64,000 nucleotides of DNA from a virus: the IMG/VR virus record IMGVR_UViG_3300031576_000013, positions 30,809 through 94,808 of that record; one strand, 5' to 3'. This document shows, piece after piece, positions 1 to 64,000 of the stretch. The notes beneath the pieces were generated by a model. That model did no database searches. It was not told the origin of the DNA and worked only from the letters and a program-made list of their open reading frames with translations. The position numbers were made by a program, and so were the translations under genes. How positions within the stretch are numbered: position 1 is the first letter of the stretch; every line of letters begins with the position of its first letter.

Positions 1-143
1 AGGACTTCGATGGCTTCCTGCCCGTTTTCTTCGCCCAACCCTGGATTTCGTATCAAGACGACACGCGCTGGAGGAATGGCGACGAGATCGCCCCGGCTGC
101 TCGCGATTACGACCTCGCCGAGAGGGTATGTTCGAGCAGGCAT
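1..143 (-). CDS. Partial tail/baseplate protein following tape measure (runs off window)
   Basis: ATG at 143 directly after the tape measure stop; frame open to the window edge (MPARTYPLGEVVIASSRG...). Function inferred from position only. Confidence 0.55.
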   Translation of the reverse strand, partial: MPARTYPLGEVVIASSRGDLVAIPPARVVLIRNPGLGEENGQEAIEV

Positions 144-2486
144 TTATTTTGCTCCGACTTGGTCGATCACATTGCCTCGTTGACGTGTAGTGTCGATGAC
201 GGCGCCAATATCGCGGTCGCCGACACGCAGAATGATTCCACTGCTGAAATTTACGTTTGTAACCTCCATATTTGTCGCACGAAGTTTTGCTATCTGTTGA
301 GGGGTCTGTACTACATCGGCTTTGAACCGCTCGGCTGCGGCTGCGCGAACGCGAGCTTCGGTTTCACGTCGTCCCACAGCTGGCGTTTCCTTGGTGCCGA
401 GTCGCGCGACGGTAGCCGCAGGGCCTTTTTTCAGCTCATCCAGATCTTTTGTAAGAAGGATGTTTTGTTCGCTGAATTTGATCCTGAATTGGTCAAGCGT
501 GTCGGTTGCTTCTTTCAAGGCTTGTTTAGCGCCAGGAACGCCTAGTTCTACCATTTTTGCCTGGATGCCGGCGGTAATTTGCAGCGCGCGAATAGTCTCC
601 TGAGTTTCGGATTCGGTCAACGTCATGCCTTTGCGCCATGTATCAAACGCGTTGGTGACTGTGTCGGATAAGATCGCTATGGAATCGAGCGGCAACGATT
701 TATCGACTTTGGCAGCGGCTTCGAGAGCTGTCTGCATTTTGCGCGGCGTTTCCGGGTCGAACGCCGGATACTTCGTCACTGCGGCGCCCGTGAACTCATC
801 GACAATTTTTCCGAAATTCGTGACAAGTTCAGCTTGTTTATTGAGTCCTTTTGCCAACGACTCGGTCGCTTGCAGACGAAGGTTTTCTGTCTGCTTGACC
901 GTATCGGCCGCGCCTGACGCAGTACCGATATCGACCCCGAAGAATTTGAGCAACGCCGGGACGACAAGATCGGCGAGCAGCATCAAAATGCCGAATGGGA
1001 TCGCTAGCTTTAGCAGTCGGAATGCTTGAGTAAGCATACGAACGCCAAGACTGGCCTCCATTGCGAGGATCGGGATGCCACTTAAGACGATTTCCATATT
1101 GGTTAGTCCGCCGGTAGTTGTGTAGGCCATCGTCCCGAGGCTGCGTACCGCATTAGTAAGAAATTTGAAGGCAAACATTGCCAGCTGTCCGAAACTGACC
1201 AAGGTCAGTAGTCCGAAACTGACCAATCCGACAGCTCCCAAAAGTAGGCCGAATCCGGCGGTCACTAGCGGAATGAACGTGAATTGACGCGCCAAACTTT
1301 CAGCGTATCCTACCGCCTTGCTGAACCAGCCTACGAGTGTCGTTAAAATCGAACTCATCGGACCAAATACCGCTGCGATTAAGCGGCCTCCCGCTTCAAT
1401 CAATATTTTTAGCTGGCTGCTCAATGTTGCGGTAGCGACTGCAAATGACGGTGTGATTTCGTCGCCGCCCTGTTTGACCAAATTGTTGAAATAAGCAACT
1501 GCGTCAGCGCCTTTGACAATTTCCCCGTTCGCCCCTTGTATGCCGCCCTTCAATGCGACGATTGACGCGTGGAACGCACGTCCTGTTTTTTCGCCGAATA
1601 TGGCATTTAGCTTGGCAACGGATGCTGCGCCATCTCCCGTAACGTTGGCCAAGTCGAGCATGATGTCGGTCAACGGGCGTAATGAATTGGTTTGTTCGTC
1701 GATAGTTTTGATCTGAAACTGATCTTGCAATGCAAGCATTTTTTTCGGTGTAAGGAGTTCGGTCAGCATCTGTCGCAAAGCTGTGCCTTCGACTTTTGCC
1801 GAGCCGAAAGAACGGCGCATCAGACCTGCGGCGACCATCAAATCATCGATGCCCACGCCGGCTGTTCTGGCGTTGGCGCCAGCGGCGATGATGATGTCGG
1901 TAAACTCTTTCATGTTGAGTGAAGTTGCGCGTGCTAACCGTTGCATCTTGCTTAGACGTTCCGGAACCATAGCGAGCGGTTCGCCCATCAAAACTATCTT
2001 CTGGGTCAGTTCACGGATCTGATCCGACGTCAAACCGAATGCAGTTGCAGCCAACGTCAAAGGCTTGATGACTGGCTCGATCTGCGTGGGCGTGAAACCT
2101 TCGGCCAGCAGATTCGCGGTCGCCTGTGCGACATCGTTCAACGCGGCGCCTGTTGTTTTGGCTGCGTCGATCATTGCAACTTTAAGTTGAGTCAGGTTCT
2201 CCGTTCCTCCAAGCGTGACGACGTTGACCTTTGCCATCGCCTCGGCGGTCGAGTCGGCCGCTAACGCCAGCTGTCCAGTTGCACTCGCGACTCCGCGCGC
2301 GACGTAAAGCGCTGTGAACGCGCCTGCGACCTGGACGAAATCTTTTCTAGCGACCTTTGCGTGTTCGGCGGCCAGTTTCGTGCTTCCCGAGACGTCTTGC
2401 ATGGCTTTTGCCGTCGCCGCCGCTTCCTGTTTGACTCCAGGCGCGAGAAACCTGAAGAGGAACTCGATCGTATTGAGGAGCGCCAT
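144..2486 (-). CDS. Tail tape measure protein
   Basis: 780 aa, Ala-rich and helical with TP901-like core (GTALRQMLTELL) and hydrophobic segments; lies downstream of tubes and chaperone. Confidence 0.9.
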   Translation of the reverse strand: MALLNTIEFLFRFLAPGVKQEAAATAKAMQDVSGSTKLAAEHAKVARKDFVQVAGAFTALYVARGVASATGQLALAADSTAEAMAKVNVVTLGGTENLTQLKVAMIDAAKTTGAALNDVAQATANLLAEGFTPTQIEPVIKPLTLAATAFGLTSDQIRELTQKIVLMGEPLAMVPERLSKMQRLARATSLNMKEFTDIIIAAGANARTAGVGIDDLMVAAGLMRRSFGSAKVEGTALRQMLTELLTPKKMLALQDQFQIKTIDEQTNSLRPLTDIMLDLANVTGDGAASVAKLNAIFGEKTGRAFHASIVALKGGIQGANGEIVKGADAVAYFNNLVKQGGDEITPSFAVATATLSSQLKILIEAGGRLIAAVFGPMSSILTTLVGWFSKAVGYAESLARQFTFIPLVTAGFGLLLGAVGLVSFGLLTLVSFGQLAMFAFKFLTNAVRSLGTMAYTTTGGLTNMEIVLSGIPILAMEASLGVRMLTQAFRLLKLAIPFGILMLLADLVVPALLKFFGVDIGTASGAADTVKQTENLRLQATESLAKGLNKQAELVTNFGKIVDEFTGAAVTKYPAFDPETPRKMQTALEAAAKVDKSLPLDSIAILSDTVTNAFDTWRKGMTLTESETQETIRALQITAGIQAKMVELGVPGAKQALKEATDTLDQFRIKFSEQNILLTKDLDELKKGPAATVARLGTKETPAVGRRETEARVRAAAAERFKADVVQTPQQIAKLRATNMEVTNVNFSSGIILRVGDRDIGAVIDTTRQRGNVIDQVGAK

Positions 2487-2497
2487 ACCTATCCTCG

Positions 2498-2737
2498 TTA
2501 TCCCCGGCGTGCACGCTTGTACGCCGCGATTTCTTCGTTACGGCGTTTCACGATCTTTTCTTGGATCCGCAAGAACAAAGTGATGTCCATTTCCATCACT
2601 TCGGTGAACGAGAGGTTGTAGCTGCTCAGTTCGGACGGGGCCATGATCGTGCTCAGGACGGCGTCTAGCCACTCGTCTGCTTCTCGTTCGATTGCTTCCC
2701 CGTCTTCTTCAGATGCGGGAAGAAAGCCTGTACTAAA
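2498..2737 (-). CDS. -1 frameshift extension of tail assembly chaperone (G-T type)
   Basis: -1 frame open from slippery site C CCT TTA (2734-2740) to TAA at 2498-2500: FSTGFLPASEEDGEAIEREADEWLDAVLSTIMAPSELSSYNLSFTEVMEMDITLFLRIQEKIVKRRNEEIAAYKRARRG. Confidence 0.8.
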   Translation of the reverse strand, partial: FSTGFLPASEEDGEAIEREADEWLDAVLSTIMAPSELSSYNLSFTEVMEMDITLFLRIQEKIVKRRNEEIAAYKRARRG

Positions 2738-3438
2738 GGGAGGATGGCCCGCTGAACATTTTCACACCGGTTGCACTTGATTTCGATGATCGTATCGACG
2801 CCGCAGTCGATCGCTTCAAGTTCCTGTTGGAACTTGATTCCCTCGCTGTATGCGAGATCTTCGATCCACGTTTTCAGCGCTTCGAGATCGCTGGCGTCGA
2901 TCCCTTCTACGGCGACGATCCGACTCATATAAGTCGCCATGATTGCCGGCATTCCCATGTCGCGATTGAGTTCTAGCAACCGCGCGTCGTCGCTGCCGAT
3001 GAGGAATCGATACTTAACCTTACGCCCGCCGATAGTCGTCTCGAACGCTTTGCCCGTGCGTACGTTCTCGACGTACTTCGGATCCAGCTTCACGACTGGC
3101 AGTTTGTCCAGTTCGACTTCCCAAATGAAGTGGTTTTTGCAGAACTCTTCGCTGCATACGATATCCCATGAGAACTTCGGGCCGAAGGATGCGACTCGAA
3201 CTTCCTTGAAGGCGAAGATCTTATCCGCCTGGAGGATCTGTTCCCACGGGAGCACGGTCGGCGGATTGCTGCCCCAAGGATAAGGGCCGGGGTCGAGCGT
3301 CCGGACCCAGCAGTTACGTACGACTTCCGTCATGAAGCGCCCGGTACGTACGAGCTTGGGATCGGTGAGGATCATCTGCTCCTTCACCTTCATCTCCCGG
3401 ATAACGCCTTTAAGCCCAGAGGGGCACGTGATTTCCAT
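2665..3438 (-). CDS. Tail assembly chaperone (T4 gp26-like, two Cys pairs)
   Basis: Lies between tube and tape measure; ITCPSG...IREMKVKE start, CSEEFC and CNRC motifs. Confidence 0.75.
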   Translation of the reverse strand: MEITCPSGLKGVIREMKVKEQMILTDPKLVRTGRFMTEVVRNCWVRTLDPGPYPWGSNPPTVLPWEQILQADKIFAFKEVRVASFGPKFSWDIVCSEEFCKNHFIWEVELDKLPVVKLDPKYVENVRTGKAFETTIGGRKVKYRFLIGSDDARLLELNRDMGMPAIMATYMSRIVAVEGIDASDLEALKTWIEDLAYSEGIKFQQELEAIDCGVDTIIEIKCNRCENVQRAILPLVQAFFPHLKKTGKQSNEKQTSG

Positions 3439-3468
3439 GACCTAGACCTCCTGTTTGTTGTTCTTGAC

Positions 3469-3996
3469 CTAGAATTCCGTTTCGGCGGCAAGCGCCCTTA
3501 CAAGCCCTCCTTTGACGGTTTCGACGCCTGGTTTGATGATGAAGTAGTCGTAGGCGAGCGTCAATTTCTCGATGATGACGTCGTCACGGCTGTTATCCCA
3601 ATCGCCGGCTTCGAAATCGATCGGGAAGGCGCCGATGATGTGGTACAGGCGGGCCGCGTCCTTTTGCCTGTTGTGCTGACGCAAGACCAGGTTGCGCCGG
3701 TAGGTCGGTTGGACAGGCACGCCCAAGCCCGCGCCGCTCGAGTGGAGGATCGATTCGAGCGCCCAATCGTACATTCGGCGGCTGCGCGAGAGCCCCCGTG
3801 AAAGGGTTAGCGGGGCAAACGACGCTGGACCGGGATCCTTGATCGGGATTGTAGATCCCGCTTCCCGGTACTCGATGACGTCGATCGACGCCGTTAGCGG
3901 ACCGGCTGCGGAGAAGAAGGCATCGAGACGTGCGCCTTGAGGAGACGTGACCTCTAGGCTGAAGTTGAATACCTCGAATAGATCCCGAATCGGCAC
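3469..3996 (-). CDS. Tail tube protein 2 (T4 gp19-like)
   Basis: IEYREAG..KDPG...LTLSRG...YDW...GAFP..FEAGDWD...VIIEKLTLAYD; paralog of 4011..4526. Confidence 0.9.
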   Translation of the reverse strand: MPIRDLFEVFNFSLEVTSPQGARLDAFFSAAGPLTASIDVIEYREAGSTIPIKDPGPASFAPLTLSRGLSRSRRMYDWALESILHSSGAGLGVPVQPTYRRNLVLRQHNRQKDAARLYHIIGAFPIDFEAGDWDNSRDDVIIEKLTLAYDYFIIKPGVETVKGGLVRALAAETEF

Positions 3997-4010
3997 ATCA
4001 TTTTCTTCGT

Positions 4011-4526
4011 TTACGGGCCGACGGCCACGTTGAACCGGCCCGCGCTGAGCGCACTGGCCAATTCAAATCGATCGATAGCGAGCGTCAGCATCTCGATCAC
4101 GACCTCGTCCACCGTGTTATCCCACTCACCTGCGACGTACTTCTTCGGCCACGCTCCAAAGAGTTTCCAGCGACGGATGATCTGTGTCTTGGTACGGTCG
4201 TTCTGGAGGATCGAGATGTTGCGCGAGTAGAGCGCGGGAGGCAGCCCGGCGCCGATGCCGCCCGCCTTGGCCGGGTCGGCAACCTGGAACATCCAGTTGT
4301 GGAGATCGACGTCCACGCCGACGCCGCGATCGAGCGTGACATCCGAGATCGTCACGCGGCCCGGCCACTTGATCGGTATGAGCGCACCGCCTTCGTAGTA
4401 ATCGATCTGCGCGACTTCCTGAGAAAGCTCGCTGGCTTTCTGGAAAAACAGCTTGTCGATTCCGTCGATTTGCACACGAAAATTGAATTTTTCGTGCAAG
4501 GTTCGCGCAGCAGCGAGAGATGGCAT
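4011..4526 (-). CDS. Tail tube protein 1 (T4 gp19-like)
   Basis: FNFRVQIDG, YYEGG..KWPGR...VTLDRG, WKLFGAWPKKY, IEMLTLAID. Confidence 0.92.
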   Translation of the reverse strand: MPSLAAARTLHEKFNFRVQIDGIDKLFFQKASELSQEVAQIDYYEGGALIPIKWPGRVTISDVTLDRGVGVDVDLHNWMFQVADPAKAGGIGAGLPPALYSRNISILQNDRTKTQIIRRWKLFGAWPKKYVAGEWDNTVDEVVIEMLTLAIDRFELASALSAGRFNVAVGP

Positions 4527-5468
4527 TCAATTTCTCCTTTCGTCTGAATCTTGAGGTAACTGGGCGAATTCTGGATGTGCCACTTCAGAGAGGGATTTAG
4601 CGTTGTGACAGGTCATACATAGCGCTTGGCCATTTTCGACGTTTGACCTGCCACCATCGACGTAACGAACGCCGTGGTCGAACTCTAGCTTTTCAAGATC
4701 GTTTTCACCACAGCGAACGCATTTGAACTCGCAACGCATTAGAATCCTAACTTTGTCGACGAACGAGAACCCTCTCGGCGTTAAAATTTGTTCGCGTCGG
4801 CGGCTATGGCGTTTACGGCGTTTGTGCCCCGGAAGATATTGAGGCGGTCCGGCGTAATGATGGCGCGGCTTAAGTTGAATAACGCTTTTGCATCCGCAAC
4901 TACAAAAATACTTTCCTTGATGATCTGCGAGCCATTTGCTGATTACAGCTCGCCGATGATGGCCTTGTAAGAATCTAGACTTGTACCAGGTATGAAATCG
5001 TTTCAATTCAATGACCCCATCACAACCGCAAGCACACAATCGCGGCTTACTAGCTAGTTCTGCCAACTTGGCTGCGGTGACGGCCTTGCGATTATGACCG
5101 TAAATGTACAAGCGCGTCGCGGAAGGGCTGACGATGAACGTCTTTTTGCATCCGCAATTGCAGAGGCGGGTTTCACGCTTCGGGAGTATCGCGGCAAAAT
5201 GATTGCGTACGGCTGCAATCCTTCGCGTTGCGACTTCAGGCACCATCGCGTTGTGTCCGTGAACATAAATTGAGTTCGTCTTGCCGAGATTTTTCGCCGT
5301 CCGATTTACTGGGCTGCCGCAACCACAACTACAAACCAGGGCAGGCCCTTCAACGATCCATCGCTCGGCTGCTGCCTTGCGGTGCCCGAAAATCCACGAG
5401 CTGTTTTGCGGCGCAGGTTTTTCGCAGCCGCAAGCGCAAGCGCGTTTTTTGGATGCAGCATCAATCAT
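4527..5468 (-). CDS. HNH endonuclease with five CxCGC repeats (free-standing homing endonuclease)
   Basis: C-terminal CVRC...FDH...GG.SNVENGQALCMTCH; five CxCGC...GH repeats; AT-richer than flanks; sits between sheath and tube. Confidence 0.85.
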   Translation of the reverse strand: MIDAASKKRACACGCEKPAPQNSSWIFGHRKAAAERWIVEGPALVCSCGCGSPVNRTAKNLGKTNSIYVHGHNAMVPEVATRRIAAVRNHFAAILPKRETRLCNCGCKKTFIVSPSATRLYIYGHNRKAVTAAKLAELASKPRLCACGCDGVIELKRFHTWYKSRFLQGHHRRAVISKWLADHQGKYFCSCGCKSVIQLKPRHHYAGPPQYLPGHKRRKRHSRRREQILTPRGFSFVDKVRILMRCEFKCVRCGENDLEKLEFDHGVRYVDGGRSNVENGQALCMTCHNAKSLSEVAHPEFAQLPQDSDERRN

Positions 5469-5474
5469 CGCTGT

Positions 5475-7670
5475 TTACAGAGCTGCGCTCAGGAGCTCTT
5501 CCTGCAAGGCTCTCGTGTCCTGGGTGACGAGAAGAATAATGAACTCGGCCGGCTTCGCCGTGGCAAGCCCGATCCGCGCGAGCAACTTGCCGGCCGTAAT
5601 CACGCTCGGCGTGTTCAGCTGATCCGAAACATCGACGAAGAATGCCTTGCTTGGATCTTTCGACGCGAGCGCGCCAGCCTTCACGAAAGGCATGATGACG
5701 GAGATCAAAACGCGCTCTACGCGATCACGTAGCTCCGGCGTGTTGATCTTGTTCTTTGCGAACTGAAGTGCGCGCTTTGCCGTCTGTTCGACCGCCGAAA
5801 CGCCTCGGCGCTCGCCGATCGAGGGGAAGTTCGACGTTCCAAGGCCGGTCCGTGCGCCGTCCGCGAAGAAACCCTGACCTCGCATGAAGACGACGGGATT
5901 CACCCGCTTCGGGAAGATCAGATCCCGCTTCTCTTCCCTCTGGACCTCCGTCGTTTCCAGATCGACGACGCCGAAAAGCCGTCCGTCTTCGGTGTTCGCC
6001 GGGTTGGCGAACGGGCCGACTTGCAGGTTTGCGTCGTTGCGCGAAATCACGCCGGTGATATGACCCGAGATCGGTCCCACGATTGTATCGATGTCGGTTC
6101 CGAAGATCCTCGGTGACGGGTTCGGGATCTTCACGCGCGGCCAGTAGAGCGCCCACTGTTCCGAGGCCGTGAGCGATTCGGCATGAGCTGCGATGTCCTG
6201 TGCGGTGAGGCCGGCGGGCGGATCGAGAATCGCCATAATTCGGCGATTGGTTGTGATCTCCGCATAGGTGGTCATCGCGTTCTGGGTCGCGATCGTCGAA
6301 CCGTCCGGAATGACGAGGAGCGTGACGTCTTCGATCTCGTCAAGCGCGCGAATCCCGGTCGGGGACGGTACGGTGTCGCCAATCAATTCGACATCGGAGA
6401 TGGTCGGCTCGGTGCCGCCCGCGAGGAACGCGCCGTTGCTGTTGTTGGCGGGACGGGCGGTTCCAAGGACGCTGGCGGTCACGTTTAGCGACCCAACTTT
6501 CGAGTCGTTGATGACTGTCGATGCGTAACGGGGCGAAGTCGAGTCGAACACGTTCAGGTTTGCGAAGCGTTCGACGATGAAACCATCGACCTCGACATCC
6601 AGATTGAATTCGCTCGCAATCCCCGACGTGGCGTTCTTGATGAAGATCTTGACGGCGTTGCCCCACGTTCCGACTGAGGTGGCGGTGAGCGTGAGGACGT
6701 TCGCGCCGGCGGCGGTTCCTGAGTGGATGGAATTGTCGAAGCCGATCTCGTCATCGGCGGTCGACGTACTGTCCACTTGAACGGTGGAGGTCGCACCAGT
6801 CGTGTTCGACGTAATGCGAACCTTGCTGCCCTCGACGGAAGCGACACCGCCGGCGATGGCTGTGTTGATCGCGAGAACGACCTCGTTGGCGGTGACCGCG
6901 TCGATGTTGGCGACGTTGCCCGTCCCGAGGACGGCCACAGTCGAAAAATTCAGCTTGCCAGCCGCGTTCGCGGTGCCGCCGGTGACCTGGATCGCCGACG
7001 ACGAGCCACGTTTGTTGGACGTGATCGTGACCTTGGTGCCTGCGCTCGTGACCGTAGCGGTCGCGCCCGAAAGCTGGGCGTTGATGACCGCCGCGACCTC
7101 TACGGCTGTCGCTGCGGCAATGCTGGCGAAGTCGGCGGCGTTGAACGTGACCGTCTGAACTGCTCCGGCGTCGACCTTCACCGTCAGGACGTCGGCATCA
7201 GCCAGTGCGAACGGCGCGGCGTTGCCGCTTTCGACGAGGCCCGCCGTCGCCGTGAATGTGACAGTCGGCTGCGGCACGCCGTCGATCTTGATGATCAACG
7301 TTTCGTCGGTGCTTGGTTCGAGATCGTAAGGTGCGGCAACCGAGGAGAGGATCGATCCGGAACTGGCGAGGCCGCTTATCAAGGTCTTGAGCGCGGCCAC
7401 GCCCCCCGAGCCAGCACGCACGATCCAACCCGTTCTGCCACCTTGTAGAAAGAAGTCGCGAATCGCGATCGGCAGATCGAACCCGAGGCGGAAGGTGCCG
7501 AAGGTTCGCGCGTATTCCTCGAATGACGTTACGAGCGTAGCGACGTTCAGCGGGCCTTTTACAGCCTTGCCGACCGCGCCAAGTACGGCCGTCTGGATTG
7601 TCGGAAGCGCAGGAATCTGCGGCTCTTCCTCTTGAACAACGATTTTCGATGACAGAAGTTCGCCGGCCAT
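5475..7670 (-). CDS. Contractile tail sheath protein
   Basis: GAVGKAVKGPLN..LVTSFEEY..TFG, FFLQGG, ILDPP, ALYWP, RVNP, IGLATAKPAEFI. Confidence 0.95.
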   Translation of the reverse strand: MAGELLSSKIVVQEEEPQIPALPTIQTAVLGAVGKAVKGPLNVATLVTSFEEYARTFGTFRLGFDLPIAIRDFFLQGGRTGWIVRAGSGGVAALKTLISGLASSGSILSSVAAPYDLEPSTDETLIIKIDGVPQPTVTFTATAGLVESGNAAPFALADADVLTVKVDAGAVQTVTFNAADFASIAAATAVEVAAVINAQLSGATATVTSAGTKVTITSNKRGSSSAIQVTGGTANAAGKLNFSTVAVLGTGNVANIDAVTANEVVLAINTAIAGGVASVEGSKVRITSNTTGATSTVQVDSTSTADDEIGFDNSIHSGTAAGANVLTLTATSVGTWGNAVKIFIKNATSGIASEFNLDVEVDGFIVERFANLNVFDSTSPRYASTVINDSKVGSLNVTASVLGTARPANNSNGAFLAGGTEPTISDVELIGDTVPSPTGIRALDEIEDVTLLVIPDGSTIATQNAMTTYAEITTNRRIMAILDPPAGLTAQDIAAHAESLTASEQWALYWPRVKIPNPSPRIFGTDIDTIVGPISGHITGVISRNDANLQVGPFANPANTEDGRLFGVVDLETTEVQREEKRDLIFPKRVNPVVFMRGQGFFADGARTGLGTSNFPSIGERRGVSAVEQTAKRALQFAKNKINTPELRDRVERVLISVIMPFVKAGALASKDPSKAFFVDVSDQLNTPSVITAGKLLARIGLATAKPAEFIILLVTQDTRALQEELLSAAL

Positions 7671-7688
7671 TTACATGCCCTCCGGGAT

Positions 7689-8042
7689 CTAGGTCGTTCG
7701 CAGGCGTTTCGGCGACGCCACGCTGGGCGTCGCGTCGAGTTTTTCTTCGATCACCTTGACCTCGATTTGACCGGTTTTTTCGGCCCTTGAGATCTGCGGT
7801 AGACGCCGTACGGCGCTATCCAATGTGACAGGCGGATCGCCCCAACTCAGGTGGATTCCCCTGGCGCTTTTGATCTTGCTGCGTTGAAGTCCGGAGCTGC
7901 CGTTCGATTTCGATACCGGACGGACCGATTCCGAAATTGTGCATTCGCAGAGCCCACTCGGTTCGCAGTAAAGCTCGTGATAGAGGGTGAACGCCATCGA
8001 TCCCTCTTTTGTGAGTCGAATCGCCACTTTCGGCATCGTCAA
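7689..8042 (-). CDS. Hypothetical tail-region protein
   Basis: 117-aa ORF in operon direction just upstream of the sheath. Confidence 0.6.
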   Translation of the reverse strand: MTMPKVAIRLTKEGSMAFTLYHELYCEPSGLCECTISESVRPVSKSNGSSGLQRSKIKSARGIHLSWGDPPVTLDSAVRRLPQISRAEKTGQIEVKVIEEKLDATPSVASPKRLRTT

Positions 8043-8054
8043 CCTTTCCGAAAC

Positions 8055-8083
8055 ACCCTACGCGAATCCGGATTCAAGGTCAA
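8055..8083 (-). promoter_or_regulatory. Sigma70-like promoter with palindromic spacer
   Basis: TTGACC-17 bp-TAGGGT on minus strand; spacer contains the perfect palindrome GAATCCGGATTC (8064-8075). Confidence 0.45.
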
Positions 8084-8107
8084 GCAGCCTTGCATACGAT
8101 TTCTCCT

Positions 8108-9094
8108 TTAAGTTTGCACGGTTTCGCCGCTGTCGCCGTCGATCTGGGTATATTGAACCTCGCCTTCCGGGGCAAGCGGCGCAACGGCGAACGGCTCCTC
8201 GACGGAAACTTCGACCCCCCGCACTTCGCAGGACGCCGTGAACGTCCGGATGTTGTGATCCGACGCCACGGAGGTGATCTGGGGGGGCGTAACGAGATGC
8301 AAAACCAGATCGGCGTGTCCTTGGCTGGGGTCGTCGATGTTGAAAGGGACATGGAGGAAACGGCCTCTTTCGAAGAATTCTATCGTCGAGCCGATCATGT
8401 TGATCATCTCGATTTCCGAGTTCGTCGCCCCGATGAGCGTGTACGAAAGACGTGCGACGAAAGGAGGCATGATGCGATTGAAAGTTCCGTCGCCGTTGTC
8501 GATTTCCTTGGTCTCGTTGTGCCAGTACTCGAGATCGCGGGTGACCGTCGGCCCCTGGATGATCAAGACGGGGATCTTCGAGACGGCGATGACGCCCGTG
8601 TCGGGGTCCGAAAAGTCGATATGAGTCGTGTGGACGACGTTGAGGAAGACGTGTTGACGCAGCGCGGCTATCAGAGCGCCAGACACCATCGTGAATGGAC
8701 TGACACGCGCGGTAGGAGCGTCGGTCGTCTCGTGGACGATTGGCCGTTTGTACGTATAGACCGTCGTCAGCGTCGTCACGAACTCGCCTGCGATCGGCAA
8801 GCCGGCGTCGTCCAGATTACGAATCGTCAACTTGACGGCAGCTAAGGGATCGTCGGTCGGCGCCGTGCGGAACGGCGGCGCTGTCACTTGCAGCTTCGTC
8901 GAGGAGATGACGTCGACGTTCGGCGCTGGCTCGCTGTCGAACTCGACGGCCACGCTGGGGTTGCGTGGTTCCGAAGGGCCGACCAACGGTTGAGGTAACG
9001 GCAGTCGAAAATTGGTGCCAGTGACGGTGACGATGTTTCCGCCACCCGTTGGCCCCTTCGTCGGAGCAACCGCTGTGAACGTCGGTATCGCCAT
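8108..9094 (-). CDS. Tail terminator/completion protein with N-terminal IPT/TIG domain
   Basis: PTFTAVAPTKGPTGGGNIVTVTGTNF...SSTKLQVTAPP is IPT/TIG-like; C-terminal half and position fit a tail terminator. Confidence 0.7.
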   Translation of the reverse strand: MAIPTFTAVAPTKGPTGGGNIVTVTGTNFRLPLPQPLVGPSEPRNPSVAVEFDSEPAPNVDVISSTKLQVTAPPFRTAPTDDPLAAVKLTIRNLDDAGLPIAGEFVTTLTTVYTYKRPIVHETTDAPTARVSPFTMVSGALIAALRQHVFLNVVHTTHIDFSDPDTGVIAVSKIPVLIIQGPTVTRDLEYWHNETKEIDNGDGTFNRIMPPFVARLSYTLIGATNSEIEMINMIGSTIEFFERGRFLHVPFNIDDPSQGHADLVLHLVTPPQITSVASDHNIRTFTASCEVRGVEVSVEEPFAVAPLAPEGEVQYTQIDGDSGETVQT

Positions 9095-9786
9095 TATCCG
9101 CGCGTCCGAATTCGCAAGCCAATCTGAGGACCAACTACGGTCTTAACAAAGTTCCGAAGGACCATCTTCAATTGCGGCGCCACGCGGTCGAATCCCCGCG
9201 ACCAAGCATTTCGCGCGGGTACTGTGACTTGAAACGTCCGCGCTTTCCAGTTTCGCTTCGTCGAGCGCACTCTCGCTCTCTTGGTCTTTCCGCCGCCTTT
9301 ACCGCCTTTTCCTTCTCCGTAAACGATCTTCAGGTAATGGGCCATACGCGGGGTCAGCTTCACACGCCTTGTGAAACCCTTCGTATGGATCGCGGCCAGC
9401 TCGGCCATCGGAAGCTTTGAGTAATTGTGCGTTAAACCGAAGTAGCCGAGCTTGGTTTGGCGATCTCCAGGAATCAGACGGTACGAATTCAAGAGCTGCC
9501 CCGTCTGCCACAAGGGCGCGTCGTGGGTGACCGGCTTTCGTATCGGGAACACGCCCGGCTTTCCCAGTCGGCGAGTTGCCAGCGTTGCGTTGCTGAGCGG
9601 CGCCAAACCAAGGTTGTTCGTCTTCGTTCCTTCGACGATCGCGTTCCTTACTAGCGTTCCGATGCGTGTACCTGCTTCCCGAAACAAGCCCCGTTCGAAT
9701 AAACGGGGGATCCCGCGCAACTTTCCAGCGATGTTCGGCGGATCCTCGCGAAGTTCCCCTCCGGCGTTCTTGAATATCGTCGCCAC
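9094..9786 (-). CDS. Neck/tail completion protein
   Basis: Basic protein with APLSNATL..R, PLWQTGQLLNS, AAIH..G and VPAR motifs typical of virion morphogenesis proteins. Confidence 0.7.
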   Translation of the reverse strand: MATIFKNAGGELREDPPNIAGKLRGIPRLFERGLFREAGTRIGTLVRNAIVEGTKTNNLGLAPLSNATLATRRLGKPGVFPIRKPVTHDAPLWQTGQLLNSYRLIPGDRQTKLGYFGLTHNYSKLPMAELAAIHTKGFTRRVKLTPRMAHYLKIVYGEGKGGKGGGKTKRARVRSTKRNWKARTFQVTVPARNAWSRGFDRVAPQLKMVLRNFVKTVVGPQIGLRIRTRG

Positions 9787-10323
9787 TTAGATCGTTCCCT
9801 CGTCGCGCTGACTCAAGAACGCTATGTGTAGATCGTAGCCATCTGGACCGAAACCCCATGATGCAGGCAACACCTGGTTGACGAACAACCCTTCCTTGCT
9901 TGGCAGTCGCAGCGCGATGACTCCGGGGACGTTGTGTTTTTCGAGCTTCTCGATCCTATCGCCCTTCTTGATCGTCACGTTCCCACTCGTCGGGTCGATG
10001 AGTCCTAGCGGCAAAAGATCCTTGCGATGGAACACGAGCGCCATCTCGCTACGCGGCAAGTCGCCCGCGAACGACTGTCGGAGCTCGTCGAACTGCCCTG
10101 TCTCTACTTGGCAAGGGACTCGGACGGCCGCCATCTCTGTCCGCGTTGACTTTCGACCCTCGATCGACGCGCCTGCCTCCTCGTCATAAACGATCGGCTC
10201 GCGAAACACGTCGCTGTAGCCCTTCGCCGAGGTCGGCGGCGCAGTCGCCCGTGTTCCCTCTGTGTCCAGCCTCAAGATCACCGCATCCACGATGTTCAAG
10301 AGCAGCGGTACCCGAAAGATCAT
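9787..10323 (-). CDS. Head closure/neck protein
   Basis: Position in neck cluster; GYSDVFREP, VPCQVE, IKKGDRI. Confidence 0.6.
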   Translation of the reverse strand: MIFRVPLLLNIVDAVILRLDTEGTRATAPPTSAKGYSDVFREPIVYDEEAGASIEGRKSTRTEMAAVRVPCQVETGQFDELRQSFAGDLPRSEMALVFHRKDLLPLGLIDPTSGNVTIKKGDRIEKLEKHNVPGVIALRLPSKEGLFVNQVLPASWGFGPDGYDLHIAFLSQRDEGTI

Positions 10324-10330
10324 GCCCCCT

Positions 10331-10345
10331 CTTCTGGGTTCCCCG
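10331..10345 (-). repeat. Dispersed 15-bp motif CGGGGAACCCAGAAG, exact copy (intergenic)
   Basis: Plus strand reads CTTCTGGGTTCCCCG. Confidence 0.9.
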
Positions 10346-10355
10346 ATGGATTACT

Positions 10356-11432
10356 TTAAACCGCTCCGTAGTGCGGCGGGCGTACATAAGGGATAAGCAG
10401 CTGGTCAATGAAGTCGTCGCCGGTCAAACCGCCGAACGACCCGCGCCCTCCGATTCCACCACCGCCCGTACGTCCGAACGAGATCGCTTGATCGCGCGTC
10501 TTCGCGCTGCGTACGCTGCTAGGCGCGGTGATGAATGGATCTTGTCCGAAGGGATCTTGTAGGTTGCGGGTTGCGAAGGCGCCCACGGCGGTCGTGATGT
10601 CGGTCGGAGTTTTGCCCAGCGGACCGCCGTCGGGATCGGTGTATCCCCATACTCCGGTGACGAAGATTCCCTGCGAAGACAGCGGGAAGAATTCGGTCGA
10701 CTGGAACAGAATGCCTTCAAAGCGTTCGATCTCGATACGGGGATCGTCACGATCGTCGGGATCGAGGAGCCCTCCGAGGTGGCGGTTGTAGACGCGCAAG
10801 CCGTCCAGCGACACTTCGGTCAAAGACGCTTCGATGCCAGTCACGCCGGTTTCGATTTCTACTTTGTTGATCCCGACGATCGGGTGCTGGGGCATGAGGC
10901 GCCGATTTCCGCGCCCGTCGAGCTTGAACAGGCGATATCGCGGCTCGAAGAAACGGCCGGTCAGGAGCTCGACTTTTCTTGAAGCGCGATCGACGAATTC
11001 TTGAATCGCCCCGACGGACTGTTCCGTGAACAGCGCGTTGGTCTTCAAGGTAACCGAGTCGAGATACCCAACATACGCAGCCCCTCGAGAGAACTTGTTC
11101 TTGTCGACGACCTCGAAGCGTTGCCGGAACTCGAATTCCGTTGAGGTGCTGGTTTCTTTGTACTTCCAGCGGATCTCGTGGGTGCCCGCCCTGAAGCCGG
11201 TCGCGGCGAAGTTTGCATGGTACACGCCAAGGGCGATACGCACTCCGACGGGGTCGGGTGAGAGATCAAGCGTCGCTTCCGGGATCTTCTCGATCGCCGC
11301 GCCGGCCGGAGGGATCTCAAAAACGCTCCGTTTCAGCGAGAATATGTCGATCAGCTTGCCGTCACGCTGAAACGCAAAGAACAGCGTTGGATTTGCGCAG
11401 TTTATCGTCTCGTCCTGTGCGACGGCAGGCAT
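10356..11432 (-). CDS. Head-tail adaptor (neck) protein
   Basis: ASRKVELLTGRFF, LDGRG, VTGVWGY, TPTDI, TGDDFIDQLLIPY adaptor-like motifs with an N-terminal beta domain. Confidence 0.7.
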   Translation of the reverse strand: MPAVAQDETINCANPTLFFAFQRDGKLIDIFSLKRSVFEIPPAGAAIEKIPEATLDLSPDPVGVRIALGVYHANFAATGFRAGTHEIRWKYKETSTSTEFEFRQRFEVVDKNKFSRGAAYVGYLDSVTLKTNALFTEQSVGAIQEFVDRASRKVELLTGRFFEPRYRLFKLDGRGNRRLMPQHPIVGINKVEIETGVTGIEASLTEVSLDGLRVYNRHLGGLLDPDDRDDPRIEIERFEGILFQSTEFFPLSSQGIFVTGVWGYTDPDGGPLGKTPTDITTAVGAFATRNLQDPFGQDPFITAPSSVRSAKTRDQAISFGRTGGGGIGGRGSFGGLTGDDFIDQLLIPYVRPPHYGAV

Positions 11433-11442
11433 GTGTGCAACT

Positions 11443-11769
11443 TTACCATTTGCGGGGTTGGCTCAACGTGATCTTCTTGATCCTGCGCACCGCCGACGCG
11501 AACTTCGCGGATTCCGAGTTCACGAAATCGATTGCGAGCTGTTCAACACGGTTGTCTGGATCCAAGAACCGGAACATGAATTCCCGCTCATCGCGATAGG
11601 ATTCGGCAAGCGGCAAATCCCTCATTGAGAGGTAGGACGCGAGGTCGAGATCGTAGACTTCGACTTTGTTGTTGCCGATGACACTCCAACCCCGGGAACG
11701 ATCGACGCGGGTGCCCGCCCGAAAGGGCGGAGATTCACTCCCGTTTGGCTGACGCGGTGCGTTCACCAC
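11443..11769 (-). CDS. DUF5659-like small protein
   Basis: YDLDLASYL...FMFRF motif; start codon uncertain. Confidence 0.6.
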   Translation of the reverse strand: MVNAPRQPNGSESPPFRAGTRVDRSRGWSVIGNNKVEVYDLDLASYLSMRDLPLAESYRDEREFMFRFLDPDNRVEQLAIDFVNSESAKFASAVRRIKKITLSQPRKW

Positions 11770-11777
11770 GCACCGCT

Positions 11778-12218
11778 TTAGCGCAGGTCTGCGGTCGACA
11801 AGTCGCTGGACTCATCTACGTCCAGCCGGCTTGGAATCGCCGCCTCACGCGCAATTGGCGCAGCGACAGCGGGCTCGGGCTTCACAGTCAGGTCCACTGC
11901 CGTGCGTTCGCCGGGCTTGGCGACCGTCTCCGACATGACGCCAAGCGCCACAAGGCGGCGTTCCTCTTCCTTGACGTCAATCACTTTCTTCTCGTCCGCA
12001 TCGACGATGTCGAACGCTGCTGCACCGGCATCCTGTTTGATCTGCTTCAGTTTTGCGGCCATCTCCGGGGTGACCTTGTACCAAGTGGGGCGATCCCCGC
12101 CTTGGTAAAGATTTCCGCCGAAGTGCAGCCGTCGGAGCCGCAAGCCGAGTCGCGGTGCGTAGGGCTTAAGTCGCGCGAACAGTTCGATGTTTGCCATTTC
12201 CTTGACCTCCTGCACCAA
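11778..12218 (-). CDS. Hypothetical head-region protein
   Basis: In operon direction; GGAGG suggests the true start is at MANIELF. Confidence 0.6.
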   Translation of the reverse strand: MVQEVKEMANIELFARLKPYAPRLGLRLRRLHFGGNLYQGGDRPTWYKVTPEMAAKLKQIKQDAGAAAFDIVDADEKKVIDVKEEERRLVALGVMSETVAKPGERTAVDLTVKPEPAVAAPIAREAAIPSRLDVDESSDLSTADLR

Positions 12219-12226
12219 ACACTAAA

Positions 12227-12264
12227 ATAAAAAGGCTCGCCGGTCAACGACCAGCGAGCCTTTT
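12227..12264 (-). terminator. Rho-independent terminator after capsid/decoration genes
   Basis: Minus strand AAAAGGCTCGCTGGTC-GTT-GACCGGCGAGCC-TTTTTATTTT; T/A tracts on both sides. Confidence 0.8.
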
Positions 12265-12282
12265 CTCAACCGCGATGGGCGG

Positions 12283-12507
12283 TTAGCCCTTGATCGTGGT
12301 CAGGGCTGCGGGAGTCAGCGTCGAGGCGTAGTTGGTGTCCATCACACCGGCGTCCGCGTCGAGCTTTGCGAGCAAGGAAATGAGCTTCGAACGAAGCTCG
12401 GTCAAGTCGTCGGCGACATCGCGGAACGAATCCGCGAGTTCCGGCGTTCCGTAACCGGGCTGCTGTCCGACGCCGCCGCTGAAGGAGTCGGTCTTGATGG
12501 TTGCCAT
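12283..12507 (-). CDS. Small head-associated protein
   Basis: LLAKLDADAGV.DTNYASTL motif; downstream of the major capsid gene. Confidence 0.65.
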   Translation of the reverse strand: MATIKTDSFSGGVGQQPGYGTPELADSFRDVADDLTELRSKLISLLAKLDADAGVMDTNYASTLTPAALTTIKG

Positions 12508-12516
12508 GTGCGCTCC

Positions 12517-12846
12517 TTACGAAGCGTTGACGACAACCTCGACCGTGATGGTCGAGAGATCGGTCGTCGCCGCTACTTCGCCGGTGCCGTCGGCCTTGTT
12601 TGCCATCAGCTTGTCGCTCACGCGGTTGTACCCGTAGTGCCGCGTGTCGAGCGCCCCGCCCGTCGTGACCTTGCCGACGGCAAGCACCGGTCCGATCGTC
12701 TTCCCCGCACCCACCTGAGCCTGCAAGCCGAGTGCGTATCCACCAGTTGGATAGGATGCGTCGAGGACGACGTTGAATCGCTTCGTGAAGGACGGCGCGG
12801 AAGGAATCCCGCCGAACGAATCTGGGGTCGTGACTGCGATTGCCAT
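12517..12846 (-). CDS. Capsid decoration protein
   Basis: DASYPTGG...YNR...KL...EVAATTDLS; immediately after the major capsid gene. Confidence 0.7.
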   Translation of the reverse strand: MAIAVTTPDSFGGIPSAPSFTKRFNVVLDASYPTGGYALGLQAQVGAGKTIGPVLAVGKVTTGGALDTRHYGYNRVSDKLMANKADGTGEVAATTDLSTITVEVVVNAS

Positions 12847-12872
12847 GTTCGCTTTCTCCGTTTCCTGTGCGG

Positions 12873-13802
12873 TTAGACGCCGAAGACGCCAGTTGCCTTG
12901 ACCACTGCGGGCTCGTGCATGTACTTCACGTCAAGCCGCAGCGAGACGACCGTGATCACCTGACCCGCCGAGATGTCCTCGCCCATGCGGACGCGAACCT
13001 GACGATGGAACCCGAGGACGAAGTTCTTCGGGTCCGCAAGCAAGACGACGGTTTCGTTCGTACCGGCGCCGAGCGCGTCTGGAAACTCCGGGACGCCGAC
13101 GACGTCGTAGTCCTGGTACTTCGCGTCGGCTTGCGTTGCCAGCTGGATGTCGCCAAGGCTCGTCGCGCGGTTCGCGAGAGAGTCCTTGTAGTCGACTTTT
13201 GCCTGACGGTTCGTGAAGTAGGTGAGCGGCCCGGTCGAGAACTCGTCGGGCAGCGTCTTCAGCATGTCGCGGAGCACGTTCTTGGAGAGCGTGACACCGC
13301 CAGCCACAACGACGTTCGTGACTGCGTGCTTGATGAAACCGTCGAGTACCGCGAGGAGCGCGTCCGCCGACAGGGTGTCACCTTGCGCGATCAGGAAGTC
13401 CACGTCGCGAGCCACGGCTTCCGCCAGGGTCTCTGTGATCGTGTCCTTGTACGAACCGCGCTCGATCTGATCCTCGAGCACCTCGTCCGAGATCCGAACC
13501 TCGGCCTTCACGAGCTTTGCGTCGAGCTCGATGAAGCTGAGATCGGGCCTTGAACGCTGCGCCACCGCGAGGGCCTCGTTCTCCACGCCCGGCTTGAGCA
13601 CGCGCGAGCCGAAACGATGCTTGTCGCGTCGCTCCTTCGGACTCGCCATCGGTGTGACCATGATCCGCTTCATCAGTTCTGCGGATTTGATCATCACTCG
13701 GAAGAAGCGATCCGCCTGCCTCGGAACGAGCAAGCCACCGGCGGCAAGGCCGGCTGTGTCGAGATCTGCCTTTTGCAGCAAGACCCTGTTGTCGGTTGGC
13801 AT
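12873..13802 (-). CDS. Major capsid protein (HK97 fold, P2/XkdG-like)
   Basis: GGLLVPRQADRF, VRISDEVLEDQIE, LIAQGD, DGFIK, DPKNFVLG. Confidence 0.92.
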   Translation of the reverse strand: MPTDNRVLLQKADLDTAGLAAGGLLVPRQADRFFRVMIKSAELMKRIMVTPMASPKERRDKHRFGSRVLKPGVENEALAVAQRSRPDLSFIELDAKLVKAEVRISDEVLEDQIERGSYKDTITETLAEAVARDVDFLIAQGDTLSADALLAVLDGFIKHAVTNVVVAGGVTLSKNVLRDMLKTLPDEFSTGPLTYFTNRQAKVDYKDSLANRATSLGDIQLATQADAKYQDYDVVGVPEFPDALGAGTNETVVLLADPKNFVLGFHRQVRVRMGEDISAGQVITVVSLRLDVKYMHEPAVVKATGVFGV

Positions 13803-13876
13803 CTTTTTGCGCTCCTCTAGGACGGTTGATTTACCGTGAAAACTGCTGACCTCGACCTGTTCGTAATTTCACGCAA

Positions 13877-15133
13877 TTACGCGTTGTAGTCAAGAGGGAA
13901 AAGTCGGGATTCCGAAGACCCGTTCATTTCGGGCGAAGTGACACGATCGCCGGGTCGTGCTTCGGCCTTGGTAAGCGCCTGGCGAAGATCGCCGTTCGAC
14001 TTTTTGAGCGTGGCAAGTTCGGAATTGAGCGGTTCGACTGCCTTCGCCACGGCTTCGTTGATCATGCGTTCGGCTTCGCTGGCACTGATGCCCGGCTCTT
14101 TCTTTGCAGTTGCGGAGGGGTATTTCGAAGCGAGTCCCATGAGCAGCGTGTGGATCGCTTTCAGCTCACGCATTTCCTTTGCCGACGGCGCATCCATGCT
14201 CTTCACGCGGTTGGCAAGAGACAGCGCGCGTTCTGCGGCTTCGGTCAAAATACGCGACATACGACCCGCGCGCTTTTCGACGACCGAGTCATCGAGGGCG
14301 CCCAGAATTGCGCCGATCAGTTGCTGGAGCGAATCCATGTCGGTCGCGTCGATCATCACGCCCCCACGAGGGAACACGCCGTCGAGCTTCTTCGCGAGTT
14401 CGGTGATTGCTTCCTGCGTTGGCGCATCGGCGCTCGTGCTGGCCGACGCAAGCGCCTTCGCCACTTCCTCGATGTCGGCGCCGAGAGTCGCGCCGCTTTG
14501 TGTCGAATCCGGTTCTGGCTTTACCGGCGGTGGAGTCACCGTTTCGGTGCTCGTCGAAGCCGCATCCGATTCAGTCTTCGACATCGCTGCCGGCGCAGGG
14601 TACTTCTCTTTCACACCGGCGATCAACTTCCCGATCGCGGCGATCTCGGCGAGCAGCTTCCCGAAGTCACCTTCAGGCATTTTCTCGCCGCCGGCCTCTT
14701 TCAGCTTGTTGATCACCGAGGTCAAGCGCTCGAGCCCTTCGGTGAGCGTCGTCAACGCGACGGCGTCTTCCATCTTCGCCGAGTCCATCGCGTGAGTTGC
14801 GTCGTGTTCGTTTTTCGCGATGACGGCTGGATACGCATCTTCGATCTTACTCAGGCTGATCGAAACCTCGTGTGCTTCGTCGACGAGCGCTTTCTGTGTT
14901 GCCTCGTTTGCGTCCTTCAACTTGGTCACGATCGAGGTCAGACGCTCCAGGTTCTCAGCCAGCGTGGTAACGGTCTGAGAAACTGCTTTTTCAGTTAGCA
15001 TGGAATTTTCTCCTTCGCGCTTTCTCAAAAGGAAACGTCGTTTGTTCGCGGCTCGATCAACCAAGGAAACCTCCTCGATCTCGAAATCACGTAGACGTGA
15101 GACTGACGGTTTCGTTTTGGATGTCAAGTTCAT
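13877..15133 (-). CDS. Scaffold protein with N-terminal protease strand (EVSLVDRAAN) and three helical repeats
   Basis: Upstream of capsid; coiled-coil and acidic; three L.E..ER..S...K.K...YP repeats; probable internal start GAAGGAG-8 nt-ATG at 15001. Confidence 0.8.
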   Translation of the reverse strand: MNLTSKTKPSVSRLRDFEIEEVSLVDRAANKRRFLLRKREGENSMLTEKAVSQTVTTLAENLERLTSIVTKLKDANEATQKALVDEAHEVSISLSKIEDAYPAVIAKNEHDATHAMDSAKMEDAVALTTLTEGLERLTSVINKLKEAGGEKMPEGDFGKLLAEIAAIGKLIAGVKEKYPAPAAMSKTESDAASTSTETVTPPPVKPEPDSTQSGATLGADIEEVAKALASASTSADAPTQEAITELAKKLDGVFPRGGVMIDATDMDSLQQLIGAILGALDDSVVEKRAGRMSRILTEAAERALSLANRVKSMDAPSAKEMRELKAIHTLLMGLASKYPSATAKKEPGISASEAERMINEAVAKAVEPLNSELATLKKSNGDLRQALTKAEARPGDRVTSPEMNGSSESRLFPLDYNA

Positions 15134-15180
15134 TGATCTCGACGACTTCCTGTTAGCTTACCGCGCCTTGATGCGCGGTT

Positions 15181-18100
15181 TCAAGTAACAAATGGCGCGG
15201 CCAAAATCGAGTAGACCGGATCCGCCTCCTTGATCGCGGTTCCACCTATCGACCATCCGGTAAATTCCCCCCGTTTTACGGCTTCCCACAGCTCGTCGTC
15301 GACGATTCGTGCCGCAAGCAACCAAGTACCTTTTTTTACTGGCTGCTCTGCAACCGTGAAGTCTAGCGGTGCGAGATACGATTCGAGGATCTTTACGCGA
15401 CCATCAATCAATTTTCGGTGCATCAAACCGATATGGCCGTAGCGCTCCATGAACCCATGCGCTGCTTTGCGAATCTCGTCGGAGGAATAAACGTCGTTCT
15501 GCGCGTCGACGGTCTCGGGTTCGAGAACGATTCCCAAGACGTAACGCTCCTCCTTCGCGGTTTCTTCGGCCTTGAACAGCTTGACCGCGTGTGTCCAGGG
15601 GCGAAGCTCCAGTTTTGAAACCGGCGTCGACGAGGATGTCGCTTCTTTCTCGACGATCTTTTCGTAGTCGCGTCGAAGCGCGTCGCAGATTCGATGGGCG
15701 GCTTCTTCGTCGTGGCCTCGCGTCTTTTGATCGGCTACGCAAGCCTCGAAATTAGCGAAGCCGGCGAAGGGTTTTTCGATCTCGACAGAAACCTTCGCTT
15801 GCAATTGACATCCGAGATCCCAGAGCGGGGGAGGCGGTTCGGAAGCGCGCTTCTTGATTTCGTCGGGGTTGAGCATCGCGACGACTTCGTTGACCGTCAT
15901 CGGTGCCTCGTCGGTGACATCGATCACCGTTGGGGTGAATCCCGTGATCTTCCACTTGCCGGCTGTCATGCGGTTGAAGAGCACCTCCGTCACTTCGATG
16001 CGTAGAACATCGCCCGATTCGGCCTTCACCTTGCTGTTGAAGGATTTGCCCGCCGGAGCATATTTTTTCCCGGCGAGCTCGATCAAGTTGGGCCAGTTGC
16101 CTTGTTCCTTCTCGGGAATTGGTCCGAAGGCGTAGAAATAGTTGAAGACGCCCGGCGAATCCTTGACCGGGTGCTTGTCGTAGACGATTCCGCGCACCTC
16201 GCGAATCAGCTTGATCTTCGCCCAACCGTCGCTTTCGCCTCCAAGAGAGTAGGTCGCATTCGCGGATTTGAGCATCGCGCCTTCGGAGCCTGGCGAGGCG
16301 GCTGCCTTCGCGATCAACGAGTCCAGGCTCTCATGCGTTCTCGCTGTGCCCAGCGCCGGTACGAGTTTGATGCGGCTGCTTTGACGCTTGTTGAGGAACG
16401 CTTCCAGCAAACGGCGGCGTTCGGCTTGATCTTTTTGCGTGATGTTTCCCTCGTCGGGCAAATACAGCGCGTCGAAAATTTGTAGTTGGACGTTTGCGTC
16501 GTCGACTACTCCGGTCCCTCGGAACCTGGCCAAGTCCCTGCGGGGCGTGGCGGCGCCGTCGACGAACTCCATGAATTCTGCATCGAGCACGAATGGCCCA
16601 GGGAGTTTTGCCAGCTCGGCCGTGACGCCGGGCCAGTTCTTCATGTAGTTGCGCTGCTCGGTTTTCCGCGAAAAGAACTCTTCGGTGATAATGAAAACGC
16701 GGTCGCCATCTTTCTGAAGGGCGACGCGAAAACCGTTCAGTTTCGGTTCGACGAGGATTCCGCTGTCGAGCAACGCGCCGGTTGCGAAGTCTTCGTGCAG
16801 CCGATCGAGCTCACCACCACGAAACTCGTTCGTCTTTCGGGCTGCGACCTTCATAGGCTTGAAGACCGCGAGCGGCTTCAGCTCCTTCCGATCCCCACCT
16901 TTGTCGTCGGCGTCCTTGATCTTTCGCGGATCCCAAATCTGGACGTCCTCGATCACCGTCCCGTCTTGTAGAGAGACGTCGCGCACCTCGTGCGCCTTTG
17001 TGATCTTCTCACCGGGGACAGCGCGTGAAGGTTGTTTTCCGCGCTCCCATTGCCACAAATCACCGGCTTCCTCTTCGGCAACCAGCACAAATACCCCGTC
17101 ATCGGAGACATCCGCTAGATCGCCTCCGCGTACACGGATCTTCTTGAACTGGCGTTGGTCATCTAGAAATTCGATCTTGCCCCTTGACAGAATTCGCATC
17201 TGCGACGGCGTATTCTTCGAGGGATTGAATTCAACGCCGTGGACCTTTTCGCCGGGCGGCGCATCCCCTTCATAGGCAAGCAGCTTGTCGGCCTCCACGT
17301 TCGTGAGCGCACGGCGAATCACTGCGATCTTGTCGTTCTCGAAGGGGTCGCCTTCGAGTTGAAAATCCTCGATCTCATTCTCGCCGCGCTTGATGAACAG
17401 GTGAAACACCTGCGAGGAAGGCGCGGCACGGATCACGACCTGGCCCTTGAACCGTTGCCACGTCAGCGTGTAGGGCGCTGCCTTCAATTGCTTGAGCAGT
17501 CGCGTAGCGTTTTCCGTAGCTATGGTTGCCGCGATCCGGTCCATAGCTTCTTCCACGGTCCGCGCCTCGACGATCTCCGGCGCGATGTCGGCTGAAGGCC
17601 AAAACTTCTTGGTCTTCAAGGTCAGTCGGAAATCGCGGTTGATCTGTACGGTCTCAGCCGTCACGAGATGAGCTTCGATCAATGCGTTGCGGGTCGCTTC
17701 GACCTCTGATGGCTTATCCTTTTCCCAGTAACGAAATTCAGGCGGAATCGCGTTCTTGATTCCGAGCGGAAGCGCGGATCGGCCCTTCGGAGGGAGTGTC
17801 TTCGTTGCAATCGCGCGGCGCCGCAGAACGCTGGGCGTCAGATCCTTGTTGAACATCGCAACCCAGAAAGCTTCGCCCTCCCGGGTGCGCCGGCCCGTCT
17901 CGACTTCTTCTTCGGACGCGTCCCCTCGGCCCACGAGTAATCTAAAAGTCAGCAGCCCATGAAATTTTTGATCGCCTTCGACGGCGTACTCGGCAAAGAA
18001 CGGCTTGAGAATCAGGTGTGTGACTTGCGGGCGTGCGATTCGAACGATCACGCCTTCCTCCTCGGCGGTTGCGCCCACTTCGCCCGCCTCGAACTTGCGC

Positions 18101-19725
18101 CCTTCGATTTCGAGCCAAATCGGCGGCTGTAGGGACTTCACGGCGGCGAACACGCGATTCGGCGCGTTCATTGGTTTATTCCAGTACGAGCCCTCCATGT
18201 TGAAGGTGACTGCGAGTCGTTTGCCTTCAGGTACGGTGTCTACATCAGGCACTTTTCCTGCGCGCTGGATCGCAAGCGTGAAACCCGTGAGGAAATCCTC
18301 GCCGGTCTTGACACGGAAATCTCCGTGAACCGACCGACCTCTGAAATGACTCTGGAATACGGCCGCGCGGGGTTCTTCCTTTTCGGGATAGATCAGGATT
18401 GGGTTCTGCTGCTTCTCGGCGTCTTCGTCGCGCATATCGACGACGCGTTTTTCGGCGACGGGATGGACGACGAGATCGTAGAGATCTACGTAGCTCGTGT
18501 ATGGACCGCAGCCACCGGTATCTGGATCGGAGTCGTCATGGAATTGAACTCGCTGCGAAATCTCCGGCGGTAGCATCCGACCGAGCCTGAACTTCAAAAC
18601 TTGCAGTGTCTTCTCATCAAGTGGTCCGTCGATGAGCACGTCGACGTCGTTCTTCGTTTCGCCGTTGTTCACGATCGAACCGACTAATCGAACGACCGGT
18701 GCGCGAATCAGGAAGGGCTTCTCGAAGTGTTTGAGAACTTCTTCGAGTTTGAGTGGCGGGTATTCGCCCGTCGATCCCGGATGGATCGGAGCATATCGAT
18801 CGGTCTTGCCCGCCTTCGAAATATCATCGGTTTCTTTGGTACGTGCCACGCCTGAAGGTCCAATCACGAGGGGCTTCCTGCGGCGAAGCCGACGCAGTTC
18901 GGCTTCGATTCCGAGTGGGTCTTCCACCTTGTCGACCAGCGCGCGAGCTTCGCGCGTCAGCTCGTCGTCAAAGGGGTGTTTCAAATCGCGCCGTGTGAAT
19001 TCTTCGATCATGAACGCTTCAGCGTTCACCAGATCTTCGCGGCCAACGCCTTCCGCCGACAGCTTGTCGTTACCAGCGAAAAGGCTTGCGAACGCGGCGT
19101 GCAATTCCCTGTCGAGCCGCTTGAGTTTTGCGTCATCGAAAGCCTTCAGGTTGCGAGGCGTGATCTCCGTCAGGTCGAACGTTGCGTGTTGACCCGGAAC
19201 CGTGTCCAGATCTGCCGTGGTCAGATCGCCCTCACCTTTTGCGACCGCCTCTTCTTCGAGATCGATCTCGGGGCCGTATCGCCGCCCGGGCGGTGTCTTC
19301 TTCAGCTCGATCGGAGGATCGAAAGCCCGAACCAGCTCCATCGGGATGTAGAACACCGGCTTGACCGGTTCGAACTCGGCCAGCGAGAACTTGTCGATCC
19401 CCTCACGCAGCTCCTTCGGGACGTCGTCGAGCGACGCGAACTCCTGCGGCTCTCGTAGAACCACGATCGCCCAGGCGAAGGTCGCCTTGGCCTCTGTCGG
19501 CTCGATCTCGTTTAGCAAGATCTGCGCTTCTCCGCTGCGTCCCTCTTGCTTGCGTCGAGACAGGACGCCTGCGCTCTTGTCCTCTTGAAGCCGTGCGACG
19601 AGCATTGGCGGGTCCGGCATCTTCAATACCGGCAGTGGGCCTGCCGGCATTTCGAACTTGCGCTGCTCTTCTGGGTTCCCCGGCAAGGGAACGACCGCCT
19701 CAACGTGGGCGTTCGGGGTCGACAT
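15181..19725 (-). CDS. Polyprotein: ASCH-like + NTase-like + LigD phosphoesterase-like + ATP-dependent DNA ligase + XkdF-like head maturation protease
   Basis: LVGS-x8-NDVDV; FQSHFRGRSVHGDFR; ligase motifs EPKLNGFR, LDAEF, IFDALY, EGAMLK, WAKIK; C-terminal GIVLEP..DAQND..EIRKAAH.F..H..ESY..GTW..GEFTGWSIGG. Confidence 0.85.
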   Translation of the reverse strand: MSTPNAHVEAVVPLPGNPEEQRKFEMPAGPLPVLKMPDPPMLVARLQEDKSAGVLSRRKQEGRSGEAQILLNEIEPTEAKATFAWAIVVLREPQEFASLDDVPKELREGIDKFSLAEFEPVKPVFYIPMELVRAFDPPIELKKTPPGRRYGPEIDLEEEAVAKGEGDLTTADLDTVPGQHATFDLTEITPRNLKAFDDAKLKRLDRELHAAFASLFAGNDKLSAEGVGREDLVNAEAFMIEEFTRRDLKHPFDDELTREARALVDKVEDPLGIEAELRRLRRRKPLVIGPSGVARTKETDDISKAGKTDRYAPIHPGSTGEYPPLKLEEVLKHFEKPFLIRAPVVRLVGSIVNNGETKNDVDVLIDGPLDEKTLQVLKFRLGRMLPPEISQRVQFHDDSDPDTGGCGPYTSYVDLYDLVVHPVAEKRVVDMRDEDAEKQQNPILIYPEKEEPRAAVFQSHFRGRSVHGDFRVKTGEDFLTGFTLAIQRAGKVPDVDTVPEGKRLAVTFNMEGSYWNKPMNAPNRVFAAVKSLQPPIWLEIEGRKFEAGEVGATAEEEGVIVRIARPQVTHLILKPFFAEYAVEGDQKFHGLLTFRLLVGRGDASEEEVETGRRTREGEAFWVAMFNKDLTPSVLRRRAIATKTLPPKGRSALPLGIKNAIPPEFRYWEKDKPSEVEATRNALIEAHLVTAETVQINRDFRLTLKTKKFWPSADIAPEIVEARTVEEAMDRIAATIATENATRLLKQLKAAPYTLTWQRFKGQVVIRAAPSSQVFHLFIKRGENEIEDFQLEGDPFENDKIAVIRRALTNVEADKLLAYEGDAPPGEKVHGVEFNPSKNTPSQMRILSRGKIEFLDDQRQFKKIRVRGGDLADVSDDGVFVLVAEEEAGDLWQWERGKQPSRAVPGEKITKAHEVRDVSLQDGTVIEDVQIWDPRKIKDADDKGGDRKELKPLAVFKPMKVAARKTNEFRGGELDRLHEDFATGALLDSGILVEPKLNGFRVALQKDGDRVFIITEEFFSRKTEQRNYMKNWPGVTAELAKLPGPFVLDAEFMEFVDGAATPRRDLARFRGTGVVDDANVQLQIFDALYLPDEGNITQKDQAERRRLLEAFLNKRQSSRIKLVPALGTARTHESLDSLIAKAAASPGSEGAMLKSANATYSLGGESDGWAKIKLIREVRGIVYDKHPVKDSPGVFNYFYAFGPIPEKEQGNWPNLIELAGKKYAPAGKSFNSKVKAESGDVLRIEVTEVLFNRMTAGKWKITGFTPTVIDVTDEAPMTVNEVVAMLNPDEIKKRASEPPPPLWDLGCQLQAKVSVEIEKPFAGFANFEACVADQKTRGHDEEAAHRICDALRRDYEKIVEKEATSSSTPVSKLELRPWTHAVKLFKAEETAKEERYVLGIVLEPETVDAQNDVYSSDEIRKAAHGFMERYGHIGLMHRKLIDGRVKILESYLAPLDFTVAEQPVKKGTWLLAARIVDDELWEAVKRGEFTGWSIGGTAIKEADPVYSILAAPFVT
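19668..19682 (-). repeat. Dispersed 15-bp motif, exact copy
   Basis: Near the 5' end of the polyprotein gene. Confidence 0.9.
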
Positions 19726-20086
19726 GTAGCATCTCCGGCGCCCACGCGCTTACGTGCTTCGGCGGTTCCCACAACCTCCCGTCGAGCTCATTCCGCAAAG
19801 CGACTGGCAAAAAATCCACGGCCTTGTCGAGCGACCAGTGCAGATCGCCCTTCAAGATGCGAAACCACTTGATACAGATATCGCTGCGGCGCTTCACTTC
19901 GAGCTTCGATGGATTAGTCGCTGAGACTCGCGCTGCCGCACTCTCATTTCGTTCGAGGTCGTGTTTGAAGGACAGCGTGATCGCTTTGCGCATCCCATTC
20001 AGCACGCGATCAAGCCCATTCGGCTCGTTGATCAGCGAGGCGAAGGGCGCGGGATCCGTCTGGCTGTCGTCCATAGCGGCGATCAT
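19700..20086 (-). CDS. Hypothetical protein
   Basis: 128 aa, in operon between portal and polyprotein. Confidence 0.55.
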   Translation of the reverse strand: MIAAMDDSQTDPAPFASLINEPNGLDRVLNGMRKAITLSFKHDLERNESAAARVSATNPSKLEVKRRSDICIKWFRILKGDLHWSLDKAVDFLPVALRNELDGRLWEPPKHVSAWAPEMLHVDPERPR

Positions 20087-20107
20087 ACGGATCCGTCGAA
20101 AAGATGT

Positions 20108-20362
20108 CTACGTCAGCGTGATCAAACCGGTTTTCAGCTTCAATGCCACGCGGATGCCTTCGCCGTCTCTGGAGATTATCGCGTCAACTTTTCCCAGGCA
20201 CTCTGGGCATACAACCATCGCGACCCCACCGCCGTATCTGACGGTCACTTGTGTCTCCAGCACGCTCACCCGTTTGCACGCACGACACGCACCGACTCCC
20301 AGCGCTGCTGCCTTTTGCGCAGCTACAAAATCCGCGTACCCGGCCGGCCGATCCCCCGTCAT
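20108..20362 (-). CDS. Small zinc-finger protein
   Basis: CRAC...CPEC; ATGA overlap with the portal stop. Confidence 0.55.
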   Translation of the reverse strand: MTGDRPAGYADFVAAQKAAALGVGACRACKRVSVLETQVTVRYGGGVAMVVCPECLGKVDAIISRDGEGIRVALKLKTGLITLT

Positions 20363-22146
20363 TTTTCAGGTATCTCCTCGCCGCCAGTTCCTATTCCGGC
20401 TAACCGTTTATCATCGCCAGCTTCCCTGCGCCCCTGTGCGTGCCCGTTTGGCTCCTGGCGATGTTCGGCCCGGCCTTCCGAGGCGATTTGACTTGTCAAA
20501 GCTCGAATCCTTCCAGCCACGCGCTCCCCCTCTTCTTCTGGATTCCTTGATGGGGAACCTTTTCGAGCTTCCTGAAGGGTCAACTTGAAGGGCTGTTGTG
20601 TCCACGGATCTGTCAAAACTGGCAGTTCGCGGTTGAACACGTCGGTCGCTAGCGCGCGGCCCTCAGCTGGTGTGAGAACGCCTGCGTCGGAGAGCGTAGC
20701 TACGATCTCGGCCAGCACTTCGGGATCTTTTGTCGTCGGAGAGTTGGACTCGAATTTCCAGAAGGAGATGTGAAGTTCAGGCAGTAACTTTCTATTTATC
20801 ACTTCGTCGAACTGGTTTCGCAGCGGGGTGAAGACTTGATCTTCAGCTAGACGCAATGCGGCAAAAGCCGTGGCGCGATTGATCGCCCGGTCGCGCCCCA
20901 CCAAAATTCGTGGCAATCGGAAGCTCGACCCGATTTTTTCCCAGTTGCCCTCGTCGTAGTTTTGAAACAATGCATCTTGCTGCTGCGCTTCGCGTAGCGG
21001 GACGAACTTCATCGACGGGACGATTCCAGACGTACCTCCGGTCGATTTTTGGCCTTCGGCTTCGAGGACAAGAATCTTGTGGAAGTTTTTTCGTCCTTTG
21101 ATGTTGCTCTCGATGAACTCCTCGATGCGCGGCACAACCCCTTTAGCAAGCCGTCCGCCAGCGACGAGCAGCGCAAGCGGAGGGACGGTCTTGCTCTGGA
21201 AATAACTGAGGTTCACCTCGTCCAGTTCCCGGGAACCCAGAACAGCGGGTAGATTGCCGATCCATTGAGGGACTCCGTAAGTGGAACCAGGCGTCGGGAT
21301 TGCGAAGTGCAAAATTTCGTTGGCGGGTGCGTCCAGTGGCGGCTTGTCGGGATCGGCTTCGAGTGCTGCCGGCGACGCATAAATCTTGCCTGTTGCTCGC
21401 GAGACGGTGCGTGGGTCGCCGAATTCTTTGAAATACGCCTTGATCTTGCCCTGAATCGGATCGATCTCGGCGAACTTGCGAAAGAATCGGCGTTGAACGA
21501 CTTCCGTCGTCGAGATGCGTGTGGTTGGAATGCGTTCTTTTGTCTCAACAGGGATCGGATCGAGGGGCAGCAAACGCATCGTCACCGACGGTGCGAGCAC
21601 CAACCGCGCCGGCATTATTCTGTTGTCGCGTAGGATTTCCCAATATGCGTTTCCAGTCGTCAGCAAGTCTCGACGTGTTCGAGAGCGCAGCTCGACGAAG
21701 GAGTAATCGGGGCAACAGACGGCAAAGAAGGTACGCAGGCGATTGATTTCGATGCGCGCAACTCTGCGTAATTCTTCGAGTTTTGCACGAACGGCTTCGG
21801 AATCCGGCTCGACGAACGGCTCGCGGCGTTCCTCGCTTAGAACCAACCGTTCGACGATCATCTCGTCCCGGATATCGGCTTCGGCACCAGGCCGTGTGAG
21901 GTCAATTCCGGCAGTGTATTTGTGGCCGAACGCGTCGACGTTCGTGACGATCGCCTCAATATGCTGAGACAGCGACGACGAAAGCTCGTAGAGCTGAAGC
22001 AGCGTTTCGGGCGCGTACTTCGGTTCGAGGACGCCGGTTACGGCCTTTCCTTTTTGAGTGAGCGCTGTGAGCCACTCCACGGTCGAGACGGGGGCGTCCC
22101 TAAAGGTCGCCTTTCCAACGACGTTTTTCTCTTTCTTTTTCGGCAC
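20359..22146 (-). CDS. Portal protein (PBSX/XkdE-like)
   Basis: DLLTTGNAYWEI.R, FKEFGDPR, NEILHF, YGVPQW, FRLP..LVG...NRATA. Confidence 0.93.
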   Translation of the reverse strand: MPKKKEKNVVGKATFRDAPVSTVEWLTALTQKGKAVTGVLEPKYAPETLLQLYELSSSLSQHIEAIVTNVDAFGHKYTAGIDLTRPGAEADIRDEMIVERLVLSEERREPFVEPDSEAVRAKLEELRRVARIEINRLRTFFAVCCPDYSFVELRSRTRRDLLTTGNAYWEILRDNRIMPARLVLAPSVTMRLLPLDPIPVETKERIPTTRISTTEVVQRRFFRKFAEIDPIQGKIKAYFKEFGDPRTVSRATGKIYASPAALEADPDKPPLDAPANEILHFAIPTPGSTYGVPQWIGNLPAVLGSRELDEVNLSYFQSKTVPPLALLVAGGRLAKGVVPRIEEFIESNIKGRKNFHKILVLEAEGQKSTGGTSGIVPSMKFVPLREAQQQDALFQNYDEGNWEKIGSSFRLPRILVGRDRAINRATAFAALRLAEDQVFTPLRNQFDEVINRKLLPELHISFWKFESNSPTTKDPEVLAEIVATLSDAGVLTPAEGRALATDVFNRELPVLTDPWTQQPFKLTLQEARKGSPSRNPEEEGERVAGRIRALTSQIASEGRAEHRQEPNGHAQGRREAGDDKRLAGIGTGGEEIPEK

Positions 22147-22533
22147 TTACAGTGGCCGAGCGCGCAGCGCTTGTGAGACGCGGATCTTTACAGCCGTCGC
22201 CGTAGTTGCGGTCGCGTCGATTCGGATGAAGGCCACGGCGGCTTCGCCCAACTCGAAGATTTCCGCGAGATCTTTTTTGACCGTGAGCTTCGGACGCCGA
22301 ATCCACACGTTGTTGATGCCGTCGCGAATGAGCGGTTCGAGATCCAAGGTGTCGGTCAGAGCACCGCCGGTACCCGTCCAGTACACGAAGATCTTTTCCG
22401 CCCCTTTCGAACTGAACGCGACGGCCAATGGAAAGTTCGCGTCGCTCAGCGTCGTAGAGTCGGCCGCAGCTGCACCTGACAGAGAGCGGTGCTGTAGGAA
22501 ATAACCTGGACGATCGAGTGGCTGTTCTGGCAC
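22147..22533 (-). CDS. Hypothetical protein, first gene of head operon
   Basis: AAGGAG SD before GTG; abuts the portal start. Confidence 0.6.
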   Translation of the reverse strand: MPEQPLDRPGYFLQHRSLSGAAAADSTTLSDANFPLAVAFSSKGAEKIFVYWTGTGGALTDTLDLEPLIRDGINNVWIRRPKLTVKKDLAEIFELGEAAVAFIRIDATATTATAVKIRVSQALRARPL

Positions 22534-22551
22534 GAGAGACTCCTTATCTGA

Positions 22552-22616
22552 AATCTACAGCACTTACATAGGTCTTTGCAACGGCCCGACTTTTCGATAA
22601 GGTATGATCGCGAATG
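22552..22616. promoter_or_regulatory. Divergent promoter region between head operon and fibre cluster
   Basis: Plus strand GGTATGAT-5 nt-ATG (22614); minus strand TTGCAA-18-TAGATT upstream of 22533. Confidence 0.5.
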
Positions 22617-24719
22617 TCCGACCAGTTCTTTCTCGGCTCGGTTTTTGTGAATTCCGACGCCGGAACTTTGACGCAGGGCGACGTAGTCGTTTTCGACTCG
22701 GCGACCAACGGAGGAGTTAAACGAACCAGTATCGCAGGCGCGTCCAACACCGCTGGTATCGTCGTAGACGGCGGTCCGACGGCGACTCAAGTTTCGATCG
22801 CGACGATTGGTGGCCAGCGAACTCGCATAAAGGTCGCTCTCGGTGATGCTATCGCGCGGCTGGACAAACTGGTTACAAGCATCACGCCGGGGGTAGCAAA
22901 AGTTGACAACACCGCTGGGCTGGGCGCGGTCTTCGCTGTAGCGATTGAGGAGAAAGCGTCTGGCGACGGAACGGAAGTCGACGCGATTCTGCTTCCTTTC
23001 GGGATTGGGGCTCCGACAGGTGGACCGGTCACGGGCAGCGGCGTTGGAACCCGTGTCGCTTTTTGGACGCCTGTCGGGGCGACGACGGATCTAGGCAGCG
23101 ATCCGAGTCTTTACTGGGACAACACAGCCAAGCGCCTTGGTATCGGTACAACCACGCCGACAACCGATCTGGAAATCAAGAACGTCACAGCCGGCCCGAA
23201 GATCACGCTGCGCGCTGCTGGAGATATGATTGCAACGCTCTCGGTCGAGAGCGACGCGACGGCCAGTTTTGCCGTTTTCGATCCGGCGGGAGGTAGCACT
23301 GATCTGCTACTCAACGCAGACAACAACATCGTCGGAAACACTCCAGCCTACCAATTTTCTCCCAACGGCCCGACGGTAGATGCGAGCTTCGCTTCACAGA
23401 TTACGACGCTGATCAATTTCGCAACTTATGATAGCGCGATCGCCCGGACAATAACCAACGCCGCTACGGTCGGCATCGCAGGTCCGCCTGTTGCCAGCGG
23501 CAGCGTCACCATAACGAATTCGTATTCTTTGTGGTCGCAATCCGGAAATGTGCTGATCGAGGAACCCGCCGACACGGCCATACTTACGGTCAGAGCGTCA
23601 GGTTCCAGCAATTCGCGTGTAGTCGTTCATTCCGTCGCCGACATTGCCGAATTGATACTTCAGGGTCCGGCTGGCAATGCGGCGATGTTTTTGGACGGAA
23701 ATATTCTTCAAACCACCCTCAATACGGGCGGTAGTGTGCCTGACATCCAGGTGCACAGTGGTGGAACTTCCGTTGCTACGTACCACTATGCAACGATCAG
23801 CAATACACCCCTTGCTGCGGGAACAGTAGCTGAACGCCATCAGTTCCTCATCGATCCCACTAATTATAGTGGGACTGGCACGATCACCATCGCAGCCACC
23901 TTGACGGTTTATGGCCCGCCTACGGTATCTGGAGGCGGCACCATCACGAACCCCTTTGCATCATGGGTTCGCGACGGCAGCGTCAGATTCGACAGCGTTA
24001 CGGGCGCGGCCAAAGTTTTCGCAATCGATCAGAAATCTGGCGCCGGAAGTTGGACTGTTGCATTCCAAGATAGTGCCGTAACTCAAGCGGTAATCTTCTG
24101 GAGCACGTCTGAAGTAACCTTTCAGACCGTACCTGAAAATGTAGATCTCGTCCTCGGCGCGTCCGGCGACGCGACGTTGACGATCGAAGGTCCGAACAAC
24201 CACTCGCTCGTAATGGTGGGCACTCAGCTTTCGCCCAATGCGCCGACCGGGTATTTCTATCTGCGGACGATGGCGGGAAAACCTGTCAGTTTTCCAACCA
24301 GCGAAGGCGACAGCGCAGTTCCACTCGTCGTCGATACCGTCAACAATCGATTCTGTTTCTATTCGAGCGCTGCGTGGCATTGCATAGGTGGCACGGCGGT
24401 TGAGAACTTCGACATCATCAACACCGATTCGACGCTGCTAACCGCCGATCACGACACGATCGTTCGCACGACCAGCGGTACCATAACTGTCTTTTTGCCG
24501 CTGGTAAGTTCAGTTCCTAAAGGTAAGATGATCCGAGTTCGCACACGAATTGGCGCCGGTGACGTGATAATGACCCGTAGCGGCACCGACGTAATATCGG
24601 GTTCTACGGGTAATTCTCAAACATCGGAGACTTGTTCCGGGGCGAGCAACGTCTTGCAATTTATCTCCAACGGTCCTGCAACCGGCCGTTGGGATCTAAT
24701 TCAGCGCGACGGAGTTTAA
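22614..24719 (+). CDS. Fibre/spike protein with N-terminal cement-like domain
   Basis: Thr/Gly/Ala-rich beta protein; LYWDNTAKRLGIGTTTP fibre motif; TVFLP...GK tail. Confidence 0.7.
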   Translation: MSDQFFLGSVFVNSDAGTLTQGDVVVFDSATNGGVKRTSIAGASNTAGIVVDGGPTATQVSIATIGGQRTRIKVALGDAIARLDKLVTSITPGVAKVDNTAGLGAVFAVAIEEKASGDGTEVDAILLPFGIGAPTGGPVTGSGVGTRVAFWTPVGATTDLGSDPSLYWDNTAKRLGIGTTTPTTDLEIKNVTAGPKITLRAAGDMIATLSVESDATASFAVFDPAGGSTDLLLNADNNIVGNTPAYQFSPNGPTVDASFASQITTLINFATYDSAIARTITNAATVGIAGPPVASGSVTITNSYSLWSQSGNVLIEEPADTAILTVRASGSSNSRVVVHSVADIAELILQGPAGNAAMFLDGNILQTTLNTGGSVPDIQVHSGGTSVATYHYATISNTPLAAGTVAERHQFLIDPTNYSGTGTITIAATLTVYGPPTVSGGGTITNPFASWVRDGSVRFDSVTGAAKVFAIDQKSGAGSWTVAFQDSAVTQAVIFWSTSEVTFQTVPENVDLVLGASGDATLTIEGPNNHSLVMVGTQLSPNAPTGYFYLRTMAGKPVSFPTSEGDSAVPLVVDTVNNRFCFYSSAAWHCIGGTAVENFDIINTDSTLLTADHDTIVRTTSGTITVFLPLVSSVPKGKMIRVRTRIGAGDVIMTRSGTDVISGSTGNSQTSETCSGASNVLQFISNGPATGRWDLIQRDGV

Positions 24720-24723
24720 CGAC

Positions 24724-25419
24724 ATGGGCGCTTTCAGCCATACCAATTGGATTTGCGGCGAAATTTATTCGCGCGCTGTTCAATTCGTAGGCGCTGCACA
24801 AAGCGTGGGCCTTTACTTCGACGACTACATCGAGACCGAATCGCAACATCCGTTTGGCTGGGCGGCACAACTCGCGGCGGCTGGTGCGCTTGTTTTGCCC
24901 GCAGCAAGGTTGTCCGGCGTGATCCAGATGTCGTCCGGTGCGACGGCCTCGGGTGCCGCCGGAATTGCATCCGCCTCGCCGCTGGCCCGTTCGATCGGAA
25001 CGTCGAAGTGGTACTGGGCCTCGCGGCTGCGATTCACGACAGCGATCGACGCACAGACTTTCATGGGTGTTGGGTTGGCGGACGCCGTTTTGAGCCCGAC
25101 CGACATTTTTACGATCGGGATCCACGGGGACATCTCGACGGTCAACTTTACCGCGCGGCAGGTTGGTGCAGGAACCGCGTCGATAGATCTCGGCGTCGCG
25201 ATCGACACGAATACTTGGCATCTGTTCGAGCTTTACTGCAAAAGCGATTCGACAATTTATGCACGTGTCGATCGTGGCACAGAACAGTCGGTCGCGATGG
25301 GTACGTTGCCGTCCGCCGAGGATACGTTCGGCTTTCTCACGGCGAGGAACGGCTCGACGGCAGCCGATCGCGTCATGCAGGTCGATTACAGCGCTTGTCT
25401 ATATCCGCGTGATTCATAA
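24724..25419 (+). CDS. Virion protein, lectin-like beta sandwich
   Basis: YFDDY, NTWHLFE, MQVDY pattern; lies in fibre cluster. Confidence 0.55.
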   Translation: MGAFSHTNWICGEIYSRAVQFVGAAQSVGLYFDDYIETESQHPFGWAAQLAAAGALVLPAARLSGVIQMSSGATASGAAGIASASPLARSIGTSKWYWASRLRFTTAIDAQTFMGVGLADAVLSPTDIFTIGIHGDISTVNFTARQVGAGTASIDLGVAIDTNTWHLFELYCKSDSTIYARVDRGTEQSVAMGTLPSAEDTFGFLTARNGSTAADRVMQVDYSACLYPRDS

Positions 25420-25442
25420 ACCAATAAGGTCAAGGTGATCAA

Positions 25443-25865
25443 ATGAGCGAGCACAAGATCAAAGAAGAGAATCGAACGAAGATGTTCAAGATCGGCTTTT
25501 CGTTTCGCGAGCGTGTGGTGCTCGCGTTACATCTCCTTCAGAACATCAAGCCCGCTAACCGAAGCGACCGCAAGCGCTTCGATACGCTATTCAATGATTT
25601 AGGGCTGGATGACATCGCTGAACGCCTCGATGGCGGCGGTGGTATCTCTCCGAAGGAGACCCAGCGGCAAGATGTCACCGTTTTCGACGTCACCGGTGAA
25701 GTGATTGATTACCTGTATGAGAAGCTGGACGGCCCTTCGAATGGTCCAGCTACGTTGACGATCGCCGACATCGAGCGTCGAATCGAAGACGTCAAGGCTG
25801 ACCGCTATACGCCTCCTTTGGCCGAGAACCTTCCATCCGAAGAAGCGGCGCCAGCGCCGTCGTAA
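25443..25865 (+). CDS. Hypothetical protein (possible fibre chaperone)
   Basis: 140 aa, charged, with SD; in fibre cluster. Confidence 0.55.
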   Translation: MSEHKIKEENRTKMFKIGFSFRERVVLALHLLQNIKPANRSDRKRFDTLFNDLGLDDIAERLDGGGGISPKETQRQDVTVFDVTGEVIDYLYEKLDGPSNGPATLTIADIERRIEDVKADRYTPPLAENLPSEEAAPAPS

Positions 25866-25892
25866 CCGTCCTTCAAAAGAAAAAAAGGTGGT

Positions 25893-26660
25893 ATGGCGCG
25901 CAGCCTGATCCGCAACCTCACTCAGCTGCGAAGCGACTTCAAGGAGTCGTGCAGGGTTGCCACGACTGCCGCGTTGCCATCGTATGTGGCGTCGGGCGCC
26001 GGCGCCACCAAGACTCTTACGGCTTCTTCGACCGGCGCGCTCGTCATCGACGGCATGACGTTGGCTGTGAATGACCGCGTTCTCGTCAAAAACGAAGGCG
26101 GCGGCATCCATGTCGACAACGGCATCTACTACGTTTTTGCTACCGGCAGTGTGATCACTCCGTGGGAACTGAAGCGTACGATCGACGCTTTCGATGGCGC
26201 GAATTTCTCCGGGGGCGTCTTCACGGTCGTCGAAGAGGGCGTACTCAACGCGGAGACGGCCTGGATTCTTCGAACGAACGGTGTGATCGTCGTCGACACG
26301 ACTGCGCTCGAGTTCGTCGGGATGTCGGGGCAAACGCTCGAATTCGATCAGGGGCTTCTCAAAACCGTTTCGACGGTTAAGATCGAACTCGATGCGACGG
26401 CGGATCTGGAAGGAGTAGGCGCGGGGGGCGGTAGTTCGGGCCTTGAATTCGACGTAAACACCGCTGTCGGTAAACTTCGACTCGCTGTGGACCCGACCGG
26501 CGGTGTTCAACGAAACGCGTCCGGAGCAGCCGCCAAGCGCGACGGGAATTCGATCACGAGCAGCATGTTAGGACTACGTGTCAATTTCGACGATATCGTG
26601 CTAGAAACCGACGGCAAGATCGTGATCGATACCGGCGGAAATGTAGTAACCTTGACGTAG
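25893..26660 (+). CDS. Fibre-associated protein with CRVATT domain
   Basis: KESCRVATT...DRVLVKN...NGIY...W.LKR domain shared with 26668 and 29917. Confidence 0.7.
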   Translation: MARSLIRNLTQLRSDFKESCRVATTAALPSYVASGAGATKTLTASSTGALVIDGMTLAVNDRVLVKNEGGGIHVDNGIYYVFATGSVITPWELKRTIDAFDGANFSGGVFTVVEEGVLNAETAWILRTNGVIVVDTTALEFVGMSGQTLEFDQGLLKTVSTVKIELDATADLEGVGAGGGSSGLEFDVNTAVGKLRLAVDPTGGVQRNASGAAAKRDGNSITSSMLGLRVNFDDIVLETDGKIVIDTGGNVVTLT

Positions 26661-26667
26661 CGCAAAA

Positions 26668-29592
26668 ATGTCGATCCACAAAGCTCTAGCAGCTACCGAA
26701 ATCCACATTTTGTACGCGTTCTCGTTCGCGAGCGCCGCCGCTCGTGAAGGCGCGACTGGCTTGGTTGCAGCCGATGTCGGGAAGGTTGCATGGCAGACCG
26801 ACGATAATTCCTTCTGGGTTCTTACCGACGAGAGCCCGGTCACGTGGGTTTCGCTCGGCGGAAGCGGCGGTTTCGCTTCGTCGATCGCGATCAAAAATCA
26901 GTGCCGGGTGGCGAGCACCGCGAACATCGCATCTCTGTCGACGCTGTTGACGCTTGATGGCGTGACAGTCGCTGCCGGAGATCGCGTTCTCGTCAAGGAT
27001 CAAACAACGCTTAGTGAGAACGGCATCTACGTCGCCGCTGTCGGCGCCTGGACGCGAGCGAGCGACTTTGATTCCACCGCTGAGGTCAAAGGCGGCGTCC
27101 TTGTCGTTGTCTCGGAAGGCACGACGCAGTTTGATTCGATTTGGACGCTTGCGACCAACGATCCGATTACAGTCGGCGTCACCGGCCTGGTCTTCACTAC
27201 CGGTACGGTTACGCTCACAACGGCGGCGCCAGCCGATGTCACCAAAGCCGCAGCCGTCGTCGGCGTAGCGATTACCGCTGCCAGGGCCGATCACAAGCAC
27301 GACATCTCAACGGCTGCCGCCGCTGAATCTATCGATATTGGCGATACGGCCGCCGAAGGTTCTGCTTCTTCGCTTGCCCGCTCCGATCATCGTCACGCCT
27401 TCCCTGCTCCCTCTTCTGGGTACCCCGTCAATGTCGAGAATTCGGAATCTGATGGGACCGCGACGACGTCCGCCAGATCGGATCACCAACATAAGCTCGG
27501 CATTGGAACCACCAAGGGCGACGTTCTCGCGCATGATGGTACGACGTTTCAGCGGCTTCCGGTCGGGGTCGACAGTTTCGTCTTAACGGCCGACACCGCC
27601 GAAGCAAGCGGCGTCAAGTGGAACGCACCGAGTGCCGCCGACTGGCCGATTGGAACTGTTCGGTTCTTCATGCTTTCGCCCACCGGGTTGGACACGAACG
27701 TCGGTTTTGCCGATGGCGCTCCCGATGCTGCGAAAGCCGTCAAGACAATCGCTAAGTTGAAAACGCTGATCCCCCGTTTCGGCAACGGGCGTTCGGTCGT
27801 AATCGTGATCGAGGCTGGCGATTACTCTACCGAGGATCTCGAGTTCACCGATTACCATGCGTATCGGTTGTTTCTGGTACGTGGAACTGTGACCGATCCG
27901 ACAGGCGCATCTGTAGCGTTTGCCAATGACCTTGCAGACAAGATCGTCGATGGTTATGTCCGCGCACCAAGTACTGAAACGCTTGGTTACAGAGTCGATG
28001 GCGCTCCAACGGTCACATTATTTTCCTGCGTAAAAAACGTCGATGGTACTCCTCCCGGATTACCCGTCGAACCAGCCCTGCTCGGAATGCGTGTTCGCTT
28101 TGACGCCCTGACGCCGACCGTCGCATTGCGGAACGTGACGACGACTATCTGGAAAAACACTACAACTGCAATCACAGATTCAAATGATTTTCCAGCCGTA
28201 CCTGTAGCTGGCGGTCCTGGCGTCGGCGACGTTTTCTATATCGAGCGGCCTGGTGTCGACGTCGATCAGTTAGTGGTCGATGGTATGATAACGCGTACGA
28301 GGCTGGGAACATCGCCTACACCCATAGCGATCCCACCAATATTTTCAGGGATCAATGCTAAGGCTGTGACTACGCCGATCATAATACAGGGAAATGTTCG
28401 TATCGACCTGGTCGGTGTTCATGCTGCCGGAGCGACCGCACTTCCATTCACCGCGCAATACGTGCCAAATCTGCGAATGGTCGGCACGTACACCGATGAA
28501 GCTGGCGTCACGATAAGTGTCGGTAATGGCGGGCGGATTGTTGCGACAGCTAGCACAATCACCGCTTCGTTGACCAACGTTGGTGGGCTTTTTCAACGTA
28601 CCGCTTTTGTAGGCGGTTCAGGTGTTTTTGCAGCCGGCGGCGCGGGTCGAGCGTTCAACCTTTCCACCGGCAACGTCATCGTTGGCGGGCGTTTGGCGGC
28701 GTCAGGCGCCGGGAATCTGTTCAGCATCGGCAACGCCGGTGGCACCACCGCACGTCGACTTCGCTTCACGGCAAACACCGCCGGCGTCGATTTGGATTTG
28801 ACCGACGCCAACCATTTCAAGGTTTTTGGCGTCGAGAACGACACGTTACCCGCAGGGATTGGACCGATCCGCTTGAATGGAAACTTTCCTTCCGTCGACC
28901 TTGATGACGTCGTCATGAGTGCTGCTGGGTCAGGGTTCGGCTTGAATATGAATTGTCGTCATGCCCGCGTGAACATGGGCACGACGACGGCGATCACGAT
29001 TACAACTCCGACGGGACAGGAGATCATCTCGGGAACCGGCGGCGGCGGCCCGGTGTTCAGGTTTGCAGACGTTCAGGATCGTCATATTACCGTTAGGGAC
29101 GATCTCGGCAACGTCTTCACGAGACATCAAACTACCGATATCAACACAGCTCCCGAAATCGGGTTGACGCTCTCTGCGACTGCTTACCCATTATATGCGC
29201 AATTCAGAGTCGTACGGCGGGTAACCGGCGCGGCCGATGGAGAGTTCGGCGTCGCCAAGGCTGATGCGGCGAGCACGTCGGATCGCATTCTCGGTGTCCT
29301 GATGACAGATACGTTAGTCTCGCCGCGTGGGCGCATCGCAACACACGGTCCCGCAGTCTTGGAATTCGACGCGGACCCGGGAACTGCTCCCGCGCTCGTT
29401 TATTTATCGCACCTGGACGACGGCAGTATCGCAGGTTTGGGGCGAATCACGCCGCCACCCAGCAACGGTTTGAACCAAAAACTTCGTCTTGGACATTTGC
29501 TTCGCCGTTTAACGACGATCGCGCCGTTTCTCGGCGTCGTCGATCTGCATCCCGAGTTGATCCCGATAACATCGGACGGAGCAACGCCATAA
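26668..29592 (+). CDS. Large fibre protein (CRVA domain, ARxDHxH repeats, beta-helix-like region)
   Basis: KNQCRVASTANI..DRVLVKDQ..ENGIY; three ARxDHxH repeats; AKAVKTI motif preceding a beta-helix-like region. Confidence 0.75.
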   Translation: MSIHKALAATEIHILYAFSFASAAAREGATGLVAADVGKVAWQTDDNSFWVLTDESPVTWVSLGGSGGFASSIAIKNQCRVASTANIASLSTLLTLDGVTVAAGDRVLVKDQTTLSENGIYVAAVGAWTRASDFDSTAEVKGGVLVVVSEGTTQFDSIWTLATNDPITVGVTGLVFTTGTVTLTTAAPADVTKAAAVVGVAITAARADHKHDISTAAAAESIDIGDTAAEGSASSLARSDHRHAFPAPSSGYPVNVENSESDGTATTSARSDHQHKLGIGTTKGDVLAHDGTTFQRLPVGVDSFVLTADTAEASGVKWNAPSAADWPIGTVRFFMLSPTGLDTNVGFADGAPDAAKAVKTIAKLKTLIPRFGNGRSVVIVIEAGDYSTEDLEFTDYHAYRLFLVRGTVTDPTGASVAFANDLADKIVDGYVRAPSTETLGYRVDGAPTVTLFSCVKNVDGTPPGLPVEPALLGMRVRFDALTPTVALRNVTTTIWKNTTTAITDSNDFPAVPVAGGPGVGDVFYIERPGVDVDQLVVDGMITRTRLGTSPTPIAIPPIFSGINAKAVTTPIIIQGNVRIDLVGVHAAGATALPFTAQYVPNLRMVGTYTDEAGVTISVGNGGRIVATASTITASLTNVGGLFQRTAFVGGSGVFAAGGAGRAFNLSTGNVIVGGRLAASGAGNLFSIGNAGGTTARRLRFTANTAGVDLDLTDANHFKVFGVENDTLPAGIGPIRLNGNFPSVDLDDVVMSAAGSGFGLNMNCRHARVNMGTTTAITITTPTGQEIISGTGGGGPVFRFADVQDRHITVRDDLGNVFTRHQTTDINTAPEIGLTLSATAYPLYAQFRVVRRVTGAADGEFGVAKADAASTSDRILGVLMTDTLVSPRGRIATHGPAVLEFDADPGTAPALVYLSHLDDGSIAGLGRITPPPSNGLNQKLRLGHLLRRLTTIAPFLGVVDLHPELIPITSDGATP

Positions 29593-29915
29593 TGTACCAG
29601 GTTACCGTCGACGTCTCGCTGGCTTGCACCGATGGTCCCCGAGCGCCTGGGAAGTGCGTTGTACGTGTTTACACGTACTTGACGGTCGACGAACTGCAAA
29701 TCACGGAACATGCTATCATTTTGCAAGACGGTACATCTCAAGGCGTGAGGACCAAAGCGATCGATCCAGCGCATCCGTACGAGCAAACTGAAACTTTTTC
29801 GCTGAGTACACCTACCGGATGCGCTGATTTCAATGCCGCGTTTCCTGGGGTCGGTTCACCAACAGCGGTAGAAAGTTATCTTCGTATTAAAGGGCTGCTT
29901 CCTCCGGTAATTTGA
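29592..29915 (+). CDS. Hypothetical protein
   Basis: TAATG coupling to the fibre gene. Confidence 0.55.
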   Translation: MYQVTVDVSLACTDGPRAPGKCVVRVYTYLTVDELQITEHAIILQDGTSQGVRTKAIDPAHPYEQTETFSLSTPTGCADFNAAFPGVGSPTAVESYLRIKGLLPPVI

Positions 29916-29916
29916 A

Positions 29917-31422
29917 ATGTCAGAGCTAACCACATCACAAGCCGCAATAATTGCCGCCGCACTCGCGCCCGGTTCTCGGACGCCTGTTCGTCTAGCAACG
30001 ATCGTCTCAATCACGCTCTCTACGAATCAATCGATTGACGGTGTCGTTACTGCTACTGGCGATCGTATTCTTGTAAAGAATCAAGCGACCGCGAGCGAAA
30101 ACGGGATCTATCTGGCCGCCGTTGGGGCATGGACCCGCGCTGCCGATTTCGATGAAGACGCGGAGGTCAAGGGCGGCGAGTTGATCCCGGTCTCGGAAGG
30201 TTCCACGCAAGCCGACACGGTTTGGCAACTGACGACCAACGATCCGGTCGTTGTAGGCGTCACGTCGCTCGTCTACGATTTGTATGGTCGATTGACATCG
30301 ACTGCGCCTGCGGACGTAATAAAAGCTGCCGCTGTAGTCGGTACTGCTGTTACAGCCGCACGTGCCGATCACAAGCACGATGTTACAACTGCCGCACCAG
30401 GCACGATTGCAGTAGGTGATGCAGCAACCGAAGGTACGGCGACCTCCCTTGCGAGATCCGACCATCTTCATGCGCTTACCGCTCCTGCGGCTCCTGCCGA
30501 TGTCACTAAGGCCGCTGCGAGTGCAGGAACGGCAACTACTGTTGCTCGTGCAGATCACAAACATGATATTTCGACAGCTTCGCCAAGCGCCGCTCTTGAC
30601 ATTGGGGACAGCGCAGCTGAAGGCACAGCGACCAGCCTCGCACGAAGCGACCATCAGCATTCTTTTCCAGCACCGACAGCTGGCTATCCAGTAGATGTAG
30701 CGGGGACCGAAGCTGACGGTACCGCTACGACGCCTGCTCGTTCAGACCACCAGCATAAGCTCGGCATTCTAACGACGACGGGCGACATCATTACGTACTC
30801 GACGCTGCCTGTGAGGCGCGCGGTAGGCACTAATGGCCAGGTTCTCACGGCGGACTCGGCCGAAGCAGACGGCGTGAAGTGGGCTGCGGCAGGTGGTGGT
30901 AGTAGCTTTCCCAAGTTTCACCTGTACGGTGACCAGCTCGCCAGCCCGAACTCGGCGAACTGGATCGTCAACGCGATGGCTCCTGCGGCGGCCGACTCGC
31001 TCAACGCCGCGCTCACCGTGCGGCGGTTCGACGACACGACCGAGGAGGGCGTCGGCTTCATACTTCGCATCCCCGCGTCGGCCACGAACATCATCATCGG
31101 CATGGTGACCCGGGCGCAGACGGCCCCTGGCGCCGCCCGCACCGTCGGCGTCAAGCTCTACTTCCGGCAGATCCCGGACAACGCGGCCGTGTCCACGACG
31201 TGGGCCGGCGCCAACGACGGCAGCCACGTCCTAGCCGACATCGCCATCCCGGCGAATACAAACTTCCAGTACGCCACGCAGACGCTCGCGCTCACGGCGA
31301 CCACGCCTGACCTCGTGGCCGACAAGCTCTACCAGGTGGAAGTGACGCGCATCAACCCGACGGCCGGCACGGAACTCGTCGGCGACTGGAATCTGCTCGA
31401 ACTGACGGCGGCCTTCTCATGA
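29917..31422 (+). CDS. Fibre protein, paralog of the N-terminal part of 26668
   Basis: VRLAT..DRILVKNQ..ENGIY; five ARxDHxH repeats; VGTNGQVLTADS..GVKW. Confidence 0.75.
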   Translation: MSELTTSQAAIIAAALAPGSRTPVRLATIVSITLSTNQSIDGVVTATGDRILVKNQATASENGIYLAAVGAWTRAADFDEDAEVKGGELIPVSEGSTQADTVWQLTTNDPVVVGVTSLVYDLYGRLTSTAPADVIKAAAVVGTAVTAARADHKHDVTTAAPGTIAVGDAATEGTATSLARSDHLHALTAPAAPADVTKAAASAGTATTVARADHKHDISTASPSAALDIGDSAAEGTATSLARSDHQHSFPAPTAGYPVDVAGTEADGTATTPARSDHQHKLGILTTTGDIITYSTLPVRRAVGTNGQVLTADSAEADGVKWAAAGGGSSFPKFHLYGDQLASPNSANWIVNAMAPAAADSLNAALTVRRFDDTTEEGVGFILRIPASATNIIIGMVTRAQTAPGAARTVGVKLYFRQIPDNAAVSTTWAGANDGSHVLADIAIPANTNFQYATQTLALTATTPDLVADKLYQVEVTRINPTAGTELVGDWNLLELTAAFS

Positions 31423-32111
31423 GCGTGAAGGTAACATCGGCATCGAACAACAACTTGCAGCGTCCGTCGGACGACGCGGCGCTCGCACCGGCGCAACTGA
31501 CCATCGCGTGCTGGATCAAGATGCATGTCGTGTCCGGGACGCAGGATCTCATCAGCAAAAGCGGCGTTTCGAGCGATCTGTCTTATGGATGGCGGCTCAC
31601 ATCTGCTGGCATTTTGGAACTGGGCACGAGCACAGACGGTACTTCGTTCAACACGACAAGTAGCGTCTCGACCATCGTAGTGGACACCTGCTATCACCTC
31701 TGCATGACCCACTCCACGACGGCAAAAACCCTCTACATCAACGGCGTGCAGGATGCGACTGGCGCAGGTCCCGGCGCCCTGTTCAACAGCACCGTCGCTC
31801 TGCACATCGGAGACCGCACCGACGGTGCAAATAACTCGAACTTCTTCATGGAAGACCTGCGGTTCTACAACCGGGCGCTGTCGCAGGCCGAGGTAGAGAC
31901 GATTTTTGCGTGCCAAGGCACGGATGGCATCATGCAGGGTGGCATCGCGCGGTATCAGATGGACGAGGGGGCGCCGGGCGTTATTATTGGCGAGACTGCG
32001 CATGTCAAGGACGTGTGGAACAACGCGCTCCACCTCAGCGCCCTTGGCACCACGCGGCCATCATGGGAAGAAGGCTTGATTGTGCACGCAAGACGGAGAC
32101 GCGCAGCGTAA
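31419..32111 (+). CDS. LamG/concanavalin A-like domain protein
   Basis: LTIACWIK, YHLCMT, LYINGV, IG..., DLRFYNRALS..EV. Confidence 0.85.
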   Translation: MSVKVTSASNNNLQRPSDDAALAPAQLTIACWIKMHVVSGTQDLISKSGVSSDLSYGWRLTSAGILELGTSTDGTSFNTTSSVSTIVVDTCYHLCMTHSTTAKTLYINGVQDATGAGPGALFNSTVALHIGDRTDGANNSNFFMEDLRFYNRALSQAEVETIFACQGTDGIMQGGIARYQMDEGAPGVIIGETAHVKDVWNNALHLSALGTTRPSWEEGLIVHARRRRAA

Positions 32112-32123
32112 AAGGAATCGTCA

Positions 32124-32663
32124 ATGGCTCTTTTGATTCACAGAACGACGTTCGAGACCAAATATGATGATCCGAACGATCATCCATTAGCGGATTACAT
32201 CCAGCGTGGCCGAGGCGCCGATAACTCGGATCTCGACGCGCTCGTGAACATCCCGAAGAAATACTGGAAAGTCGTTGACGATGATCGCCTCGCAGCTATG
32301 GACACGGGTGAACGCGCTGTGGTCGATGCAGCTGCGGTTCCAAGCCTAAAAGGAGCTGCGCTCAGTGCTCTCGGTTTGCAGGTCACTGAGTACATCGGTG
32401 CCAAATACAGCGAACCACTTCAACGTACACTGTTGGCACTCGAACAAAAGGCCCGCGCCGACGGAAAAATCAACAAGGCCAACTACATCAAACAGCTTTT
32501 TGATTGGGCGGAAAACGTTCTCGGATATTACGTTACGAAAGCGGGTGAATTGAGTGCCGCTGCCGACGTAGCAGCGTTGACAGCAATTTCGATCGATCTC
32601 ACACAATTCGACGCAAGTGATCCCCAGATCAAACTTCCAAACGTCCTTGCAATTACCGATTGA
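32124..32663 (+). CDS. Fibre assembly-like protein
   Basis: PKKYWKV..D...MD..ER..VD motif; follows the LamG gene. Confidence 0.55.
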   Translation: MALLIHRTTFETKYDDPNDHPLADYIQRGRGADNSDLDALVNIPKKYWKVVDDDRLAAMDTGERAVVDAAAVPSLKGAALSALGLQVTEYIGAKYSEPLQRTLLALEQKARADGKINKANYIKQLFDWAENVLGYYVTKAGELSAAADVAALTAISIDLTQFDASDPQIKLPNVLAITD

Positions 32664-33034
32664 TTATGCGCCGGAAGTTGACAACTATCCTGCTTGTGAC
32701 GGGGATCGCAATCTACGTCGTTTGGGATATTTACGTCGCGTTCGTAGAGCATTCGTTGATCTCAGGGACCGGTGGAACGATCTCCGAAGTCACATTGAGC
32801 TACGCCGAACAGCATCCACAATTGCCCTACGCTGTCGGAGGCGTTTGCGGGCATCTGTTTACTCGTGTAGCTAAAGCGTCACAACGTTTGCTTCGAATCG
32901 GAATTCTTAGTTCGATAGCGATCAACTTGACAGTTGCGGACGTGTTCGTCAATTTTGCGGTACCGCCGCTTGCGATGTTGCTGATCGGCCTTCCTCTAGG
33001 CATCGTCTTGTGGCCACAAGTCAGGAGTGAATAA
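32660..33034 (+). CDS. Membrane protein
   Basis: Several hydrophobic segments; TISEV...HP..P...G...GHLF. Confidence 0.6.
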   Translation: MIMRRKLTTILLVTGIAIYVVWDIYVAFVEHSLISGTGGTISEVTLSYAEQHPQLPYAVGGVCGHLFTRVAKASQRLLRIGILSSIAINLTVADVFVNFAVPPLAMLLIGLPLGIVLWPQVRSE

Positions 33035-33036
33035 AC

Positions 33037-33324
33037 GTGGGCGATACGCTATTACAGTACGGCGCTATCGGCGCGATTTTGATGGCAACGCTCACCGTAT
33101 TCTTGTGGGCATTCAAGCGGTTGTTCGATCATTTCTTGAATCAGCAAGACAAGAAAGAAGAACGCATTGGCACATTCATGGATGAATCAGTCGGTGCGAT
33201 GCGCGACATTCGTGAGCAAATAAAGATCGGAAACATGGAGTTGCTCGCGGAGATCAGAGCCCTTTCCGCCGCGCACGTCAGCCGAATCGTCGAGGAGATC
33301 AAGGAACGGAGGCCGTCGAGGTAA
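33037..33324 (+). CDS. Single-TM holin-like protein
   Basis: LLQYGAIGAIL TM helix followed by charged coiled coil. Confidence 0.55.
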   Translation: MGDTLLQYGAIGAILMATLTVFLWAFKRLFDHFLNQQDKKEERIGTFMDESVGAMRDIREQIKIGNMELLAEIRALSAAHVSRIVEEIKERRPSR

Positions 33325-33573
33325 ATGCTGCCCCCAAGAATCGAGGTCGCTAGCGGACCGATTAACGGGGCGAACAAGAAGTTCGCGACGGTTGAATTGT
33401 TTGTTCCTGGATCATTGGTTGTGCTTTTGAACGGCGTCGCGCTCGAAGGGACGCTCGACAACGGGTGGACCGAAACTGGCGGCAACGAATTCACGGTGAA
33501 AGAAGCGCCGATCGTCGGTGACGTGATTCAAGCCTTCTATCGACCGGTCGCGGGCTTCGCGCCGCCTTGTTGA
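33325..33573 (+). CDS. Small virion beta-domain protein
   Basis: G.INGANK.F...GSL.V.LNG...EAP..GDVIQAFY; paralog of the next gene. Confidence 0.65.
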   Translation: MLPPRIEVASGPINGANKKFATVELFVPGSLVVLLNGVALEGTLDNGWTETGGNEFTVKEAPIVGDVIQAFYRPVAGFAPPC

Positions 33574-33580
33574 GAGAACC

Positions 33581-33934
33581 GTGGGCGTTGCCCGTATAGC
33601 CGCATGTACCGGCGCTGTTGATGGCGTGAACGTCACGTTTTTCACACCCACGCCCTACAGCGCGTTGAGCTTGGTCGCGATGGTCAACGGCCAAGCAAAG
33701 GTGGCGGCCAACGACGACGGCTTCATCGAAACCAACCCCGCGACGGGGGAATTCACGTTGAAGGAGGCGCCGCTAGTTCATGACGTGATCCAAGCGTTCT
33801 ACATCGACACAACGCCCGATCCATTCGAGGGCGTCGAACCGATCGTCGGCGTTTTGATCGATCTCGACTTCATCGCGGGTGTCGTTCGTGATCCCGAAGT
33901 ACTTGTAGGCCGTCTCCATGAATGCGAAGATTGA
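33581..33934 (+). CDS. Small virion beta-domain protein
   Basis: GAVDGVN..F...SL...VNG...EAP..HDVIQAFY. Confidence 0.65.
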   Translation: MGVARIAACTGAVDGVNVTFFTPTPYSALSLVAMVNGQAKVAANDDGFIETNPATGEFTLKEAPLVHDVIQAFYIDTTPDPFEGVEPIVGVLIDLDFIAGVVRDPEVLVGRLHECED

Positions 33935-33937
33935 GCC

Positions 33938-34315
33938 GTGGCCACGATCGTAACGGTTGCACCGCCTGTCGTCGAAGTCGGGATCGCGAAAGGGTCCACG
34001 AAAACGCTCGAGCTCAGCGTTATCGACGCCGTCGATGCACCCGTCAATCTGACCGGGGCGATCGTCACCTTTACGGTCAAAAAGAGCATCACGGACGTGA
34101 CTGCGCAGATCGTGAAGTCTTCGACTGACGTCGATGAAATTCTGATTACGAATCCGACCGGCGGTGTTGCCAGAATATTTTTGATCCCGACCGATACAAG
34201 TACGAAGGCGACCGGCCGCTACATCTTCGATATCTGGGTCGAGCTCTCTGGCGGCAAGAAGTACCAAGTTATCGGGCCGAGCACATTCACGATCAACCCG
34301 GCAGTCACACCGTAG
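33938..34315 (+). CDS. BppU N-terminal-like virion protein
   Basis: PVNLTGA.V.FTVK...G...I.L.PTDT....GRY.FDI. Confidence 0.7.
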   Translation: MATIVTVAPPVVEVGIAKGSTKTLELSVIDAVDAPVNLTGAIVTFTVKKSITDVTAQIVKSSTDVDEILITNPTGGVARIFLIPTDTSTKATGRYIFDIWVELSGGKKYQVIGPSTFTINPAVTP

Positions 34316-34326
34316 GAGGCAAGTCG

Positions 34327-34737
34327 ATGGAAAACGCGAACGATCTATGGTCCGTCTTCATGACGAAAGAGTTCGGCATCGCGTGCGTCGCGATCGTTGC
34401 GATCATGTGGACGCTGAAGAAGGCAGCCAAGCAGGCGGCCCCGGCCCTCTACATCAAAGGATGGTTTCAGGCGATCATGACGCTCCTCAACCTCGGTTTC
34501 GGTTGCGTCGTCGCGATTCCAAAGGACTTTTTGGTCGGCAAGACTTACGGTCAGCGCGTACTGCTTGGTTTGTGCGCGGGGCTACTCAGCCACACATTCT
34601 ATTCGGCGGTGATCAAGCGCATAACCGCATTCGTCGAAGGGCGTAGTACGGACAAAGAAGCAGCACGCACCAGCGCTTCGATCGCAGCAGTACCCGAATC
34701 GACGCCGAAGCCGGGGAACCCAGAAGGAGGGAAATAG
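34327..34737 (+). CDS. Holin-like membrane protein
   Basis: Three hydrophobic segments; directly upstream of the endolysin. Confidence 0.65.
   Translation: MENANDLWSVFMTKEFGIACVAIVAIMWTLKKAAKQAAPALYIKGWFQAIMTLLNLGFGCVVAIPKDFLVGKTYGQRVLLGLCAGLLSHTFYSAVIKRITAFVEGRSTDKEAARTSASIAAVPESTPKPGNPEGGK
34712..34726 (+). repeat. Dispersed 15-bp motif, exact copy
   Basis: 3' end of holin-like gene, at the endolysin RBS. Confidence 0.9.
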
Positions 34738-35403
34738 GTGGCTCGCATCAGCGAGATCGAACCACTTCACAAGGCGTTCCGTTCGAGACTCGAAAGAGTC
34801 CTGCGCGGACTCGCTTCGGAGCAGATCCCGCTGCGAGTCTACGAATCGGCGCGATCGCCATTTCGCCAAGCCGAGCTGTACGCTCGCGGCAGAGTCCCGG
34901 GTTACGGAACTCCTGGGCGGACGGTCACGAAAGCCTGCGCTTTCAGAAGTTTTCACCAGTACGGCCTAGCGGTCGATATGGTTTTCGATCTAGATCCAAC
35001 CAATCGCGACCAGTGGGTTTGGGGTATCCCCAAAAGTCAGGATCCGGTACTTCACGATCGCATCGAGAGTTGGTGGAAGCGGTACACGGAAATCTCCGGA
35101 AATGAAGGATTGATTCAGCTTTCCTTCGAGAAGCCTCACATCCAGCTGGGCGATACGAAGACCGAGCTTCCCAAATTGCTACGTGGTGAATATCCGCCTG
35201 GAGGCGGGTCGACTTGGGAAACGTGGTTCAACCAGCAAGTTCAAATCTGGGGACCGGCGGCCCGAAAAGAAATCGGCGTATCGCATCCAGGAGCACCGCC
35301 GAGTGTCACCGAACGCCCAGCATTCGACGCGGATTCGCCGGTCGACCCCGAATTGGTAGCGATGCTCGAGTCGTCTAACGCTGCCGATGAACAATCTGCC
35401 TGA
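34738..35403 (+). CDS. Endolysin, M15 family peptidase
   Basis: RS..RQ.ELYA.GR..PG..VT.A...SFHQYGLAVD...EKPHIQL. Confidence 0.9.
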   Translation: MARISEIEPLHKAFRSRLERVLRGLASEQIPLRVYESARSPFRQAELYARGRVPGYGTPGRTVTKACAFRSFHQYGLAVDMVFDLDPTNRDQWVWGIPKSQDPVLHDRIESWWKRYTEISGNEGLIQLSFEKPHIQLGDTKTELPKLLRGEYPPGGGSTWETWFNQQVQIWGPAARKEIGVSHPGAPPSVTERPAFDADSPVDPELVAMLESSNAADEQSA

Positions 35404-35665
35404 GCCACGGCTGCCGCCGCGAAGGCGCGTGATCGTCGCGCCGCGATTTTGCGACGAATGTAAGATCGGCGAGGTCGTTTACACCGCACAGCCGGGGCGC
35501 TTGGCGACTTTTCGAGGTGTTCAAGTCGAGCTGCCGGCCGACGTGCGCATCCCTACGTGTAAAAACTGCGGGACCGAATGGGTTGACGCCGAGACGTCGA
35601 AAACAATCAACAGATCTCTGTTGCGCGCCTACGAAGATCTTCTACGCCGAAGCGCGCAACGGTAA
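35387..35665 (+). CDS. YgiT/MqsA-type zinc ribbon protein lacking HTH
   Basis: CDEC..G...FRG......CKNCG.EW; ends after one helix. Confidence 0.65.
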   Translation: MNNLPEPRLPPRRRVIVAPRFCDECKIGEVVYTAQPGRLATFRGVQVELPADVRIPTCKNCGTEWVDAETSKTINRSLLRAYEDLLRRSAQR

Positions 35666-36895
35666 GAAAGCAAGAGCACGTGGTCGAGGGCTGGTTGCGA
35701 GGTTGATGAGCAGCTCCCGTCCTTCAACCCCACGCGCGATGGCCTGAAGATCGTCTTCCGGACCAGCCCATCCTACCGAGGAACAGAACGCATCCCAGCG
35801 CACTTGGGCTTCGCGCTGCCGCACAACCGCCTGTCTCGGCGGGGTGATCCATTCCAGCACACGAATGCCCGCGAGTGCGGTGTCGAGACTCTTCAAGTTC
35901 AGCTTCAGTTTAACGGCCGGGGGCGTCTCCGGCGGGTTGTACCAGATCGAAGCCCGGTCCACGCGCACCTTCACCAACGCGCCGAACAGCGTCTCCAACC
36001 CTCGCGCGGCCTTCCGGATGTCGTACTCGAGTGTCGCGGGGCCGCCTGCACCCCGATCGACATAGTGTTCTCCGATTGGCAGAGTCAGAATCGCGTGCTT
36101 GATCGCTTCATCCCGCCAGCCAAGCAACATCGCCGAGTTGATGAATGCGAGGCAATATTCCGATCGCTGTCCCCTTGGAATCGGCACCGCGAACCGCGAT
36201 ACCAAACTTTCGCCGCTACGCCTTTCCACCATCGGGGAACCCAGAACAGGTAGCCCCCCTTCTGGGATCCCCGTCGAGGTTACTTCGCCGATATCGGGCC
36301 ACAGTTCGCGCACTTTCGCGTCGATCAGACTCGATGAATACTTCCGGCTTCCATCGAGCCACGCCAGATAGACCTCGCGAGGAGTATCCATTTTCCAGCA
36401 AACGGAACCTGGCAGGCGAAGAATCCGTGCGGGGTCGTGTACCGGGTCCGAATTCAGTGCGAGCTGCAAACGCCGCATACGCTCGCGGACTTCAGGTCCA
36501 GGTTCTTCAGGCTCGTTGAGGAGCCAATACAGGTGAAGTCCGCGCGAGGTTCTGACACAAGCGGATGCCGGGACGCCGGCTTTGGCCAACGCTTGGCAAG
36601 CGGGCCATGAGCCCTCCGGATCGTCTATGTCTGCAATGAAAGAGGAGTACGCTGCTACATCTTGATTGCGCCCGCGACATTCCTTACGCGGGTTGACGCC
36701 GAAGTAGATGTTGTAACGCTCCCTGTTTCTGCTTGCGGCCCATGATAGCGCGGGGGCAAGGTGATCCGGGCGTAAGGGGATCTTCAGAAATAGCGGTCGT
36801 AGCGCGTCGTCTTTCGTGATCGCACGGAATTCGCCCCAGCTTCCAGGAAGCGACCATAGTTCCTGGATGAGCGGAATTGTACTTTCAGCTAACAA
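35642..36895 (-). CDS. RepB-type primase (AEP superfamily)
   Basis: IYFGVNPR, ADID, TSRGLHLYW, DPARILRLPGS, RGQRSE. Confidence 0.85.
   Translation of the reverse strand: MLAESTIPLIQELWSLPGSWGEFRAITKDDALRPLFLKIPLRPDHLAPALSWAASRNRERYNIYFGVNPRKECRGRNQDVAAYSSFIADIDDPEGSWPACQALAKAGVPASACVRTSRGLHLYWLLNEPEEPGPEVRERMRRLQLALNSDPVHDPARILRLPGSVCWKMDTPREVYLAWLDGSRKYSSSLIDAKVRELWPDIGEVTSTGIPEGGLPVLGSPMVERRSGESLVSRFAVPIPRGQRSEYCLAFINSAMLLGWRDEAIKHAILTLPIGEHYVDRGAGGPATLEYDIRKAARGLETLFGALVKVRVDRASIWYNPPETPPAVKLKLNLKSLDTALAGIRVLEWITPPRQAVVRQREAQVRWDAFCSSVGWAGPEDDLQAIARGVEGRELLINLATSPRPRALAFLPLRASA
36233..36273. repeat. Inverted pair of the dispersed motif (1 mismatch each)
   Basis: CGGGGAACCCAGAAC-11 bp-CTTCTGGGATCCCCG in the primase linker. 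Confidence 0.85.
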
Positions 36896-36910
36896 GGACC
36901 GCCTCCTCGT

Positions 36911-39900
36911 TCACGAAACCTTCTCCCAGTTGCGAGCAATAGAAGCGTCGGCCAACAACCAAACGTGCCCTGCGGGGCCTTCGACTTTGTGCCGCATCTT
37001 CTCCTCGACCATCGACCTGATTGCCGGCGCATCCGACTCACGGCACTCGACGACGATCTGATCATGCACATTGAGGATAATATGCGCGTCGCTGTACTTG
37101 CGACGAAGTTCATCGTCAATTGCGAGCATTGACAGATTCTGGTAATCGCCTGCCGGAAATTGTATCGAATTTCCGGTGACGTACGTTCGCCCTGCGCGTC
37201 GTGCAACAAAATACCCGTTGGGAACCGATGGGCACCACAAACTTGCCTTCGCATTTTTGAAGTATCTGACGGTGTTTGGCATTAGCTGCGCTCGAGTGCG
37301 TTTGTACACGTGAACGTAATAAGCGCATCTGGATTTCGGTACGTTCGGCATTTTTTTGGATTTGAGTACGTACTTTCGAAAGTCGACCTTACGTATAGAG
37401 GCGGCTTCATTGCATAATATACAGAGTGTTTGGAACATATCTGCTTTTGCTTTTGTTCCGGCACAAAAGACAACAGCGCCACCGCACCTGGTACCGTCAC
37501 CATCTATCATTGTTTCTTTGAGCAGTCTCAATTGACTCGTCGTTAACCGCAGTAAAAAGTCGAATGTTAATATTCGATCCGGGAAGATTGTCCCTAACAT
37601 TCGCGCGGTTGGCCCAGTGAAGCGCCAGATTTTGTGAACCTTGTTTCTGTAACTTACGTACGCATTGACGAACGGACGCAAGCGGACAAATAACTCATCG
37701 ATGCGACCTGCTTTCTCCGGGTTAGCTTCTTCGCTTTGAAAAAGACTAATGTAGGTACGTCCTGAGTTCGGATGGCCGATGTAGCCATCTGTTAACGTCC
37801 ACGCAGCCAGCTCGACAAAGTCATCGCTGTACGTCTTTAACTCAGCACCAGGGTAGATACCGGTCCGGTGAATGCGATCATTACCCCAGTGCGATAATTC
37901 GGCCGATGTCTTGCAAACGCTACGCTCATACAACGTATCAACTAGCCAACGATGGTTGGGTGTCGTAACCGCTGACATTGTCTTAGTTTCGAAGCGGTAT
38001 AGTGGGCCTCTGTATTTCGGAAAACGATGGATTGCTGTTGGCTTTTGCCATTCGAGCGCGCCAGTAATGTGGTTCTTCGTTAGCAAGTAGTCGTCCGGCT
38101 TCAGGTTTGGACCAGCAACCCAACCTCTGAGTGTGAGAGCCTCTGTTTTGTCGTCAACGCAGTTGTTACTTGATAATGTTATCTCGACCGGCAATACCGC
38201 ATGGTAACGGCGGCGGCCAATTGGCGGCACTTCTTGGTAACCAAGACGATTCGTACGTTCCCACTCCTGTTCACAGAACATGCCAATCTCCGGGAACGCA
38301 CGGTCGAAATTTTTGCAGATTTCCTTGACGAAGCCGAGCGTTAAAGTTGCACGAATCGAAGCCGGCGTGTCCAGGTGCTCCATGATCTTCCCGTAGATCG
38401 TTTCGGCCTTCGCCCGGTAGTTCCGCGCGTAGACGCTGCGCTTAGTCAAAAAGCGGAGGTCGATCCACGCTTGACTTTTCTTCTCGAGCTTCGTGAATTG
38501 TTCGCCGAAGAAATCGGCGGCTGTCTCATTATGAACGTCGCGGCTCGGATCGTTGAAGATTTCGACCAGTTTCTTACAGCCGGCGCGGGCCGCCATGATG
38601 CGGTGTTCGATAGCTTTGGAATCGGCGCCCACGAGGACGCGCCCTTCACGTGTCTGAACGATGGCGCGAAGCATCTTGGGCCAGTTTTGAATCGACGGCT
38701 GTTCACTCGACCAACGCGAACCGACAGTCCCCGTGCTCTTCCAGTGAATATGGAGACGCCCATACTTATCCACGAGATCCGGCAATTTCGCGATAAAGGT
38801 CGAAACCAGCTTCGCGTTTTTGTCGAAATCGACCAAGGCTCGGATGACTTCGTTCCCGAGATGGGGAACCAAAGCAGCGGCGCTCGTAGAGGGTAAGGAC
38901 TTCTTAGTCGTGTAGACTTTTACGGGCAACGCGAGTCGCGCGTACAAAAGTTCGGATCGATGGCTCGGTTTACGGGGATCGAAATCTGGCCACGCCATCG
39001 TGCTCCGAACGAACGCGAGTGCGGCGTCGCGTTTCTGGATTAAACGCGCTTCGACTTCACGACGCTTGTCTTCGCCGATCGGAATTCCATATCTGCCCAT
39101 GCGCGCGGACAGTTCTGCGAGCTGAGTGTCCATCTGTGCGACGTGGCCTTGCTCGATCTCGGTCACTCGTTGCATGAGGATCGGCAACAGTTCTTGAGTC
39201 GCCAGCGCGTCGCGAGCGTTGTACGAAACGAGATTTGCGAGCGCGGCTTGTTTCTTCCTCTGCAACGCCTTGAAGTCGGCTTTCCAGGCCGCGATGTCGA
39301 GGAACTGGTGCGATACGAACCCGAGATTATGATCCTGTTCGGGATCTGTGATGTGGTGGAGCACGAGGTTGTCGTAATAGGCGCCGCCAAGTGGCATTCC
39401 ATACCGATACAGGACTTCGATATCATAAGCCATATTGTGGAAAATCTTCGGGTTCGGCCCTCCCATGACGGCCCGAGTCGCTTCCAGAAGGCGCCGTGTC
39501 TCGTTTTCGCCGATGGTCCCATCAGCGATGAACGACAACGCTTCGTTGGACGGCCAAAATGAAATCCCGACGGCATGTAAGCCGCAACTGTATTGGTCGA
39601 GGGCGTCCCGCTTGCCAACACCATAAGTCTCCGTGTCGATCGCGGCCGGCTTGCCTGCCTTGAAATTCTCCCAGATCCAATTCACGGCCCAATCGACCGA
39701 CACGTTCCCACCACCTGCCGGCAAGATCGTATAAATGCGCTCCGCGCGGTGCCAACCATCTTCCGCGATGCGCGCTGCGCGTTTCAAGTCTGTTACGACT
39801 ACTTCGTAATAGTGATTTGCTCCGCGCAACAGGAATGCCGGGTGCAAGGTCGGGATCAGAAGGGTCTTGGGGCTTGTCCAACCGCTCCCCTGTTCTGGGA

Positions 39901-39934
39901 TCTCGGATGCCGATACGGCTAACGCAGAGTTCAC
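36911..39934 (-). CDS. polA: Family A DNA polymerase with intein and an N-terminal segment matching the C-terminal part of UDG
   Basis: Exo motifs DTET, HNMAYD, YNARD; motif A DSKAIE, B R..TKRSVYARNY, C HDQ; N-terminal PTLHPAFLLR. Confidence 0.92.
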   Translation of the reverse strand: MNSALAVSASEIPEQGSGWTSPKTLLIPTLHPAFLLRGANHYYEVVVTDLKRAARIAEDGWHRAERIYTILPAGGGNVSVDWAVNWIWENFKAGKPAAIDTETYGVGKRDALDQYSCGLHAVGISFWPSNEALSFIADGTIGENETRRLLEATRAVMGGPNPKIFHNMAYDIEVLYRYGMPLGGAYYDNLVLHHITDPEQDHNLGFVSHQFLDIAAWKADFKALQRKKQAALANLVSYNARDALATQELLPILMQRVTEIEQGHVAQMDTQLAELSARMGRYGIPIGEDKRREVEARLIQKRDAALAFVRSTMAWPDFDPRKPSHRSELLYARLALPVKVYTTKKSLPSTSAAALVPHLGNEVIRALVDFDKNAKLVSTFIAKLPDLVDKYGRLHIHWKSTGTVGSRWSSEQPSIQNWPKMLRAIVQTREGRVLVGADSKAIEHRIMAARAGCKKLVEIFNDPSRDVHNETAADFFGEQFTKLEKKSQAWIDLRFLTKRSVYARNYRAKAETIYGKIMEHLDTPASIRATLTLGFVKEICKNFDRAFPEIGMFCEQEWERTNRLGYQEVPPIGRRRYHAVLPVEITLSSNNCVDDKTEALTLRGWVAGPNLKPDDYLLTKNHITGALEWQKPTAIHRFPKYRGPLYRFETKTMSAVTTPNHRWLVDTLYERSVCKTSAELSHWGNDRIHRTGIYPGAELKTYSDDFVELAAWTLTDGYIGHPNSGRTYISLFQSEEANPEKAGRIDELFVRLRPFVNAYVSYRNKVHKIWRFTGPTARMLGTIFPDRILTFDFLLRLTTSQLRLLKETMIDGDGTRCGGAVVFCAGTKAKADMFQTLCILCNEAASIRKVDFRKYVLKSKKMPNVPKSRCAYYVHVYKRTRAQLMPNTVRYFKNAKASLWCPSVPNGYFVARRAGRTYVTGNSIQFPAGDYQNLSMLAIDDELRRKYSDAHIILNVHDQIVVECRESDAPAIRSMVEEKMRHKVEGPAGHVWLLADASIARNWEKVS
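37169..38161 (-). mobile_element. Intein with LAGLIDADG endonuclease in DNA polymerase (331 aa)
   Basis: SNN/CVDDKTE...TPNHRW...LTDG...IDGDG...YVTGN/SIQ. Confidence 0.9.
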
Positions 39935-41514
39935 GACGCGGCCTTATCTTCTGTGATCGGTGCTATATCGATCTCGTGAATTGCGCCTCGACGTTCCATG
40001 ATCTTGGCGTTCGTGTCGTACAGAGAGCGCAATGCGACCGCGCCAAGGCCCACCACGACTCGCGGTTTGACAATCGCGAGTTCGTTGATCAAACGTGTAC
40101 GGCAATGTTGCGCAGATAGTTTGACGACTTGATCGGGGTTGAGTTGGACACCGTTATGGGTGAGCGTTCGGGGCTTGCAGTTGTGAACAATTCCAGCCAT
40201 CGTTACGAAATTACCCGTTTCTGCGACGTCTATGCAGTAGACGACTCCGTTTGGGCGTCTTGGTGTTGATTTAATGGTAGCTGCTCGATCCCAGTAGGTA
40301 GTCGGTGGCGTAGGTAAATACGCTTCTTTGTCAAATTTACCCCGTAGATTTGATGGCAATTTATAATCTAGATCAGGTGGGATAAATTTAGCGAGCGATT
40401 CTAAAAGTCGTTGAGTGCCGTTAGCCGTAAATGCTATGCGCCACCCGTGACCTTGACGTAAGTGACATTCAAAACCCTTATCGTTAACTAATTTGGACAG
40501 CCAAGCGACGTCGCTCTGGGAAAATGCGCATGTCGCGATTTCTGCAAGTGGGCGTCTGGTTTCCCTTAAACATGTGTACCCATCGTCGCAGAACCATACC
40601 GCGAGACCCAAAATGTCAAGATGATTTAAATATTGTTTGGCTGCATTCGATATTCCTTTGATGCCGTTGGGATAGAAAGCGGTGCGCATCGTTGCAATCC
40701 ATCGTGAAGCGTGAGTGGATACCCGTGTTTGATGCTGAATGTTGTTAACTCCAGGAGGCAGTTCGCTTATAGTGGGCATTAACGGACTAAGCGATTTAGC
40801 TTTCAATAGCGCATAAGACCGTTGATCATTCGCATGTGCAAACACCAAAGCCGATCTGTTCTTTGGGATGCAGGCGGCTCCTAACAAGGTACCAATAAAA
40901 ACTTGCAAACTACGTCCTTGTAAAGCGATTTGTCCGGTGGCGATTAGTTCACCATCAATGTCTCCAGCAGGAACCCATCCGTGAGGTGTCAAAAAAGGAT
41001 GGTCGACAGTGAAGCTTCCGGCCGAAATGCCTTTATCGCCAGCCAGTCGAGCGCTGCTAAAGTTTATCCGACACATTTCGCGCCCATTAAGATGGTTTCG
41101 ATACCATCCTGTGATCAAACTGGAACTAAGCGTGCCGTCTGATTTTAACGTCTTGACAGGTCCGCGAAGTTGTTTTGCTACAATTTCATTTATTCGACAT
41201 CTAGAGCCGTCACTCATACGAATTTGAGTCGTACCTTCGACACACAGAGCCGAATTCGATACCCATACTTCTGACCGAATGATCCCCGCGTCGGCCAGCA
41301 TCCGATTCAAATGCTGCCCCGCTGCGCCTACGAACGGCCGTAGTTCTTGCTCCTCGTTGTAGCCGGGGCCTTCGCCGATGATCGCGAGCTTCGCGCGAGG
41401 GTTTCCTTCGGGCGGTACAATCTTTGCGCCCTGTAAAGGACAGCCCGTGCAGTCGGGAATCGCAAGCAGCCCTCGATAAAATGGAAGGGCAACATCGTCA
41501 GGTGTGTCTTGCAC
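39931..41514 (-). CDS. Family 4-like uracil-DNA glycosylase, N-terminal part, with intein
   Basis: CTGCPL, IGEGPG..E...PFVGAAG, SNSAL/CKP, VVVGLGAVA; lacks the HPA motif. Confidence 0.88.
   Translation of the reverse strand: MQDTPDDVALPFYRGLLAIPDCTGCPLQGAKIVPPEGNPRAKLAIIGEGPGYNEEQELRPFVGAAGQHLNRMLADAGIIRSEVWVSNSALCVEGTTQIRMSDGSRCRINEIVAKQLRGPVKTLKSDGTLSSSLITGWYRNHLNGREMCRINFSSARLAGDKGISAGSFTVDHPFLTPHGWVPAGDIDGELIATGQIALQGRSLQVFIGTLLGAACIPKNRSALVFAHANDQRSYALLKAKSLSPLMPTISELPPGVNNIQHQTRVSTHASRWIATMRTAFYPNGIKGISNAAKQYLNHLDILGLAVWFCDDGYTCLRETRRPLAEIATCAFSQSDVAWLSKLVNDKGFECHLRQGHGWRIAFTANGTQRLLESLAKFIPPDLDYKLPSNLRGKFDKEAYLPTPPTTYWDRAATIKSTPRRPNGVVYCIDVAETGNFVTMAGIVHNCKPRTLTHNGVQLNPDQVVKLSAQHCRTRLINELAIVKPRVVVGLGAVALRSLYDTNAKIMERRGAIHEIDIAPITEDKAAS
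40180..41244 (-). mobile_element. Intein in UDG (355 aa)
   Basis: SAL/CVEGTT...TVDHPF...LLGAA...WFCDDG...IVHN/CKP. Confidence 0.9.
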
Positions 41515-41628
41515 AGTAAACCTATTCGTGCCGTCGCTCGAGCATCGACCCGAGACGCGCGCCTTTAAATACGCAGGCGACGGCCACCCCGATTACAAGC
41601 TCGGGGTCAGCTTGAGGTACTTCCTAGA

Positions 41629-42246
41629 CTACTTCGCGCCGAACGGCTTCGCGGGCGGTGGCGCAGGCGCCATCGGACCGGGAACACCGGGGTAAGCCCC
41701 CAGCCCGGCTACCGGCGGGGGTGCGAATCCCGGCAGGTAACCTGGCGGGTAAGCCCCCGGCGGGTAGCCTGGCGCATAACCGGCCGGATGCCCGAAACCG
41801 GCAGGTTGAGGCGCAACGAATGCGCCCGGCTTGGCGGCTGCGGAAGCGCCGTTCCCTTCAACGGCGTCTTCGCTTCCGACACGGTTCACGTTCTTGCCCT
41901 GGTAGTCTTCGACCGACAGACTCGCCGAGACCATACACCCGATCAGGTGTTCATCCTCGACGACGTTCCACTGTTCCTTGGGGATTCGACACGCGTTCAG
42001 CAAGCGGGCGATACGAAAGCCTGCTTGCTGCTGGAGCGAATAGGACGCGATGATCTTCTTCCCCGAGAACTCCTGTGACACCCCCGGACCGGTGACGATC
42101 TCGAATTCGACCGTCTCCTTCAACTCGCCCGAGCTTCTGGCAGCTTCCTGACGAGCACCCACGATTCGCAGAATGTAGCGCCCCGGCGGATAGACGGGGA
42201 ACTGTCGGTCTTCGATTTTCGAAAAGTCCACTGGAAAACGAGGCAT
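41629..42246 (-). CDS. DUF669-like single-stranded DNA-binding protein with Pro/Gly-rich tail
   Basis: PPGRY...EFEI..G...F.GKKI...EDYQG...NRV; follows the Sak4-like ATPase as in exo-Sak4-SSB modules. Confidence 0.75.
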   Translation of the reverse strand: MPRFPVDFSKIEDRQFPVYPPGRYILRIVGARQEAARSSGELKETVEFEIVTGPGVSQEFSGKKIIASYSLQQQAGFRIARLLNACRIPKEQWNVVEDEHLIGCMVSASLSVEDYQGKNVNRVGSEDAVEGNGASAAAKPGAFVAPQPAGFGHPAGYAPGYPPGAYPPGYLPGFAPPPVAGLGAYPGVPGPMAPAPPPAKPFGAK

Positions 42247-42293
42247 GGTTGATCTCCTTGCACGATGACTGTTGCATCTATAAGCGGAAAGCC

Positions 42294-44345
42294 TTATGCG
42301 ATTCCGCCCGGCGCAACGGGTAAGTTAGGCTGTTGGTGTTCCGAATTATTCTGTTGCGGTACTGGATTAATATAAGCTGCCGGATCTTCGCCAATGAACG
42401 GCCCGATACGGTGCGCAATAAAAGCGAAATGCGCCGGTATTGTGCCATCAGCAAAAGCAGCGCCGAATCTTCCTCCGGCCGGCGCCCCGTCAGCTGTCAC
42501 CGTTCGTAGCATGAACTGCGACACCAATTGACCTTGTTCCGTTCGTACCTGTTGCACGACCGATCTCATGATTAGATCGCACGAACCAGGCAATTTGGAA
42601 CTCGTGTTATGACAAACTATGCCATTCGCTACGAAGTTGTGCGTTCCAGGTATGGTTAGATCGAAAACCTCGCGTTCACCACCATCCCGAATTTGTTTGA
42701 TCGGAACGAACACGAATTCAGCAGATGCCTTAAGCATGAAAGTTATGTCTTCGTCGTAGGTTGCTAGTAAAGCCAACCTCTCAACGGTTCGCGTGTTCAT
42801 GTTTTGAACACCGGCGGTGTACGTTCGAAGTTCAAGCGTAGAACCGTCGAGCAGGCGCACCCGTTTTTGGGAGCGGTTCAACGCAGTGGTGAGTAGGCTT
42901 CGAGCCCACACCCGCTTGAGTCGTGCTGCTTGATGCGGCAAACTTTCTTTGCCTCGGTCAAGTGACTCTTTCGCCACTGCGATTTGTAGCCGGTCAGCCT
43001 TCATTTTGTTGTGTAAGAAGCCTATTTCTTTTGCGAAAATACGCAGCGCTCGGCCGCTAATAGACAAGCGCCAATAGGATTTGTCCCCGATAACTTTACG
43101 AAATAGCGACGCGTGGACGCCAAAGTTCCTTAGAACGGTTTGGACGTCGTACGCCATACTCTCAGACGCTGTGGACCATTCGATCTGCCCGACTGCTTTG
43201 TTGCAAAAGCCGTCGGTATCGAACAGGCCACGGATGAACATCGCAACGGATTCTCGGGGCGCGTTAAGGACGCTGGTCGGGAACACTTTACCAGCCGCTC
43301 GGCTGTATTTAACGCCGAGATCGGCGATGCGCGCCCGGATCTGTTTCGAGTAAATACCGTGAATATCGGCTAATTTGCCAGTCGTTTTCGGCTGATATCC
43401 AAAGTGCTTGTGAAAATATTCCTTGAAGGCTTGTACTACGCCGTCTTGGCGACGACAGAGTTTGATCGCGCGTTCTTGTGTTACAACACCGTCGCCTGTG
43501 ATCACTCCTAGAATATATGCGATCTCGGGATCTAGAGGCTGCGACCCCCACAAATTGGTAGCGCGGGGTAGAGCGACGTAGTCGCCTTTGTTCAAATTTC
43601 TTATTTCACGGAACTCAAGATCCCCGCTTTCGTTCATCACAAGGATGGGGTGCTCGGGCGTGCCGATCAACCGACTCTCGTCGACAAGTATAGCTTCAAG
43701 GGTTCGGCTCTTTCCCATTGGTAGATGGGCGGCAACAGCGCAGTTCTCGAAGCGATCTGTATCCCACGCAGTTATTTTGGCTCCTAACAGCGTCTTATCG
43801 GCCATTCGACGAAAACCGCAACTACTCGCAACGAGAGATTGCGCATCTAGACATTTTCCGTAGAGCATTGCTTTGTAGCCGACAACTTGGCCTTCCGGTC
43901 CTCTGTCCGATTCCTCCAGAGCGATCCAAACGACGTGCATCGGAACGTTGCGGAGGGTAGGTAGAAGCCACTTCTGCAAGTGCAAATCGAGCATACCCCA
44001 ATCACGCTGTCGCATCGGCCGCGTTCCATCTGTTGTCAGCTCCTGCAAAAAGATGTCGCTGTAATACGTGATGGAGTCGACTACGATCGTCCGCCAACCA
44101 TATCTGTCGCGATTTTTGGCGATGTAGTCAATTGCTTCCTTCATGTCTTGGCTACGGCCAATGGGTATTACGTCAGCGTTGCAGAAGCGAAGGGTGGTGT
44201 CGCCGCCTTCATTTCCGGCTGATAGAAACACCGGTTTCGGGAACGTGCTGGCCACCGTAGTCTTTCCGGAGCGCAGTGCTCCGTATATAAACGTGTGCAA
44301 AGGTTTGGGCGGCATCTGTTGTGAATTGATGACTTGAATTGCCAT
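42294..44345 (-). CDS. AAA_24/Sak4-like recombination ATPase with intein
   Basis: YGALRSGKTT, EGG, IVVDSIT, DWG, HVVWIA. Confidence 0.85.
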   Translation of the reverse strand: MAIQVINSQQMPPKPLHTFIYGALRSGKTTVASTFPKPVFLSAGNEGGDTTLRFCNADVIPIGRSQDMKEAIDYIAKNRDRYGWRTIVVDSITYYSDIFLQELTTDGTRPMRQRDWGMLDLHLQKWLLPTLRNVPMHVVWIALEESDRGPEGQVVGYKAMLYGKCLDAQSLVASSCGFRRMADKTLLGAKITAWDTDRFENCAVAAHLPMGKSRTLEAILVDESRLIGTPEHPILVMNESGDLEFREIRNLNKGDYVALPRATNLWGSQPLDPEIAYILGVITGDGVVTQERAIKLCRRQDGVVQAFKEYFHKHFGYQPKTTGKLADIHGIYSKQIRARIADLGVKYSRAAGKVFPTSVLNAPRESVAMFIRGLFDTDGFCNKAVGQIEWSTASESMAYDVQTVLRNFGVHASLFRKVIGDKSYWRLSISGRALRIFAKEIGFLHNKMKADRLQIAVAKESLDRGKESLPHQAARLKRVWARSLLTTALNRSQKRVRLLDGSTLELRTYTAGVQNMNTRTVERLALLATYDEDITFMLKASAEFVFVPIKQIRDGGEREVFDLTIPGTHNFVANGIVCHNTSSKLPGSCDLIMRSVVQQVRTEQGQLVSQFMLRTVTADGAPAGGRFGAAFADGTIPAHFAFIAHRIGPFIGEDPAAYINPVPQQNNSEHQQPNLPVAPGGIA
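42606..43853 (-). mobile_element. Intein with LAGLIDADG endonuclease in Sak4-like ATPase (416 aa)
   Basis: YGK/CLDAQS...TPEHP...LGVITGDG...GLFDTDG...VCHN/TSS. Confidence 0.92.
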
Positions 44346-44357
44346 TGTGATTTCCTC

Positions 44358-46412
44358 TCATTTCGCAGAGGGTTGAGTCCACGGTGCTATGTCGTAAAGG
44401 TTACTGGCCGTACCGTGCGACGAACAGTAATCATGGAATTTACACACTCCGTAGCCACGCGGGTTCTTGCACACCGCGAAGTTCATCGGCCAACGAGTTT
44501 CCTCCTTTGAATCGGCGGCCACTTTGTCTTCAAGCCTGTGAACGACGGGCTGAAGCGTCTCCGCAAAGCGCTTCACATCTTCGGGAGAGATTACGACTTC
44601 GAGCCGGCGACATTCGGGGGTCGCCGTCTTCGTAATGATGTTGATGATGAATCCGTTCAGCGGCCCGAAGACGCGATCAAGGGCGAGTTGCCACCAGATC
44701 CACGCCATGAGCAGGAACTGGCCGTCCATCCCATAACCGTCAACGACGTCGCGTGTGATACGGGCGAGGCAATTATGTGTGATTAAATCGGCTACAATAA
44801 ATGTATGTGTATCCGCGACCGTAAAATCAAAACAGGTTTCTGACGGTAAAATCATTACGTATTTGACTGCGTCTTCATAAATACCGTCAACCACTTTGGG
44901 TTGTTTGCCCATTGTTCTGAGCGATGTTTGGACGCGCAAAGCTTCGATTGCAGCGTCGTACAAGCGCGGTACGGGAATAATCTTTGCAATAACCTGGTTG
45001 AGGAATTCGATCTTGGATTGGCGCCCGACGATTGCTATTTGAGTGTAGGGAACGCGTTTACCTCTATAAGCAACGGTTGACCGTTGTAAAGTTGAAACGA
45101 AACCAATACGCGTGAGTAAGTGCTGCACCTGCAACGCCAGCAGTTCCGACGTAGTTGTATAGGCAATTCTTATCTTTACGCGCCCTTTCTCTGCGATTGA
45201 ATAAATCGCGCCATCACCGGACCACAGCATTCCGATTAGATTCTTGACCAAATCAGATGGCCCATCGAGATATTCATCCGGAATGCGTTTGACCTTAGCG
45301 TGTCGGCCAATAACGTTGGTTGGTGGTAGGATTTTTTGCGTAAACGATGTGACGACAAACTTATCTGGTCGTACATACGTTGACATTCTTCCGCCAAGAA
45401 ATTTGATGTCCGAGTGAATCTGCGCATTGTGTTTGGCGTCGTGCTTACCAATCATTAGCACGCGGGTTCCCACGCATCCGTCGCTAATATATGCACCCAA
45501 CAATCTGGCACGAGCGAGCATTTCTAACGAACTGTGTTGATTCTCAAACGAATCGTGGCACGCGATGCTAACGCGATCTCGATCCGTTACGGCTTCGCAA
45601 GGGATGTACCCTCGTTGCGTTCTAATCGGATGATTTAAACCTAGCCTAAATTGTCTGCCGCTGATTGTCTCGATTAGGACGATTGGTTTGGCTGGTATTT
45701 CGTAGCCGGCAACGATAGGCTTATAAACGTACTCGCGCTTTGCGTCGTCGAAGCTTTCGGCTTCGACAGTCTGTTTATTTTTAATGCGCTTGAAAATTTC
45801 TGCGGCGGTCATCATTCCACCACGTATCCGAATCCGGGCTGATCCTGGAACACATTTATGGTCAACTATATATACGCCGTCTTGGCACGGCCCATATGGC
45901 GCGGGCTGCGCATCTGCGGCCTTCTTTCGAATCAGCAAATCGATTCGAGACGAAATCGGCCCGCCGTCGTTCGTTGACAGGCCGGCATTACCGACTATTT
46001 CGTGCTCGACTGCACGGATGTCCCATGTTTTCGCGTCTTCTTCGCCGTACTTGGCGAAGTAAGCATTCAGCAATCGAGTGACTTCGGCAGCAAGCTCAGG
46101 CACTTCGTCTTTGATTGCGAGGATCGGCTCCCAAGTTTTAATGCCGCCCGATGAAAAATGCGCAGCGAGACACGCGTGCGCGAGTGTCCCAATGTCAAGC
46201 GCAGGCGAGTTCTTACGCTGGCGAAGTTTCTTGATCGATTCGAGAAAGTACATGCGCTCGCAAATCATGAAGGATGAGATCTTCGACCAGCCGCGAACTG
46301 AAGGACCGCCGAGGTACTCGGCGGCCAATTTGCGTCCAAGCAAGTCCGCGACGTGTGGGCGCACGACGAACAGATCGGCGGGTACAATCTTACTCATCGA
46401 TCCCGTACCCAC
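44358..46412 (-). CDS. PD-(D/E)xK exonuclease (Cas4/RecB-like, 1+3 Cys) with intein
   Basis: CER, GTLAH, VE, RIDL, VDHK, C-terminal C..C.F...C. Confidence 0.85.
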   Translation of the reverse strand: MGTGSMSKIVPADLFVVRPHVADLLGRKLAAEYLGGPSVRGWSKISSFMICERMYFLESIKKLRQRKNSPALDIGTLAHACLAAHFSSGGIKTWEPILAIKDEVPELAAEVTRLLNAYFAKYGEEDAKTWDIRAVEHEIVGNAGLSTNDGGPISSRIDLLIRKKAADAQPAPYGPCQDGVYIVDHKCVPGSARIRIRGGMMTAAEIFKRIKNKQTVEAESFDDAKREYVYKPIVAGYEIPAKPIVLIETISGRQFRLGLNHPIRTQRGYIPCEAVTDRDRVSIACHDSFENQHSSLEMLARARLLGAYISDGCVGTRVLMIGKHDAKHNAQIHSDIKFLGGRMSTYVRPDKFVVTSFTQKILPPTNVIGRHAKVKRIPDEYLDGPSDLVKNLIGMLWSGDGAIYSIAEKGRVKIRIAYTTTSELLALQVQHLLTRIGFVSTLQRSTVAYRGKRVPYTQIAIVGRQSKIEFLNQVIAKIIPVPRLYDAAIEALRVQTSLRTMGKQPKVVDGIYEDAVKYVMILPSETCFDFTVADTHTFIVADLITHNCLARITRDVVDGYGMDGQFLLMAWIWWQLALDRVFGPLNGFIINIITKTATPECRRLEVVISPEDVKRFAETLQPVVHRLEDKVAADSKEETRWPMNFAVCKNPRGYGVCKFHDYCSSHGTASNLYDIAPWTQPSAK
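44772..45854 (-). mobile_element. Intein with LAGLIDADG endonuclease in exonuclease (361 aa)
   Basis: VDHK/CVPGS...NHP...LGAYISDG...LWSGDG...ITHN/CLA. Confidence 0.9.
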
Positions 46413-48087
46413 CCGCGTCGATCATCGCGGTTACTTGATTCACAAAACTGCTTAGATCGTCGTCCGGCATTTTTGTTGACAAGGTTTTCACGAACTCGCC
46501 GGTGTCCGACACGATACCGACACTCTCAATCGCTTCGGCTTTGGTGAAAAGCGCTGTAATCAAATCTTCGTCGACGGTGTTTTCCGCGACGAGATATTGT
46601 ACGTGCACCGGTTTGATTTGTCCGGATCTGTGGAGGCGCCCTTCGGCTTGGAGTAAAACCGACGGCTTCCAGTACAAATCAGCGATGATCAACTCTTGGC
46701 AGGTAGCCAGCTGATTGATCGACTCGGACGCCGCAGCGAGCGTCGATACGAACGCAGCCGGTGATGTAACAGGTTCGGCCGCGAACGCGGTAGCGCAATC
46801 AATCCGCTTTTCTATACTGTCTTCTCCAGTTATGGGGCCGAATACGGTAACGCCACCCGCTTTCAAAGCTTTGGCGATTTCGCGGGCCGAGTTCTTAAAC
46901 CATGCGAATACAACGACCTTGCCGGCAGTTTTCGCGGCGGTTTCGGCAAGTTCGACGGCTATGTCGCGTTTTACACGCGACAAAATGCCGAGCATCGTTG
47001 TCAACTGAACGAGCCGCTCACCTGTGATACCGTTGACCAACCCGCGACCTTCGCTTTTCAAGAAGGCGCGTATGTCCAGCTCTGCGGCTTTGTATTTCGC
47101 GTATTCGTTTTGGTCGGCCTCATCGAGTTCCACGTTGATATGCTGGCGTGTAAGCGCCGGTAATTCAGCCATCACTTCATCTTTTGTGCGCCGGATCATC
47201 ACATCGGCAAGACGCAGCTTGAGCTCTTCGTTGTGCGATTCTCCCGCGTACGTCCAGCCGTATTCGCCATGCATACCGTTACAATAACGAAGTCCGAAGC
47301 TGTGGCGGTCGCCGAACGAATAAGGCTCGGCAAGATCGAGGAGCGCCCAAAGCTCTATACGCTTGTTTCGTACTGGCGTCGCCGTCAAAACGATCCGCTT
47401 CTCGACAGAAGCCAGTCGCGCGATGGATGATGCGGCTCGCCCGCGTCTTGTCTTCGGCGTTGCGTGATGCGCTTCGTCAAAGATCACGATCTTGGGGCGC
47501 AACTTGGTGAAGATCCAGGGCATCCACGCTTCGAGTATGTCGTAATGGCAAAAGAACCAACCGTCGTTTGGTTCATCAAAGACTTCACCGCTCGCATTCC
47601 TGCGCGAAGTTAGCGGCTTGACCTCGATGCCGTACCATTTCTTTGGTTCGCTAGCCGGACCGCACCAAACCCCGCGCGACAGCAGCGTTCCCACAACGAT
47701 GACAGGCTTCAAGCGTGTGCTGGTCGCTGTCGTCAACGCTTCGAGGCTTTTACCTAGTCCGAGATCGTCTGCATTGATCGTTCCGGCGCGAGCGTACATG
47801 AAGTCGAAAGCGTCCCATTGATACTGGCGCAATTGCGGTGCGTAGCTTCGGTCCGGACTGTCACCAGGAGATCGTTCGAACACAATCTCGGCATCGTTCA
47901 TTACGTGGACGAGACTTCGGTGTAAATACAAGATGCGGTTCTTCTCGTATGCGCCGGGGAGTACCTTAACACGCGGTACATCTTCGTCGTCACAATTGAC
48001 GAGGTAGTACCAATCAGGCCGCTCCGACTTAGCGACTTGTATCTTCGAGCGAGCTGGGGCCATCTGGCCCGACGATCCGGGTGCCAC
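46390..48087 (-). CDS. SNF2-family helicase
   Basis: ADDLGLGKS, DEAH, LTATP, IRRTK, QAEGRLHRSGQ. Confidence 0.9.
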   Translation of the reverse strand: MAPGSSGQMAPARSKIQVAKSERPDWYYLVNCDDEDVPRVKVLPGAYEKNRILYLHRSLVHVMNDAEIVFERSPGDSPDRSYAPQLRQYQWDAFDFMYARAGTINADDLGLGKSLEALTTATSTRLKPVIVVGTLLSRGVWCGPASEPKKWYGIEVKPLTSRRNASGEVFDEPNDGWFFCHYDILEAWMPWIFTKLRPKIVIFDEAHHATPKTRRGRAASSIARLASVEKRIVLTATPVRNKRIELWALLDLAEPYSFGDRHSFGLRYCNGMHGEYGWTYAGESHNEELKLRLADVMIRRTKDEVMAELPALTRQHINVELDEADQNEYAKYKAAELDIRAFLKSEGRGLVNGITGERLVQLTTMLGILSRVKRDIAVELAETAAKTAGKVVVFAWFKNSAREIAKALKAGGVTVFGPITGEDSIEKRIDCATAFAAEPVTSPAAFVSTLAAASESINQLATCQELIIADLYWKPSVLLQAEGRLHRSGQIKPVHVQYLVAENTVDEDLITALFTKAEAIESVGIVSDTGEFVKTLSTKMPDDDLSSFVNQVTAMIDAGGYGIDE

Positions 48088-48100
48088 GTCCAGGTTCTCC

Positions 48101-50458
48101 TTGTATCACATGGGGCTCTTCGCCGTCAAGATCCCCTTGCGGTGTGGAGCGAAAAAGTGTACCCTTCCTCTTCCTGGACGTGGCGTCGATGGTACGTCCA
48201 TCGACGGCTTGGAGGTACTCGTGTCTACGAACGGCACCTCAGACGAACACCCGATCGCATTAGCCGACGAGCCATCTGACTCGCCGCCCAACGAGCAGGC
48301 GGTACCGACGCAGTTCACCCCGGAGCCTCCTCTCGAACCCTCGACGTGGCTTCCGCCGGACGTCGCGGCCATCTGGGCTAGCCGCGTCAAGCTACCGTAC
48401 ATCCCGACGTTCTCGGACAAGATCAATAAGTGCATCGGCGGTGGCTTGCGAGCGACGGGAACCTACGTTTGTACCGGTGGACCTGGCGTTGGAAAAGCTC
48501 AGCCACTCGATGCAAAAGTTCTAACACCGCGCGGCTTCGTTCCTATCGGGGCTATCCGCGTCGGCGACGACGTAATCGGCGTCGATGGCAAACCGCATGT
48601 AGTAATTGGGGTTTTTCCTCAAGGAAAAAGAGAAGTCTTCCGCGTCGTGACGTCTGATAAGCGCGCGACCGAGACTTGCGCGGATCATTTGTGGTTTACG
48701 AGAACACGTAGTGACGTTCGTGAAGGACGGCCGGGGCAAGTACGGACCCTCTCGGAGATTCGTAAACAGCTCGTGATCGGAAATGATCGCCTAAATCATC
48801 GACTGCCACAAATTGCGCCTGTTCACTTCGAAGCCGATCCGATTTTGCCACTTCATCCTTACGTTTTAGGGGCATTGTTAGGAGACGGTTGTTTGAAAGC
48901 ACGGCGCTTTACCAATCCAGAAACAGATATTCGTGATCGTGTCGCGAATTTTTTGCCTGTCGAAGACGAAATGGGCGAAGTCCTTGTCGATGGGATGACC
49001 TGCCAAATACGCAAACGTGTTCGTACAAATCTTATACGATCTAAGACACATTCAGCACTATGTACTTTGGGGCTCGAGTCTGCAAACGCGTATAATAAAT
49101 TCATTCCAGCGGTCTATCTAACCGCGAGCATTGAAGACAGACTCGAAGTTCTTCGCGGACTATTCGATACTGACGGCCACGTCGATAAAGATCACGTCGA
49201 ATATGCGTCAGCATCACCTAGATTGCGTGATGACGTTGTCTTCCTTGTAAGATCGCTGGGTGGCATCGCGACATTAGATGAACGCGTGCCACATTTTTCA
49301 TACAAAGGTGAACGCCGTGCTGGGGCGATTTCATATCGCGCGATAATTCACTTCAACAATGACGTAGTGCCTATTGCTTCATTGAAGCACAATGCAAAAT
49401 GGCGAGTTAATCACCATCAGAGTCATGTTAAAATTGCTGAAATAACCCTGATTGGCAAGAAAGAGTGCGTTTGCATCGCAATAGATAGCGTCGACCGGCT
49501 ATATATAACCGACGACTTTATTCCCACACACAACTCCACGATGGCCCTCGACGTTGCTGACGCTGCCATCCAACATGGTTTCCCCGTTATCTACGTAAGT
49601 TCGGAACTGACTTCTCAACTTCTTCTTGCGCGTTTCGCCGCGAAGAAACTTGGCGCCGGTTGGCTGGAGATGATCGACTCCGACGATCCGAAGCTGACCG
49701 AAACCAGCGAGGCCCTTTTTCAATCTGTTCGCCGGCATTTATGGGTCTTGGACCCAGAGCAGGCGCAGCAGTTTCCGTTATACGTTCGCGAGATCCGTAG
49801 TCGTCTGAGTCGTGAAGTCGGATACCAGGTGATGCCTTTGGTGATCATCGATTATATCCAAGATCTCGCTCAGCCTCGTGTTTCGCGCGGAAAAGATCAC
49901 CGCACGGCGGTAGGAGAAATCTCACGAGAGCTGCGTATGATGGCTGAACGCGAATTCCTGCCGATTTGGATTGTATCGTCCACGAGCCGGTCTTTCTACG
50001 CGAACGCCGAAGAAACTGATGACTCGATGTTGATCGCGTCCGCTAAAGAAAGTGGCGAAGTCGAATACAATGTGAACGCTTTGTTTCACGTACGCCGGCG
50101 CGATACGGGGTCTAAGAAGAACTTAGAACTGATGATCGTGAAAAACAGGTTCGGTGAAAATCCCGTGTCTGTCGTGTTCGGTTTTAACCCGAAGACCGGT
50201 GCGATGTTCCAGACTTCGCAGACCGGCGAACAGCTCGCGCTCGAGAGCTTGAAGGCACAAGTTTACGAGCTGATCAAGCTGCATCCGGGCAAATTCACGT
50301 CTGCGAAACAGATCGCCGCCACCCTCGGCGTCAAATTAGCTGTCGCCAAATTCACCTTGGATTCTCTCGAAACCGATCCATACCAAAAAATCACGGCAAA
50401 CAAGGACGGTCTTACAGGTTATTTCGTCACAGACGACGCGCCTGAAATTTTTAGCTGA
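48101..50458 (+). CDS. DnaB-like replicative helicase with intein (start uncertain)
   Basis: GGPGVGK/ST, YVSSE, IIDYIQ, KESGEVEY, VKNRFG. Confidence 0.85.
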   Translation: MYHMGLFAVKIPLRCGAKKCTLPLPGRGVDGTSIDGLEVLVSTNGTSDEHPIALADEPSDSPPNEQAVPTQFTPEPPLEPSTWLPPDVAAIWASRVKLPYIPTFSDKINKCIGGGLRATGTYVCTGGPGVGKAQPLDAKVLTPRGFVPIGAIRVGDDVIGVDGKPHVVIGVFPQGKREVFRVVTSDKRATETCADHLWFTRTRSDVREGRPGQVRTLSEIRKQLVIGNDRLNHRLPQIAPVHFEADPILPLHPYVLGALLGDGCLKARRFTNPETDIRDRVANFLPVEDEMGEVLVDGMTCQIRKRVRTNLIRSKTHSALCTLGLESANAYNKFIPAVYLTASIEDRLEVLRGLFDTDGHVDKDHVEYASASPRLRDDVVFLVRSLGGIATLDERVPHFSYKGERRAGAISYRAIIHFNNDVVPIASLKHNAKWRVNHHQSHVKIAEITLIGKKECVCIAIDSVDRLYITDDFIPTHNSTMALDVADAAIQHGFPVIYVSSELTSQLLLARFAAKKLGAGWLEMIDSDDPKLTETSEALFQSVRRHLWVLDPEQAQQFPLYVREIRSRLSREVGYQVMPLVIIDYIQDLAQPRVSRGKDHRTAVGEISRELRMMAEREFLPIWIVSSTSRSFYANAEETDDSMLIASAKESGEVEYNVNALFHVRRRDTGSKKNLELMIVKNRFGENPVSVVFGFNPKTGAMFQTSQTGEQLALESLKAQVYELIKLHPGKFTSAKQIAATLGVKLAVAKFTLDSLETDPYQKITANKDGLTGYFVTDDAPEIFS
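48497..49534 (+). mobile_element. Class 3 (Ala1) intein with LAGLIDADG endonuclease (346 aa)
   Basis: GK/AQPLDAKV...DHLW...LLGDG...LFDTDG...CVCI...PTHN/ST; W-C-T triplet present. Confidence 0.9.
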
Positions 50459-50645
50459 TGTGTTTCCAAAACTGCGGTTGCCGCTCAATAGTTAGGGACG
50501 AAACCGGCTGATTTGCAGCGATTTCGAGCGCGATCCAACGGCCCATATGATCGCGGTCGACAAGTTCCACGGTTATTTCGGCGGTGCCTTTTTGCAACTT
50601 GAGACGGTTACCGGTTTTCAGCTTGTTCCAATCATCTGTTGTCAT
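50451..50645 (-). CDS. Hypothetical protein
   Basis: 64 aa with AAGGGG SD. Confidence 0.55.
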   Translation of the reverse strand: MTTDDWNKLKTGNRLKLQKGTAEITVELVDRDHMGRWIALEIAANQPVSSLTIERQPQFWKHIS

Positions 50646-50764
50646 GCGTTATCCCCTTGACTACAGGTTACGTAACTGTTACATCTGGGACGCCGCCCTG
50701 CGGGTCGCCCATAATAGGCGACCGACCTCGGTGCCACGTCCAGTAGCCCGAGCCGGGTCTCCCG

Positions 50765-51214
50765 TCAGGGGCGGCTTAAATTCAATGCTGTAGATGATCG
50801 CTTTCGGAACGTCTCCGCGAATGCGACTACCTGCGTGACGGCACCGATCAAAATCTGCACCCTTGGATGATCCAAGAACGCGCAGTGATGTCTGTAACCA
50901 GCGATCAAATCAACCTCGCTATCCGCGTGGACGATAATCGGCAAGTTTCTGGCAAGAGCTACGCCAAGCTCCACATAGGAGCCTCGGCCGCACGGCAGCA
51001 ATTGAATAAACAAATCCGCTGTCGTAATCCCGGTGATTTCTTGCAAAGCGCATTGGCGTCGCGCCTCGATCCCTCCTTTGTAAGATAGCCCTCGTAGATC
51101 GGGGTGCGTGGTCCAGTCGTAAGTTACGTTCCAGCCGTGTTCAGTCATCGCAGCGATCAAGGCTGAAACCTCGTTAGCGCGTGTTAACGACGAAGCGACG
51201 TAGAACGCGGTCAT
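50765..51214 (-). CDS. Nucleoside 2-deoxyribosyltransferase-like protein
   Basis: FYVASS, VTYDW, E..GI..AD, GRGSYVELG.A; start moved to the ATG overlapping the UvrD stop (ATGA). Confidence 0.75.
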   Translation of the reverse strand: MTAFYVASSLTRANEVSALIAAMTEHGWNVTYDWTTHPDLRGLSYKGGIEARRQCALQEITGITTADLFIQLLPCGRGSYVELGVALARNLPIIVHADSEVDLIAGYRHHCAFLDHPRVQILIGAVTQVVAFAETFRKRSSTALNLSRP

Positions 51215-53184
51215 CGCCGAGCTGCTGCTACTTGGGTGCGCGCTAAAGTTAGATAGGGGATCGCTGCTTGTTCTATGAACGGCGCCGGTCTGCCTGCCGC
51301 TTCGCCGGTCACCTTGAATACCTTCCGTGTCCAAGAACAGCGAAACCTTCGTTTTGCACGTGTGAGACAGACATACGCTAAACGAACTTCTTCATCCTTG
51401 TCCGGATTTTTATAGTGCGGAAGCGTGCCGTCGTTCCAGCCTATCCCGTAGACGTGAGACCATTCTTGCCCTTTCGATCGATGGATTGACGACAACACGA
51501 CCGCATTTGGTTTTTTCGACGATCGTGCTTCGCGTACTGCGGCTTCCATCGCGTCCATGTAATCGAGAAACTCGTTGACCGAGCTGAACCGGTTCGCAGT
51601 CGCGAGAAATTGGTGGACGATCGCAGCTTTGTCGCTGTCAGGATCCGGCCCTTCGCTGCCGACTTCGATCTTGAGCTTTTGGAAGTACTGAGTCGTCGAA
51701 GTCAAAAAGCGGAGAATGTCGAACGGACGCTTGCCGGCGATATACAAGCCGTTCAAGTTTGCCATCAACGCCTTGAACTCCAAGCCCCGCTTACGCTGAT
51801 AAGGTTTGGGAGGATCGAAACGCTCGACGGCGTCCATGAACGCGATGCCATGATCGCGCGCAAAATCATCGACGCCTTGGACGTACGCCTTCCCGAGCTT
51901 ACGTGCCGGAACGTGGATGATCCGTTTGACCCAACGTTCGTCAGGGTCGCGTAACGCAGCGACGCGAAGGTAGCCGAGCAGATCCTTGACCTCGCGCCGT
52001 TCGTACATGCTTGCACCACTCCACACGACGTAGGGGATACCCTCTTTAAGCAGCGCGTCCTCGATCGGAGGCAGCAACGCCGTCGTGCGATACAAGATCG
52101 CGACATCGCCAGGCGTAATCCCATCTGCAAATAGCGTGCGAATCTCGGAACTGATCATCGATGCTTCTTCGGTCGGCGAATCGTAAACATTTGCGCCGAC
52201 AGAATCTGGGTCATTGGGCGCTTGATCATGCGGAATCGTTGCACCCGTCACATTCCAGTCGTACGACGCAACGAGTGCCGTTGCGCTTTGGCATATTTGA
52301 CGCGTCGATCGGTAGTTGACAGGCAACCGCTTGAGTGTGAACTCACGCGCAAAACTAACGAATTCTTCCGGCTCAGCACCGCGCCACCGATATATGCTTT
52401 GTACGGGATCGCCGACAAGCATCACGTTTCGTTGTTTCTCGATAAGAATACGTACAACCGCGTTTTGTACGATGCTGGAATCCTGTGATTCGTCGATAAG
52501 CAGGTAGTCAAAACGCGCTTGCCATTTCGCCCGCGCAGCACCGTCATCGACCAACGTCAACCAACCCAGCAACAGCATGTCGTCGTAATTGATCAATTGC
52601 CGCTGGAGACGCGCCTCTTCAAAACGTCGGTAGACATCGGTGTAAACCCGGAACAGCCAGGGCGTCTCCGTGCGCGCTTTGAATAACTGAGCGATCTTGT
52701 CTTGATTAGCGGTCCATAGATCGGGATGCGCCGAAAGCGCGGCCCCTTTAGCCAAACTTATCAGGCGGGCGGCTTCACCGTAATCTAGACCTCGATCACG
52801 GAGTTCCGGGCCGTTGACAATTTCTTTCAGCGCGTACGTTAAAGCATTACTATCGTCGAATTTGAATAAACCACCCCATTTATGTCCGTCCATTCGTAGA
52901 ATCTCGTTGCACAACGAGTGAATCGTGCCGATGCGAAGATCCTTAGCCACACCGAGCGCTAGGCAGCGGGAGTGCATTTCGCCGGCAGCATCCTTGCCGA
53001 ATGTAAATGCGCCGATCTTTAGCGGATCGATGCCGGCATAGATCAACTGCTCGATTCGAAGGGTTACGACCGTTGTCTTGCCTGCGCCGGCGGCTGCCGC
53101 TAGAACGAAACTTCCGTCTTGGGCGTGAACGGCATCGTGTTGATACTCGTTCAGGTTAACGTGGATCGGTCTCGTGCACGTCAT
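51211..53184 (-). CDS. UvrD/PcrA-like SF1 helicase
   Basis: AGAGKT, FTF, DESQD, VGDPVQSIYRWRGA, NYRS, ILYR, IHRSKGQEW, YVCLTRA. Confidence 0.93.
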   Translation of the reverse strand: MTCTRPIHVNLNEYQHDAVHAQDGSFVLAAAAGAGKTTVVTLRIEQLIYAGIDPLKIGAFTFGKDAAGEMHSRCLALGVAKDLRIGTIHSLCNEILRMDGHKWGGLFKFDDSNALTYALKEIVNGPELRDRGLDYGEAARLISLAKGAALSAHPDLWTANQDKIAQLFKARTETPWLFRVYTDVYRRFEEARLQRQLINYDDMLLLGWLTLVDDGAARAKWQARFDYLLIDESQDSSIVQNAVVRILIEKQRNVMLVGDPVQSIYRWRGAEPEEFVSFAREFTLKRLPVNYRSTRQICQSATALVASYDWNVTGATIPHDQAPNDPDSVGANVYDSPTEEASMISSEIRTLFADGITPGDVAILYRTTALLPPIEDALLKEGIPYVVWSGASMYERREVKDLLGYLRVAALRDPDERWVKRIIHVPARKLGKAYVQGVDDFARDHGIAFMDAVERFDPPKPYQRKRGLEFKALMANLNGLYIAGKRPFDILRFLTSTTQYFQKLKIEVGSEGPDPDSDKAAIVHQFLATANRFSSVNEFLDYMDAMEAAVREARSSKKPNAVVLSSIHRSKGQEWSHVYGIGWNDGTLPHYKNPDKDEEVRLAYVCLTRAKRRFRCSWTRKVFKVTGEAAGRPAPFIEQAAIPYLTLARTQVAAARR

Positions 53185-54632
53185 CGCCTACCCAAGCACA
53201 ATATTAATACGCACAGCACAGCAAACCCGGCGAGAATCCACTTGACGACAGGCGGCATCGCGTTGGCCGCGTCATATGCCGCCACATCTGTGATGTCAAT
53301 CGAACGCACGCTTGGCGTATCGGTGGGCAAGGGGGTGACGGTATAGCCGGCCTCAACGTAAGCCTCGTAGCGCTCCCTGGTGTGATTCTCCAGCCATCTG
53401 TGTCCGTAATCGGCAAAATCATAGAGATCGAACGTAACCTTTGTCCCGTCGGGGCGCGTACCACGGCCCAAACGTTGGATCGCTTCGATGAAGCTGCGCC
53501 CCGCCGACGCGATGATCACAGATCGGATTTCAGGCGCATCGACACCCTCGTAGAAAACGCTGGATGCAACTATCGCTTTGGTTTGGCCGCCTCGTAAACG
53601 CGCGATTGCTGCATGACGAACAGCGGCGGGCGTGTGTCCATTGATCCACTCGACACGGTAATCCGGCAGCGAAGCCAGTCGCTTGGTCAGGATTTCACCG
53701 TGCAGACGTTCCTTCACAAAGATGATTGCCGGCGTGGGCGCCCGCCGCGCGATTTCGAGCAGCGCAGCATTGCGGGCTTCCGAAAATACGATAGTCGATC
53801 TGTAAAAATCGTGCCAATCTTGGAAGCCTGACGTTTGCCTTAATACCGTCCAGATCACCCTCGGCGGTACGATGTGGCCTTGTTCGACGAGCGTTTTGGC
53901 CGGGATCTCGTAGATTACAGGCCCGAGCAAGCCGACAGTTCTAACGTTTTGTTCGTCACCTCGGAGCAGTGGCGTAGCCGAAAGACCCAAACGCCAGTAC
54001 GCGTTGTAAGCCCTGGCAATTGTACGACTCGTCGTCAACCCCGGCGCTCTGTGAGCTTCGTCCACTAACAGACCTTCAGCTTCAAGTAGCAGGCGCCCCC
54101 CTTCTGGGTTCCCCGGCGATATCAAGGATTGATATGTGGCACACACAACGCGATGCTTCGTTGATTTTCGGCCGCCTCGAAATTCGCCGATTTCTTCATT
54201 CAAGAGCTGCTGCATCTTGTGAGCTGTTTGTTCGACCAAATTTGAACGGTGTACAACGTACAACCAGCGACAAGGCAACGCGGCGGCAAACCCCGTGGCG
54301 ATGATTGTTTTACCGCCACCGGTTGGTACTTTGATCAGACCGCGCGTTTTTTCGATTCCGGCTGCGACGGCGGCGTTTTGATAATTCCGCAAGTAGGGCG
54401 GCAGTTCTTTGGACGTACAAGGTATCGTACGTTCATCGATCAACGGCACTTTTAGGCTCTCTGCCATTATCTGCGCGATGCCGGATGCAAAGCCGCCATT
54501 TACGCTGCGCAGTCCGTAACCACCCTCGAGCGGTTCTTCGATCTGATCTAGAACAACGTCGATGGCGCTACGATCACCTTCTGGAAAGGTCCAAACGTTT
54601 CCCATGCGAAGGATGGTTGATGTTCGCGTCAC
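53181..54632 (-). CDS. SF2 DEAH helicase (UvsW/Rad25-like) with hydrophobic C-terminus
   Basis: LRNYQ, PTGGGKT, DEAH, SATP, EGVD.P, QRLGRGTR. Confidence 0.9.
   Translation of the reverse strand: MTRTSTILRMGNVWTFPEGDRSAIDVVLDQIEEPLEGGYGLRSVNGGFASGIAQIMAESLKVPLIDERTIPCTSKELPPYLRNYQNAAVAAGIEKTRGLIKVPTGGGKTIIATGFAAALPCRWLYVVHRSNLVEQTAHKMQQLLNEEIGEFRGGRKSTKHRVVCATYQSLISPGNPEGGRLLLEAEGLLVDEAHRAPGLTTSRTIARAYNAYWRLGLSATPLLRGDEQNVRTVGLLGPVIYEIPAKTLVEQGHIVPPRVIWTVLRQTSGFQDWHDFYRSTIVFSEARNAALLEIARRAPTPAIIFVKERLHGEILTKRLASLPDYRVEWINGHTPAAVRHAAIARLRGGQTKAIVASSVFYEGVDAPEIRSVIIASAGRSFIEAIQRLGRGTRPDGTKVTFDLYDFADYGHRWLENHTRERYEAYVEAGYTVTPLPTDTPSVRSIDITDVAAYDAANAMPPVVKWILAGFAVLCVLILCLGRR
54101..54115 (-). repeat. 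Dispersed 15-bp motif, exact copy
   Basis: Inside the SF2 helicase gene. Confidence 0.9.
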
Positions 54633-54934
54633 TATTTTTTCTCAGTTATTTTGCGGTAAAGTGTAAGAGCTTCGGACGCACCCACAGGTAAATTCATCGT
54701 TTCCAAAATCGCGCCAGCGGTTGTGCTATATTCCTCTTTCACGTACGACTGTACACTTAACCAGTTTACCCAAGCGCAACCACCGAACTTGATATATTTC
54801 AGCTTTGATTTACCTTGTTTTAACCAATGACTAACCGTAGATGGCGATAAATAGAAAAGACCACCAACGACACCTGCTCGCAAGTAACCGTTTACAGCCA
54901 TGATTTCTTCGCGACCCGGGCTTATTATTGCCAT
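54632..54934 (-). CDS. Putative HTH DNA-binding regulator (excisionase/MerR-like)
   Basis: YL......F.LSPSTVSHW.KQGK...I.FG; first gene of the leftward replication operon. Confidence 0.6.
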   Translation of the reverse strand: MAIISPGREEIMAVNGYLRAGVVGGLFYLSPSTVSHWLKQGKSKLKYIKFGGCAWVNWLSVQSYVKEEYSTTAGAILETMNLPVGASEALTLYRKITEKK

Positions 54935-54940
54935 GTTTCA

Positions 54941-54969
54941 ATCATACCAAGTCTTTGATACGCTGTCAA
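54941..54969 (-). promoter_or_regulatory. Sigma70 promoter, leaderless, for the replication operon
   Basis: TTGACA-17-TATGAT with extended TG, 6 nt before ATG 54934; no SD. Confidence 0.8.
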
Positions 54970-54991
54970 CAGTTGATCTAGACGCATTCTC

Positions 54992-55019
54992 TTGAAACGC
55001 TTGCGTTGTGGGGTAGAAT
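54992..55019 (+). promoter_or_regulatory. Sigma70 promoter, leaderless, for the terminase genes
   Basis: TTGAAA-16-TAGAAT, 6 nt before ATG 55026; no SD. Confidence 0.65.
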
Positions 55020-55025
55020 GCGGCT

Positions 55026-55841
55026 ATGAGTGAAGACCTTCCACAAAACCAGAAAAAGCTTAGAGATCGGCGCCGTTCGATAACCGGTGAGATCTACGCA
55101 AGGCTGGTCAAGGCGTATCTCAAGCAGGAGGTTCCGACGAAGGAGTCCTTGGTAGAAGCGACTGGCGTGGCAACAACCGTGGCCAAACGCGCGATGCGTA
55201 TCGGTTGGCCGGAATTGGGGCTGCCCCCGCTGTCCATGGCGACGCAGCAGCTTGCCAACATCGAGGAAGTCAACCGGCTGATGTCCAAGATGGTCGTGGA
55301 TAAGCAAGAGATCGTAAAGACGTTGTTCGATGGGATTTCCAAGTCGGTTCCGGCACCTGGTCCCGACGACGTCAACGCCGTTGCCGAGGAAGCCAGTAGA
55401 CGCGCCGCCGAAAGCGCGATGGCGGCCCGCAGGCAGATGGCCTCCGCTGGCAAGGCAGCGCAGGCGGTCGAAGCATTGGCCGATGCGTTTTTAGCCAAAA
55501 TTGAAAAAGGCGAGTGGGAGATTCCGGAGAAGATTCGTCCCGAACACGTCTTTTTGCTCTCGAAGGCCGCCGACACCATCGCGGGCGCGGTGCATAAAGC
55601 GACGCAAACCGAACGGCTGCGCGCTGGTCAGCCTGAGCAGATCGTCGGTGCACATATCACAAGCCTAATTGTCGGCGCGACGCCTGAAGAGCTGCGTTTC
55701 ATCGCTGAGCACGGAACGTTGCCACCGCGATTGATGGGTGTCAGTGGTCAGATAACGTCGCTACCTGTAATCGACGTCGATGCAACAGTGCCATCGGAAA
55801 ATGCTGATGACGCTTTAGAGGCTTTGCCCGATGAAAAGTGA
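55026..55841 (+). CDS. Probable terminase small subunit
   Basis: N-terminal HTH-like segment, helical body; overlaps the terminase large subunit start. Confidence 0.6.
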   Translation: MSEDLPQNQKKLRDRRRSITGEIYARLVKAYLKQEVPTKESLVEATGVATTVAKRAMRIGWPELGLPPLSMATQQLANIEEVNRLMSKMVVDKQEIVKTLFDGISKSVPAPGPDDVNAVAEEASRRAAESAMAARRQMASAGKAAQAVEALADAFLAKIEKGEWEIPEKIRPEHVFLLSKAADTIAGAVHKATQTERLRAGQPEQIVGAHITSLIVGATPEELRFIAEHGTLPPRLMGVSGQITSLPVIDVDATVPSENADDALEALPDEK

Positions 55842-57492
55842 CACGGGGAACCCAGAAGAGGGGCAGCCGTTGGGCGCCGAAAGCGAGGGCGCGAAGGCGG
55901 TTAATTCGAACAAACGCAAGAAAATGATCGACGCAGCAGCGGCTGCAAAGGCCGAGGAAGTTTGGACAAGTACAGCGCTCAAGACGATGGCGGAAGGGAA
56001 ACGCCATGCGATCAGACATACGCGCGATCGATCGCAACTGGAAGCCATTGCGGTCGCGAAGCTGGTTGAGCAGATCCGCGAAGCTCAGAAAGATCCCGTC
56101 GCATTCGTAGAATTTGCGATGCGTACACCTCGCGGGGATCGATTGGCACTCGCGCCGTTTCACAAGGAGTGGTTACGCGCGATGCATTCTAAATCGCGTG
56201 TAATCATCGAAGCGCCTCGAGGTCATGGAAAAACTAGCTGCGTAATTGGATACGCGTTATTTGCGCTCGGCGCAAATTCAAACCTCAGAATAAAATTTGT
56301 TTGCCAGAACGACGCGAGAGCGAAGGAACGCTTGTTCGAGTTCAGAACGAATTTAGAGTCCAATCCCGCATTGAAAATGGTGTTTCCGAATCTTAAACAG
56401 GCCGATGTTGGCGACTGGACGAAGACGAAATTGTACGTGGAGCGCGAAGCGCGAACCCGCGATCCTTCGTTCGAGGCTATTGGGATTCTCAGCTCCGTCA
56501 CTGGCAGCCGTCCGGATCTGGTGATCTGCGATGACATCGCCGATCTGCGTAACGCAATTTTGTACCCGGCGCTTCGTGAGGACGTGAAGCAGAAGTTTTT
56601 CGGCGAACTCGAACCCGCGATGGAGGTCGACGGGCGAATTATCGCGATTTGTACTCCGTATCACGCTGCCGACATCAACGCGGTCTTGAAAGCGAATTCA
56701 GAATGGACTTACGTGCGGCATGTGGTTGGCGATGCGTCGGATCCGTTCAAGCCGTTGTGGCCGGAACATTGGTCCCGCGATAAGCTCGAAGGTATGCGAC
56801 GTAGAGTCGGTTCTGTCGAGTTTGCACGAGCGTATCAATGTGTCGCGTTGTCGGGTGACGTTGTTCCGTGTCGACCCGAATGGATTAAGTACTATGACAA
56901 GGAGCTGCTCGGCGACCCAAACGCCTTGATTTGCGTTCAAGGCTACGACCTCGCGATTTCACAAGCGACATCGGCTGATTATTTCGCGTGCGTTACGCTG
57001 CTTTATTCGACAGAAAAGAATCTGGTGTTCGTCGCCGATGCTTTCAAAGGCCGTTTGTCTTTTGCAGACCAAGGAATGACGGTCATCAATAATGCTCAGC
57101 GATGGCGGCCAGATAAGATCTCGATTGAAAGCGTGGGCCTCGGAGGGGCGCTTGAAAACTTCCTGCGTGAGCGTGCGCCTGTACCGCTGCCCTTATTTCC
57201 ATATCGACCTCGGGGCGACAAGCAACGTAGGTTCTTGGAGACCACACCGCTTTTCGAAGATGGCCGCGTGTTCTTTCATCCGAACCTGGATCCCCAACGG
57301 AACGTCCTGATAGCGGATCGCGGCGATCTGATTAGCGAACTACTGGAATTCCCGTTGAGCAAACACGACGACATGGTCGACGCTTTTACGTGTGCGGTCC
57401 AAGCCCTCTCCGAGTTCAGGGTAGCCGAACCCGAAGAGGGCTGGACTCAAGGTGAAAGTACCCGAGTACGACTATCCGTCCTCGGCAGCTGA
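55831..57492 (+). CDS. terL: Terminase large subunit
   Basis: APRGHGKT, VICDD, TPYH..D, LWPE, YDLA, DYFA, HDDMVDA. Confidence 0.93.
   Translation: MKSDTGNPEEGQPLGAESEGAKAVNSNKRKKMIDAAAAAKAEEVWTSTALKTMAEGKRHAIRHTRDRSQLEAIAVAKLVEQIREAQKDPVAFVEFAMRTPRGDRLALAPFHKEWLRAMHSKSRVIIEAPRGHGKTSCVIGYALFALGANSNLRIKFVCQNDARAKERLFEFRTNLESNPALKMVFPNLKQADVGDWTKTKLYVEREARTRDPSFEAIGILSSVTGSRPDLVICDDIADLRNAILYPALREDVKQKFFGELEPAMEVDGRIIAICTPYHAADINAVLKANSEWTYVRHVVGDASDPFKPLWPEHWSRDKLEGMRRRVGSVEFARAYQCVALSGDVVPCRPEWIKYYDKELLGDPNALICVQGYDLAISQATSADYFACVTLLYSTEKNLVFVADAFKGRLSFADQGMTVINNAQRWRPDKISIESVGLGGALENFLRERAPVPLPLFPYRPRGDKQRRFLETTPLFEDGRVFFHPNLDPQRNVLIADRGDLISELLEFPLSKHDDMVDAFTCAVQALSEFRVAEPEEGWTQGESTRVRLSVLGS
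55844..55858 (+). repeat. Dispersed 15-bp motif, exact copy
   Basis: 5' end of terL; the match to the 10331 copy extends to CGGGGAACCCAGAAGAGGGG. Confidence 0.9.
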
Positions 57493-57702
57493 AGCACCGT
57501 TTAATATCAGCATTTCCGCGTTGAGGTCAGCGCGAGCGTCAGGGTATATAAGTAATAGCTCCTCGATCGCCCATTTCAGAGCAGATGCCTCTGCACGGTC
57601 ATAAGTAAGCTCCTTTCCGGTGGCTTCACCCGCCTCGATACGCGCTAGGAGAAACTGGCGTCGCCGTTCTAGTCGCGATATTCGACGCGCATGTAACCGC
57701 AT
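57472..57702 (-). CDS. Hypothetical protein
   Basis: L..RI......YDRAE.SALKWA helical phage-type ORF. Confidence 0.55.
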   Translation of the reverse strand: MRLHARRISRLERRRQFLLARIEAGEATGKELTYDRAEASALKWAIEELLLIYPDARADLNAEMLILNGASAAEDG

Positions 57703-57707
57703 GGCGG

Positions 57708-58187
57708 TTACGCCGCTTTCGGCGGCTTCGTCCGTACGTGGGTCTTCGGTATCACAATCGTAGTATCAGCGAACGTTAAGGTGACGAACTTCCCTGAAGC
57801 GGACGTTTCTGAGTACTTGAGCTCCGCGTTTTTCGGGATCAAACCAACATACTTGTTGGCGTGCTTGGGTTTGATCCACACCAAAGCACCAGGTACAAAG
57901 GGTACCTTTTTCGATGTCGCAGGCTTTGCTTTCGGCAGGGCGTAGCCCGTCTCGAAAAGCGCCGATAGCAAACCGACGATTGCGCCTCGGTGCTTTTCGG
58001 CCTCCTGAGCGTGGTCGAAAAGCTGCGTCAGCGTTGCTTTGTTCGATGCATCCGACTCATTTGCCGACCACCGTTCGAACTTCTTCTTCAGAGCTGCCAG
58101 ACCGTTGATCTTGCCTACGCGCTTCAGCAGTTTCTCGGTTGGTGATGGCTTTATTGCGATCTTCTTTGTCTTTGATCCGCTTGACAT
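57708..58187 (-). CDS. Basic hypothetical protein with SH3/KOW-like C-terminus
   Basis: SD AAGGGA; Lys-rich; FVPGALVWIK. Confidence 0.6.
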   Translation of the reverse strand: MSSGSKTKKIAIKPSPTEKLLKRVGKINGLAALKKKFERWSANESDASNKATLTQLFDHAQEAEKHRGAIVGLLSALFETGYALPKAKPATSKKVPFVPGALVWIKPKHANKYVGLIPKNAELKYSETSASGKFVTLTFADTTIVIPKTHVRTKPPKAA

Positions 58188-58473
58188 GATGTTCCCTTTC
58201 TTCCTTGACTTGACCTGATTTACACGAAATGTGAACCGGCAGAAACCCTCTCCGGCTCGTTATGAAATAAGCTTCGTCAGGCGATTTTATTGATTTATTA
58301 CACACTACGCAAACGGGAAAAGCTTTTCGCTCCTCGATGCAATCGAAATGCCCGCAATTATCTTTGCAGGGAAAACGATCACCACAGTCGTCGCAGACTT
58401 CGAAGCTGCGCTTCTTTATCCAGGTGTTATGTCGGCAATCAACCATTTTATTTGGCGCCCTCTTTGATTGCAA
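58057..58473 (-). CDS. Cys-rich zinc-binding protein
   Basis: C.H, CDDC, C.H.DC, CVVC, H..C; tail overlaps the next ORF. Confidence 0.5.
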   Translation of the reverse strand: MQSKRAPNKMVDCRHNTWIKKRSFEVCDDCGDRFPCKDNCGHFDCIEERKAFPVCVVCNKSIKSPDEAYFITSRRGFLPVHISCKSGQVKEEREHHVKRIKDKEDRNKAITNRETAEARRQDQRSGSSEEEVRTVVGK

Positions 58474-58486
58474 CCGGTTGACACAC

Positions 58487-58828
58487 CTACGGCACTCCCG
58501 CGAGGCGTAACTCTTTCCAATTGAACGCGCTCACGCCAGCGGCTTTTGCCAAGGCAATAGTGAGGCCGCAATCGCGCGCTGTCTCAACGACCTTGAAACT
58601 GTCGTTGCCACCGAAGAGCTTGAGCTTGCGGTGCGTCTCGGCCAGTCCGCGCGAAAGGCCACAGATCCACGCATCCTTCGGATCTTGTAGACGTTTCTTG
58701 TTCCGTCTCGGCTTGAGCCGCCCAATATTCAGCTTTCCGGCGATGCAATCATCAAGCCGGTAAGCGTGAATAGTAGCGCCGTTGTAGTCGCTGGCTACTA
58801 CCGAGGCGGCGCGCACTCCTCTTTTCAA
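58487..58828 (-). CDS. Hypothetical protein
   Basis: ORF in local gene direction; start uncertain. Confidence 0.45.
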   Translation of the reverse strand: MKRGVRAASVVASDYNGATIHAYRLDDCIAGKLNIGRLKPRRNKKRLQDPKDAWICGLSRGLAETHRKLKLFGGNDSFKVVETARDCGLTIALAKAAGVSAFNWKELRLAGVP

Positions 58829-58939
58829 ACTCGCTATTCATTCAAAACCTCCGTGGGTTGTGTCAACCGGATAAGCATGTTTGATTGTATCGATAATGGC
58901 GTTATAACTTCTTAGCGAGGTTGAGCGCCGAGGGGCGGA

Positions 58940-59326
58940 TTATGTCACGGGTCCATGGATCGCCGCCTTCAACTCAGCGAGCAGCGTGTCTTCGAGTTCG
59001 TTTCCGTGTCCAATCACAAGTCCGTCGCGCACCGTCAGCATCGCGGCGGGCCATCCATCACGCTCGATGTAGGCATGGAATGGCGGCACCTCGACGCCGA
59101 CCGAGCACTTCGTCGGCGTTCCGTGTCCGTTGACGGCGACGAGCCAGCGATCGCCGAGACGGTGTTCCCAGCAGCCTACAAATCTGGCCAGTGGAGCGGC
59201 TCCGAGCGCGATGGTAAGATCCGCGATGAGCGCGTACGCTTCTGAGACCGACGGGCGGATCATTTGGTGACTCCACGGATCGCCGCTTTCAACGTGTCGA
59301 TCAACGAGTCTTCGTCGCTCAGCCAC
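58940..59326 (-). CDS. Hypothetical protein
   Basis: W.VAVNGH...VPPFH.YI...GWPA; plausible globular phage protein. Confidence 0.55.
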   Translation of the reverse strand: MAERRRLVDRHVESGDPWSHQMIRPSVSEAYALIADLTIALGAAPLARFVGCWEHRLGDRWLVAVNGHGTPTKCSVGVEVPPFHAYIERDGWPAAMLTVRDGLVIGHGNELEDTLLAELKAAIHGPVT

Positions 59327-59524
59327 TTTAGCCGTAGTGTGCCGTCGTCAGATTTGGACAGCCGTACCCTCTTGGTGCCTGCGGGAACACCGCCGAGAGT
59401 CTATTCGTGCGAGTACGTCTCCGACATCTCGACGCCGTCGAAGAACACCCGTATCTTTGGGTCTTCCTGTTTGTCTTTCATGCGCCACCTTTCGGCTTCA
59501 CGGTCACCGTCTTGATGCGAGTGC

Positions 59525-59758
59525 TCACGCGTCACCAAGCGCATCGTGCGCCATGACCACCGGGCACTTCAGGGTGTGGCCGCCGCGCCCTCCGCAGGCG
59601 CGGCACACCTGCCCCGGCTCGACATGGATGTCACCGGTCAAGGAAATCCGGTACAGGGCGGCGCGCAGGCGACCTATCTCGTCGCCCATGCACGCTTGAC
59701 ACAGGTGCGGTCGCTTGCTGTAGAGGTAGCCGTGTGGGCAGTCGCGCGTGGCGGTCAT
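59525..59758 (-). CDS. Small Cys/His-rich protein
   Basis: CPHG..C.AC and CRAC...H..KC; ATGA coupling at 59755-59758. Confidence 0.5.
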   Translation of the reverse strand: MTATRDCPHGYLYSKRPHLCQACMGDEIGRLRAALYRISLTGDIHVEPGQVCRACGGRGGHTLKCPVVMAHDALGDA

Positions 59759-60389
59759 TTCGTGCCCTTCCGATTCAAAGCATCCACCACAAGCTGCAAA
59801 GCACGACAAGCTGGAAACTGGTACTTCCCGCCGCCCCGGCCGCAGACACAGGAACTAGCTACCTGCATACCGCCACTAGGATGCGCACCCCTCACCAGCT
59901 CCATTAACACCTCCAAATCCCCCAAATCGGAATCGGATTTTACCAAATCTCTTAACACTCTTGGAACATAGGTCATCGCGCGCCCTTCCGGTGCTCGCCG
60001 CGGCGGGGTGCGCCGCCCACCTTCGCTTCAAGCTCGGCGCGGGTCATGCGTGCTTGAGCGCCTTTTCCAGCGCTTCCTCCGCAGTCCAGCCGGACCACCA
60101 TCGTCGTTGACGCCCCACCTTCGCGCACCAGATGCGCCCGACGTTCGCGCGGTCGATGACCTTGCGCATGGAGATGCCGGCCGATATGGCGTCCGGCCAG
60201 TAGGTCGTCGCGCTGAACTTCTGCACCCACACCGAATGATGCTCCCTGGCAGCAAGCTCGAATGGGCTCATGCTACGCTCACTTTCGCCATGACCTCCCC
60301 AGCGCGGTCGGTCATCATGCAGTCCACGCACGCGAAGTCCTTGTTGCTGGGGCCAACGTGGTCACCGCAGCGGCAAACACAGCCGTTGA

Positions 60390-60821
60390 TCACCGCAGGG
60401 GCTCCTTCGGCAAGAATGCTTGCCACGCACGATGATCGATGCTCGTGGCGATTCGCATACGAATATCAGCGGCGAACGCACCGGCCATTTCCATGCCTGG
60501 TAGATCAACGGTAGCGGAGGCTTCCTCGCGCAGCATCGCAGCAATCGCCTCGGCGGCTTCCTTGCGGCCCTCCTCACGTACCTGATAAGAATCAGGAGGT
60601 GGTTTTGCCCATCCAATAGCGGATCGCTGTAACTCGTCCAAATCCCCGGTCGCCATGACCGCCACGCGATCGCCAGGCGTGAAGTCGCCGCCGGTCCATC
60701 GTGCGAAATAGCCAAGAGGACCATCTTTACTTACCGTTGCATCAATGCGTTTCATGTGGCATCTCCCTTCGTCATCGCAGCACCATCGTCGCATACGCGC
60801 TCGGTCCACAGCGGTGCCCAC
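60390..60821 (-). CDS. Hypothetical protein
   Basis: In gene direction; probable start at MKRIDA. Confidence 0.45.
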   Translation of the reverse strand: MGTAVDRARMRRWCCDDEGRCHMKRIDATVSKDGPLGYFARWTGGDFTPGDRVAVMATGDLDELQRSAIGWAKPPPDSYQVREEGRKEAAEAIAAMLREEASATVDLPGMEMAGAFAADIRMRIATSIDHRAWQAFLPKEPLR

Positions 60822-61149
60822 GGTATCGGCTCAGGGCGCCCTCGACGGTCCCGCACAGGCGCAGCGCGCGGCGCAAAAGCAGCACACCGCAGGCCACGTT
60901 TCCTGCCGTGGTCCTGATGTCGATGTCGCGGCACCACCGGGCCGGGTCGGCGGTGGGCGTGGGCATGAGCCCCATAACACCGAAGGCCCCCGTGCGCGGG
61001 TTCACGGCGTCTGGCCTGTAGCTCGACTCGTGCCACGCGACGGCAGCGACCAGCGCGGCATCGGCGCCGGCTTCCTCGGCGAGCACAGGAGCCAGCGCCT
61101 CGGCGCGGGTGCGGCACGGCCTCCGGCAGTCGGGGCCGGCGAGTTCGAT
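60772..61149 (-). CDS. Lytic transglycosylase (SLT-like), separated from its N-terminus by an HNH insertion
   Basis: AVAWHESSYRPDAVN..GAFGVMGLMP...NV..G..LL...AL.RY; frame open upstream to IELAGPDC. Confidence 0.7.
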   Translation of the reverse strand: MELAGPDCRRPCRTRAEALAPVLAEEAGADAALVAAVAWHESSYRPDAVNPRTGAFGVMGLMPTPTADPARWCRDIDIRTTAGNVACGVLLLRRALRLCGTVEGALSRYRGHRCGPSAYATMVLR

Positions 61150-61174
61150 AAGTAGGGAATGGCCGCGATGAGAG

Positions 61175-61696
61175 TCACCGAAGCCTCAAAGGAGTGTGCA
61201 GTGTTTTCTCTACAGACCAGCCGGCGCGCCGACGACCGCGCAAGGTGCCATATTTAATACCGAGTCGGCCGGCGGCTTCCCGTAGAGATACGCGGTGTCC
61301 CTCCATGATTATACCAAGGGACCGGCGCGTGTTGAGCAGTTGCTCGCTTTGCGAAGCCCAGCGACAGTTTGCAGGATCATAGGGGCCATCATTATTTCTG
61401 CGCTCCAGTGTTAAGCCCAATGGTCGTGGCCCCATATCTGCCAGGAAATTAGCGAATGCCAACCAACGTTCGCAAACCGTGATCCCACGTCCGCCATAAT
61501 ACCAATAGCGCGAATTGGCGGGATTGGTGCAACGTTGCACCATAGCACTCCACAAGCGATATTCCTTGGTGTGGGACGCGTTGTGACTGAGACTCGTGTA
61601 TGCGCCACACGCGCGGCTACAAAAGACGCGCTCACCGCTGCCGTGTTTGCGGCGCTGAAATGCCGCGCCACAGTAGCTACACGTAAAGTGGTACAT
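61175..61696 (-). CDS. HNH homing endonuclease (YGGRGI type)
   Basis: W.AM.QRC.NP...YGGRGITVCERW..F.NF..DMG.RP...LER.NND..Y...NCRWA...Q..N. Confidence 0.9.
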   Translation of the reverse strand: MYHFTCSYCGAAFQRRKHGSGERVFCSRACGAYTSLSHNASHTKEYRLWSAMVQRCTNPANSRYWYYGGRGITVCERWLAFANFLADMGPRPLGLTLERRNNDGPYDPANCRWASQSEQLLNTRRSLGIIMEGHRVSLREAAGRLGIKYGTLRGRRRAGWSVEKTLHTPLRLR

Positions 61697-61735
61697 CCGA
61701 TGTCCTTTTGATGGCGGCGGCGAGCAGAGCGGCGG

Positions 61736-62383
61736 TCATGGATTCCTGTGCAGAGCAACGACTTCCTGCGAGCCGCGCACCATCAGTGGGTGGCGGGGCT
61801 CGCCGTGCTTCGTGACGCCAAGGCACCAGGTGCCGCTCCTGACCCGCGCCAACCGTCGCACATGCCTGGCCGCGCGGTCCAACTCCGGCCGGATGCCGGC
61901 ACCCCACGCGAGCACGACGCGCGAGCACAGGTCGAATAGCGTGTCCAGCGCGTCTGCCTGCTCCTGCGACCATGCGCATGCGTAGGCGTAATCCCAGTCG
62001 AGCTTCTTCGGTTCCGTACCGCGCAGCGGTGTGAGGTTACCGACGATGACGCCACTCGCGCCCTCTGTCAGCCCGAAGCCACAGCACCGCCTCACCGTCG
62101 GGTCGTTCGTGGTCGCGCCCGCTTTCGATGGGTTGAGCATGCAGAACCCGAGCGGCTTCCTCTCGTCGATTACCAACGGATTGAATGCACGCCAGAGCAG
62201 ATAACGCTGTCGCCCATCCGGGCTCTCCCACGCCCCCGAGTGAGCACCGAGCCGCTCCCACCATTGGCCGCTGAGACACGGGCAGCCGGTGCAACATGGA
62301 TTTGGCACGTGGACCCTGAAGCACACTTCGCACTGGTGGTCCCACGGGTATAGGACGGAGCGGCTGCTGACGACAGCGGTCAT
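61736..62383 (-). CDS. DUF1643 family protein
   Basis: RY.LWR, MLNPS.A...DPT.RRC, V.NL..LR.T.P, AWG, LG.TK.G.PRHPL. Confidence 0.85.
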   Translation of the reverse strand: MTAVVSSRSVLYPWDHQCEVCFRVHVPNPCCTGCPCLSGQWWERLGAHSGAWESPDGRQRYLLWRAFNPLVIDERKPLGFCMLNPSKAGATTNDPTVRRCCGFGLTEGASGVIVGNLTPLRGTEPKKLDWDYAYACAWSQEQADALDTLFDLCSRVVLAWGAGIRPELDRAARHVRRLARVRSGTWCLGVTKHGEPRHPLMVRGSQEVVALHRNP

Positions 62384-62724
62384 TAGGAAGCCTTCTTCAG
62401 AGTATTTTGAATCATCGGCACCGTGTCTATGTACTCGCTAGAGGCCAGGATCTTTCCCGGGAGTGCACCGAGCGCGCGGTTTGGGTTCAGGTGGATACGG
62501 AGGTTGTCTCGGTCACCGGATTTGCACACCGAGAGAAGTCTCTGGCCCTCGGGGGAGAAGCACTCCCACGGGTCTCCGGTGGGGATGTCGCCCTCGGTGG
62601 TTATGATGATATCGGTGGTGTCGCAGTTGGTCACGGTCTCGAATTCCCTCGGGATGGTCACGGTTTGTCCGGCTCGGGTTGTGATTTCTATTTGGGTCTC
62701 CTTTTTTGTGTTTGAAGGGGTCAC
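62383..62724 (-). CDS. Hypothetical protein (start uncertain)
   Basis: TAATG coupling to the DUF1643 gene; strong SD AAGGAG precedes in-frame ATA at 62691. Confidence 0.5.
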   Translation of the reverse strand: MTPSNTKKETQIEITTRAGQTVTIPREFETVTNCDTTDIIITTEGDIPTGDPWECFSPEGQRLLSVCKSGDRDNLRIHLNPNRALGALPGKILASSEYIDTVPMIQNTLKKAS

Positions 62725-62820
62725 ACTGATAGGTCGGAATACACCGATTCTCTGTTGGCTTCACCAACTTGTCATTACGCAGTGTGCAATTCACAGCACA
62801 CTAGTCAGCTCCACCAGCTA

Positions 62821-62846
62821 CACACACACACACACACACACACACA
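62821..62846. repeat. (CA)13 microsatellite
   Basis: Perfect dinucleotide run, intergenic. Confidence 0.95.
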
Positions 62847-62856
62847 ACGATTTCCT

Positions 62857-62934
62857 TTACACCCTGGGGTACGCAATGACTCCATGGAACACGAGTGCGA
62901 TGCAGGCTGTGACGAGTAGCGTGAAGATTTCCAT
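62857..62934 (-). CDS. 25-aa single-TM peptide
   Basis: AGGAG-6 nt-ATG; MEIFTLLVTACIALVFHGVIAYPRV. Confidence 0.45.
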   Translation of the reverse strand: MEIFTLLVTACIALVFHGVIAYPRV

Positions 62935-63010
62935 CTAGTTCTCCTGGTTCTTGTGAGGTTGATTCCTCATACCAAGAGGTCGGGCGACACGGCGAGTAGG
63001 GCGGCGAGAG

Positions 63011-63202
63011 TCATTGTGCTTTGTCGTCGATTTCGCGATCGCGTTCTGCGTGATGTAACCGTCCCGCCAACTGTTTGGCAGCAATCGAACCCGTCCGACC
63101 GCTGCGGCTCTTGTGCTTCGGCTTCGCCGTGGGTCCGTGCCGCAGAATCGCGCGCGTTGCACGGCGTATTCGTCGCGTTCGCGACTTGTGCCTGCGTTTC
63201 AT
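63011..63202 (-). CDS. Small, highly basic protein
   Basis: Arg/Lys-rich; GGAGG SD; ATGA overlap with the upstream gene. Confidence 0.5.
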   Translation of the reverse strand: MKRRHKSRTRRIRRATRAILRHGPTAKPKHKSRSGRTGSIAAKQLAGRLHHAERDREIDDKAQ

Positions 63203-63960
63203 TGTGAGCCCTCCTCCATCGCGGATGCCGGTGAGTCTTCCGCAGCAGCTACCCGCGCCTCCGCCTGGGACGGCAGAAGCCCGACCACTGGCGCCTCTCC
63301 TCCTCCCCCGTTTTCCGACCTTGTGACCGCGGCTTCCAGTGCATCGAGTACGACGTCAGCGACTCGATCTGCCGCCCCTGCCGCCCTTGCCGCCTCTGCC
63401 GCCCCTGCCGCCCATGCCGCCTCTGCCGCCCATGCCGCCCTTGCCGCCTCTGCCGCCCCTGCCGCCCATGCCGCCCTTGCCGCCTCTGCCGCCCCTGCCG
63501 CCTCTGCTGCTGCTCGTCTCCATTCGTCTTGGCTCACTACGGCGCCCGCCGCCGAGCGGTCGAACAACCCCACCATCGCGTCCAGAGCATCCCGACATCC
63601 CCACTCGTCGGGTTCTTCTCGGCGGGCAACGCGCATGATCGCTGCACCCACAATGAATCCGGCGCGCCGCCATGCCTCAACGTCGAGCGCGTGCCACCGG
63701 CGCACCACGCCAGCGTAGCGTAGGACCACCTCGGGCCAATGCGCATCGCTCGGGTTGTCGTCGATCCACACGGTCAATTGCGCCATCCACTGTGGCATGA
63801 CTTCCGCTGGGCACGCCGCCGCGCTCTGTGCTACGCCCGCCTCGGGTGACAGCGCCGCCAAGAGGCACGCTCTCTCCTGCCCATCCATCCATCGGCGCCG
63901 CAACAATCGATTTTCAGCGATCATGGTATCCAGGTTTGACACTCGATCTTCCAGGTTCAT
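63199..63960 (-). CDS. Hypothetical protein with Ala-rich tandem repeats
   Basis: AGGAGG SD; W.DG.ERACLL..L...CPA..MP.W...DD; AAEAARAAW repeats. Confidence 0.7.
   Translation of the reverse strand: MNLEDRVSNLDTMIAENRLLRRRWMDGQERACLLAALSPEAGVAQSAAACPAEVMPQWMAQLTVWIDDNPSDAHWPEVVLRYAGVVRRWHALDVEAWRRAGFIVGAAIMRVARREEPDEWGCRDALDAMVGLFDRSAAGAVVSQDEWRRAAAEAAGAAEAARAAWAAGAAEAARAAWAAEAAWAAGAAEAARAAGAADRVADVVLDALEAAVTRSENGGGGEAPVVGLLPSQAEARVAAAEDSPASAMEEGSQ
63369..63507. repeat. In-frame 9-bp tandem repeat (TGCCGCCNN)
   Basis: Units encode AA-[E/R/W/G] triplets. Confidence 0.85.
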
Positions 63961-64000
63961 TTTTCCTCCTTACCCACAGCCATTTCACGCGTGACGGCGC

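Follow-up and report, generated by a model that had tools for sequence, protein, structure and literature searches.

What is the role of a 15-nt word, CGGGGAACCCAGAAG, that recurs along the genome of an uncultured, tailed phage and appears polarised with transcription? We analysed a 64,000-nt window (bases 30809–94808) of a 94,808-bp viral contig representing a large, myovirus-like phage. With an estimated completeness of 64%, this contig lacks a third of the genome.

The repeated word

Five exact copies reported in an earlier note were all recovered in the window, at 10331(-), 19668(-), 34712(+), 54101(-) and 55844(+), and none arose in 100 dinucleotide shuffles. The one-mismatch copies at 27413(-), 36233(+) and 36259(-) and the two-mismatch copy at 21229(+) were also found. 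Among the weaker relatives proposed, that at 20535(-) is present with three mismatches, while those at about 15812 and 39892 differ at 4–5 positions and are noise. Overall, 12 sites in the window have ≤3 mismatches to the 15-mer (1.75 expected). A k-mer scan of the whole 94.8-kb contig bore out the suggested genome-wide network, the core GGGAACCCAGA being the commonest 11-mer with 15 copies (0.025–0.033 expected under Markov orders 1–4), and the word is enriched ~500-fold. Nine further copies lie in the left 30 kb of the contig, which carries ~18–19 copies in total, including the 15 exact cores.

The 15-mer is itself the core of a word of 21–24 nt, (T)CAT-C[C/G]GGGAACCCAGAAG-[A/G]GGGG, and the G-rich run described 3' of it is genuine (0.7–1.3 bits at positions +15 to +19). 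The core can be drawn as a quasi-dyad, TC(N)GGG-AA-CCCAGA; since this dyad is imperfect and its 3' half far better conserved, a symmetric dimer on the word seems unlikely. Self-comparison revealed no dispersed repeats >30 nt, and no tRNAs were found in the phage sequence. Neither a shared RNA fold or covariation nor a conserved hairpin was detected among the copies. The word looks superficially like 5S rRNA helix III and the 16S h45 loop, but a known RNA family was rejected, as there is no Rfam match. A mobile mini-element with target duplications was also rejected, the 8-nt direct repeat flanking the copy at contig 26427 being a single case with no wider pattern.

Table 1. Copies of the word and their surroundings (window coordinates unless contig positions are stated)
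Copy	Position	Strand	Context
Junction copy	10324..10355	-	Fills entire 32-nt spacer between 358-aa head-tail adaptor-like gene 10356..11432 (stop) and 178-aa gene 9787..10323 (ATG); G-run end 1 nt from ATG
Exact copy, no G-run	19668..19682	-	5' end of 1514-aa prohead-protease polyprotein ORF; codons 15–19 if start is ATG 19725, 19 nt upstream if ATG 19650
Three-mismatch relative	20535..20549	-	Within portal gene; weak, possibly chance
Two-mismatch copy, AGAAC subtype	21229..21243	+	Antisense within portal gene
One-mismatch copy with G-run	27413..27427	-	Antisense within 974-aa fibre gene
Junction copy	34712..34737	+	Overlaps final nine codons of 136-aa gene; GGAGGG 6 nt ahead of endolysin GTG (endolysin gene 34738..35403)
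Inverted pair of one-mismatch copies, 36233(+) and 36259(-)	36233..36273		11 nt apart; 13-bp hairpin or palindrome; hypervariable inter-domain linker of real 417-aa primase-polymerase-like gene
Exact copy with GGGGGG	54095..54115	-	Within XPB/RAD25-like helicase, between motif Ib and DEAH; aligned to variable helix, not a length insertion
Junction copy	55842..55869	+	Fills 28-nt spacer from TGA of 271-aa TerS-position gene to TerL TTG 55870; G-run end 6 nt from TTG
Copies without start nearby	contig 3423, 10216, 15873
Junction copy	contig 8542		Start ~24 nt past G-run

Copies at gene junctions

At seven co-directional junctions the word forms the stop-to-start spacer (28–46 nt where it fills the spacer whole) or extends into the 3' end of the preceding gene, and it is in sense orientation in all seven. 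The genes that follow encode TerL, an endolysin, neck/tail, baseplate wedge, baseplate J and 437-aa fibre-like proteins and one small product; at least five are late genes, and the junction copies flag the opening genes of consecutive late modules. The G-run is the sole Shine–Dalgarno (SD) sequence at six of these junctions, 1–6 nt ahead of the start, the usual SD in this phage being GGAG(G). A start of an ORF of ≥100 aa lies 9–19 nt past 7/15 exact cores (7.7% under the null; P=6e-5), within a full range of core-to-start distances of 9 to 29 nt. Six copies are thus placed as an SD, and about half of all copies lie away from starts, among them those in the helicase, primase-polymerase, fibre and portal genes. 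Opposite-strand genes starting at the conserved CAT were considered and rejected (mostly ORFs of 5–16 aa), and an opposite-strand 115-aa ORF at contig 8541 is less plausible than the 110-aa gene on the + strand.

The polarity with transcription that had been claimed for the word therefore needs to be restricted. The five exact copies are indeed co-oriented with their local genes, but the intragenic copies are not uniformly so (two sense, four antisense). Polarity holds at junctions only, where it is forced by the use of the word as a ribosome-binding site: at six junctions the following gene has the 3' end of the motif as its ribosome-binding site, a feature overlooked in the earlier note.

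An mRNA-level start-associated element, whereby a phage protein or RNA, or the ribosome, engages the transcribed word and sets late-gene translation, is possible, if on the unlikely side. It would explain why junction copies are all sense and significantly associated with starts, and why the G-run is the only SD, with 1–6 nt spacing, at six junctions. Moreover, CAGAAGAGGGG could pair with a 16S 3' tail ending in CCUCCUUUCU, if the host has such a tail. Precedents exist in the start-associated sequences (SAS) of Cluster K mycobacteriophages (PMC3203893), for which such a role was proposed, and in a Citrobacter phage (PMC4611695). Intragenic copies would then have to be decoys, decay sites or by-products, yet about half of the copies have no nearby start, one exact copy, G-run included, falls midway through a helicase domain, and one of the four antisense copies was made by codon choice. 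Nor is there a conserved RNA structure, and genes of the RegA, S21 and NusG families were not found in the 64%-complete contig. A phage small RNA carrying the anti-motif was rejected, complementary copies lying within genes only and none being intergenic.

Three left-arm copies share a common 40-nt stop-to-start cassette. Together with the direct repeat at contig 26427, this might indicate that a junction cassette was spread by ectopic recombination or module exchange and kept merely as a working ribosome-binding site, with no sequence-specific reader. We consider this very improbable: there is no general duplication pattern, intragenic copies lie away from junctions, and a plain GGAG would suffice for ribosome binding, leaving the conserved 5' 15 nt unaccounted for.

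Copies within genes

The intragenic copies occupy tolerant stretches of real genes, namely the helicase loop, the primase-polymerase linker and parts of the fibre and portal genes. They run in either orientation and substitute residues without adding any. Two of the certain copies are sense and four antisense, a distribution for which a purely mRNA-level signal does not account.

All sense coding copies read G-N-P-E, as would a peptide tag. As previously observed, however, the codons are identical each time: every GNPE in long ORFs is written GGG AAC CCA GAA, with rather rare codons (0.012 per site expected from codon usage). In-frame stops precede several copies, and the antisense copies encode other peptides. 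In the fibre gene, the copy was made by codon choice over FPAPSSGYPV, its sole mismatch falling in the Tyr codon, whereas the paralogous fibre repeat, said earlier to be devoid of the motif and confirmed as such, encodes FPAPTAGYPV with codons differing at nearly every position. Because the peptide is retained in the paralogue while the motif is absent, and because the GNPE codons are identical, the earlier proposal that selection acts on the nucleic acid and not on a GNPE peptide is supported. We infer that the GNPE frame bias results from avoidance of AGA/AGG codons in the other two frames. The peptide tag can be regarded as refuted for practical purposes, and so can binding sites for a host protein (see below).

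Dispersed, phage-private copies of ~20 bp on both strands could also be DNA sites with no part in gene expression, which would be tolerated mainly between genes: site-specific nick sites (T5- or phiKMV-type), or sites with a role in recombination, DNA architecture or replication initiation. Among the proteins of this phage are an HNH endonuclease and many nucleases and helicases, and the inverted pair in the primase-polymerase linker recalls origins within initiator genes (the lambda ori lies inside gene O). This reading is nevertheless unlikely, as it explains neither the G-run at SD distance from six starts nor the serving of first genes of late modules. An origin-centred orientation switch at the pair was looked for and not seen, and no pattern of target-site duplication accompanies the copies.

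Distribution among phages and hosts

A search of IMG/VR for the word returned single chance matches only in other viral contigs, and the 18-mer gave 10 matches, all single, in 185,579 species genomes (596 Gb of bacterial sequence). As the 18-mer yields single matches only, there is no repeated use in the searched genomes and the word is, judging by these searches, private to this phage. A host repeated element was rejected on these grounds, as was a host factor, the motif being repeated in 0/185,579 species genomes; the host genome-organising or translocase protein once suggested as its reader is thus discounted.

IMG/VR relatives retrieved by TerL are ≤39% identical and lack the motif. Relatives with 57–62% TerL identity and a 116.8-kb version of this phage also exist. 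One metagenome relative (L176; 58% TerL identity), the closest of those whose DNA was compared, keeps synteny and lacks the word, including at the TerS/TerL junction, which is an ATGA overlap; it has no comparable repeat of its own, and a motif-like string in it was dismissed as ordinary coding for a conserved SGNFEFPE.

Promoters and candidate reader proteins

None of the sigma70-like promoters (54941-54969, 54992-55019 and about 22570-22613) overlaps a copy; in this phage such promoters sit 5–6 nt from ATG codons. Two 12-kb operons, that of the fibre genes (22614-33000) and that for replication (48087-36900), contain no sense copy. No -35/-10 pair at proper spacing was found by the word, and an ECF-type or sigma54-type reading of GGAAC was rejected, a conserved second element at proper spacing being absent.

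The word might instead be a phage-specific middle or late promoter, read by a phage RNA polymerase or a sigma-like factor whose gene would lie in the third of the genome that is missing, with transcripts beginning in or just after it on short leaders that carry the SD. Its position ahead of TerL, the endolysin and the first genes of successive morphogenetic modules fits such a role, intragenic and antisense copies are natural for promoters, and start-abutting promoters match the style of this phage. A G-rich conserved initially transcribed region is, moreover, typical of single-subunit polymerases. We nonetheless hold a promoter to be improbable. The word has a high G+C content and lacks an A+T-rich segment for melting, the pair at 36233/36259 would amount to two convergent promoters separated by 11 bp, and the core-to-start distance varies. 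Furthermore, RNA_pol, Sigma70_r2 and r4_2 (PF00940, PF04542, PF08281) gave no match in the 64%-complete contig, PF00940 also matching 0/14 control genomes.

Small DNA-binding candidates comprise only an RHH protein and an orphan 100-aa protein (54632..54934). The latter had been put forward as a helix-turn-helix reader of the word, a weak candidacy given that it has no Pfam match, no database relatives and a poor predicted fold (pLDDT 45), and that a syntenic homologue occurs in a relative without the motif.

A putative network of protein-binding sites

The explanation we tentatively favour, while holding it with less than even confidence, is a network of sites for one phage-encoded DNA-binding protein, the word doubling as a ribosome-binding site. 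Codon-choice copies in either orientation within genes point to a reader of double-stranded DNA, and the word would be the recognition site of one such sequence-specific protein. Intergenic sites would have merged with the ribosome-binding site, and this merger would force the sense orientation and so create the apparent polarity, which can be a side effect of the double use. At a junction copy the protein would cover the DNA encoding the ribosome-binding site of a late module's first gene and could thereby gate the entry of RNA polymerase, as a stoperator or module insulator; intragenic copies may add occupancy or block transcription within early genes.

Some observations run counter to a network of protein sites. 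No binding protein was identified in the contig, and an mRNA-level signal would leave junction copies that look just the same. Ectopic conversion could have produced the antisense copies as by-products and not as selected sites. A silencing network would call for denser sites than these: the fibre and replication operons have no sense copy, and no sigma70-like promoter is overlapped.

Two exact copies, one of them in the helicase coding loop, are found at distances of 826 and 825 nt from the two divergent leaderless promoters. A single protein might read the word both as a DNA gate and as a ribosome-binding site for the opening gene of every late assembly module, this symmetric pair bracketing the control region as a 1.73-kb loop or insulated domain, although we think this quite improbable. 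If true, it would mean genome-wide module gating in a large, apparently lytic myovirus, combining stoperator and start-associated properties.

Comparison with known systems

Private repeated words at phage gene starts are widespread (SAS, stoperators and the Mordin repeat), and have been explained for L5 alone. By analogy, the word resembles the start-associated and stoperator repeats of other phages, with a putative function.

The SAS and extended SAS (ESAS) of Cluster K mycobacteriophages (Pope et al., 2011, PMC3203893; 2025 survey, PMC12699233) are, like the word, short, asymmetric and private repeats (cluster-private, 11–19 copies per genome, for SAS; the word likewise falls within ~10–20 copies). 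Both occupy the ribosome-binding position a few nt before starts (3–7 nt for SAS; in the word, for six copies, with the G-run 1–6 nt away), join an SD-like core to conserved bases that cannot pair with 16S rRNA, are nearly always in one orientation at starts and include a subset with a longer 5' extension. The SAS sequence, GGGATAGGAGCCC, is unrelated, however, and temperate siphoviruses carry SAS in their non-structural arm only, with ~5% within ORFs. In the myovirus-like phage studied here, junction copies mostly serve late genes for structure, packaging and lysis (TerL, baseplate, neck/tail, fibre-like and endolysin), and about half of the copies are off starts, including antisense copies made by codon choice.

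The Felix O1-like Citrobacter myophage Mordin carries a 26-bp repeat upstream of eight genes (PMC4611695). This is again a long private repeat of a myophage directly upstream of translational starts, and it contains GGAG; its sequence is unrelated to the word, it serves hypothetical genes of the left arm only, and intragenic or antisense copies are unreported.

The stoperators of L5 and Cluster A phages are asymmetric, present in >20 copies across all modules and read by one phage protein (PMC9283540, PMC6550527). The analogy with them drawn in the earlier note holds for the short intergenic spaces and for an orientation correlated with transcription, in our case at junction copies. It fails elsewhere: L5 has densely spaced sites, one and the same sequence also acting as the operator that overlaps its early promoter, whereas the word carries an SD, is borne by no promoter, is absent in sense from 12-kb operons and is not dense enough to silence every operon. 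L5 is a temperate phage with a two-domain repressor (HTH plus stoperator domain); neither Phage_integrase nor an L5-type repressor was matched in the 64%-complete contig.

Finally, T4 late (TATAAATA) and T7/SP6 class III promoters are likewise private, co-oriented and placed just upstream of late genes and within upstream genes, but their melting site is A+T-rich and they work with a phage sigma factor or polymerase, neither of which was found in the 64%-complete contig. Should a single reader protein of the word be found, it would offer a simple way into the timing or insulation of assembly modules in a large phage, and a system in which to test the older SAS question.

The repeated word and its phage

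The most frequent 11-mer of the whole contig, GGGAACCCAGA, was found in 15 copies (0.025–0.033 expected under Markov models of order 1–4) and forms the core of a longer word, which an alignment of 19 copies defined as (T)CAT-C[C/G]GGGAACCCAGAAG-[A/G]GGGG. All five exact 15-mers located in the earlier note were recovered in the window, where 100 shuffles gave none, and sites with at most three mismatches numbered 12 against 1.75 expected; the left 30 kb outside the window contained nine more copies. Information content across the 19 copies was high throughout the 15-mer and still 0.7–1.3 bits at the next five G-rich positions, confirming the G-rich 3′ extension. The core reads as a lopsided quasi-dyad, TC(N)GGG-AA-CCCAGA, and three left-arm copies share an extra 20 nt on their 5′ side, starting from the codon that stops the preceding gene. 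In a self-comparison of the contig, dispersed repeats never exceeded 30 nt; the word is therefore a short one rather than the terminus of some larger element. No target-site duplications were found at the copies, and we consider a recombination cassette very unlikely. The copy preceding Baseplate_J also has a 5′ flank that could form a 7-bp hairpin capped by a GUAA loop; this hairpin and the direct repeat around the same copy (see table) are absent at the other copies.

The contig (94,808 bp, IMG/VR viral, CheckV completeness 64%; window, bases 30809–94808) belongs by gene content to a large, contractile-tailed phage encoding a tail sheath, Baseplate_J, a baseplate wedge subunit, a tape-measure-like protein, a portal, TerL, a 1514-aa polyprotein with a C-terminal XkdF-type prohead protease and a VanY-like endolysin, together with a family A DNA polymerase, an HNH endonuclease and several helicases and nucleases carrying inteins. 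No tRNA genes were found in the contig and no Rfam families in the window, and TerL is only ~25% identical to that of the closest cultured phages. The tandem array at the contig start may represent the end of the genome, a terminal repeat or an artefact of assembly.

Copies of the word and other features (contig, coordinates of the whole record; window, coordinates of the stretch analysed)
Position	Strand or orientation	Feature	Context
Contig 1–57		~5.5 tandem copies of TATGGTCATA	Contig start, outside window
Contig 1764–1818		55-bp palindrome	Outside window
Contig 3370–3405		GATCC-based palindrome	Outside window; adjoins copy at contig 3423
Contig 8542	Sense	Junction copy	Next: 80-aa gene without assigned function
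Contig 15591–15788	(−)	Unannotated-looking 65-aa ribbon-helix-helix (RHH) gene (RHH_1, E = 2e-6)	Outside window; directly upstream of thymidylate kinase; 28-codon ORF overlaps its start
Contig 15873		Copy	~85 nt upstream of RHH gene, then thymidylate kinase
Contig 22749	Sense	Junction copy	Next: 437-aa Big_5 protein (fibre-like)
Contig 26415–26460		8-nt direct repeat ACAGTCAT flanking copy	Outside window; before Baseplate_J
Contig 26427	Sense	Junction copy	Next: Baseplate_J
Contig 29768	Antisense	Intragenic copy	528-aa gene
Contig 30256	Sense	Junction copy	Next: 115-aa baseplate wedge subunit
Window 10331	Sense	Junction copy	Next: 178-aa gene, itself after adaptor-like gene
Window 12229–12265	(−)	Strong intrinsic-terminator-like hairpin (17-bp stem, then T-run)	Directly downstream of capsid-region genes, mid long structural operon
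Window 21229	Antisense	Intragenic copy	Portal gene
Window ~22570–22616		Sigma70-like promoter	Ends 5–6 nt before ATG
Window 27413	Antisense	Intragenic copy	974-aa fibre gene
Window 34712	Sense	Junction copy	Next: endolysin
Window 36233/36259	One arm sense, one antisense	Inverted pair; 13-bp hairpin or palindrome (36233–36273)	417-aa primase-polymerase-like ORF
Window 54101–54115	Sense	Exact copy plus GGGGGG	XPB/RAD25-like helicase, just before DEAH box
Window 54632–54934		100-aa protein	
Window 54935–55025		Two sigma70-like promoters	End 5–6 nt before ATG
Window 54941–54969 and 54992–55019	(−) and (+)	Divergent pair formed by these two sigma70-like promoters	
Window 55844–55858	Sense	Exact junction copy	Next: TerL
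Window 62820–62847		(AC)n run	
Window 63368–63507		Tandem repeat, 54-bp period	

Copies at gene junctions

At seven co-directional junctions the word either forms the spacer between stop and start or reaches back over the last bases of the preceding gene, filling the whole 28–46-nt gap in five of them. At the six best junctions the G-run ends 3, 6, 6, 1, 6 and 6 nt before the start codon and no other Shine-Dalgarno sequence is present; ordinary genes of this phage use GGAG(G). Start association was significant: for 7 of the 15 exact cores, an ORF of ≥ 100 aa begins 9–19 nt downstream (7.7% at random positions; P = 6e-5, or 7.5e-6 in a stricter version of the test). Before TerL, the 178-aa gene and Baseplate_J, the frame favoured by coding-potential profiles changes at the word. 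From position, spacing and the lack of another Shine-Dalgarno sequence we thus infer that these junctions take their ribosome-binding site from the 3′ end of the word.

Among the seven following genes, five can be recognised as late (TerL, endolysin, baseplate wedge, Baseplate_J and the fibre-like Big_5 protein). Copies in the 37-kb leftward structural operon, ordered as portal block, polyprotein and head genes, neck/tail, baseplate wedge, Baseplate_J and fibre-like genes, lie at apparent module boundaries.

The polarity with transcription proposed in the earlier note held at the junctions, where all seven copies are sense, but not inside genes, where certain copies comprise two sense (the helicase and one primase-polymerase arm) and four antisense (the other arm, fibre, portal and 528-aa gene). 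Such polarity is expected if the word must supply the Shine-Dalgarno sequence whenever it lies between genes, and does not have to stem from the word's reader.

Copies inside genes

Sense coding copies are always read in the G-N-P-E frame, likely since the other two frames give AGA/AGG arginine codons in a row. As the earlier note had observed for the coding copies, G-N-P-E is written with identical codons; in long ORFs the same twelve bases recur every time, an identity for which codon usage predicts 1.2%. Nucleotides are therefore the level at which selection or copying acts, and the reading as a peptide tag is not sustained. The fibre gene reads antisense through the word as CCC TCT TCT GGG TAC CCC G (PSSGYP), whereas its 501-aa paralogue, correctly described before as lacking the motif, writes PTAGYP as CCG ACA GCT GGC TAT CCA G, the peptide being kept and the word not. 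The single core mismatch of the fibre copy is the base that would change Tyr to Phe.

The helicase copy aligned to a variable helix of solved XPB structures and adds no length. The 417-aa ORF is a single real gene; in an alignment with six homologues (398–414 aa), five match it end to end. Its inverted pair occupies a hypervariable linker between the two domains, again with no extra length. Nick, architectural or initiator sites appear doubtful as an explanation of the word, and no switch in motif orientation was seen around the pair. Its location is reminiscent of replication origins that lie within initiator genes.

The two exact copies in the helicase and before TerL mirror each other about position 54980: their distances are 826 and 825 nt to the −10 ends of the divergent promoters, and 819 and 818 nt to the two ATGs (rough chance ~0.01). 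This symmetry required the left copy to be placed in the coding sequence of a helicase loop.

RNA signals and promoters

Copies share no RNA fold, the sole recurrent pairing being a 3-bp CCC/GGG helix; no covariation was found at the variable second position, and no Rfam family matched the word even at E ≤ 10. An operator acting in mRNA and associated with gene starts would suit the junction copies, but with no RNA-level signature we regard it as rather unlikely.

Good sigma70-like promoters of this phage sit at operon starts, away from the word, which was accordingly rejected as a sigma70-type promoter. Three end close to an ATG (TATGAT-tgaaac-ATG, TAGAAT-gcggct-ATG and TATGAT-cgcga-ATG), so that the 100-aa gene, the 271-aa gene at the TerS position and a 701-aa gene would have leaderless mRNAs. 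A promoter specific to the phage seems slightly more doubtful still than nick or architectural sites. No match to sigma domains, integrase, RegA, S21 or NusG was found in the contig (64% of the genome), nor to a single-subunit RNA polymerase, the latter a weak negative as the RNA_pol control matched nowhere.

Distribution and candidate readers

The word is private to this phage. Elsewhere in IMG/VR the 15-mer (C or G at position 2) gave single matches only, in unrelated contigs, and the 18-mer including the G-run gave 10 single matches in bacterial and archaeal species genomes totalling 596 Gb; IMG/VR TerL relatives (≤ 39% identity) lack it. The nearest relative compared at the DNA level, metagenome contig L176 (TerL 58% identical), keeps synteny at 6818–11464 (helicase, small orphan gene, divergent, TerS-like, TerL), has an ATGA overlap at the TerS-like/TerL junction where this phage has the word, and carries no comparable repeat. 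A host genome-organising or translocase protein, suggested previously as reader, is therefore rejected, and host-factor sites, like a peptide tag, are hardly credible. The 100-aa protein, the phage candidate suggested alongside, is a weak one because the orphan gene of motif-less L176 encodes a homologue (28% identity).

Proposed function and comparison with known systems

Our best, still tentative, reading is that a single protein encoded by the phage, the putative reader, recognises the word on double-stranded DNA across a network of sites; the main grounds are that antisense copies are made by codon choice, an inverted pair is present, the core is a quasi-dyad and RNA-level signatures are lacking. 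Junction sites would fuse a putative protein site with a ribosome-binding site, and the bound protein might gate entry of RNA polymerase into the late module. Against this reading, the dyad is lopsided, no promoter carries the word, and sites are too sparse for L5-style silencing, two 12-kb operons having no sense copy.

The closest known systems are the start-associated sequences of Cluster K mycobacteriophages (PMC3203893, PMC12699233), the 26-bp repeat of myophage Mordin (PMC4611695) and the stoperators, or repressor sites, of phage L5 (PMC9283540). Start-associated sequences are confined to non-structural genes and lie nearly always at starts, unlike the word. Stoperators, the analogy drawn in the earlier note, are dense, include an operator copy at a promoter and belong to a temperate phage, whereas the word occurs at low density, without a promoter copy, in a phage whose 64%-complete contig gave no sign of a temperate life style, so that the analogy stands only in part. 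The word thus resembles both systems partially yet fails at least one defining feature of each, and is therefore a variant of these types of repeat.

What the first reader, a model, noticed from the sequence alone, without database searches (positions are those of the whole stretch)
15030..15550. Head maturation protease apparently split between two genes
Seen: the polyprotein's protease ends just after the G-W-S-I-G-G serine motif. The strand that normally completes this fold (L..EVSLVDxxAN) is instead at the N-terminus of the next gene, the scaffold (RLRDFEIEEVSLVDRAANKRRFL), in a different frame 47 bp downstream. Known: HK97-type proteases have this strand after the Ser motif, and, as I recall, XkdF has it permuted to the N-terminus. 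Inference: the protease is completed in trans by the scaffold, so it is active only when cargo and scaffold co-assemble.
Basis: partly seen in the sequence, partly recalled or inferred. Interest (0 to 1): 0.72.

Follow-up and report, generated by a model that had tools for sequence, protein, structure and literature searches.

The report
Phage head protease split onto scaffold
In this uncultivated phage the enzyme that trims the head during assembly ends a 1514-residue DNA-repair cargo protein but lacks a small beta-hairpin that related proteases carry in their own chain; the hairpin opens the next gene (the scaffold), as in nearly all related phages, and probably hooks enzyme and cargo onto the scaffold.

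Summary
The 1514-aa polyprotein (15181-19725, minus strand) ends with an XkdF-type protease domain, 19 residues after its serine motif. Forty-seven bases on, in another frame, the scaffold gene opens with the hairpin motif.

That hairpin is N-terminal in classical XkdF proteins and follows the serine in HK97 gp4. One PHROG profile (3017) covers both window pieces.

The split is real and conserved:
- It occurs in 64 of 69 loci found through the hairpin.
- It occurs in 77 of 80 loci found through the protease alone.
- It also occurs in cultured Pakpunavirus phages.
- Ten natural fusions (protease-hairpin-scaffold) exist.

A conserved in-frame ribosome site and ATG just after the hairpin predict a second, hairpin-less scaffold.

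Evidence that the hairpin docks on the protease is indirect. An AlphaFold model of B. subtilis XkdF puts it in a confident strand. Covariation links it weakly to the tail after the serine. A model of a natural fusion left it disordered.

So a tether is likely, and activation in trans is unproven. This scan has reached the same reading on other phage genomes. I found no paper describing it.

The parts
15181..19725 (-). Cargo polyprotein, 1514 aa, directly downstream of the portal gene; ATP-dependent DNA ligase domain plus C-terminal protease domain
   Evidence: ORF list; Pfam PF01068 at aa 988-1172 and PF14550 at aa 1388-1499
16210..16764 (-). ATP-dependent DNA ligase adenylation domain (aa 988-1172) inside the polyprotein
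   Evidence: PF01068, E 2e-18, 67 bits against a cut-off of 26; the same ligase+protease pairing occurs in 6 of 6 long relatives scanned
15229..15564 (-). XkdF-type (Peptidase_S78_2) head protease core, aa 1388-1499. The columns holding His1436 (15418-15420) and Ser1492 (15250-15252) are invariant in the alignments.
   Evidence: PF14550, 103 bits; invariant columns of A3 and A7 include the window row; it is the only XkdF domain in the 94.8-kb record
15184..15240 (-). Tail after the serine motif (19 aa), the proposed pairing partner of the hairpin
   Evidence: In the XkdF model the equivalent segment is a 12-residue strand. Its columns covary with hairpin columns more than core columns do.
15134..15180 (-). 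47-nt gap between the two genes, with stops in both frames and a weakly placed AGGAAG 12 nt before the ATG
   Evidence: Three-frame translations; sequence
13877..15133 (-). Long scaffold form, 418 aa: hairpin followed by a helical, low-complexity scaffold
   Evidence: ORF; PHROG 3017 and 13975; homologues share mainly the N-terminal hairpin
15020..15097 (-). Conserved beta-hairpin element (scaffold aa 13-38)
   Evidence: Invariant residues R13 L14 D16 V22 L24 V25 D26 R27 A28 A29 N30 R32 K38 in A1. All synonymous codons are used at these residues in 76 distinct versions.
15008..15016 (-). Internal Shine-Dalgarno sequence (GAAGGAGAA) inside the scaffold ORF, 6 nt before the internal ATG
   Evidence: Sequence; conserved at the nucleotide level in relatives
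13877..15001 (-). Nested short scaffold, 374 aa, starting at Met45 (ATG 14999-15001) and lacking the hairpin
   Evidence: The database's own gene call for this locus is the 374-aa form (P0001). A Met lies 12-15 residues after the motif in most of the 64 of 70 relatives that have one within 25 residues.
12873..13802 (-). Major capsid protein, 309 aa, next gene after the scaffold
   Evidence: PHROG 1623, E 1.5e-76, and PHROG 10 major head protein
20359..22146 (-). Portal protein, upstream of the polyprotein
   Evidence: PF04860, E 9.5e-22; PHROG 12

Best explanation
This is a three-product head-assembly module. Product 1 is a cargo polyprotein whose last domain is an XkdF-type serine protease core. 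Product 2 is a long scaffold form whose first about 40 residues are the hairpin that sister proteases carry in their own chain. Product 3 is a more strongly initiated, nested short scaffold without the hairpin.

Proposed mechanism: the hairpin of the long scaffold pairs with the strand that follows the catalytic serine of the protease core. This ties the protease and the DNA-repair enzymes fused to it non-covalently to a scaffold molecule, and that scaffold co-assembles with the short scaffold inside the procapsid. The long-to-short ratio would then set how many protease-cargo copies enter each head. The protease then digests the scaffold and releases the cargo.

Shown here: the homology of the pieces, the obligatory gene linkage, the natural fusions and the conserved internal start. 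Inferred: the physical docking, its site, the stoichiometry and any effect on catalysis.
For: 1. One profile covers both genes. PHROG 3017 positions 4-43 match the scaffold N-terminus and positions 37-154 match the polyprotein C-terminus.
2. The hairpin occurs next to this protease in three topologies. It is N-terminal in classical XkdF and invariant there. It follows the serine in HK97 gp4 and in 10 natural protease-hairpin-scaffold fusions. It opens the next gene here.
3. Linkage holds in both directions. Of 69 loci found through the hairpin, 64 have the protease core ending the ORF just upstream. Of 80 loci found through protease patterns only, 77 have the hairpin opening the next gene, a median of 108 nt after the domain end. 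Two of the other three have inserts, and the third most likely has an insert longer than the flank.
4. The same layout occurs in cultured phages PAK_P1, Limnohabitans DC31 and Curvibacter P26059A.
5. In the AlphaFold model of B. subtilis XkdF, residues 3-16 form a strand with pLDDT 75-83, separated from the core by a linker with pLDDT below 50. A 12-residue strand follows the serine directly.
6. Columns of the post-serine tail covary with the hairpin core more than protease-core columns do (0.116 against 0.084, p 0.003). Two control regions show no such excess, and 0 of 60 shuffled pairings reach the observed value.
7. The internal start is selected at the nucleotide level. A Shine-Dalgarno core is present in 53 of 59 distinct loci against 19 expected. 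AGG/AGA make up 32 of 51 Arg codons there against 55 of 889 elsewhere, p 3e-23.
8. The record holds no other XkdF domain and no match to the S78, ClpP or S49 protease families.
Against: - The AlphaFold model of a natural fusion (P0120) left the hairpin region at pLDDT about 40 with no strand, while the core scored 87-97. So the core is predicted to fold without it. Only 10 alignment rows covered the hairpin, which limits this result.
- The covariation is modest and could partly reflect shared history of adjacent DNA.
- No S78 or XkdF structure is solved.
- No experiment bears on any step.
Confidence: 0.6

Rival explanations
1. Strict trans-activation. The protease core is catalytically dead until the scaffold hairpin completes its fold, so cleavage can begin only inside an assembling procapsid.
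For: In the XkdF model the hairpin segment lies next to a strand that begins at the catalytic serine. The hairpin lies within the HK97-type S78 Pfam domain model: a weak hit on fusion protein P0077, aa 267-316, covers profile positions 95-147 of 165. The hairpin is far more conserved than the rest of the scaffold.
Against: The core is modelled with pLDDT 87-97 without the hairpin. The Pfam XkdF model (PF14550) is complete without it. Nothing here measures activity.
Confidence: 0.3
2. The hairpin has a job unrelated to the protease, for example binding the portal or capsid protein or nucleating scaffold oligomers. It sits beside the protease only because an ancestral protease-scaffold gene was cut at a linker.
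For: AlphaFold did not dock it in the fused homologue. Scaffold N-termini bind other partners in some phages (general knowledge).
Against: It accompanies this protease family in three different topologies, including the extreme N-terminus of classical XkdF, where it is separated from the scaffold part by the whole protease. It also occurs in HK97 gp4, which has no scaffold part. It covaries with the post-serine tail of the protease and not with control regions.
Confidence: 0.15
3. The hairpin is a pseudo-substrate or inhibitor that keeps the protease quiet until assembly, or it is simply the protease's cleavage site on the scaffold.
For: It lies at the boundary of the part that would be removed to give a free scaffold, and protease and scaffold must meet anyway.
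Against: In classical XkdF it begins within the first 10 residues of the protein, so nothing is released by cutting there. It is modelled as a strand of the fold rather than as a loop in the active site.
Confidence: 0.08
4. Artefact: a sequencing frameshift or a programmed frameshift or readthrough hides what is really one fused gene.
For: Ten natural fusions exist. One of them, P0050, looks frameshifted downstream of the hairpin.
Against: Stops lie in both frames in the gap. The two-gene form recurs in 64 + 77 loci with gaps of varied length and frame, sometimes with a homing endonuclease or a 1-4 kb insert between the genes.
Confidence: 0.02

Closest known systems
Classical XkdF-type protease-scaffold proteins (Pfam PF14550, PHROG 3017; B. 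subtilis PBSX XkdF, phage PBP180 ORF10, Bacillus phage B83 gp09)
   Same: Same protease core, same hairpin motif and a helical scaffold part; the gene lies between portal and major capsid protein.
   Different: There, all three parts are one chain in the order hairpin-protease-scaffold. Here the core ends an upstream cargo protein, and the hairpin is joined directly to the scaffold in the next gene.
HK97 gp4 and the S78 prohead proteases (PF04586)
   Same: Serine motif followed about 28 residues later by the same kind of strand. A profile of the fusions aligns collinearly with gp4 residues 99-152.
   Different: gp4 is one chain with no scaffold part. The window protein does not match PF04586.
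Pakpunavirus head genes (PAK_P1 gp3 and gp4)
   Same: Identical two-gene layout: a 157-aa protease ending just after the serine motif, then a gene opening with a hairpin variant. 223 Pseudomonas phage records match the protease core.
   Different: There is no cargo on the protease, and the hairpin variant has a two-residue insertion. In RefSeq gp3 is labelled DNA methyltransferase and gp4 hypothetical, so the layout appears unrecognised.
Polyvalent proteins of phages (Iyer et al. 2017, PMC5512222)
   Same: Large multidomain proteins encoded among virion genes. [quoted passage not shown]
   Different: In the passages shown by a term search of that paper, nothing mentions the missing hairpin, its place on the scaffold gene or the nested scaffold.
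Lambda C/Nu3-type nested protease-scaffold genes
   Same: A long product carrying the protease-linked part and a shorter in-frame scaffold made from an internal start (textbook knowledge; the internal start here comes).
   Different: In lambda the long form carries the whole protease covalently. Here it carries only a hairpin of about 26 residues.
T4 gp21 prohead protease (PDB 5JBL) and the herpesvirus assemblin fold
   Same: Models of homologues superpose on it. For XkdF, Z 9.3, rmsd 2.6 over 112 residues. For the fused homologue, Foldseek probability 0.97.
   Different: 12-15% sequence identity. T4 loads cargo through a cleavable N-terminal targeting peptide, not through fusion to the protease (general knowledge).

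Membership tests
Peptidase_S78_2 / XkdF (PF14550) | Match to the family profile above the curated cut-off | tested here: met
   103.3 bits against a cut-off of 24, profile positions 7-124 of 126
Peptidase_S78_2 / XkdF (PF14550) | Conserved His and Ser columns of the family | tested here: met
   The H and S columns are invariant across 84 and 18 sequences including the window row
Classical XkdF protease-scaffold protein (PHROG 3017) | Hairpin, protease core and scaffold in one polypeptide | tested here: not met
   Profile positions 4-43 and 37-154 fall on two different genes in different frames
HK97-type prohead protease S78 (PF04586) | Match to the family profile | tested here: not met
   No hit at E<=0.1 for the polyprotein or in the whole record
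Assemblin / T4 gp21 fold | Structural superposition of the core on a solved member | tested here: inconclusive
   Met for models of two homologues.
Polyvalent phage proteins (Iyer et al. 2017) | Several unrelated enzymatic domains in one protein encoded among virion genes, with the assemblin-like peptidase C-terminal | tested here: met
   Ligase plus protease domains between the portal and scaffold genes; the paper's statement is
Nested scaffold genes (lambda C/Nu3 type) | In-frame internal ribosome site and start giving a shorter scaffold | tested here: met
   Sequence signal present and selected at the nucleotide level in relatives. Expression of two products cannot be tested with these tools.
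Split enzyme completed in trans | Physical binding of the two pieces, and dependence of activity on it | not testable with these tools
   No multimer prediction and no coordinates were available. Only indirect support exists, with one negative cis model.

The most novel reading that the evidence does not exclude
Strand complementation between a scaffold hairpin and an incomplete protease core is a general, modular cargo-loading and timing device of tailed phages. On this reading, any enzyme fused in front of the core (ligase, methylase, anti-defence domains) is drawn into the head by the hairpin-bearing scaffold. The dose is set by the ratio of long to short scaffold. The protease becomes competent only once docked.
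Probability: 0.3. Interest if true: 0.8.

Novelty: new variant of a known kind. Interest (0 to 1): 0.6.

Why it matters
How phages place a defined, small number of protease and cargo molecules inside a head is understood for only a few models, such as the T4 targeting peptides, the HK97 protease tail and lambda C/Nu3. This layout suggests a different solution: a non-covalent link made by a piece of the enzyme's own fold, combined with two scaffold products from one gene.

It appears in hundreds of uncultivated phages and in the therapeutic-candidate Pakpunavirus group, where the genes are currently mislabelled. It would also explain why the assemblin-like peptidase always ends polyvalent proteins. 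If docking is confirmed, it offers a simple handle for loading foreign proteins into phage heads, and a natural case of a split, assembly-gated protease.

Tried and rejected
- A first combined alignment for folding (A2) stacked the scaffolds on the protease C-terminus and was discarded.
- The AlphaFold model of the natural fusion P0120 did not dock the hairpin. I treat this as inconclusive, because only 10 rows covered that region.
- The wide structural search on that model was swamped by helical-bundle matches to the scaffold part.
- A viral scan seeded with HK97 gp4 returned only near-identical copies. No diverse S78 profile could be built, and the profile comparison rests on one sequence (E 0.063).
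- PDB sequence searches found no relative of the protease core, XkdF or HK97 gp4.
- tblastn of the whole scaffold against cultured phages found nothing. The Pakpunavirus parallels were found through the protease instead.
- Eight literature searches found no description of the split.
- Frameshift or readthrough fusion was rejected because of the stops in both frames.
- A substitute hairpin inside the polyprotein was rejected.
- A complex of the two window pieces was not attempted, because a joined chain is not a sequence of the window.
Full report
**1. What is there**

The head module runs on the minus strand in this order:
- portal (20359-22146; PF04860);
- a 1514-aa ORF (15181-19725);
- a 418-aa ORF (13877-15133);
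- the major capsid protein (12873-13802; PHROG 1623).

The large ORF carries an ATP-dependent DNA ligase domain (aa 988-1172). Its last domain is an XkdF-type protease core (PF14550, aa 1388-1499, 103 bits, profile positions 7-124 of 126). The serine motif GWSIGG is at aa 1490-1495, and the protein ends 19 residues later.

After a 47-nt gap with stops in both frames, the next gene starts in another frame. It has the motif EVSLVDRAAN at aa 21-30.

**2. The two pieces belong to one ancestral unit**

PHROG 3017, a 402-position 'head maturation protease' profile, aligns scaffold aa 13-52 to its positions 4-43. It aligns polyprotein aa 1378-1499 to its positions 37-154.

Classical members of this family put everything in one chain in the order hairpin, linker, protease, scaffold. 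Examples are B. subtilis XkdF, PBP180 ORF10, Bacillus phage B83 and Lactococcus phage 28201. In an alignment of seven of them (identity to the first sequence down to 32%) the hairpin residues are invariant.

HK97 gp4 has the serine motif followed 28 residues later by the same kind of strand. A profile of the natural fusions aligns collinearly with gp4 residues 99-152. That match is weak (E 0.063), because the target is a single sequence. Pfam S78 gives a matching weak hit on one fusion protein (P0077, aa 267-316, profile 95-147 of 165).

**3. The split is real, old and nearly obligatory**

- Scaffold homologues (330-520 aa) share little beyond an almost invariant hairpin, and none has a protease domain.
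- A scan of viral contigs with hairpin patterns gave 80 loci. Of the 69 with the strict motif, 64 have an XkdF core ending the ORF immediately upstream, usually 2-30 aa before its stop. Those upstream ORFs range from 58 aa (cut off by a contig end) to 2099 aa. Three further loci have a 1.5-4.2 kb insert between the genes, and two are cut by the contig end.
- The reciprocal scan used protease patterns only. It gave 80 loci: 77 with the hairpin opening the next gene (median 108 nt after the domain end), 2 with inserts, and 1 most likely with an insert longer than the flank, since the same contig showed a 4.2-kb gap in the first scan.
- Among the best 150 of 5870 protease homologues in 1.8 billion representative proteins, the core is almost always at the extreme C-terminus of proteins of 132-2190 aa.
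- Ten proteins are natural fusions, with the core, a 22-60 residue linker, the hairpin and the scaffold in one chain. The hairpin is never N-terminal in this clade.
- Cultured phages share the two-gene form: PAK_P1 gp3/gp4, Limnohabitans DC31, and Curvibacter P26059A, which has a GIY-YIG endonuclease gene wedged between the two.
- At the conserved hairpin residues all synonymous codons are used (six for Ser, six for Arg). Selection therefore acts on the peptide.
- The window's polyprotein contains no second hairpin.
- The 94.8-kb record holds no other XkdF domain and no match to the S78, ClpP or S49 protease families.

**4. A nested short scaffold**

Directly after the hairpin the window has GAAGGAGAA followed 6 nt later by ATG (Met45, 14999-15001). 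The public gene call for this locus is the 374-aa form that starts there (P0001).

In 64 of 70 relatives a Met lies within 25 residues of the motif, in most cases 12-15 residues after it. In 59 distinct loci a Shine-Dalgarno core lies before that Met in 53, against 19.0 expected when synonymous codons are redrawn from each gene's own usage. Arg codons in the six codons before the Met are AGG/AGA in 32 of 51 cases, against 55 of 889 elsewhere in the same genes (Fisher p 3e-23).

This is nucleotide-level selection for an internal start. By contrast, the start of the long form has only AGGAAG at a poor 12-nt spacing. I infer a minor hairpin-bearing scaffold and a major hairpin-less one, as in lambda C/Nu3. 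The same scan's first-stage note e1-6042067 had proposed this, and the comparative test here supports it.

**5. Does the hairpin dock on the protease?**

Only indirect evidence could be obtained.

For:
- The AlphaFold2 model of B. subtilis XkdF (41-row alignment) gives residues 3-16 as one strand with pLDDT 83 and 75. The linker (26-47) is below 50 and the core (50-156) is at 74-87. A 12-residue strand (145-156) starts at the serine.
- A 14-residue strand isolated by a disordered linker must pair with the core, and the only partner of similar length is that post-serine strand.
- The model superposes on T4 gp21 (5JBL_B: Z 9.3, rmsd 2.6, 112 residues, model range 20-159).
- In 83 protease/hairpin pairs (effective number 54), columns of the post-serine tail covary with hairpin-core columns more than protease-core columns do (0.116 against 0.084, Mann-Whitney p 0.003). 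The equally variable N-terminal linker does not (p 0.26). The tail shows no excess against the linker after the hairpin (p 0.49). None of 60 shuffled pairings reaches the observed value.
- The strongest pair looks like a swap: tail position 119 is Arg when hairpin position 6 is hydrophobic, and hydrophobic when it is polar.

Against:
- In the model of the natural fusion P0120 the core scores 87-97. The hairpin region scores about 40 with no strand, and the post-serine segment is disordered.
- Only ten rows covered the hairpin in that alignment, so this is weak negative evidence. It still shows that the core can be modelled as a stable domain on its own.

**6. Reading**

The simplest account of the three topologies is as follows. 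An ancestral protease whose fold includes this hairpin was covalently tied to a scaffold. In this clade the chain was cut between the serine strand and the hairpin. The hairpin stayed on the scaffold, and the core became the C-terminal module of whatever cargo is to be packaged.

The hairpin then serves as a non-covalent tether, and the nested start supplies bulk scaffold. I give this about 0.6. I give about 0.3 to the stronger claim that the core is inactive until completed, which nothing here tests.

Cargo in relatives is most often a D12 DNA methylase or this ligase-containing array. One relative also carries an intein and a Tad3-like anti-Thoeris domain. This fits the 'polyvalent protein' concept of Iyer et al. 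[quoted passage not shown]

**7. Novelty**

The protease family, C-terminal peptidases on polyvalent proteins and nested scaffold genes are all known. I did not find the following in the searchable literature:
- the relocation of a fold element onto the scaffold gene;
- its near-universal linkage to the protease gene;
- its coupling to a conserved nested start.

Other follow-ups in this scan reached the same reading on other phage genomes. That shows the layout is common but is not independent evidence. I class it as a new variant of a known kind.

Noticed in passing
window 13877-15016 (minus strand): Internal ribosome site plus ATG right after the hairpin, predicting a hairpin-less scaffold. 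It is conserved at the nucleotide level in relatives: a Shine-Dalgarno core in 53 of 59 loci against 19 expected, and AGG Arg codons enriched with p 3e-23.
   Followed up: yes
L001:2983-3453 (PAK_P1 gp3) and many Pakpunavirus records: A 157-aa XkdF protease is annotated as 'DNA methyltransferase' in RefSeq and GenBank. The label was probably inherited from methylase-protease fusion proteins (PHROG 1530). The hairpin-scaffold gene gp4 is labelled 'hypothetical'.
   Followed up: partly
L003:5440-6045 (Curvibacter phage P26059A); also L042, L054, L058: A GIY-YIG homing endonuclease gene, or inserts of 1.5-4.2 kb, sit exactly between the protease gene and the hairpin-scaffold gene. The junction therefore tolerates insertions.
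   Followed up: partly
P0122, P0110, P0044, P0138, P0047, P0071: The pairing of a DNA ligase with a C-terminal XkdF protease recurs in 6 of 6 long relatives. P0122 also carries an intein (Hint plus LAGLIDADG) and a Tad3-like anti-Thoeris domain. P0071 carries a D12 methylase.
   Followed up: partly
P0054, P0078, P0083, P0157, P0163, P0167: In some relatives the protease core is not terminal but is followed by a conserved domain of about 130 aa of unknown function. None of them has the hairpin in cis, and their downstream genes could not be inspected.
   Followed up: no
P0077: One protein has two XkdF cores, with the hairpin directly after the first and another domain between them.
   Followed up: no
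window about 15640-15720 (polyprotein aa about 1336-1362): A short conserved segment with paired Cys residues precedes the protease core and recurs in relatives (P0032, P0054). Its function is unknown.
   Followed up: no
window 16726-19725 (polyprotein aa 1-1000): No Pfam family matches the first 1000 residues at E<=0.01. The nucleotidyltransferase and LigD-phosphoesterase-like domains proposed by a first-stage note (e1-6042051) were therefore not confirmed by this simple scan.
   Followed up: partly

Follow-up and report, generated by a model that had tools for sequence, protein, structure and literature searches.

A phage head-cluster polyprotein combining an XkdF-type protease with ligase, LigD-like phosphoesterase and nucleotidyltransferase domains: a candidate capsid-delivered end-repair protein

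Our analysis revealed that an uncultured phage encodes, in the protease slot of its head gene cluster, a 1514-aa polyprotein (P0001) in which an XkdF-type prohead protease is preceded by an ATP-dependent DNA ligase, a phosphoesterase (PE) of the LigD type, a minimal nucleotidyltransferase (NT) and an ASCH-like domain. The phage is represented by the IMG/VR record IMGVR_UViG_3300031576_000013 (94.8 kb, ~64% complete), and the stretch of 64,000 nucleotides analysed here (positions 30,809 to 94,808 of that record) is referred to as the window. We propose, with about even chances of being right, that P0001 is a capsid-targeted polyvalent protein, which would be loaded by way of XkdF and the scaffold, carry a LigD-like and Ku-independent cargo, be processed, and be delivered with the DNA into the next cell.

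The gene and its neighbours

The gene order on the minus strand was portal, two small ORFs, the polyprotein, a scaffold-like gene and the major capsid protein gene (Table 1). The sequence-only reading had placed P0001 in the position of the head protease, and this was borne out: the ORF is intact, with the portal on one side and the scaffold and capsid genes on the other. A fusion of protease and scaffold by read-through or frameshift was considered and rejected, since the scaffold start lies 47 nt past the stop and in a different frame. In 45 of the 71 related loci the XkdF gene was preceded by a homologue of the 128-aa ORF, and no family match for it was found in Pfam or phrog profile searches. 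The C-terminus of P0001 is the only XkdF or HK97-type head-protease domain in the 94.8-kb record. Furthermore, the record encodes its own replication genes (PolA, DnaB, and UvrD and SNF2 helicases), and PADLOC gave no match.

Table 1. Positions in the window of P0001, its domains and the neighbouring head genes
Feature	Residues	Window position	Strand	Basis or remark
Portal protein gene		20359..22146	-	PF04860 9.5e-22, phrog_12 3e-38
Upstream 128-aa ORF		19700..20086	-	overlaps polyprotein start by 26 nt
Polyvalent head gene P0001	1514 aa	15181..19725	-	open frame, no internal stop
ASCH/PUA-like beta-barrel (N1)	28-176	19198..19644	-	AF2 model, pLDDT >90; fold matches
Helical domain (HEL)	178-268	18922..19194	-	helices, pLDDT ~90
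Minimal Pol-beta-superfamily nucleotidyltransferase (NT)	330-425	18451..18738	-	motif conservation
LigD-type 3'-phosphoesterase barrel (PE1)	452-626	17848..18372	-	fold and profile-profile; metal site retained
Alpha/beta tail module	627-712	17590..17847	-	pLDDT 95-98
Degenerate PE-like domain (PE2)	745-905	17011..17493	-	profile-profile; His/His/Asp/Arg site missing
ATP-dependent DNA ligase adenylation domain	925-1175	16201..16953	-	PF01068 2e-18; PDB 3gde 8e-10
Ligase OB-fold domain	1176-1290	15856..16200	-	position and family knowledge
Lineage-specific insert	1296-1384	15574..15840	-	Cys-containing motif GFANFEACV ... ICDAL
XkdF-type prohead serine protease	1385-1505	15211..15573	-	PF14550 1.2e-29, profile positions 7-124 of 126
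Scaffold-like gene P0161	418 aa	13877..15133	-	N-terminal strand motif aa 13-40, window 15014-15097
Major capsid protein gene		12873..13802	-	phrog_1623 1.5e-76, phrog_10 7e-10

Domains of the polyprotein

On the whole protein, Pfam matched only the ligase and XkdF at E<=1. Peptidase_S78_2/XkdF (PF14550) covered aa 1388-1499 (103.3 bits, cut-off 24), and H1436, S1492 and D1407 were each invariant (103/103), in agreement with the XkdF-like C-terminus that had been read from the letters. DNA_ligase_A_M (PF01068) matched aa 988-1172 (67.3 bits, cut-off 26.2). Motif I starts at 16743 and reads K995-L-N-G, that is KLNG and not KxDG; at position 997, 54 of the 93 sequences compared have N and 34 have D. 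The motif I, III, IV and V residues K995, E1050, K1153, K1170 and K1172 were conserved in 75-92 of these 93 (K995 in 89, E1050 in 90, K1153 in 92, K1170 in 91), and the ATP-dependent ligase with a KLNG variant, as described earlier, is well supported by them and by the profile match. The alignment to archaeal ligases extends beyond motif V, with the OB part present in 121 of 160 family proteins. The insert between the ligase and the protease is missing from most homologues in the alignment, being seen in 4 of 160 proteins.

The motif QxH-x-HxDFR, which had been taken as a sign of a phosphoesterase, was located as Q458-x-H460 ... H467-x-D469-x-R471 at 18315-18354, and the predicted fold around it is the eight-stranded PE barrel. 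VIA aligned PE1 with the LigD PE structures 3p4h_A (Z 15.2, 117/118 aligned, rmsd 2.0) and 3n9b_A (Z 13.0), and the best 7 Foldseek matches in the PDB were all LigD PE (3p43, E 1e-5, TM 0.81 on target). When the PE1 family profile was compared with 24 genuine LigD_N domains by hhalign, a probability of 94.9% and an E-value of 4e-8 were obtained; Q458, H460, H467, D469 and R471 aligned with LigD Q40, H42, H48, D50 and R52, and the spacing between the His residues was one residue longer than in the aligned LigD sequences. These five residues were conserved in 122-142 of 143 segments (H460 in 139, H467 in 139, D469 in 141, R471 in 142). PE1 differs from LigD in the second shell: the phosphate-contacting LigD residues His84 and Tyr88 (Pseudomonas numbering) have as counterparts Gln533 (among 143 segments, Q in 63, E in 50 and H in 16) and Trp537 (140/143). 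The H-E-Y motif of the family reads A-E-Y in P0001, where Ala578 stands against His in 115 of 143 relatives. Pfam LigD_N (PF13298) was found neither on the protein at E<=1 nor in the six frames of the record at E<=10, a phmmer search of PDB sequences with PE1 had no match at E<=10, and the whole-protein profile against the PDB matched ligases only. The evidence for the PE assignment is therefore that of fold and of profile-profile comparison.

The tail module behind PE1 also stands alone in short XkdF proteins (390-735 aa), which match only query residues ~616-709. By profile comparison PE2 is a second PE copy, absent from the domain list of the sequence-only reading: hhalign of PE1 (143 segments) with PE2 (111 segments) gave probabilities of 96-97% and E-values of 1e-9 to 1e-10, although the comparison with 10 sequences only was not significant (E 0.31). 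PE2 against LigD_N reached a probability of 94.1% (E 1.2e-7).

In the NT domain, the expected GS-x-DxD motif of Pol-beta type was present as G349-S350 ... D360-x-D362 (18642-18681), which corresponds to hG[GS] ... DxD followed by a third carboxylate, D417, on a later strand. Across 123 sequences, G349 was found in 123, G or S at position 350, D360 in 122, D362 in 119 (E in 4 more) and D417 in 97. The fold match was modest, with VIA Z 5.0-5.7 over 66-76 residues to the MNT-type NTases 8xeh_E, 1no5_B, 1wot and 1ylq, which is lower than the range in which a fold decides by itself; Foldseek matched 8xeo (prob 0.87), and no Pfam model was matched at E<=1. The predicted fold of N1 gave Z 8.8 to the ASCH structure 6kir (122 aligned, rmsd 3.6) and Z 8.7 to 5guq (ZmASCH), both VIA alignments covering 121-122 residues, and Foldseek returned 2p5d, 2kku, 1t62, 5y7d, 9kyf and 5y6b (prob 0.95-1.0, E 2e-3 to 3e-2). 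For aa 20-170 the ESM Atlas gave a weak PUA-like lead (scores <0.9), and Pfam ASCH was not matched, with no Pfam hit on N1 at E<=1. The helical domain, found in 102 of 160 family proteins, had generic helical structure matches only. Checked per domain against predicted structures and profiles, the earlier PE and ASCH assignments were thus upheld, and the NTase assignment, with its conserved motif and modest fold match, is probable.

In an alternative reading, RNA or a signal would be the real target, in the form of RNA repair (e.g. of tRNA cut by an anticodon nuclease), of nucleotide signals or of AMPylation, with DNA sealing as a secondary activity. ASCH domains bind or modify RNA, the fold matches of N1 include ZmASCH and YqfB, and enzymes of the LigD PE family act on 3'-ribonucleotides and 2',3'-cyclic phosphates. 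Enzymes of the MNT type act on nucleic acids and also AMPylate proteins, and the structure matches 8xeh and 7ae2 belong to this family. Protein-directed NTases and signal-degrading phosphoesterases have also been proposed within polyvalent proteins (PMC5512222). However, the ligase, which includes an OB domain, is most similar to DNA ligases, PADLOC and Pfam gave no signalling-related match, and neither a 5'-kinase nor an RtcB-type ligase is present in the ~64% complete record, so that the kit would have no means of joining RNA with 5'-OH ends. An RNA-directed or signalling role is therefore improbable in our judgement.

Relatives and comparable systems

The family comprises 966 clusters at 50% identity, nearly all from uncultured viruses and including viruses of both bacteria and archaea. 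Homologues of 1400-2600 aa have the same architecture. In 33 of 38 non-redundant IMG/VR genes the ligase was accompanied by both the NTase and the PE barrel. In the other 5 the NT or the full PE barrel is missing from that ORF, and two of these (L080 and L087) have it in an adjacent ORF. Two domain orders were observed, NT-PE-PE-LIG and NT-LIG-PE-PE. Ligase, NTase and PE thus appear, from their co-occurrence, to behave as a unit. Among 71 XkdF-bearing relatives, a scaffold with the strand motif came next in 69, followed by the capsid gene in 65, and the portal lay upstream in 49; the cargo in front of the constant XkdF ranged from 168 to 2310 aa. In two loci (L078 and L082) unfused modules had the terminase on one side and, on the other, the capsid gene and a protease encoded apart from the module; among the loci examined, the repair module remained in the head gene cluster even without fusion to the protease.

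This distribution bears on the possibility that the domains are late repair or replication enzymes of the cytoplasm, fused to the protease for co-expression, which after release would exit the procapsid with scaffold fragments, or would never enter it, and would serve replicating or recombining phage DNA. The record has no other ATP- or NAD-dependent ligase despite PolA, DnaB, UvrD and SNF2 helicases, and two relatives with short XkdF proteins keep a standalone ligase elsewhere in the genome; both observations would suit such a role. However, the module sits in the head cluster even when unfused, and in an archaeal virus as well, the PE and NT that travel with the ligase are unneeded for joining Okazaki fragments, and a tether to a scaffold-docking protein would sequester a replication enzyme. 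A cytoplasmic role is accordingly rated as quite unlikely.

Two related genomes, both 100% complete and with short XkdF genes, contained no ATP-dependent ligase. Judged from this gene content, the ligase is accessory in this lineage. The cargo of homologues includes Dam or C5 methylases and, in one homologue, a Tad3 anti-Thoeris domain; the latter would fit early action, on the published premise that phage anti-defence proteins have to be active at the time of entry. Among cultured phages of the collection, none matched beyond the XkdF end, and only ANMV-1 matched the cargo. A profile search of genome contigs gave 3 loci (two on one 105.8-kb Myxococcales MAG contig and one 3.3-kb fragment), and BFVD gave a single viral match (E 2e-4). 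In the literature on XkdF and ligase, on LigD, phosphoesterase and capsid, and on ligase and maturation protease, this architecture was not found described.

In the ANMV-1 protein AJP62006.1 (KP703175), deposited as 'ATP-dependent DNA ligase', the same NT, LIG, OB, PE1 and PE2 domains occur in one protein of 866 aa, with family HMM E-values of 8e-30, 2e-50, 4e-15, 5e-50 and 3e-33, respectively, and its gene is ~4.4 kb from that of the terminase large subunit. It is different from P0001 in that XkdF and ASCH are absent and the ligase precedes the PE domains, and the identity is ~26%.

The closest known class is that of the polyvalent proteins with a C-terminal assemblin-like peptidase, which were predicted to be packaged in the head and delivered with the DNA (Iyer et al., 2017; PMC5512222). 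Common features are the large multidomain chain with disparate enzymes, the C-terminal peptidase and the setting in a phage with portal and terminase; the methylases and the anti-Thoeris domain of the homologues are also typical of the class. However, PMC5512222 has no ATP-dependent DNA ligase, LigD phosphoesterase, ASCH or XkdF ('ligase' occurs 3 times there, for RNA ligases only, 'LigD' and 'XkdF' 0 times), and its Pol-beta NTases come from firmicute conjugative elements, where they are fused to ArdC-N. Moreover, the cargo of P0001 is a predicted repair module, and not an inhibitor or modifier.

Bacterial LigD combines an AEP polymerase, a 3'-phosphoesterase and an ATP-dependent ligase, and works in NHEJ together with Ku. 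The LigD-like organization suggested for P0001 held for three components, since a PE of the same fold with its metal site, an ATP-dependent ligase and a nucleotide-adding enzyme are found in one chain; in both systems the domain order varies among members. It did not hold for the AEP polymerase, for which no Pfam or NCBIfam match was obtained outside the ligase and XkdF, nor for Ku (PF02735), which was not found in the ~64% complete record at E<=1. The NTase is an analogue of the LigD polymerase as a nucleotide-adding enzyme only: an MNT-like Pol-beta enzyme of ~100 aa replaces the AEP primase-polymerase. Further differences are that PE1 falls below Pfam LigD_N, with Gln/Glu and Trp in place of His84 and Tyr88, that a dead PE copy is added, and that the chain also includes a capsid protease. 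The record, at ~64% completeness, also encodes no 5'-kinase; without Ku and a 5'-kinase, end bridging and 5'-OH ends are left uncovered.

Entry into the procapsid and fate of the cargo

The scaffold carries at its N-terminus a conserved strand of the type EVSLVDRAAN, which was kept in 55 distinct scaffolds. Scaffold aa 13-52 align with positions 4-43 of phrog_3017 ('head maturation protease'), in which the strand motif directly precedes XkdF in the same chain. The predicted complex of the scaffold strand with the protease reached an ipSAE of 0.78, versus 0.00 for the best of 3 controls; in the benchmark, 58 of 80 solved complexes and 2 of 110 mismatched pairs attained this mark. The docking runs shared at least 82% of contacts, with a partner pLDDT of at least 56, and scaffold V22/S23 was predicted to contact W1491-G1494 and residues 1432-1433, close to H1436. 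The docking pass may reflect likeness to HK97-type proteases. As a modelled interaction, docking of the scaffold strand is a plausible route of the polyprotein into the procapsid.

In the mechanism we propose, XkdF would be the head-maturation protease of the phage and would enter the procapsid by binding the EVSLVD-type strand of the scaffold, so that ~1380 residues of N-terminal cargo would be carried inside. During maturation the protease would probably cut the chain into separate enzymes, and part of these would remain in the capsid and reach the next cell together with the DNA. In that cell PE1 would strip 3'-phosphate or 3'-ribonucleotide blocks off DNA ends, 3' ends may be extended by one or a few nucleotides through the minimal NTase, and the ligase with its NTase and OB parts would seal the break; the ASCH-like domain and the degenerate PE2 copy would probably hold the nucleic acid. 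Nicks, cohesive ends and breaks inflicted by defence systems would thus be healed and sealed before phage gene expression. Circularisation of the genome and reversal of restriction or CRISPR breaks, as envisaged in the sequence-only reading, would be hypothetical outcomes of such delivery. The earlier idea that the protease serves as a capsid-loading tag was retained for the entry step: capsid loading of the cargo is plausible, in view of the sole head protease, the scaffold motif in 69/71 relatives, the predicted docking and the position in the head cluster. However, the protease and scaffold of a prohead have usually left by the time DNA is packaged, and cargo released by the protease could therefore exit too.

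The head-module position and the scaffold docking fit equally well with enzymes that work inside the capsid of the producer cell, sealing nicks, healing ends or maturing termini during packaging, and not for the next host. Packaging motors stall on nicked or branched DNA, and the polyprotein holds the sole ligase of the record. Ligases are purified pre-adenylylated, and a single turnover therefore needs no ATP inside the head. We consider this in-capsid role unlikely, because two complete relatives are without an ATP-dependent ligase, so packaging in this lineage needs none, and the methylase and Tad3 cargo of homologues better fits functions in the next host.

Delivery with the DNA, as we prefer, has precedents. 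IPI-III and Alt of T4 and the virion RNA polymerase of N4 are taken up into the prohead, injected with the DNA and act before phage gene expression, and T4 internal proteins are processed by the prohead protease. It is different in T4, where a short cleavable peptide serves for targeting, versus fusion to the protease itself in P0001. To our knowledge, no DNA end-repair enzyme is among these cargoes.

A more specific version of the proposal, which we hold only tentatively and regard as doubtful, is that the injected, Ku-independent PE, NTase and ligase would re-seal, within seconds of entry, breaks made by restriction, CRISPR or nicking enzymes or the phage's own termini, and that the scaffold strand completes the protease in trans. 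Such re-sealing would be counter-defence through repair of the damage instead of inhibition of the attacker. If virion carriage is true, mending the genome would be a counter-defence principle so far undemonstrated for phages. It would also place LigD-style end healing and sealing outside cellular NHEJ, with a Pol-beta NTase in the place of the AEP polymerase and with Ku absent. The strand, with its predicted docking, in turn suggests a general means of bringing XkdF-type proteases into procapsids and perhaps of activating them there. Since evident catalytic residues are available for mutation in each domain, the family is directly testable.

Head-module position of the polyprotein gene

The 1514-aa head-protease fusion (P0001, hereafter the polyprotein) is encoded within a head-morphogenesis cluster, and the gene order portal, polyprotein, scaffold, capsid expected from the sequence-only reading was recovered, with two small ORFs separating the portal and polyprotein genes. 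The source is a 94.8 kb IMG/VR virus record, estimated to be 64% complete, which encodes replication genes itself, several of them interrupted by inteins; such intein density in about 10 kb of replication genes is unusual. Pfam and PHROG searches identified no phage terminase within the window, and neither database matched the 701-aa ORF that runs divergently from the portal. The hairpin between the polyprotein and scaffold genes was followed by no T-run; it may influence mRNA stability or how much protease is translated relative to scaffold.

Features of the head cluster, the polyprotein and neighbouring genes (window coordinates)
Feature	Position	Strand	Remarks
Major capsid protein gene	12873-13802		downstream of polyprotein; phrog_1623, 1.5e-76
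Scaffold-like gene (P0161)	13877-15133		418 aa; downstream of polyprotein
Perfect 7-bp hairpin	15160-15179	-	ACCGCGC, loop ATCAAG, GCGCGGT; begins two bases past polyprotein TGA stop, 27 nt ahead of scaffold ATG
Polyprotein ORF	15181..19725	-	1514 codons, open throughout
Lineage-specific insert	15574-15840	-	aa 1296-1384; Cys-containing motif (GFANFEACV ... ICDAL)
Alpha/beta module after PE1 barrel	17590-17847	-	aa 627-712
K-A-G-x-x-D-R-Y-A-P-I motif	18783-18815	-	aa 304-314
128-aa ORF, family unassigned	19700-20086	-	overlaps polyprotein start by 26 nt
Portal gene	20359-22146		upstream of polyprotein; PF04860, 9.5e-22
701-aa ORF	22614-24719	+	divergent from portal gene
Four replication genes with intein or LAGLIDADG matches	39931-41514, 42294-44345, 44358-46412, 48101-50458		UDG-family, AAA_24 ATPase, PD-(D/E)XK nuclease, DnaB helicase

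We inspected 79 IMG/VR loci, of which 71 contained an XkdF gene. The position in the head module is established by these relatives as well: the XkdF gene was followed in 69/71 loci by a scaffold gene with a conserved N-terminal motif of the type [FH]RL.D...EVSLVDRAANKRRFLVVK, the capsid gene came next in 65 loci, and the portal lay upstream in 49. The segment ahead of XkdF ranged from 168 to 2310 aa; the capsid-associated end is constant while the cargo is variable. A homologue of the 128-aa ORF was present upstream of the XkdF gene in 45/71 loci, indicating a conserved partner within the head module. Co-occurrence of the enzymes was equally established, the ligase being found together with the nucleotidyltransferase (NTase) and the phosphoesterase (PE) barrel in 33 of 38 non-redundant genes. 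The NTase or the full PE barrel was absent from that ORF in the remaining five, and in two of them (L080, L087) the missing part was encoded by an adjacent ORF. Where the module was unfused (loci L078 and L082), the terminase and what is probably the portal still lay on one side of it and a separate head protease and the capsid gene on the other. Among five relatives of 100-116 kb whose XkdF genes are short, two carried a standalone ligase elsewhere and three had no ligase; two of these three were 100% complete, indicating that the ligase is accessory in the lineage.

Enzymatic domains and their family

Pfam analysis of the whole polyprotein supported the proposed C-terminal XkdF protease (XkdF/Peptidase_S78_2, aa 1388-1499, 1.2e-29) and ATP-dependent ligase (DNA_ligase_A_M, aa 988-1172, 2e-18) and found nothing else; PHROGs and NCBIfam concurred, and archaeal and human DNA ligases were the closest solved sequences. 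The individual motifs named by the sequence-only reading were all present where it had placed them. Protease residues H1436, S1492 and D1407 were each kept in 103/103 relatives, and ligase K995, K1153 and K1170 in 89, 92 and 91 of 93, respectively. Motif I read KxNG in 54/93 relatives and KxDG in 34/93; the Asn is therefore a family trait and not a defect. The insert separating the ligase OB domain from XkdF occurred in only 4/160 family proteins.

Residues 296-712 and 1-295 were folded separately from homologue alignments (pLDDT 87.8 and 81.9). The first barrel (PE1, aa 452-626) matched LigD 3'-phosphoesterases far beyond any other structure (VIA Z 15.2 to 3p4h, 117/118 residues aligned, rmsd 2.0; Z 13.0 to 3n9b), and the first seven Foldseek matches were all LigD PE entries. 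When the family's 143 PE1 segments were compared as a profile with 24 genuine LigD_N domains collected from bacteria, hhalign matched the entire domain (prob 94.9%, E 4e-8), supporting the phosphoesterase claim by sequence profile as well as by fold. Q458, H460, H467, D469 and R471 aligned onto the LigD Q-x-H...H-x-D-x-R motif and were conserved in 122-142/143 relatives. However, the counterpart of LigD His84 (Pseudomonas numbering) is Gln/Glu in the family (Gln533 here), that of Tyr88 is Trp537, and the family carries an H-E-Y motif of its own, which reads A-E-Y in the polyprotein and only 4/143 relatives. PE2 (aa 745-905) is a degenerate PE1 copy according to deep profiles (prob 96-97%, E 1e-9 to 1e-10), and because its metal ligands are missing it is probably a binding module. 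In related phages the alpha/beta module at aa 627-712 also stands by itself ahead of XkdF, in short protease proteins of 390-735 aa, and it may therefore belong to a protease or assembly function instead of the repair cargo.

The ASCH-like N-terminus was likewise upheld: the barrel at aa 28-176 resembled 6kir (Z 8.8) and ZmASCH 5guq (Z 8.7), and Foldseek returned six ASCH entries (prob 0.95-1.0). Structure comparison of the following helical domain gave no informative match. The proposed Pol-beta-type NTase is a small alpha/beta domain (aa 339-419) whose fold match to minimal nucleotidyltransferases (8xeh, 1no5, 1wot, 1ylq) was modest (Z 5.0-5.7) but in agreement with its invariant G[GS]...DxD motif, D360 being kept in 122/123 relatives. 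The K-A-G-x-x-D-R-Y-A-P-I motif, in a low-confidence linker ahead of the NTase, was conserved in 90% or more of the aligned homologues and could be a short linear motif, for instance one for cleavage or docking.

A complete HMMER search using aa 1-985 yielded 966 clusters (50% identity, E<=1e-3). Two domain orders recurred among 160 retrieved proteins, (ASCH)-HEL-NT-PE1-PE2-LIG-OB-XkdF and HEL-NT-LIG-OB-PE1-PE2, the latter often without XkdF, and all four enzymes retain their predicted catalytic residues across the family. Homologues also carried Dam or C5 methylases and inteins, and the 1419-aa P0010 contains an anti-defence domain, Tad3 (type I Thoeris inhibitor; Pfam E 8.5e-8), in an insert between NT and PE1. 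No cargo domains were found in cultured phages. Archaeal virus ANMV-1 has NT-LIG-OB-PE1-PE2 in one deposited protein, annotated merely as ligase. Two diverged copies of the polyprotein gene (L003 and L004; 46% and 38% identity to P0001) lie near opposite ends of a 105.8 kb Myxococcales MAG contig (JACPVI010000063.1); this arrangement may mean that the phage contig is mis-binned or chimeric, or else that one phage has two paralogues. Polyvalent proteins were defined by Iyer et al. (2017; PMC5512222); they report no DNA ligase, LigD PE, ASCH or XkdF, and we found this architecture described nowhere else in the literature searched.

Expected chemistry and proposed capsid loading

As expected from their families, PE1 would remove 3'-phosphates or 3'-ribonucleotides, the NTase might add nucleotides, and the ligase would seal 3'-OH/5'-phosphate breaks. 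The comparison with bacterial LigD holds for this expected chemistry, yet the polyprotein lacks the AEP polymerase and falls short of the LigD_N Pfam model, and the record encodes no Ku. DNA ends are the substrate we infer. RNA or signalling roles are less likely alternatives.

No other XkdF- or HK97-type protease domain was found in the record, and the polyprotein must therefore reach the procapsid for maturation. In phrog_3017 the strand motif seen at the scaffold N-terminus lies immediately ahead of the XkdF domain in a single chain: scaffold aa 13-52 align with profile positions 4-43 and P0001 with 37-154. When XkdF (aa 1380-1514) was modelled in complex with scaffold residues 1-60, the controlled prediction reached 0.78 and the best of three controls 0.00. 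The mark set by this prediction was attained by 58/80 solved complexes and 2/110 mismatched pairs; at least 82% of contacts agreed between runs, and partner pLDDT was at least 56. Scaffold V22/S23 were placed against W1491-G1494 and residues 1432-1433, adjoining the catalytic Ser and near H1436. The score may reflect likeness to proteases with the strand in cis; it shows that likeness, not binding. As to where the enzymes work, action inside the capsid during packaging and a late cytoplasmic role in repair or replication are two less likely readings. Under loading via the scaffold, which the predicted contacts suggest, protease and cargo would bind the scaffold and be carried by it into the procapsid, where the polyprotein would be cut into separate enzymes that may be retained in the virion and ejected.
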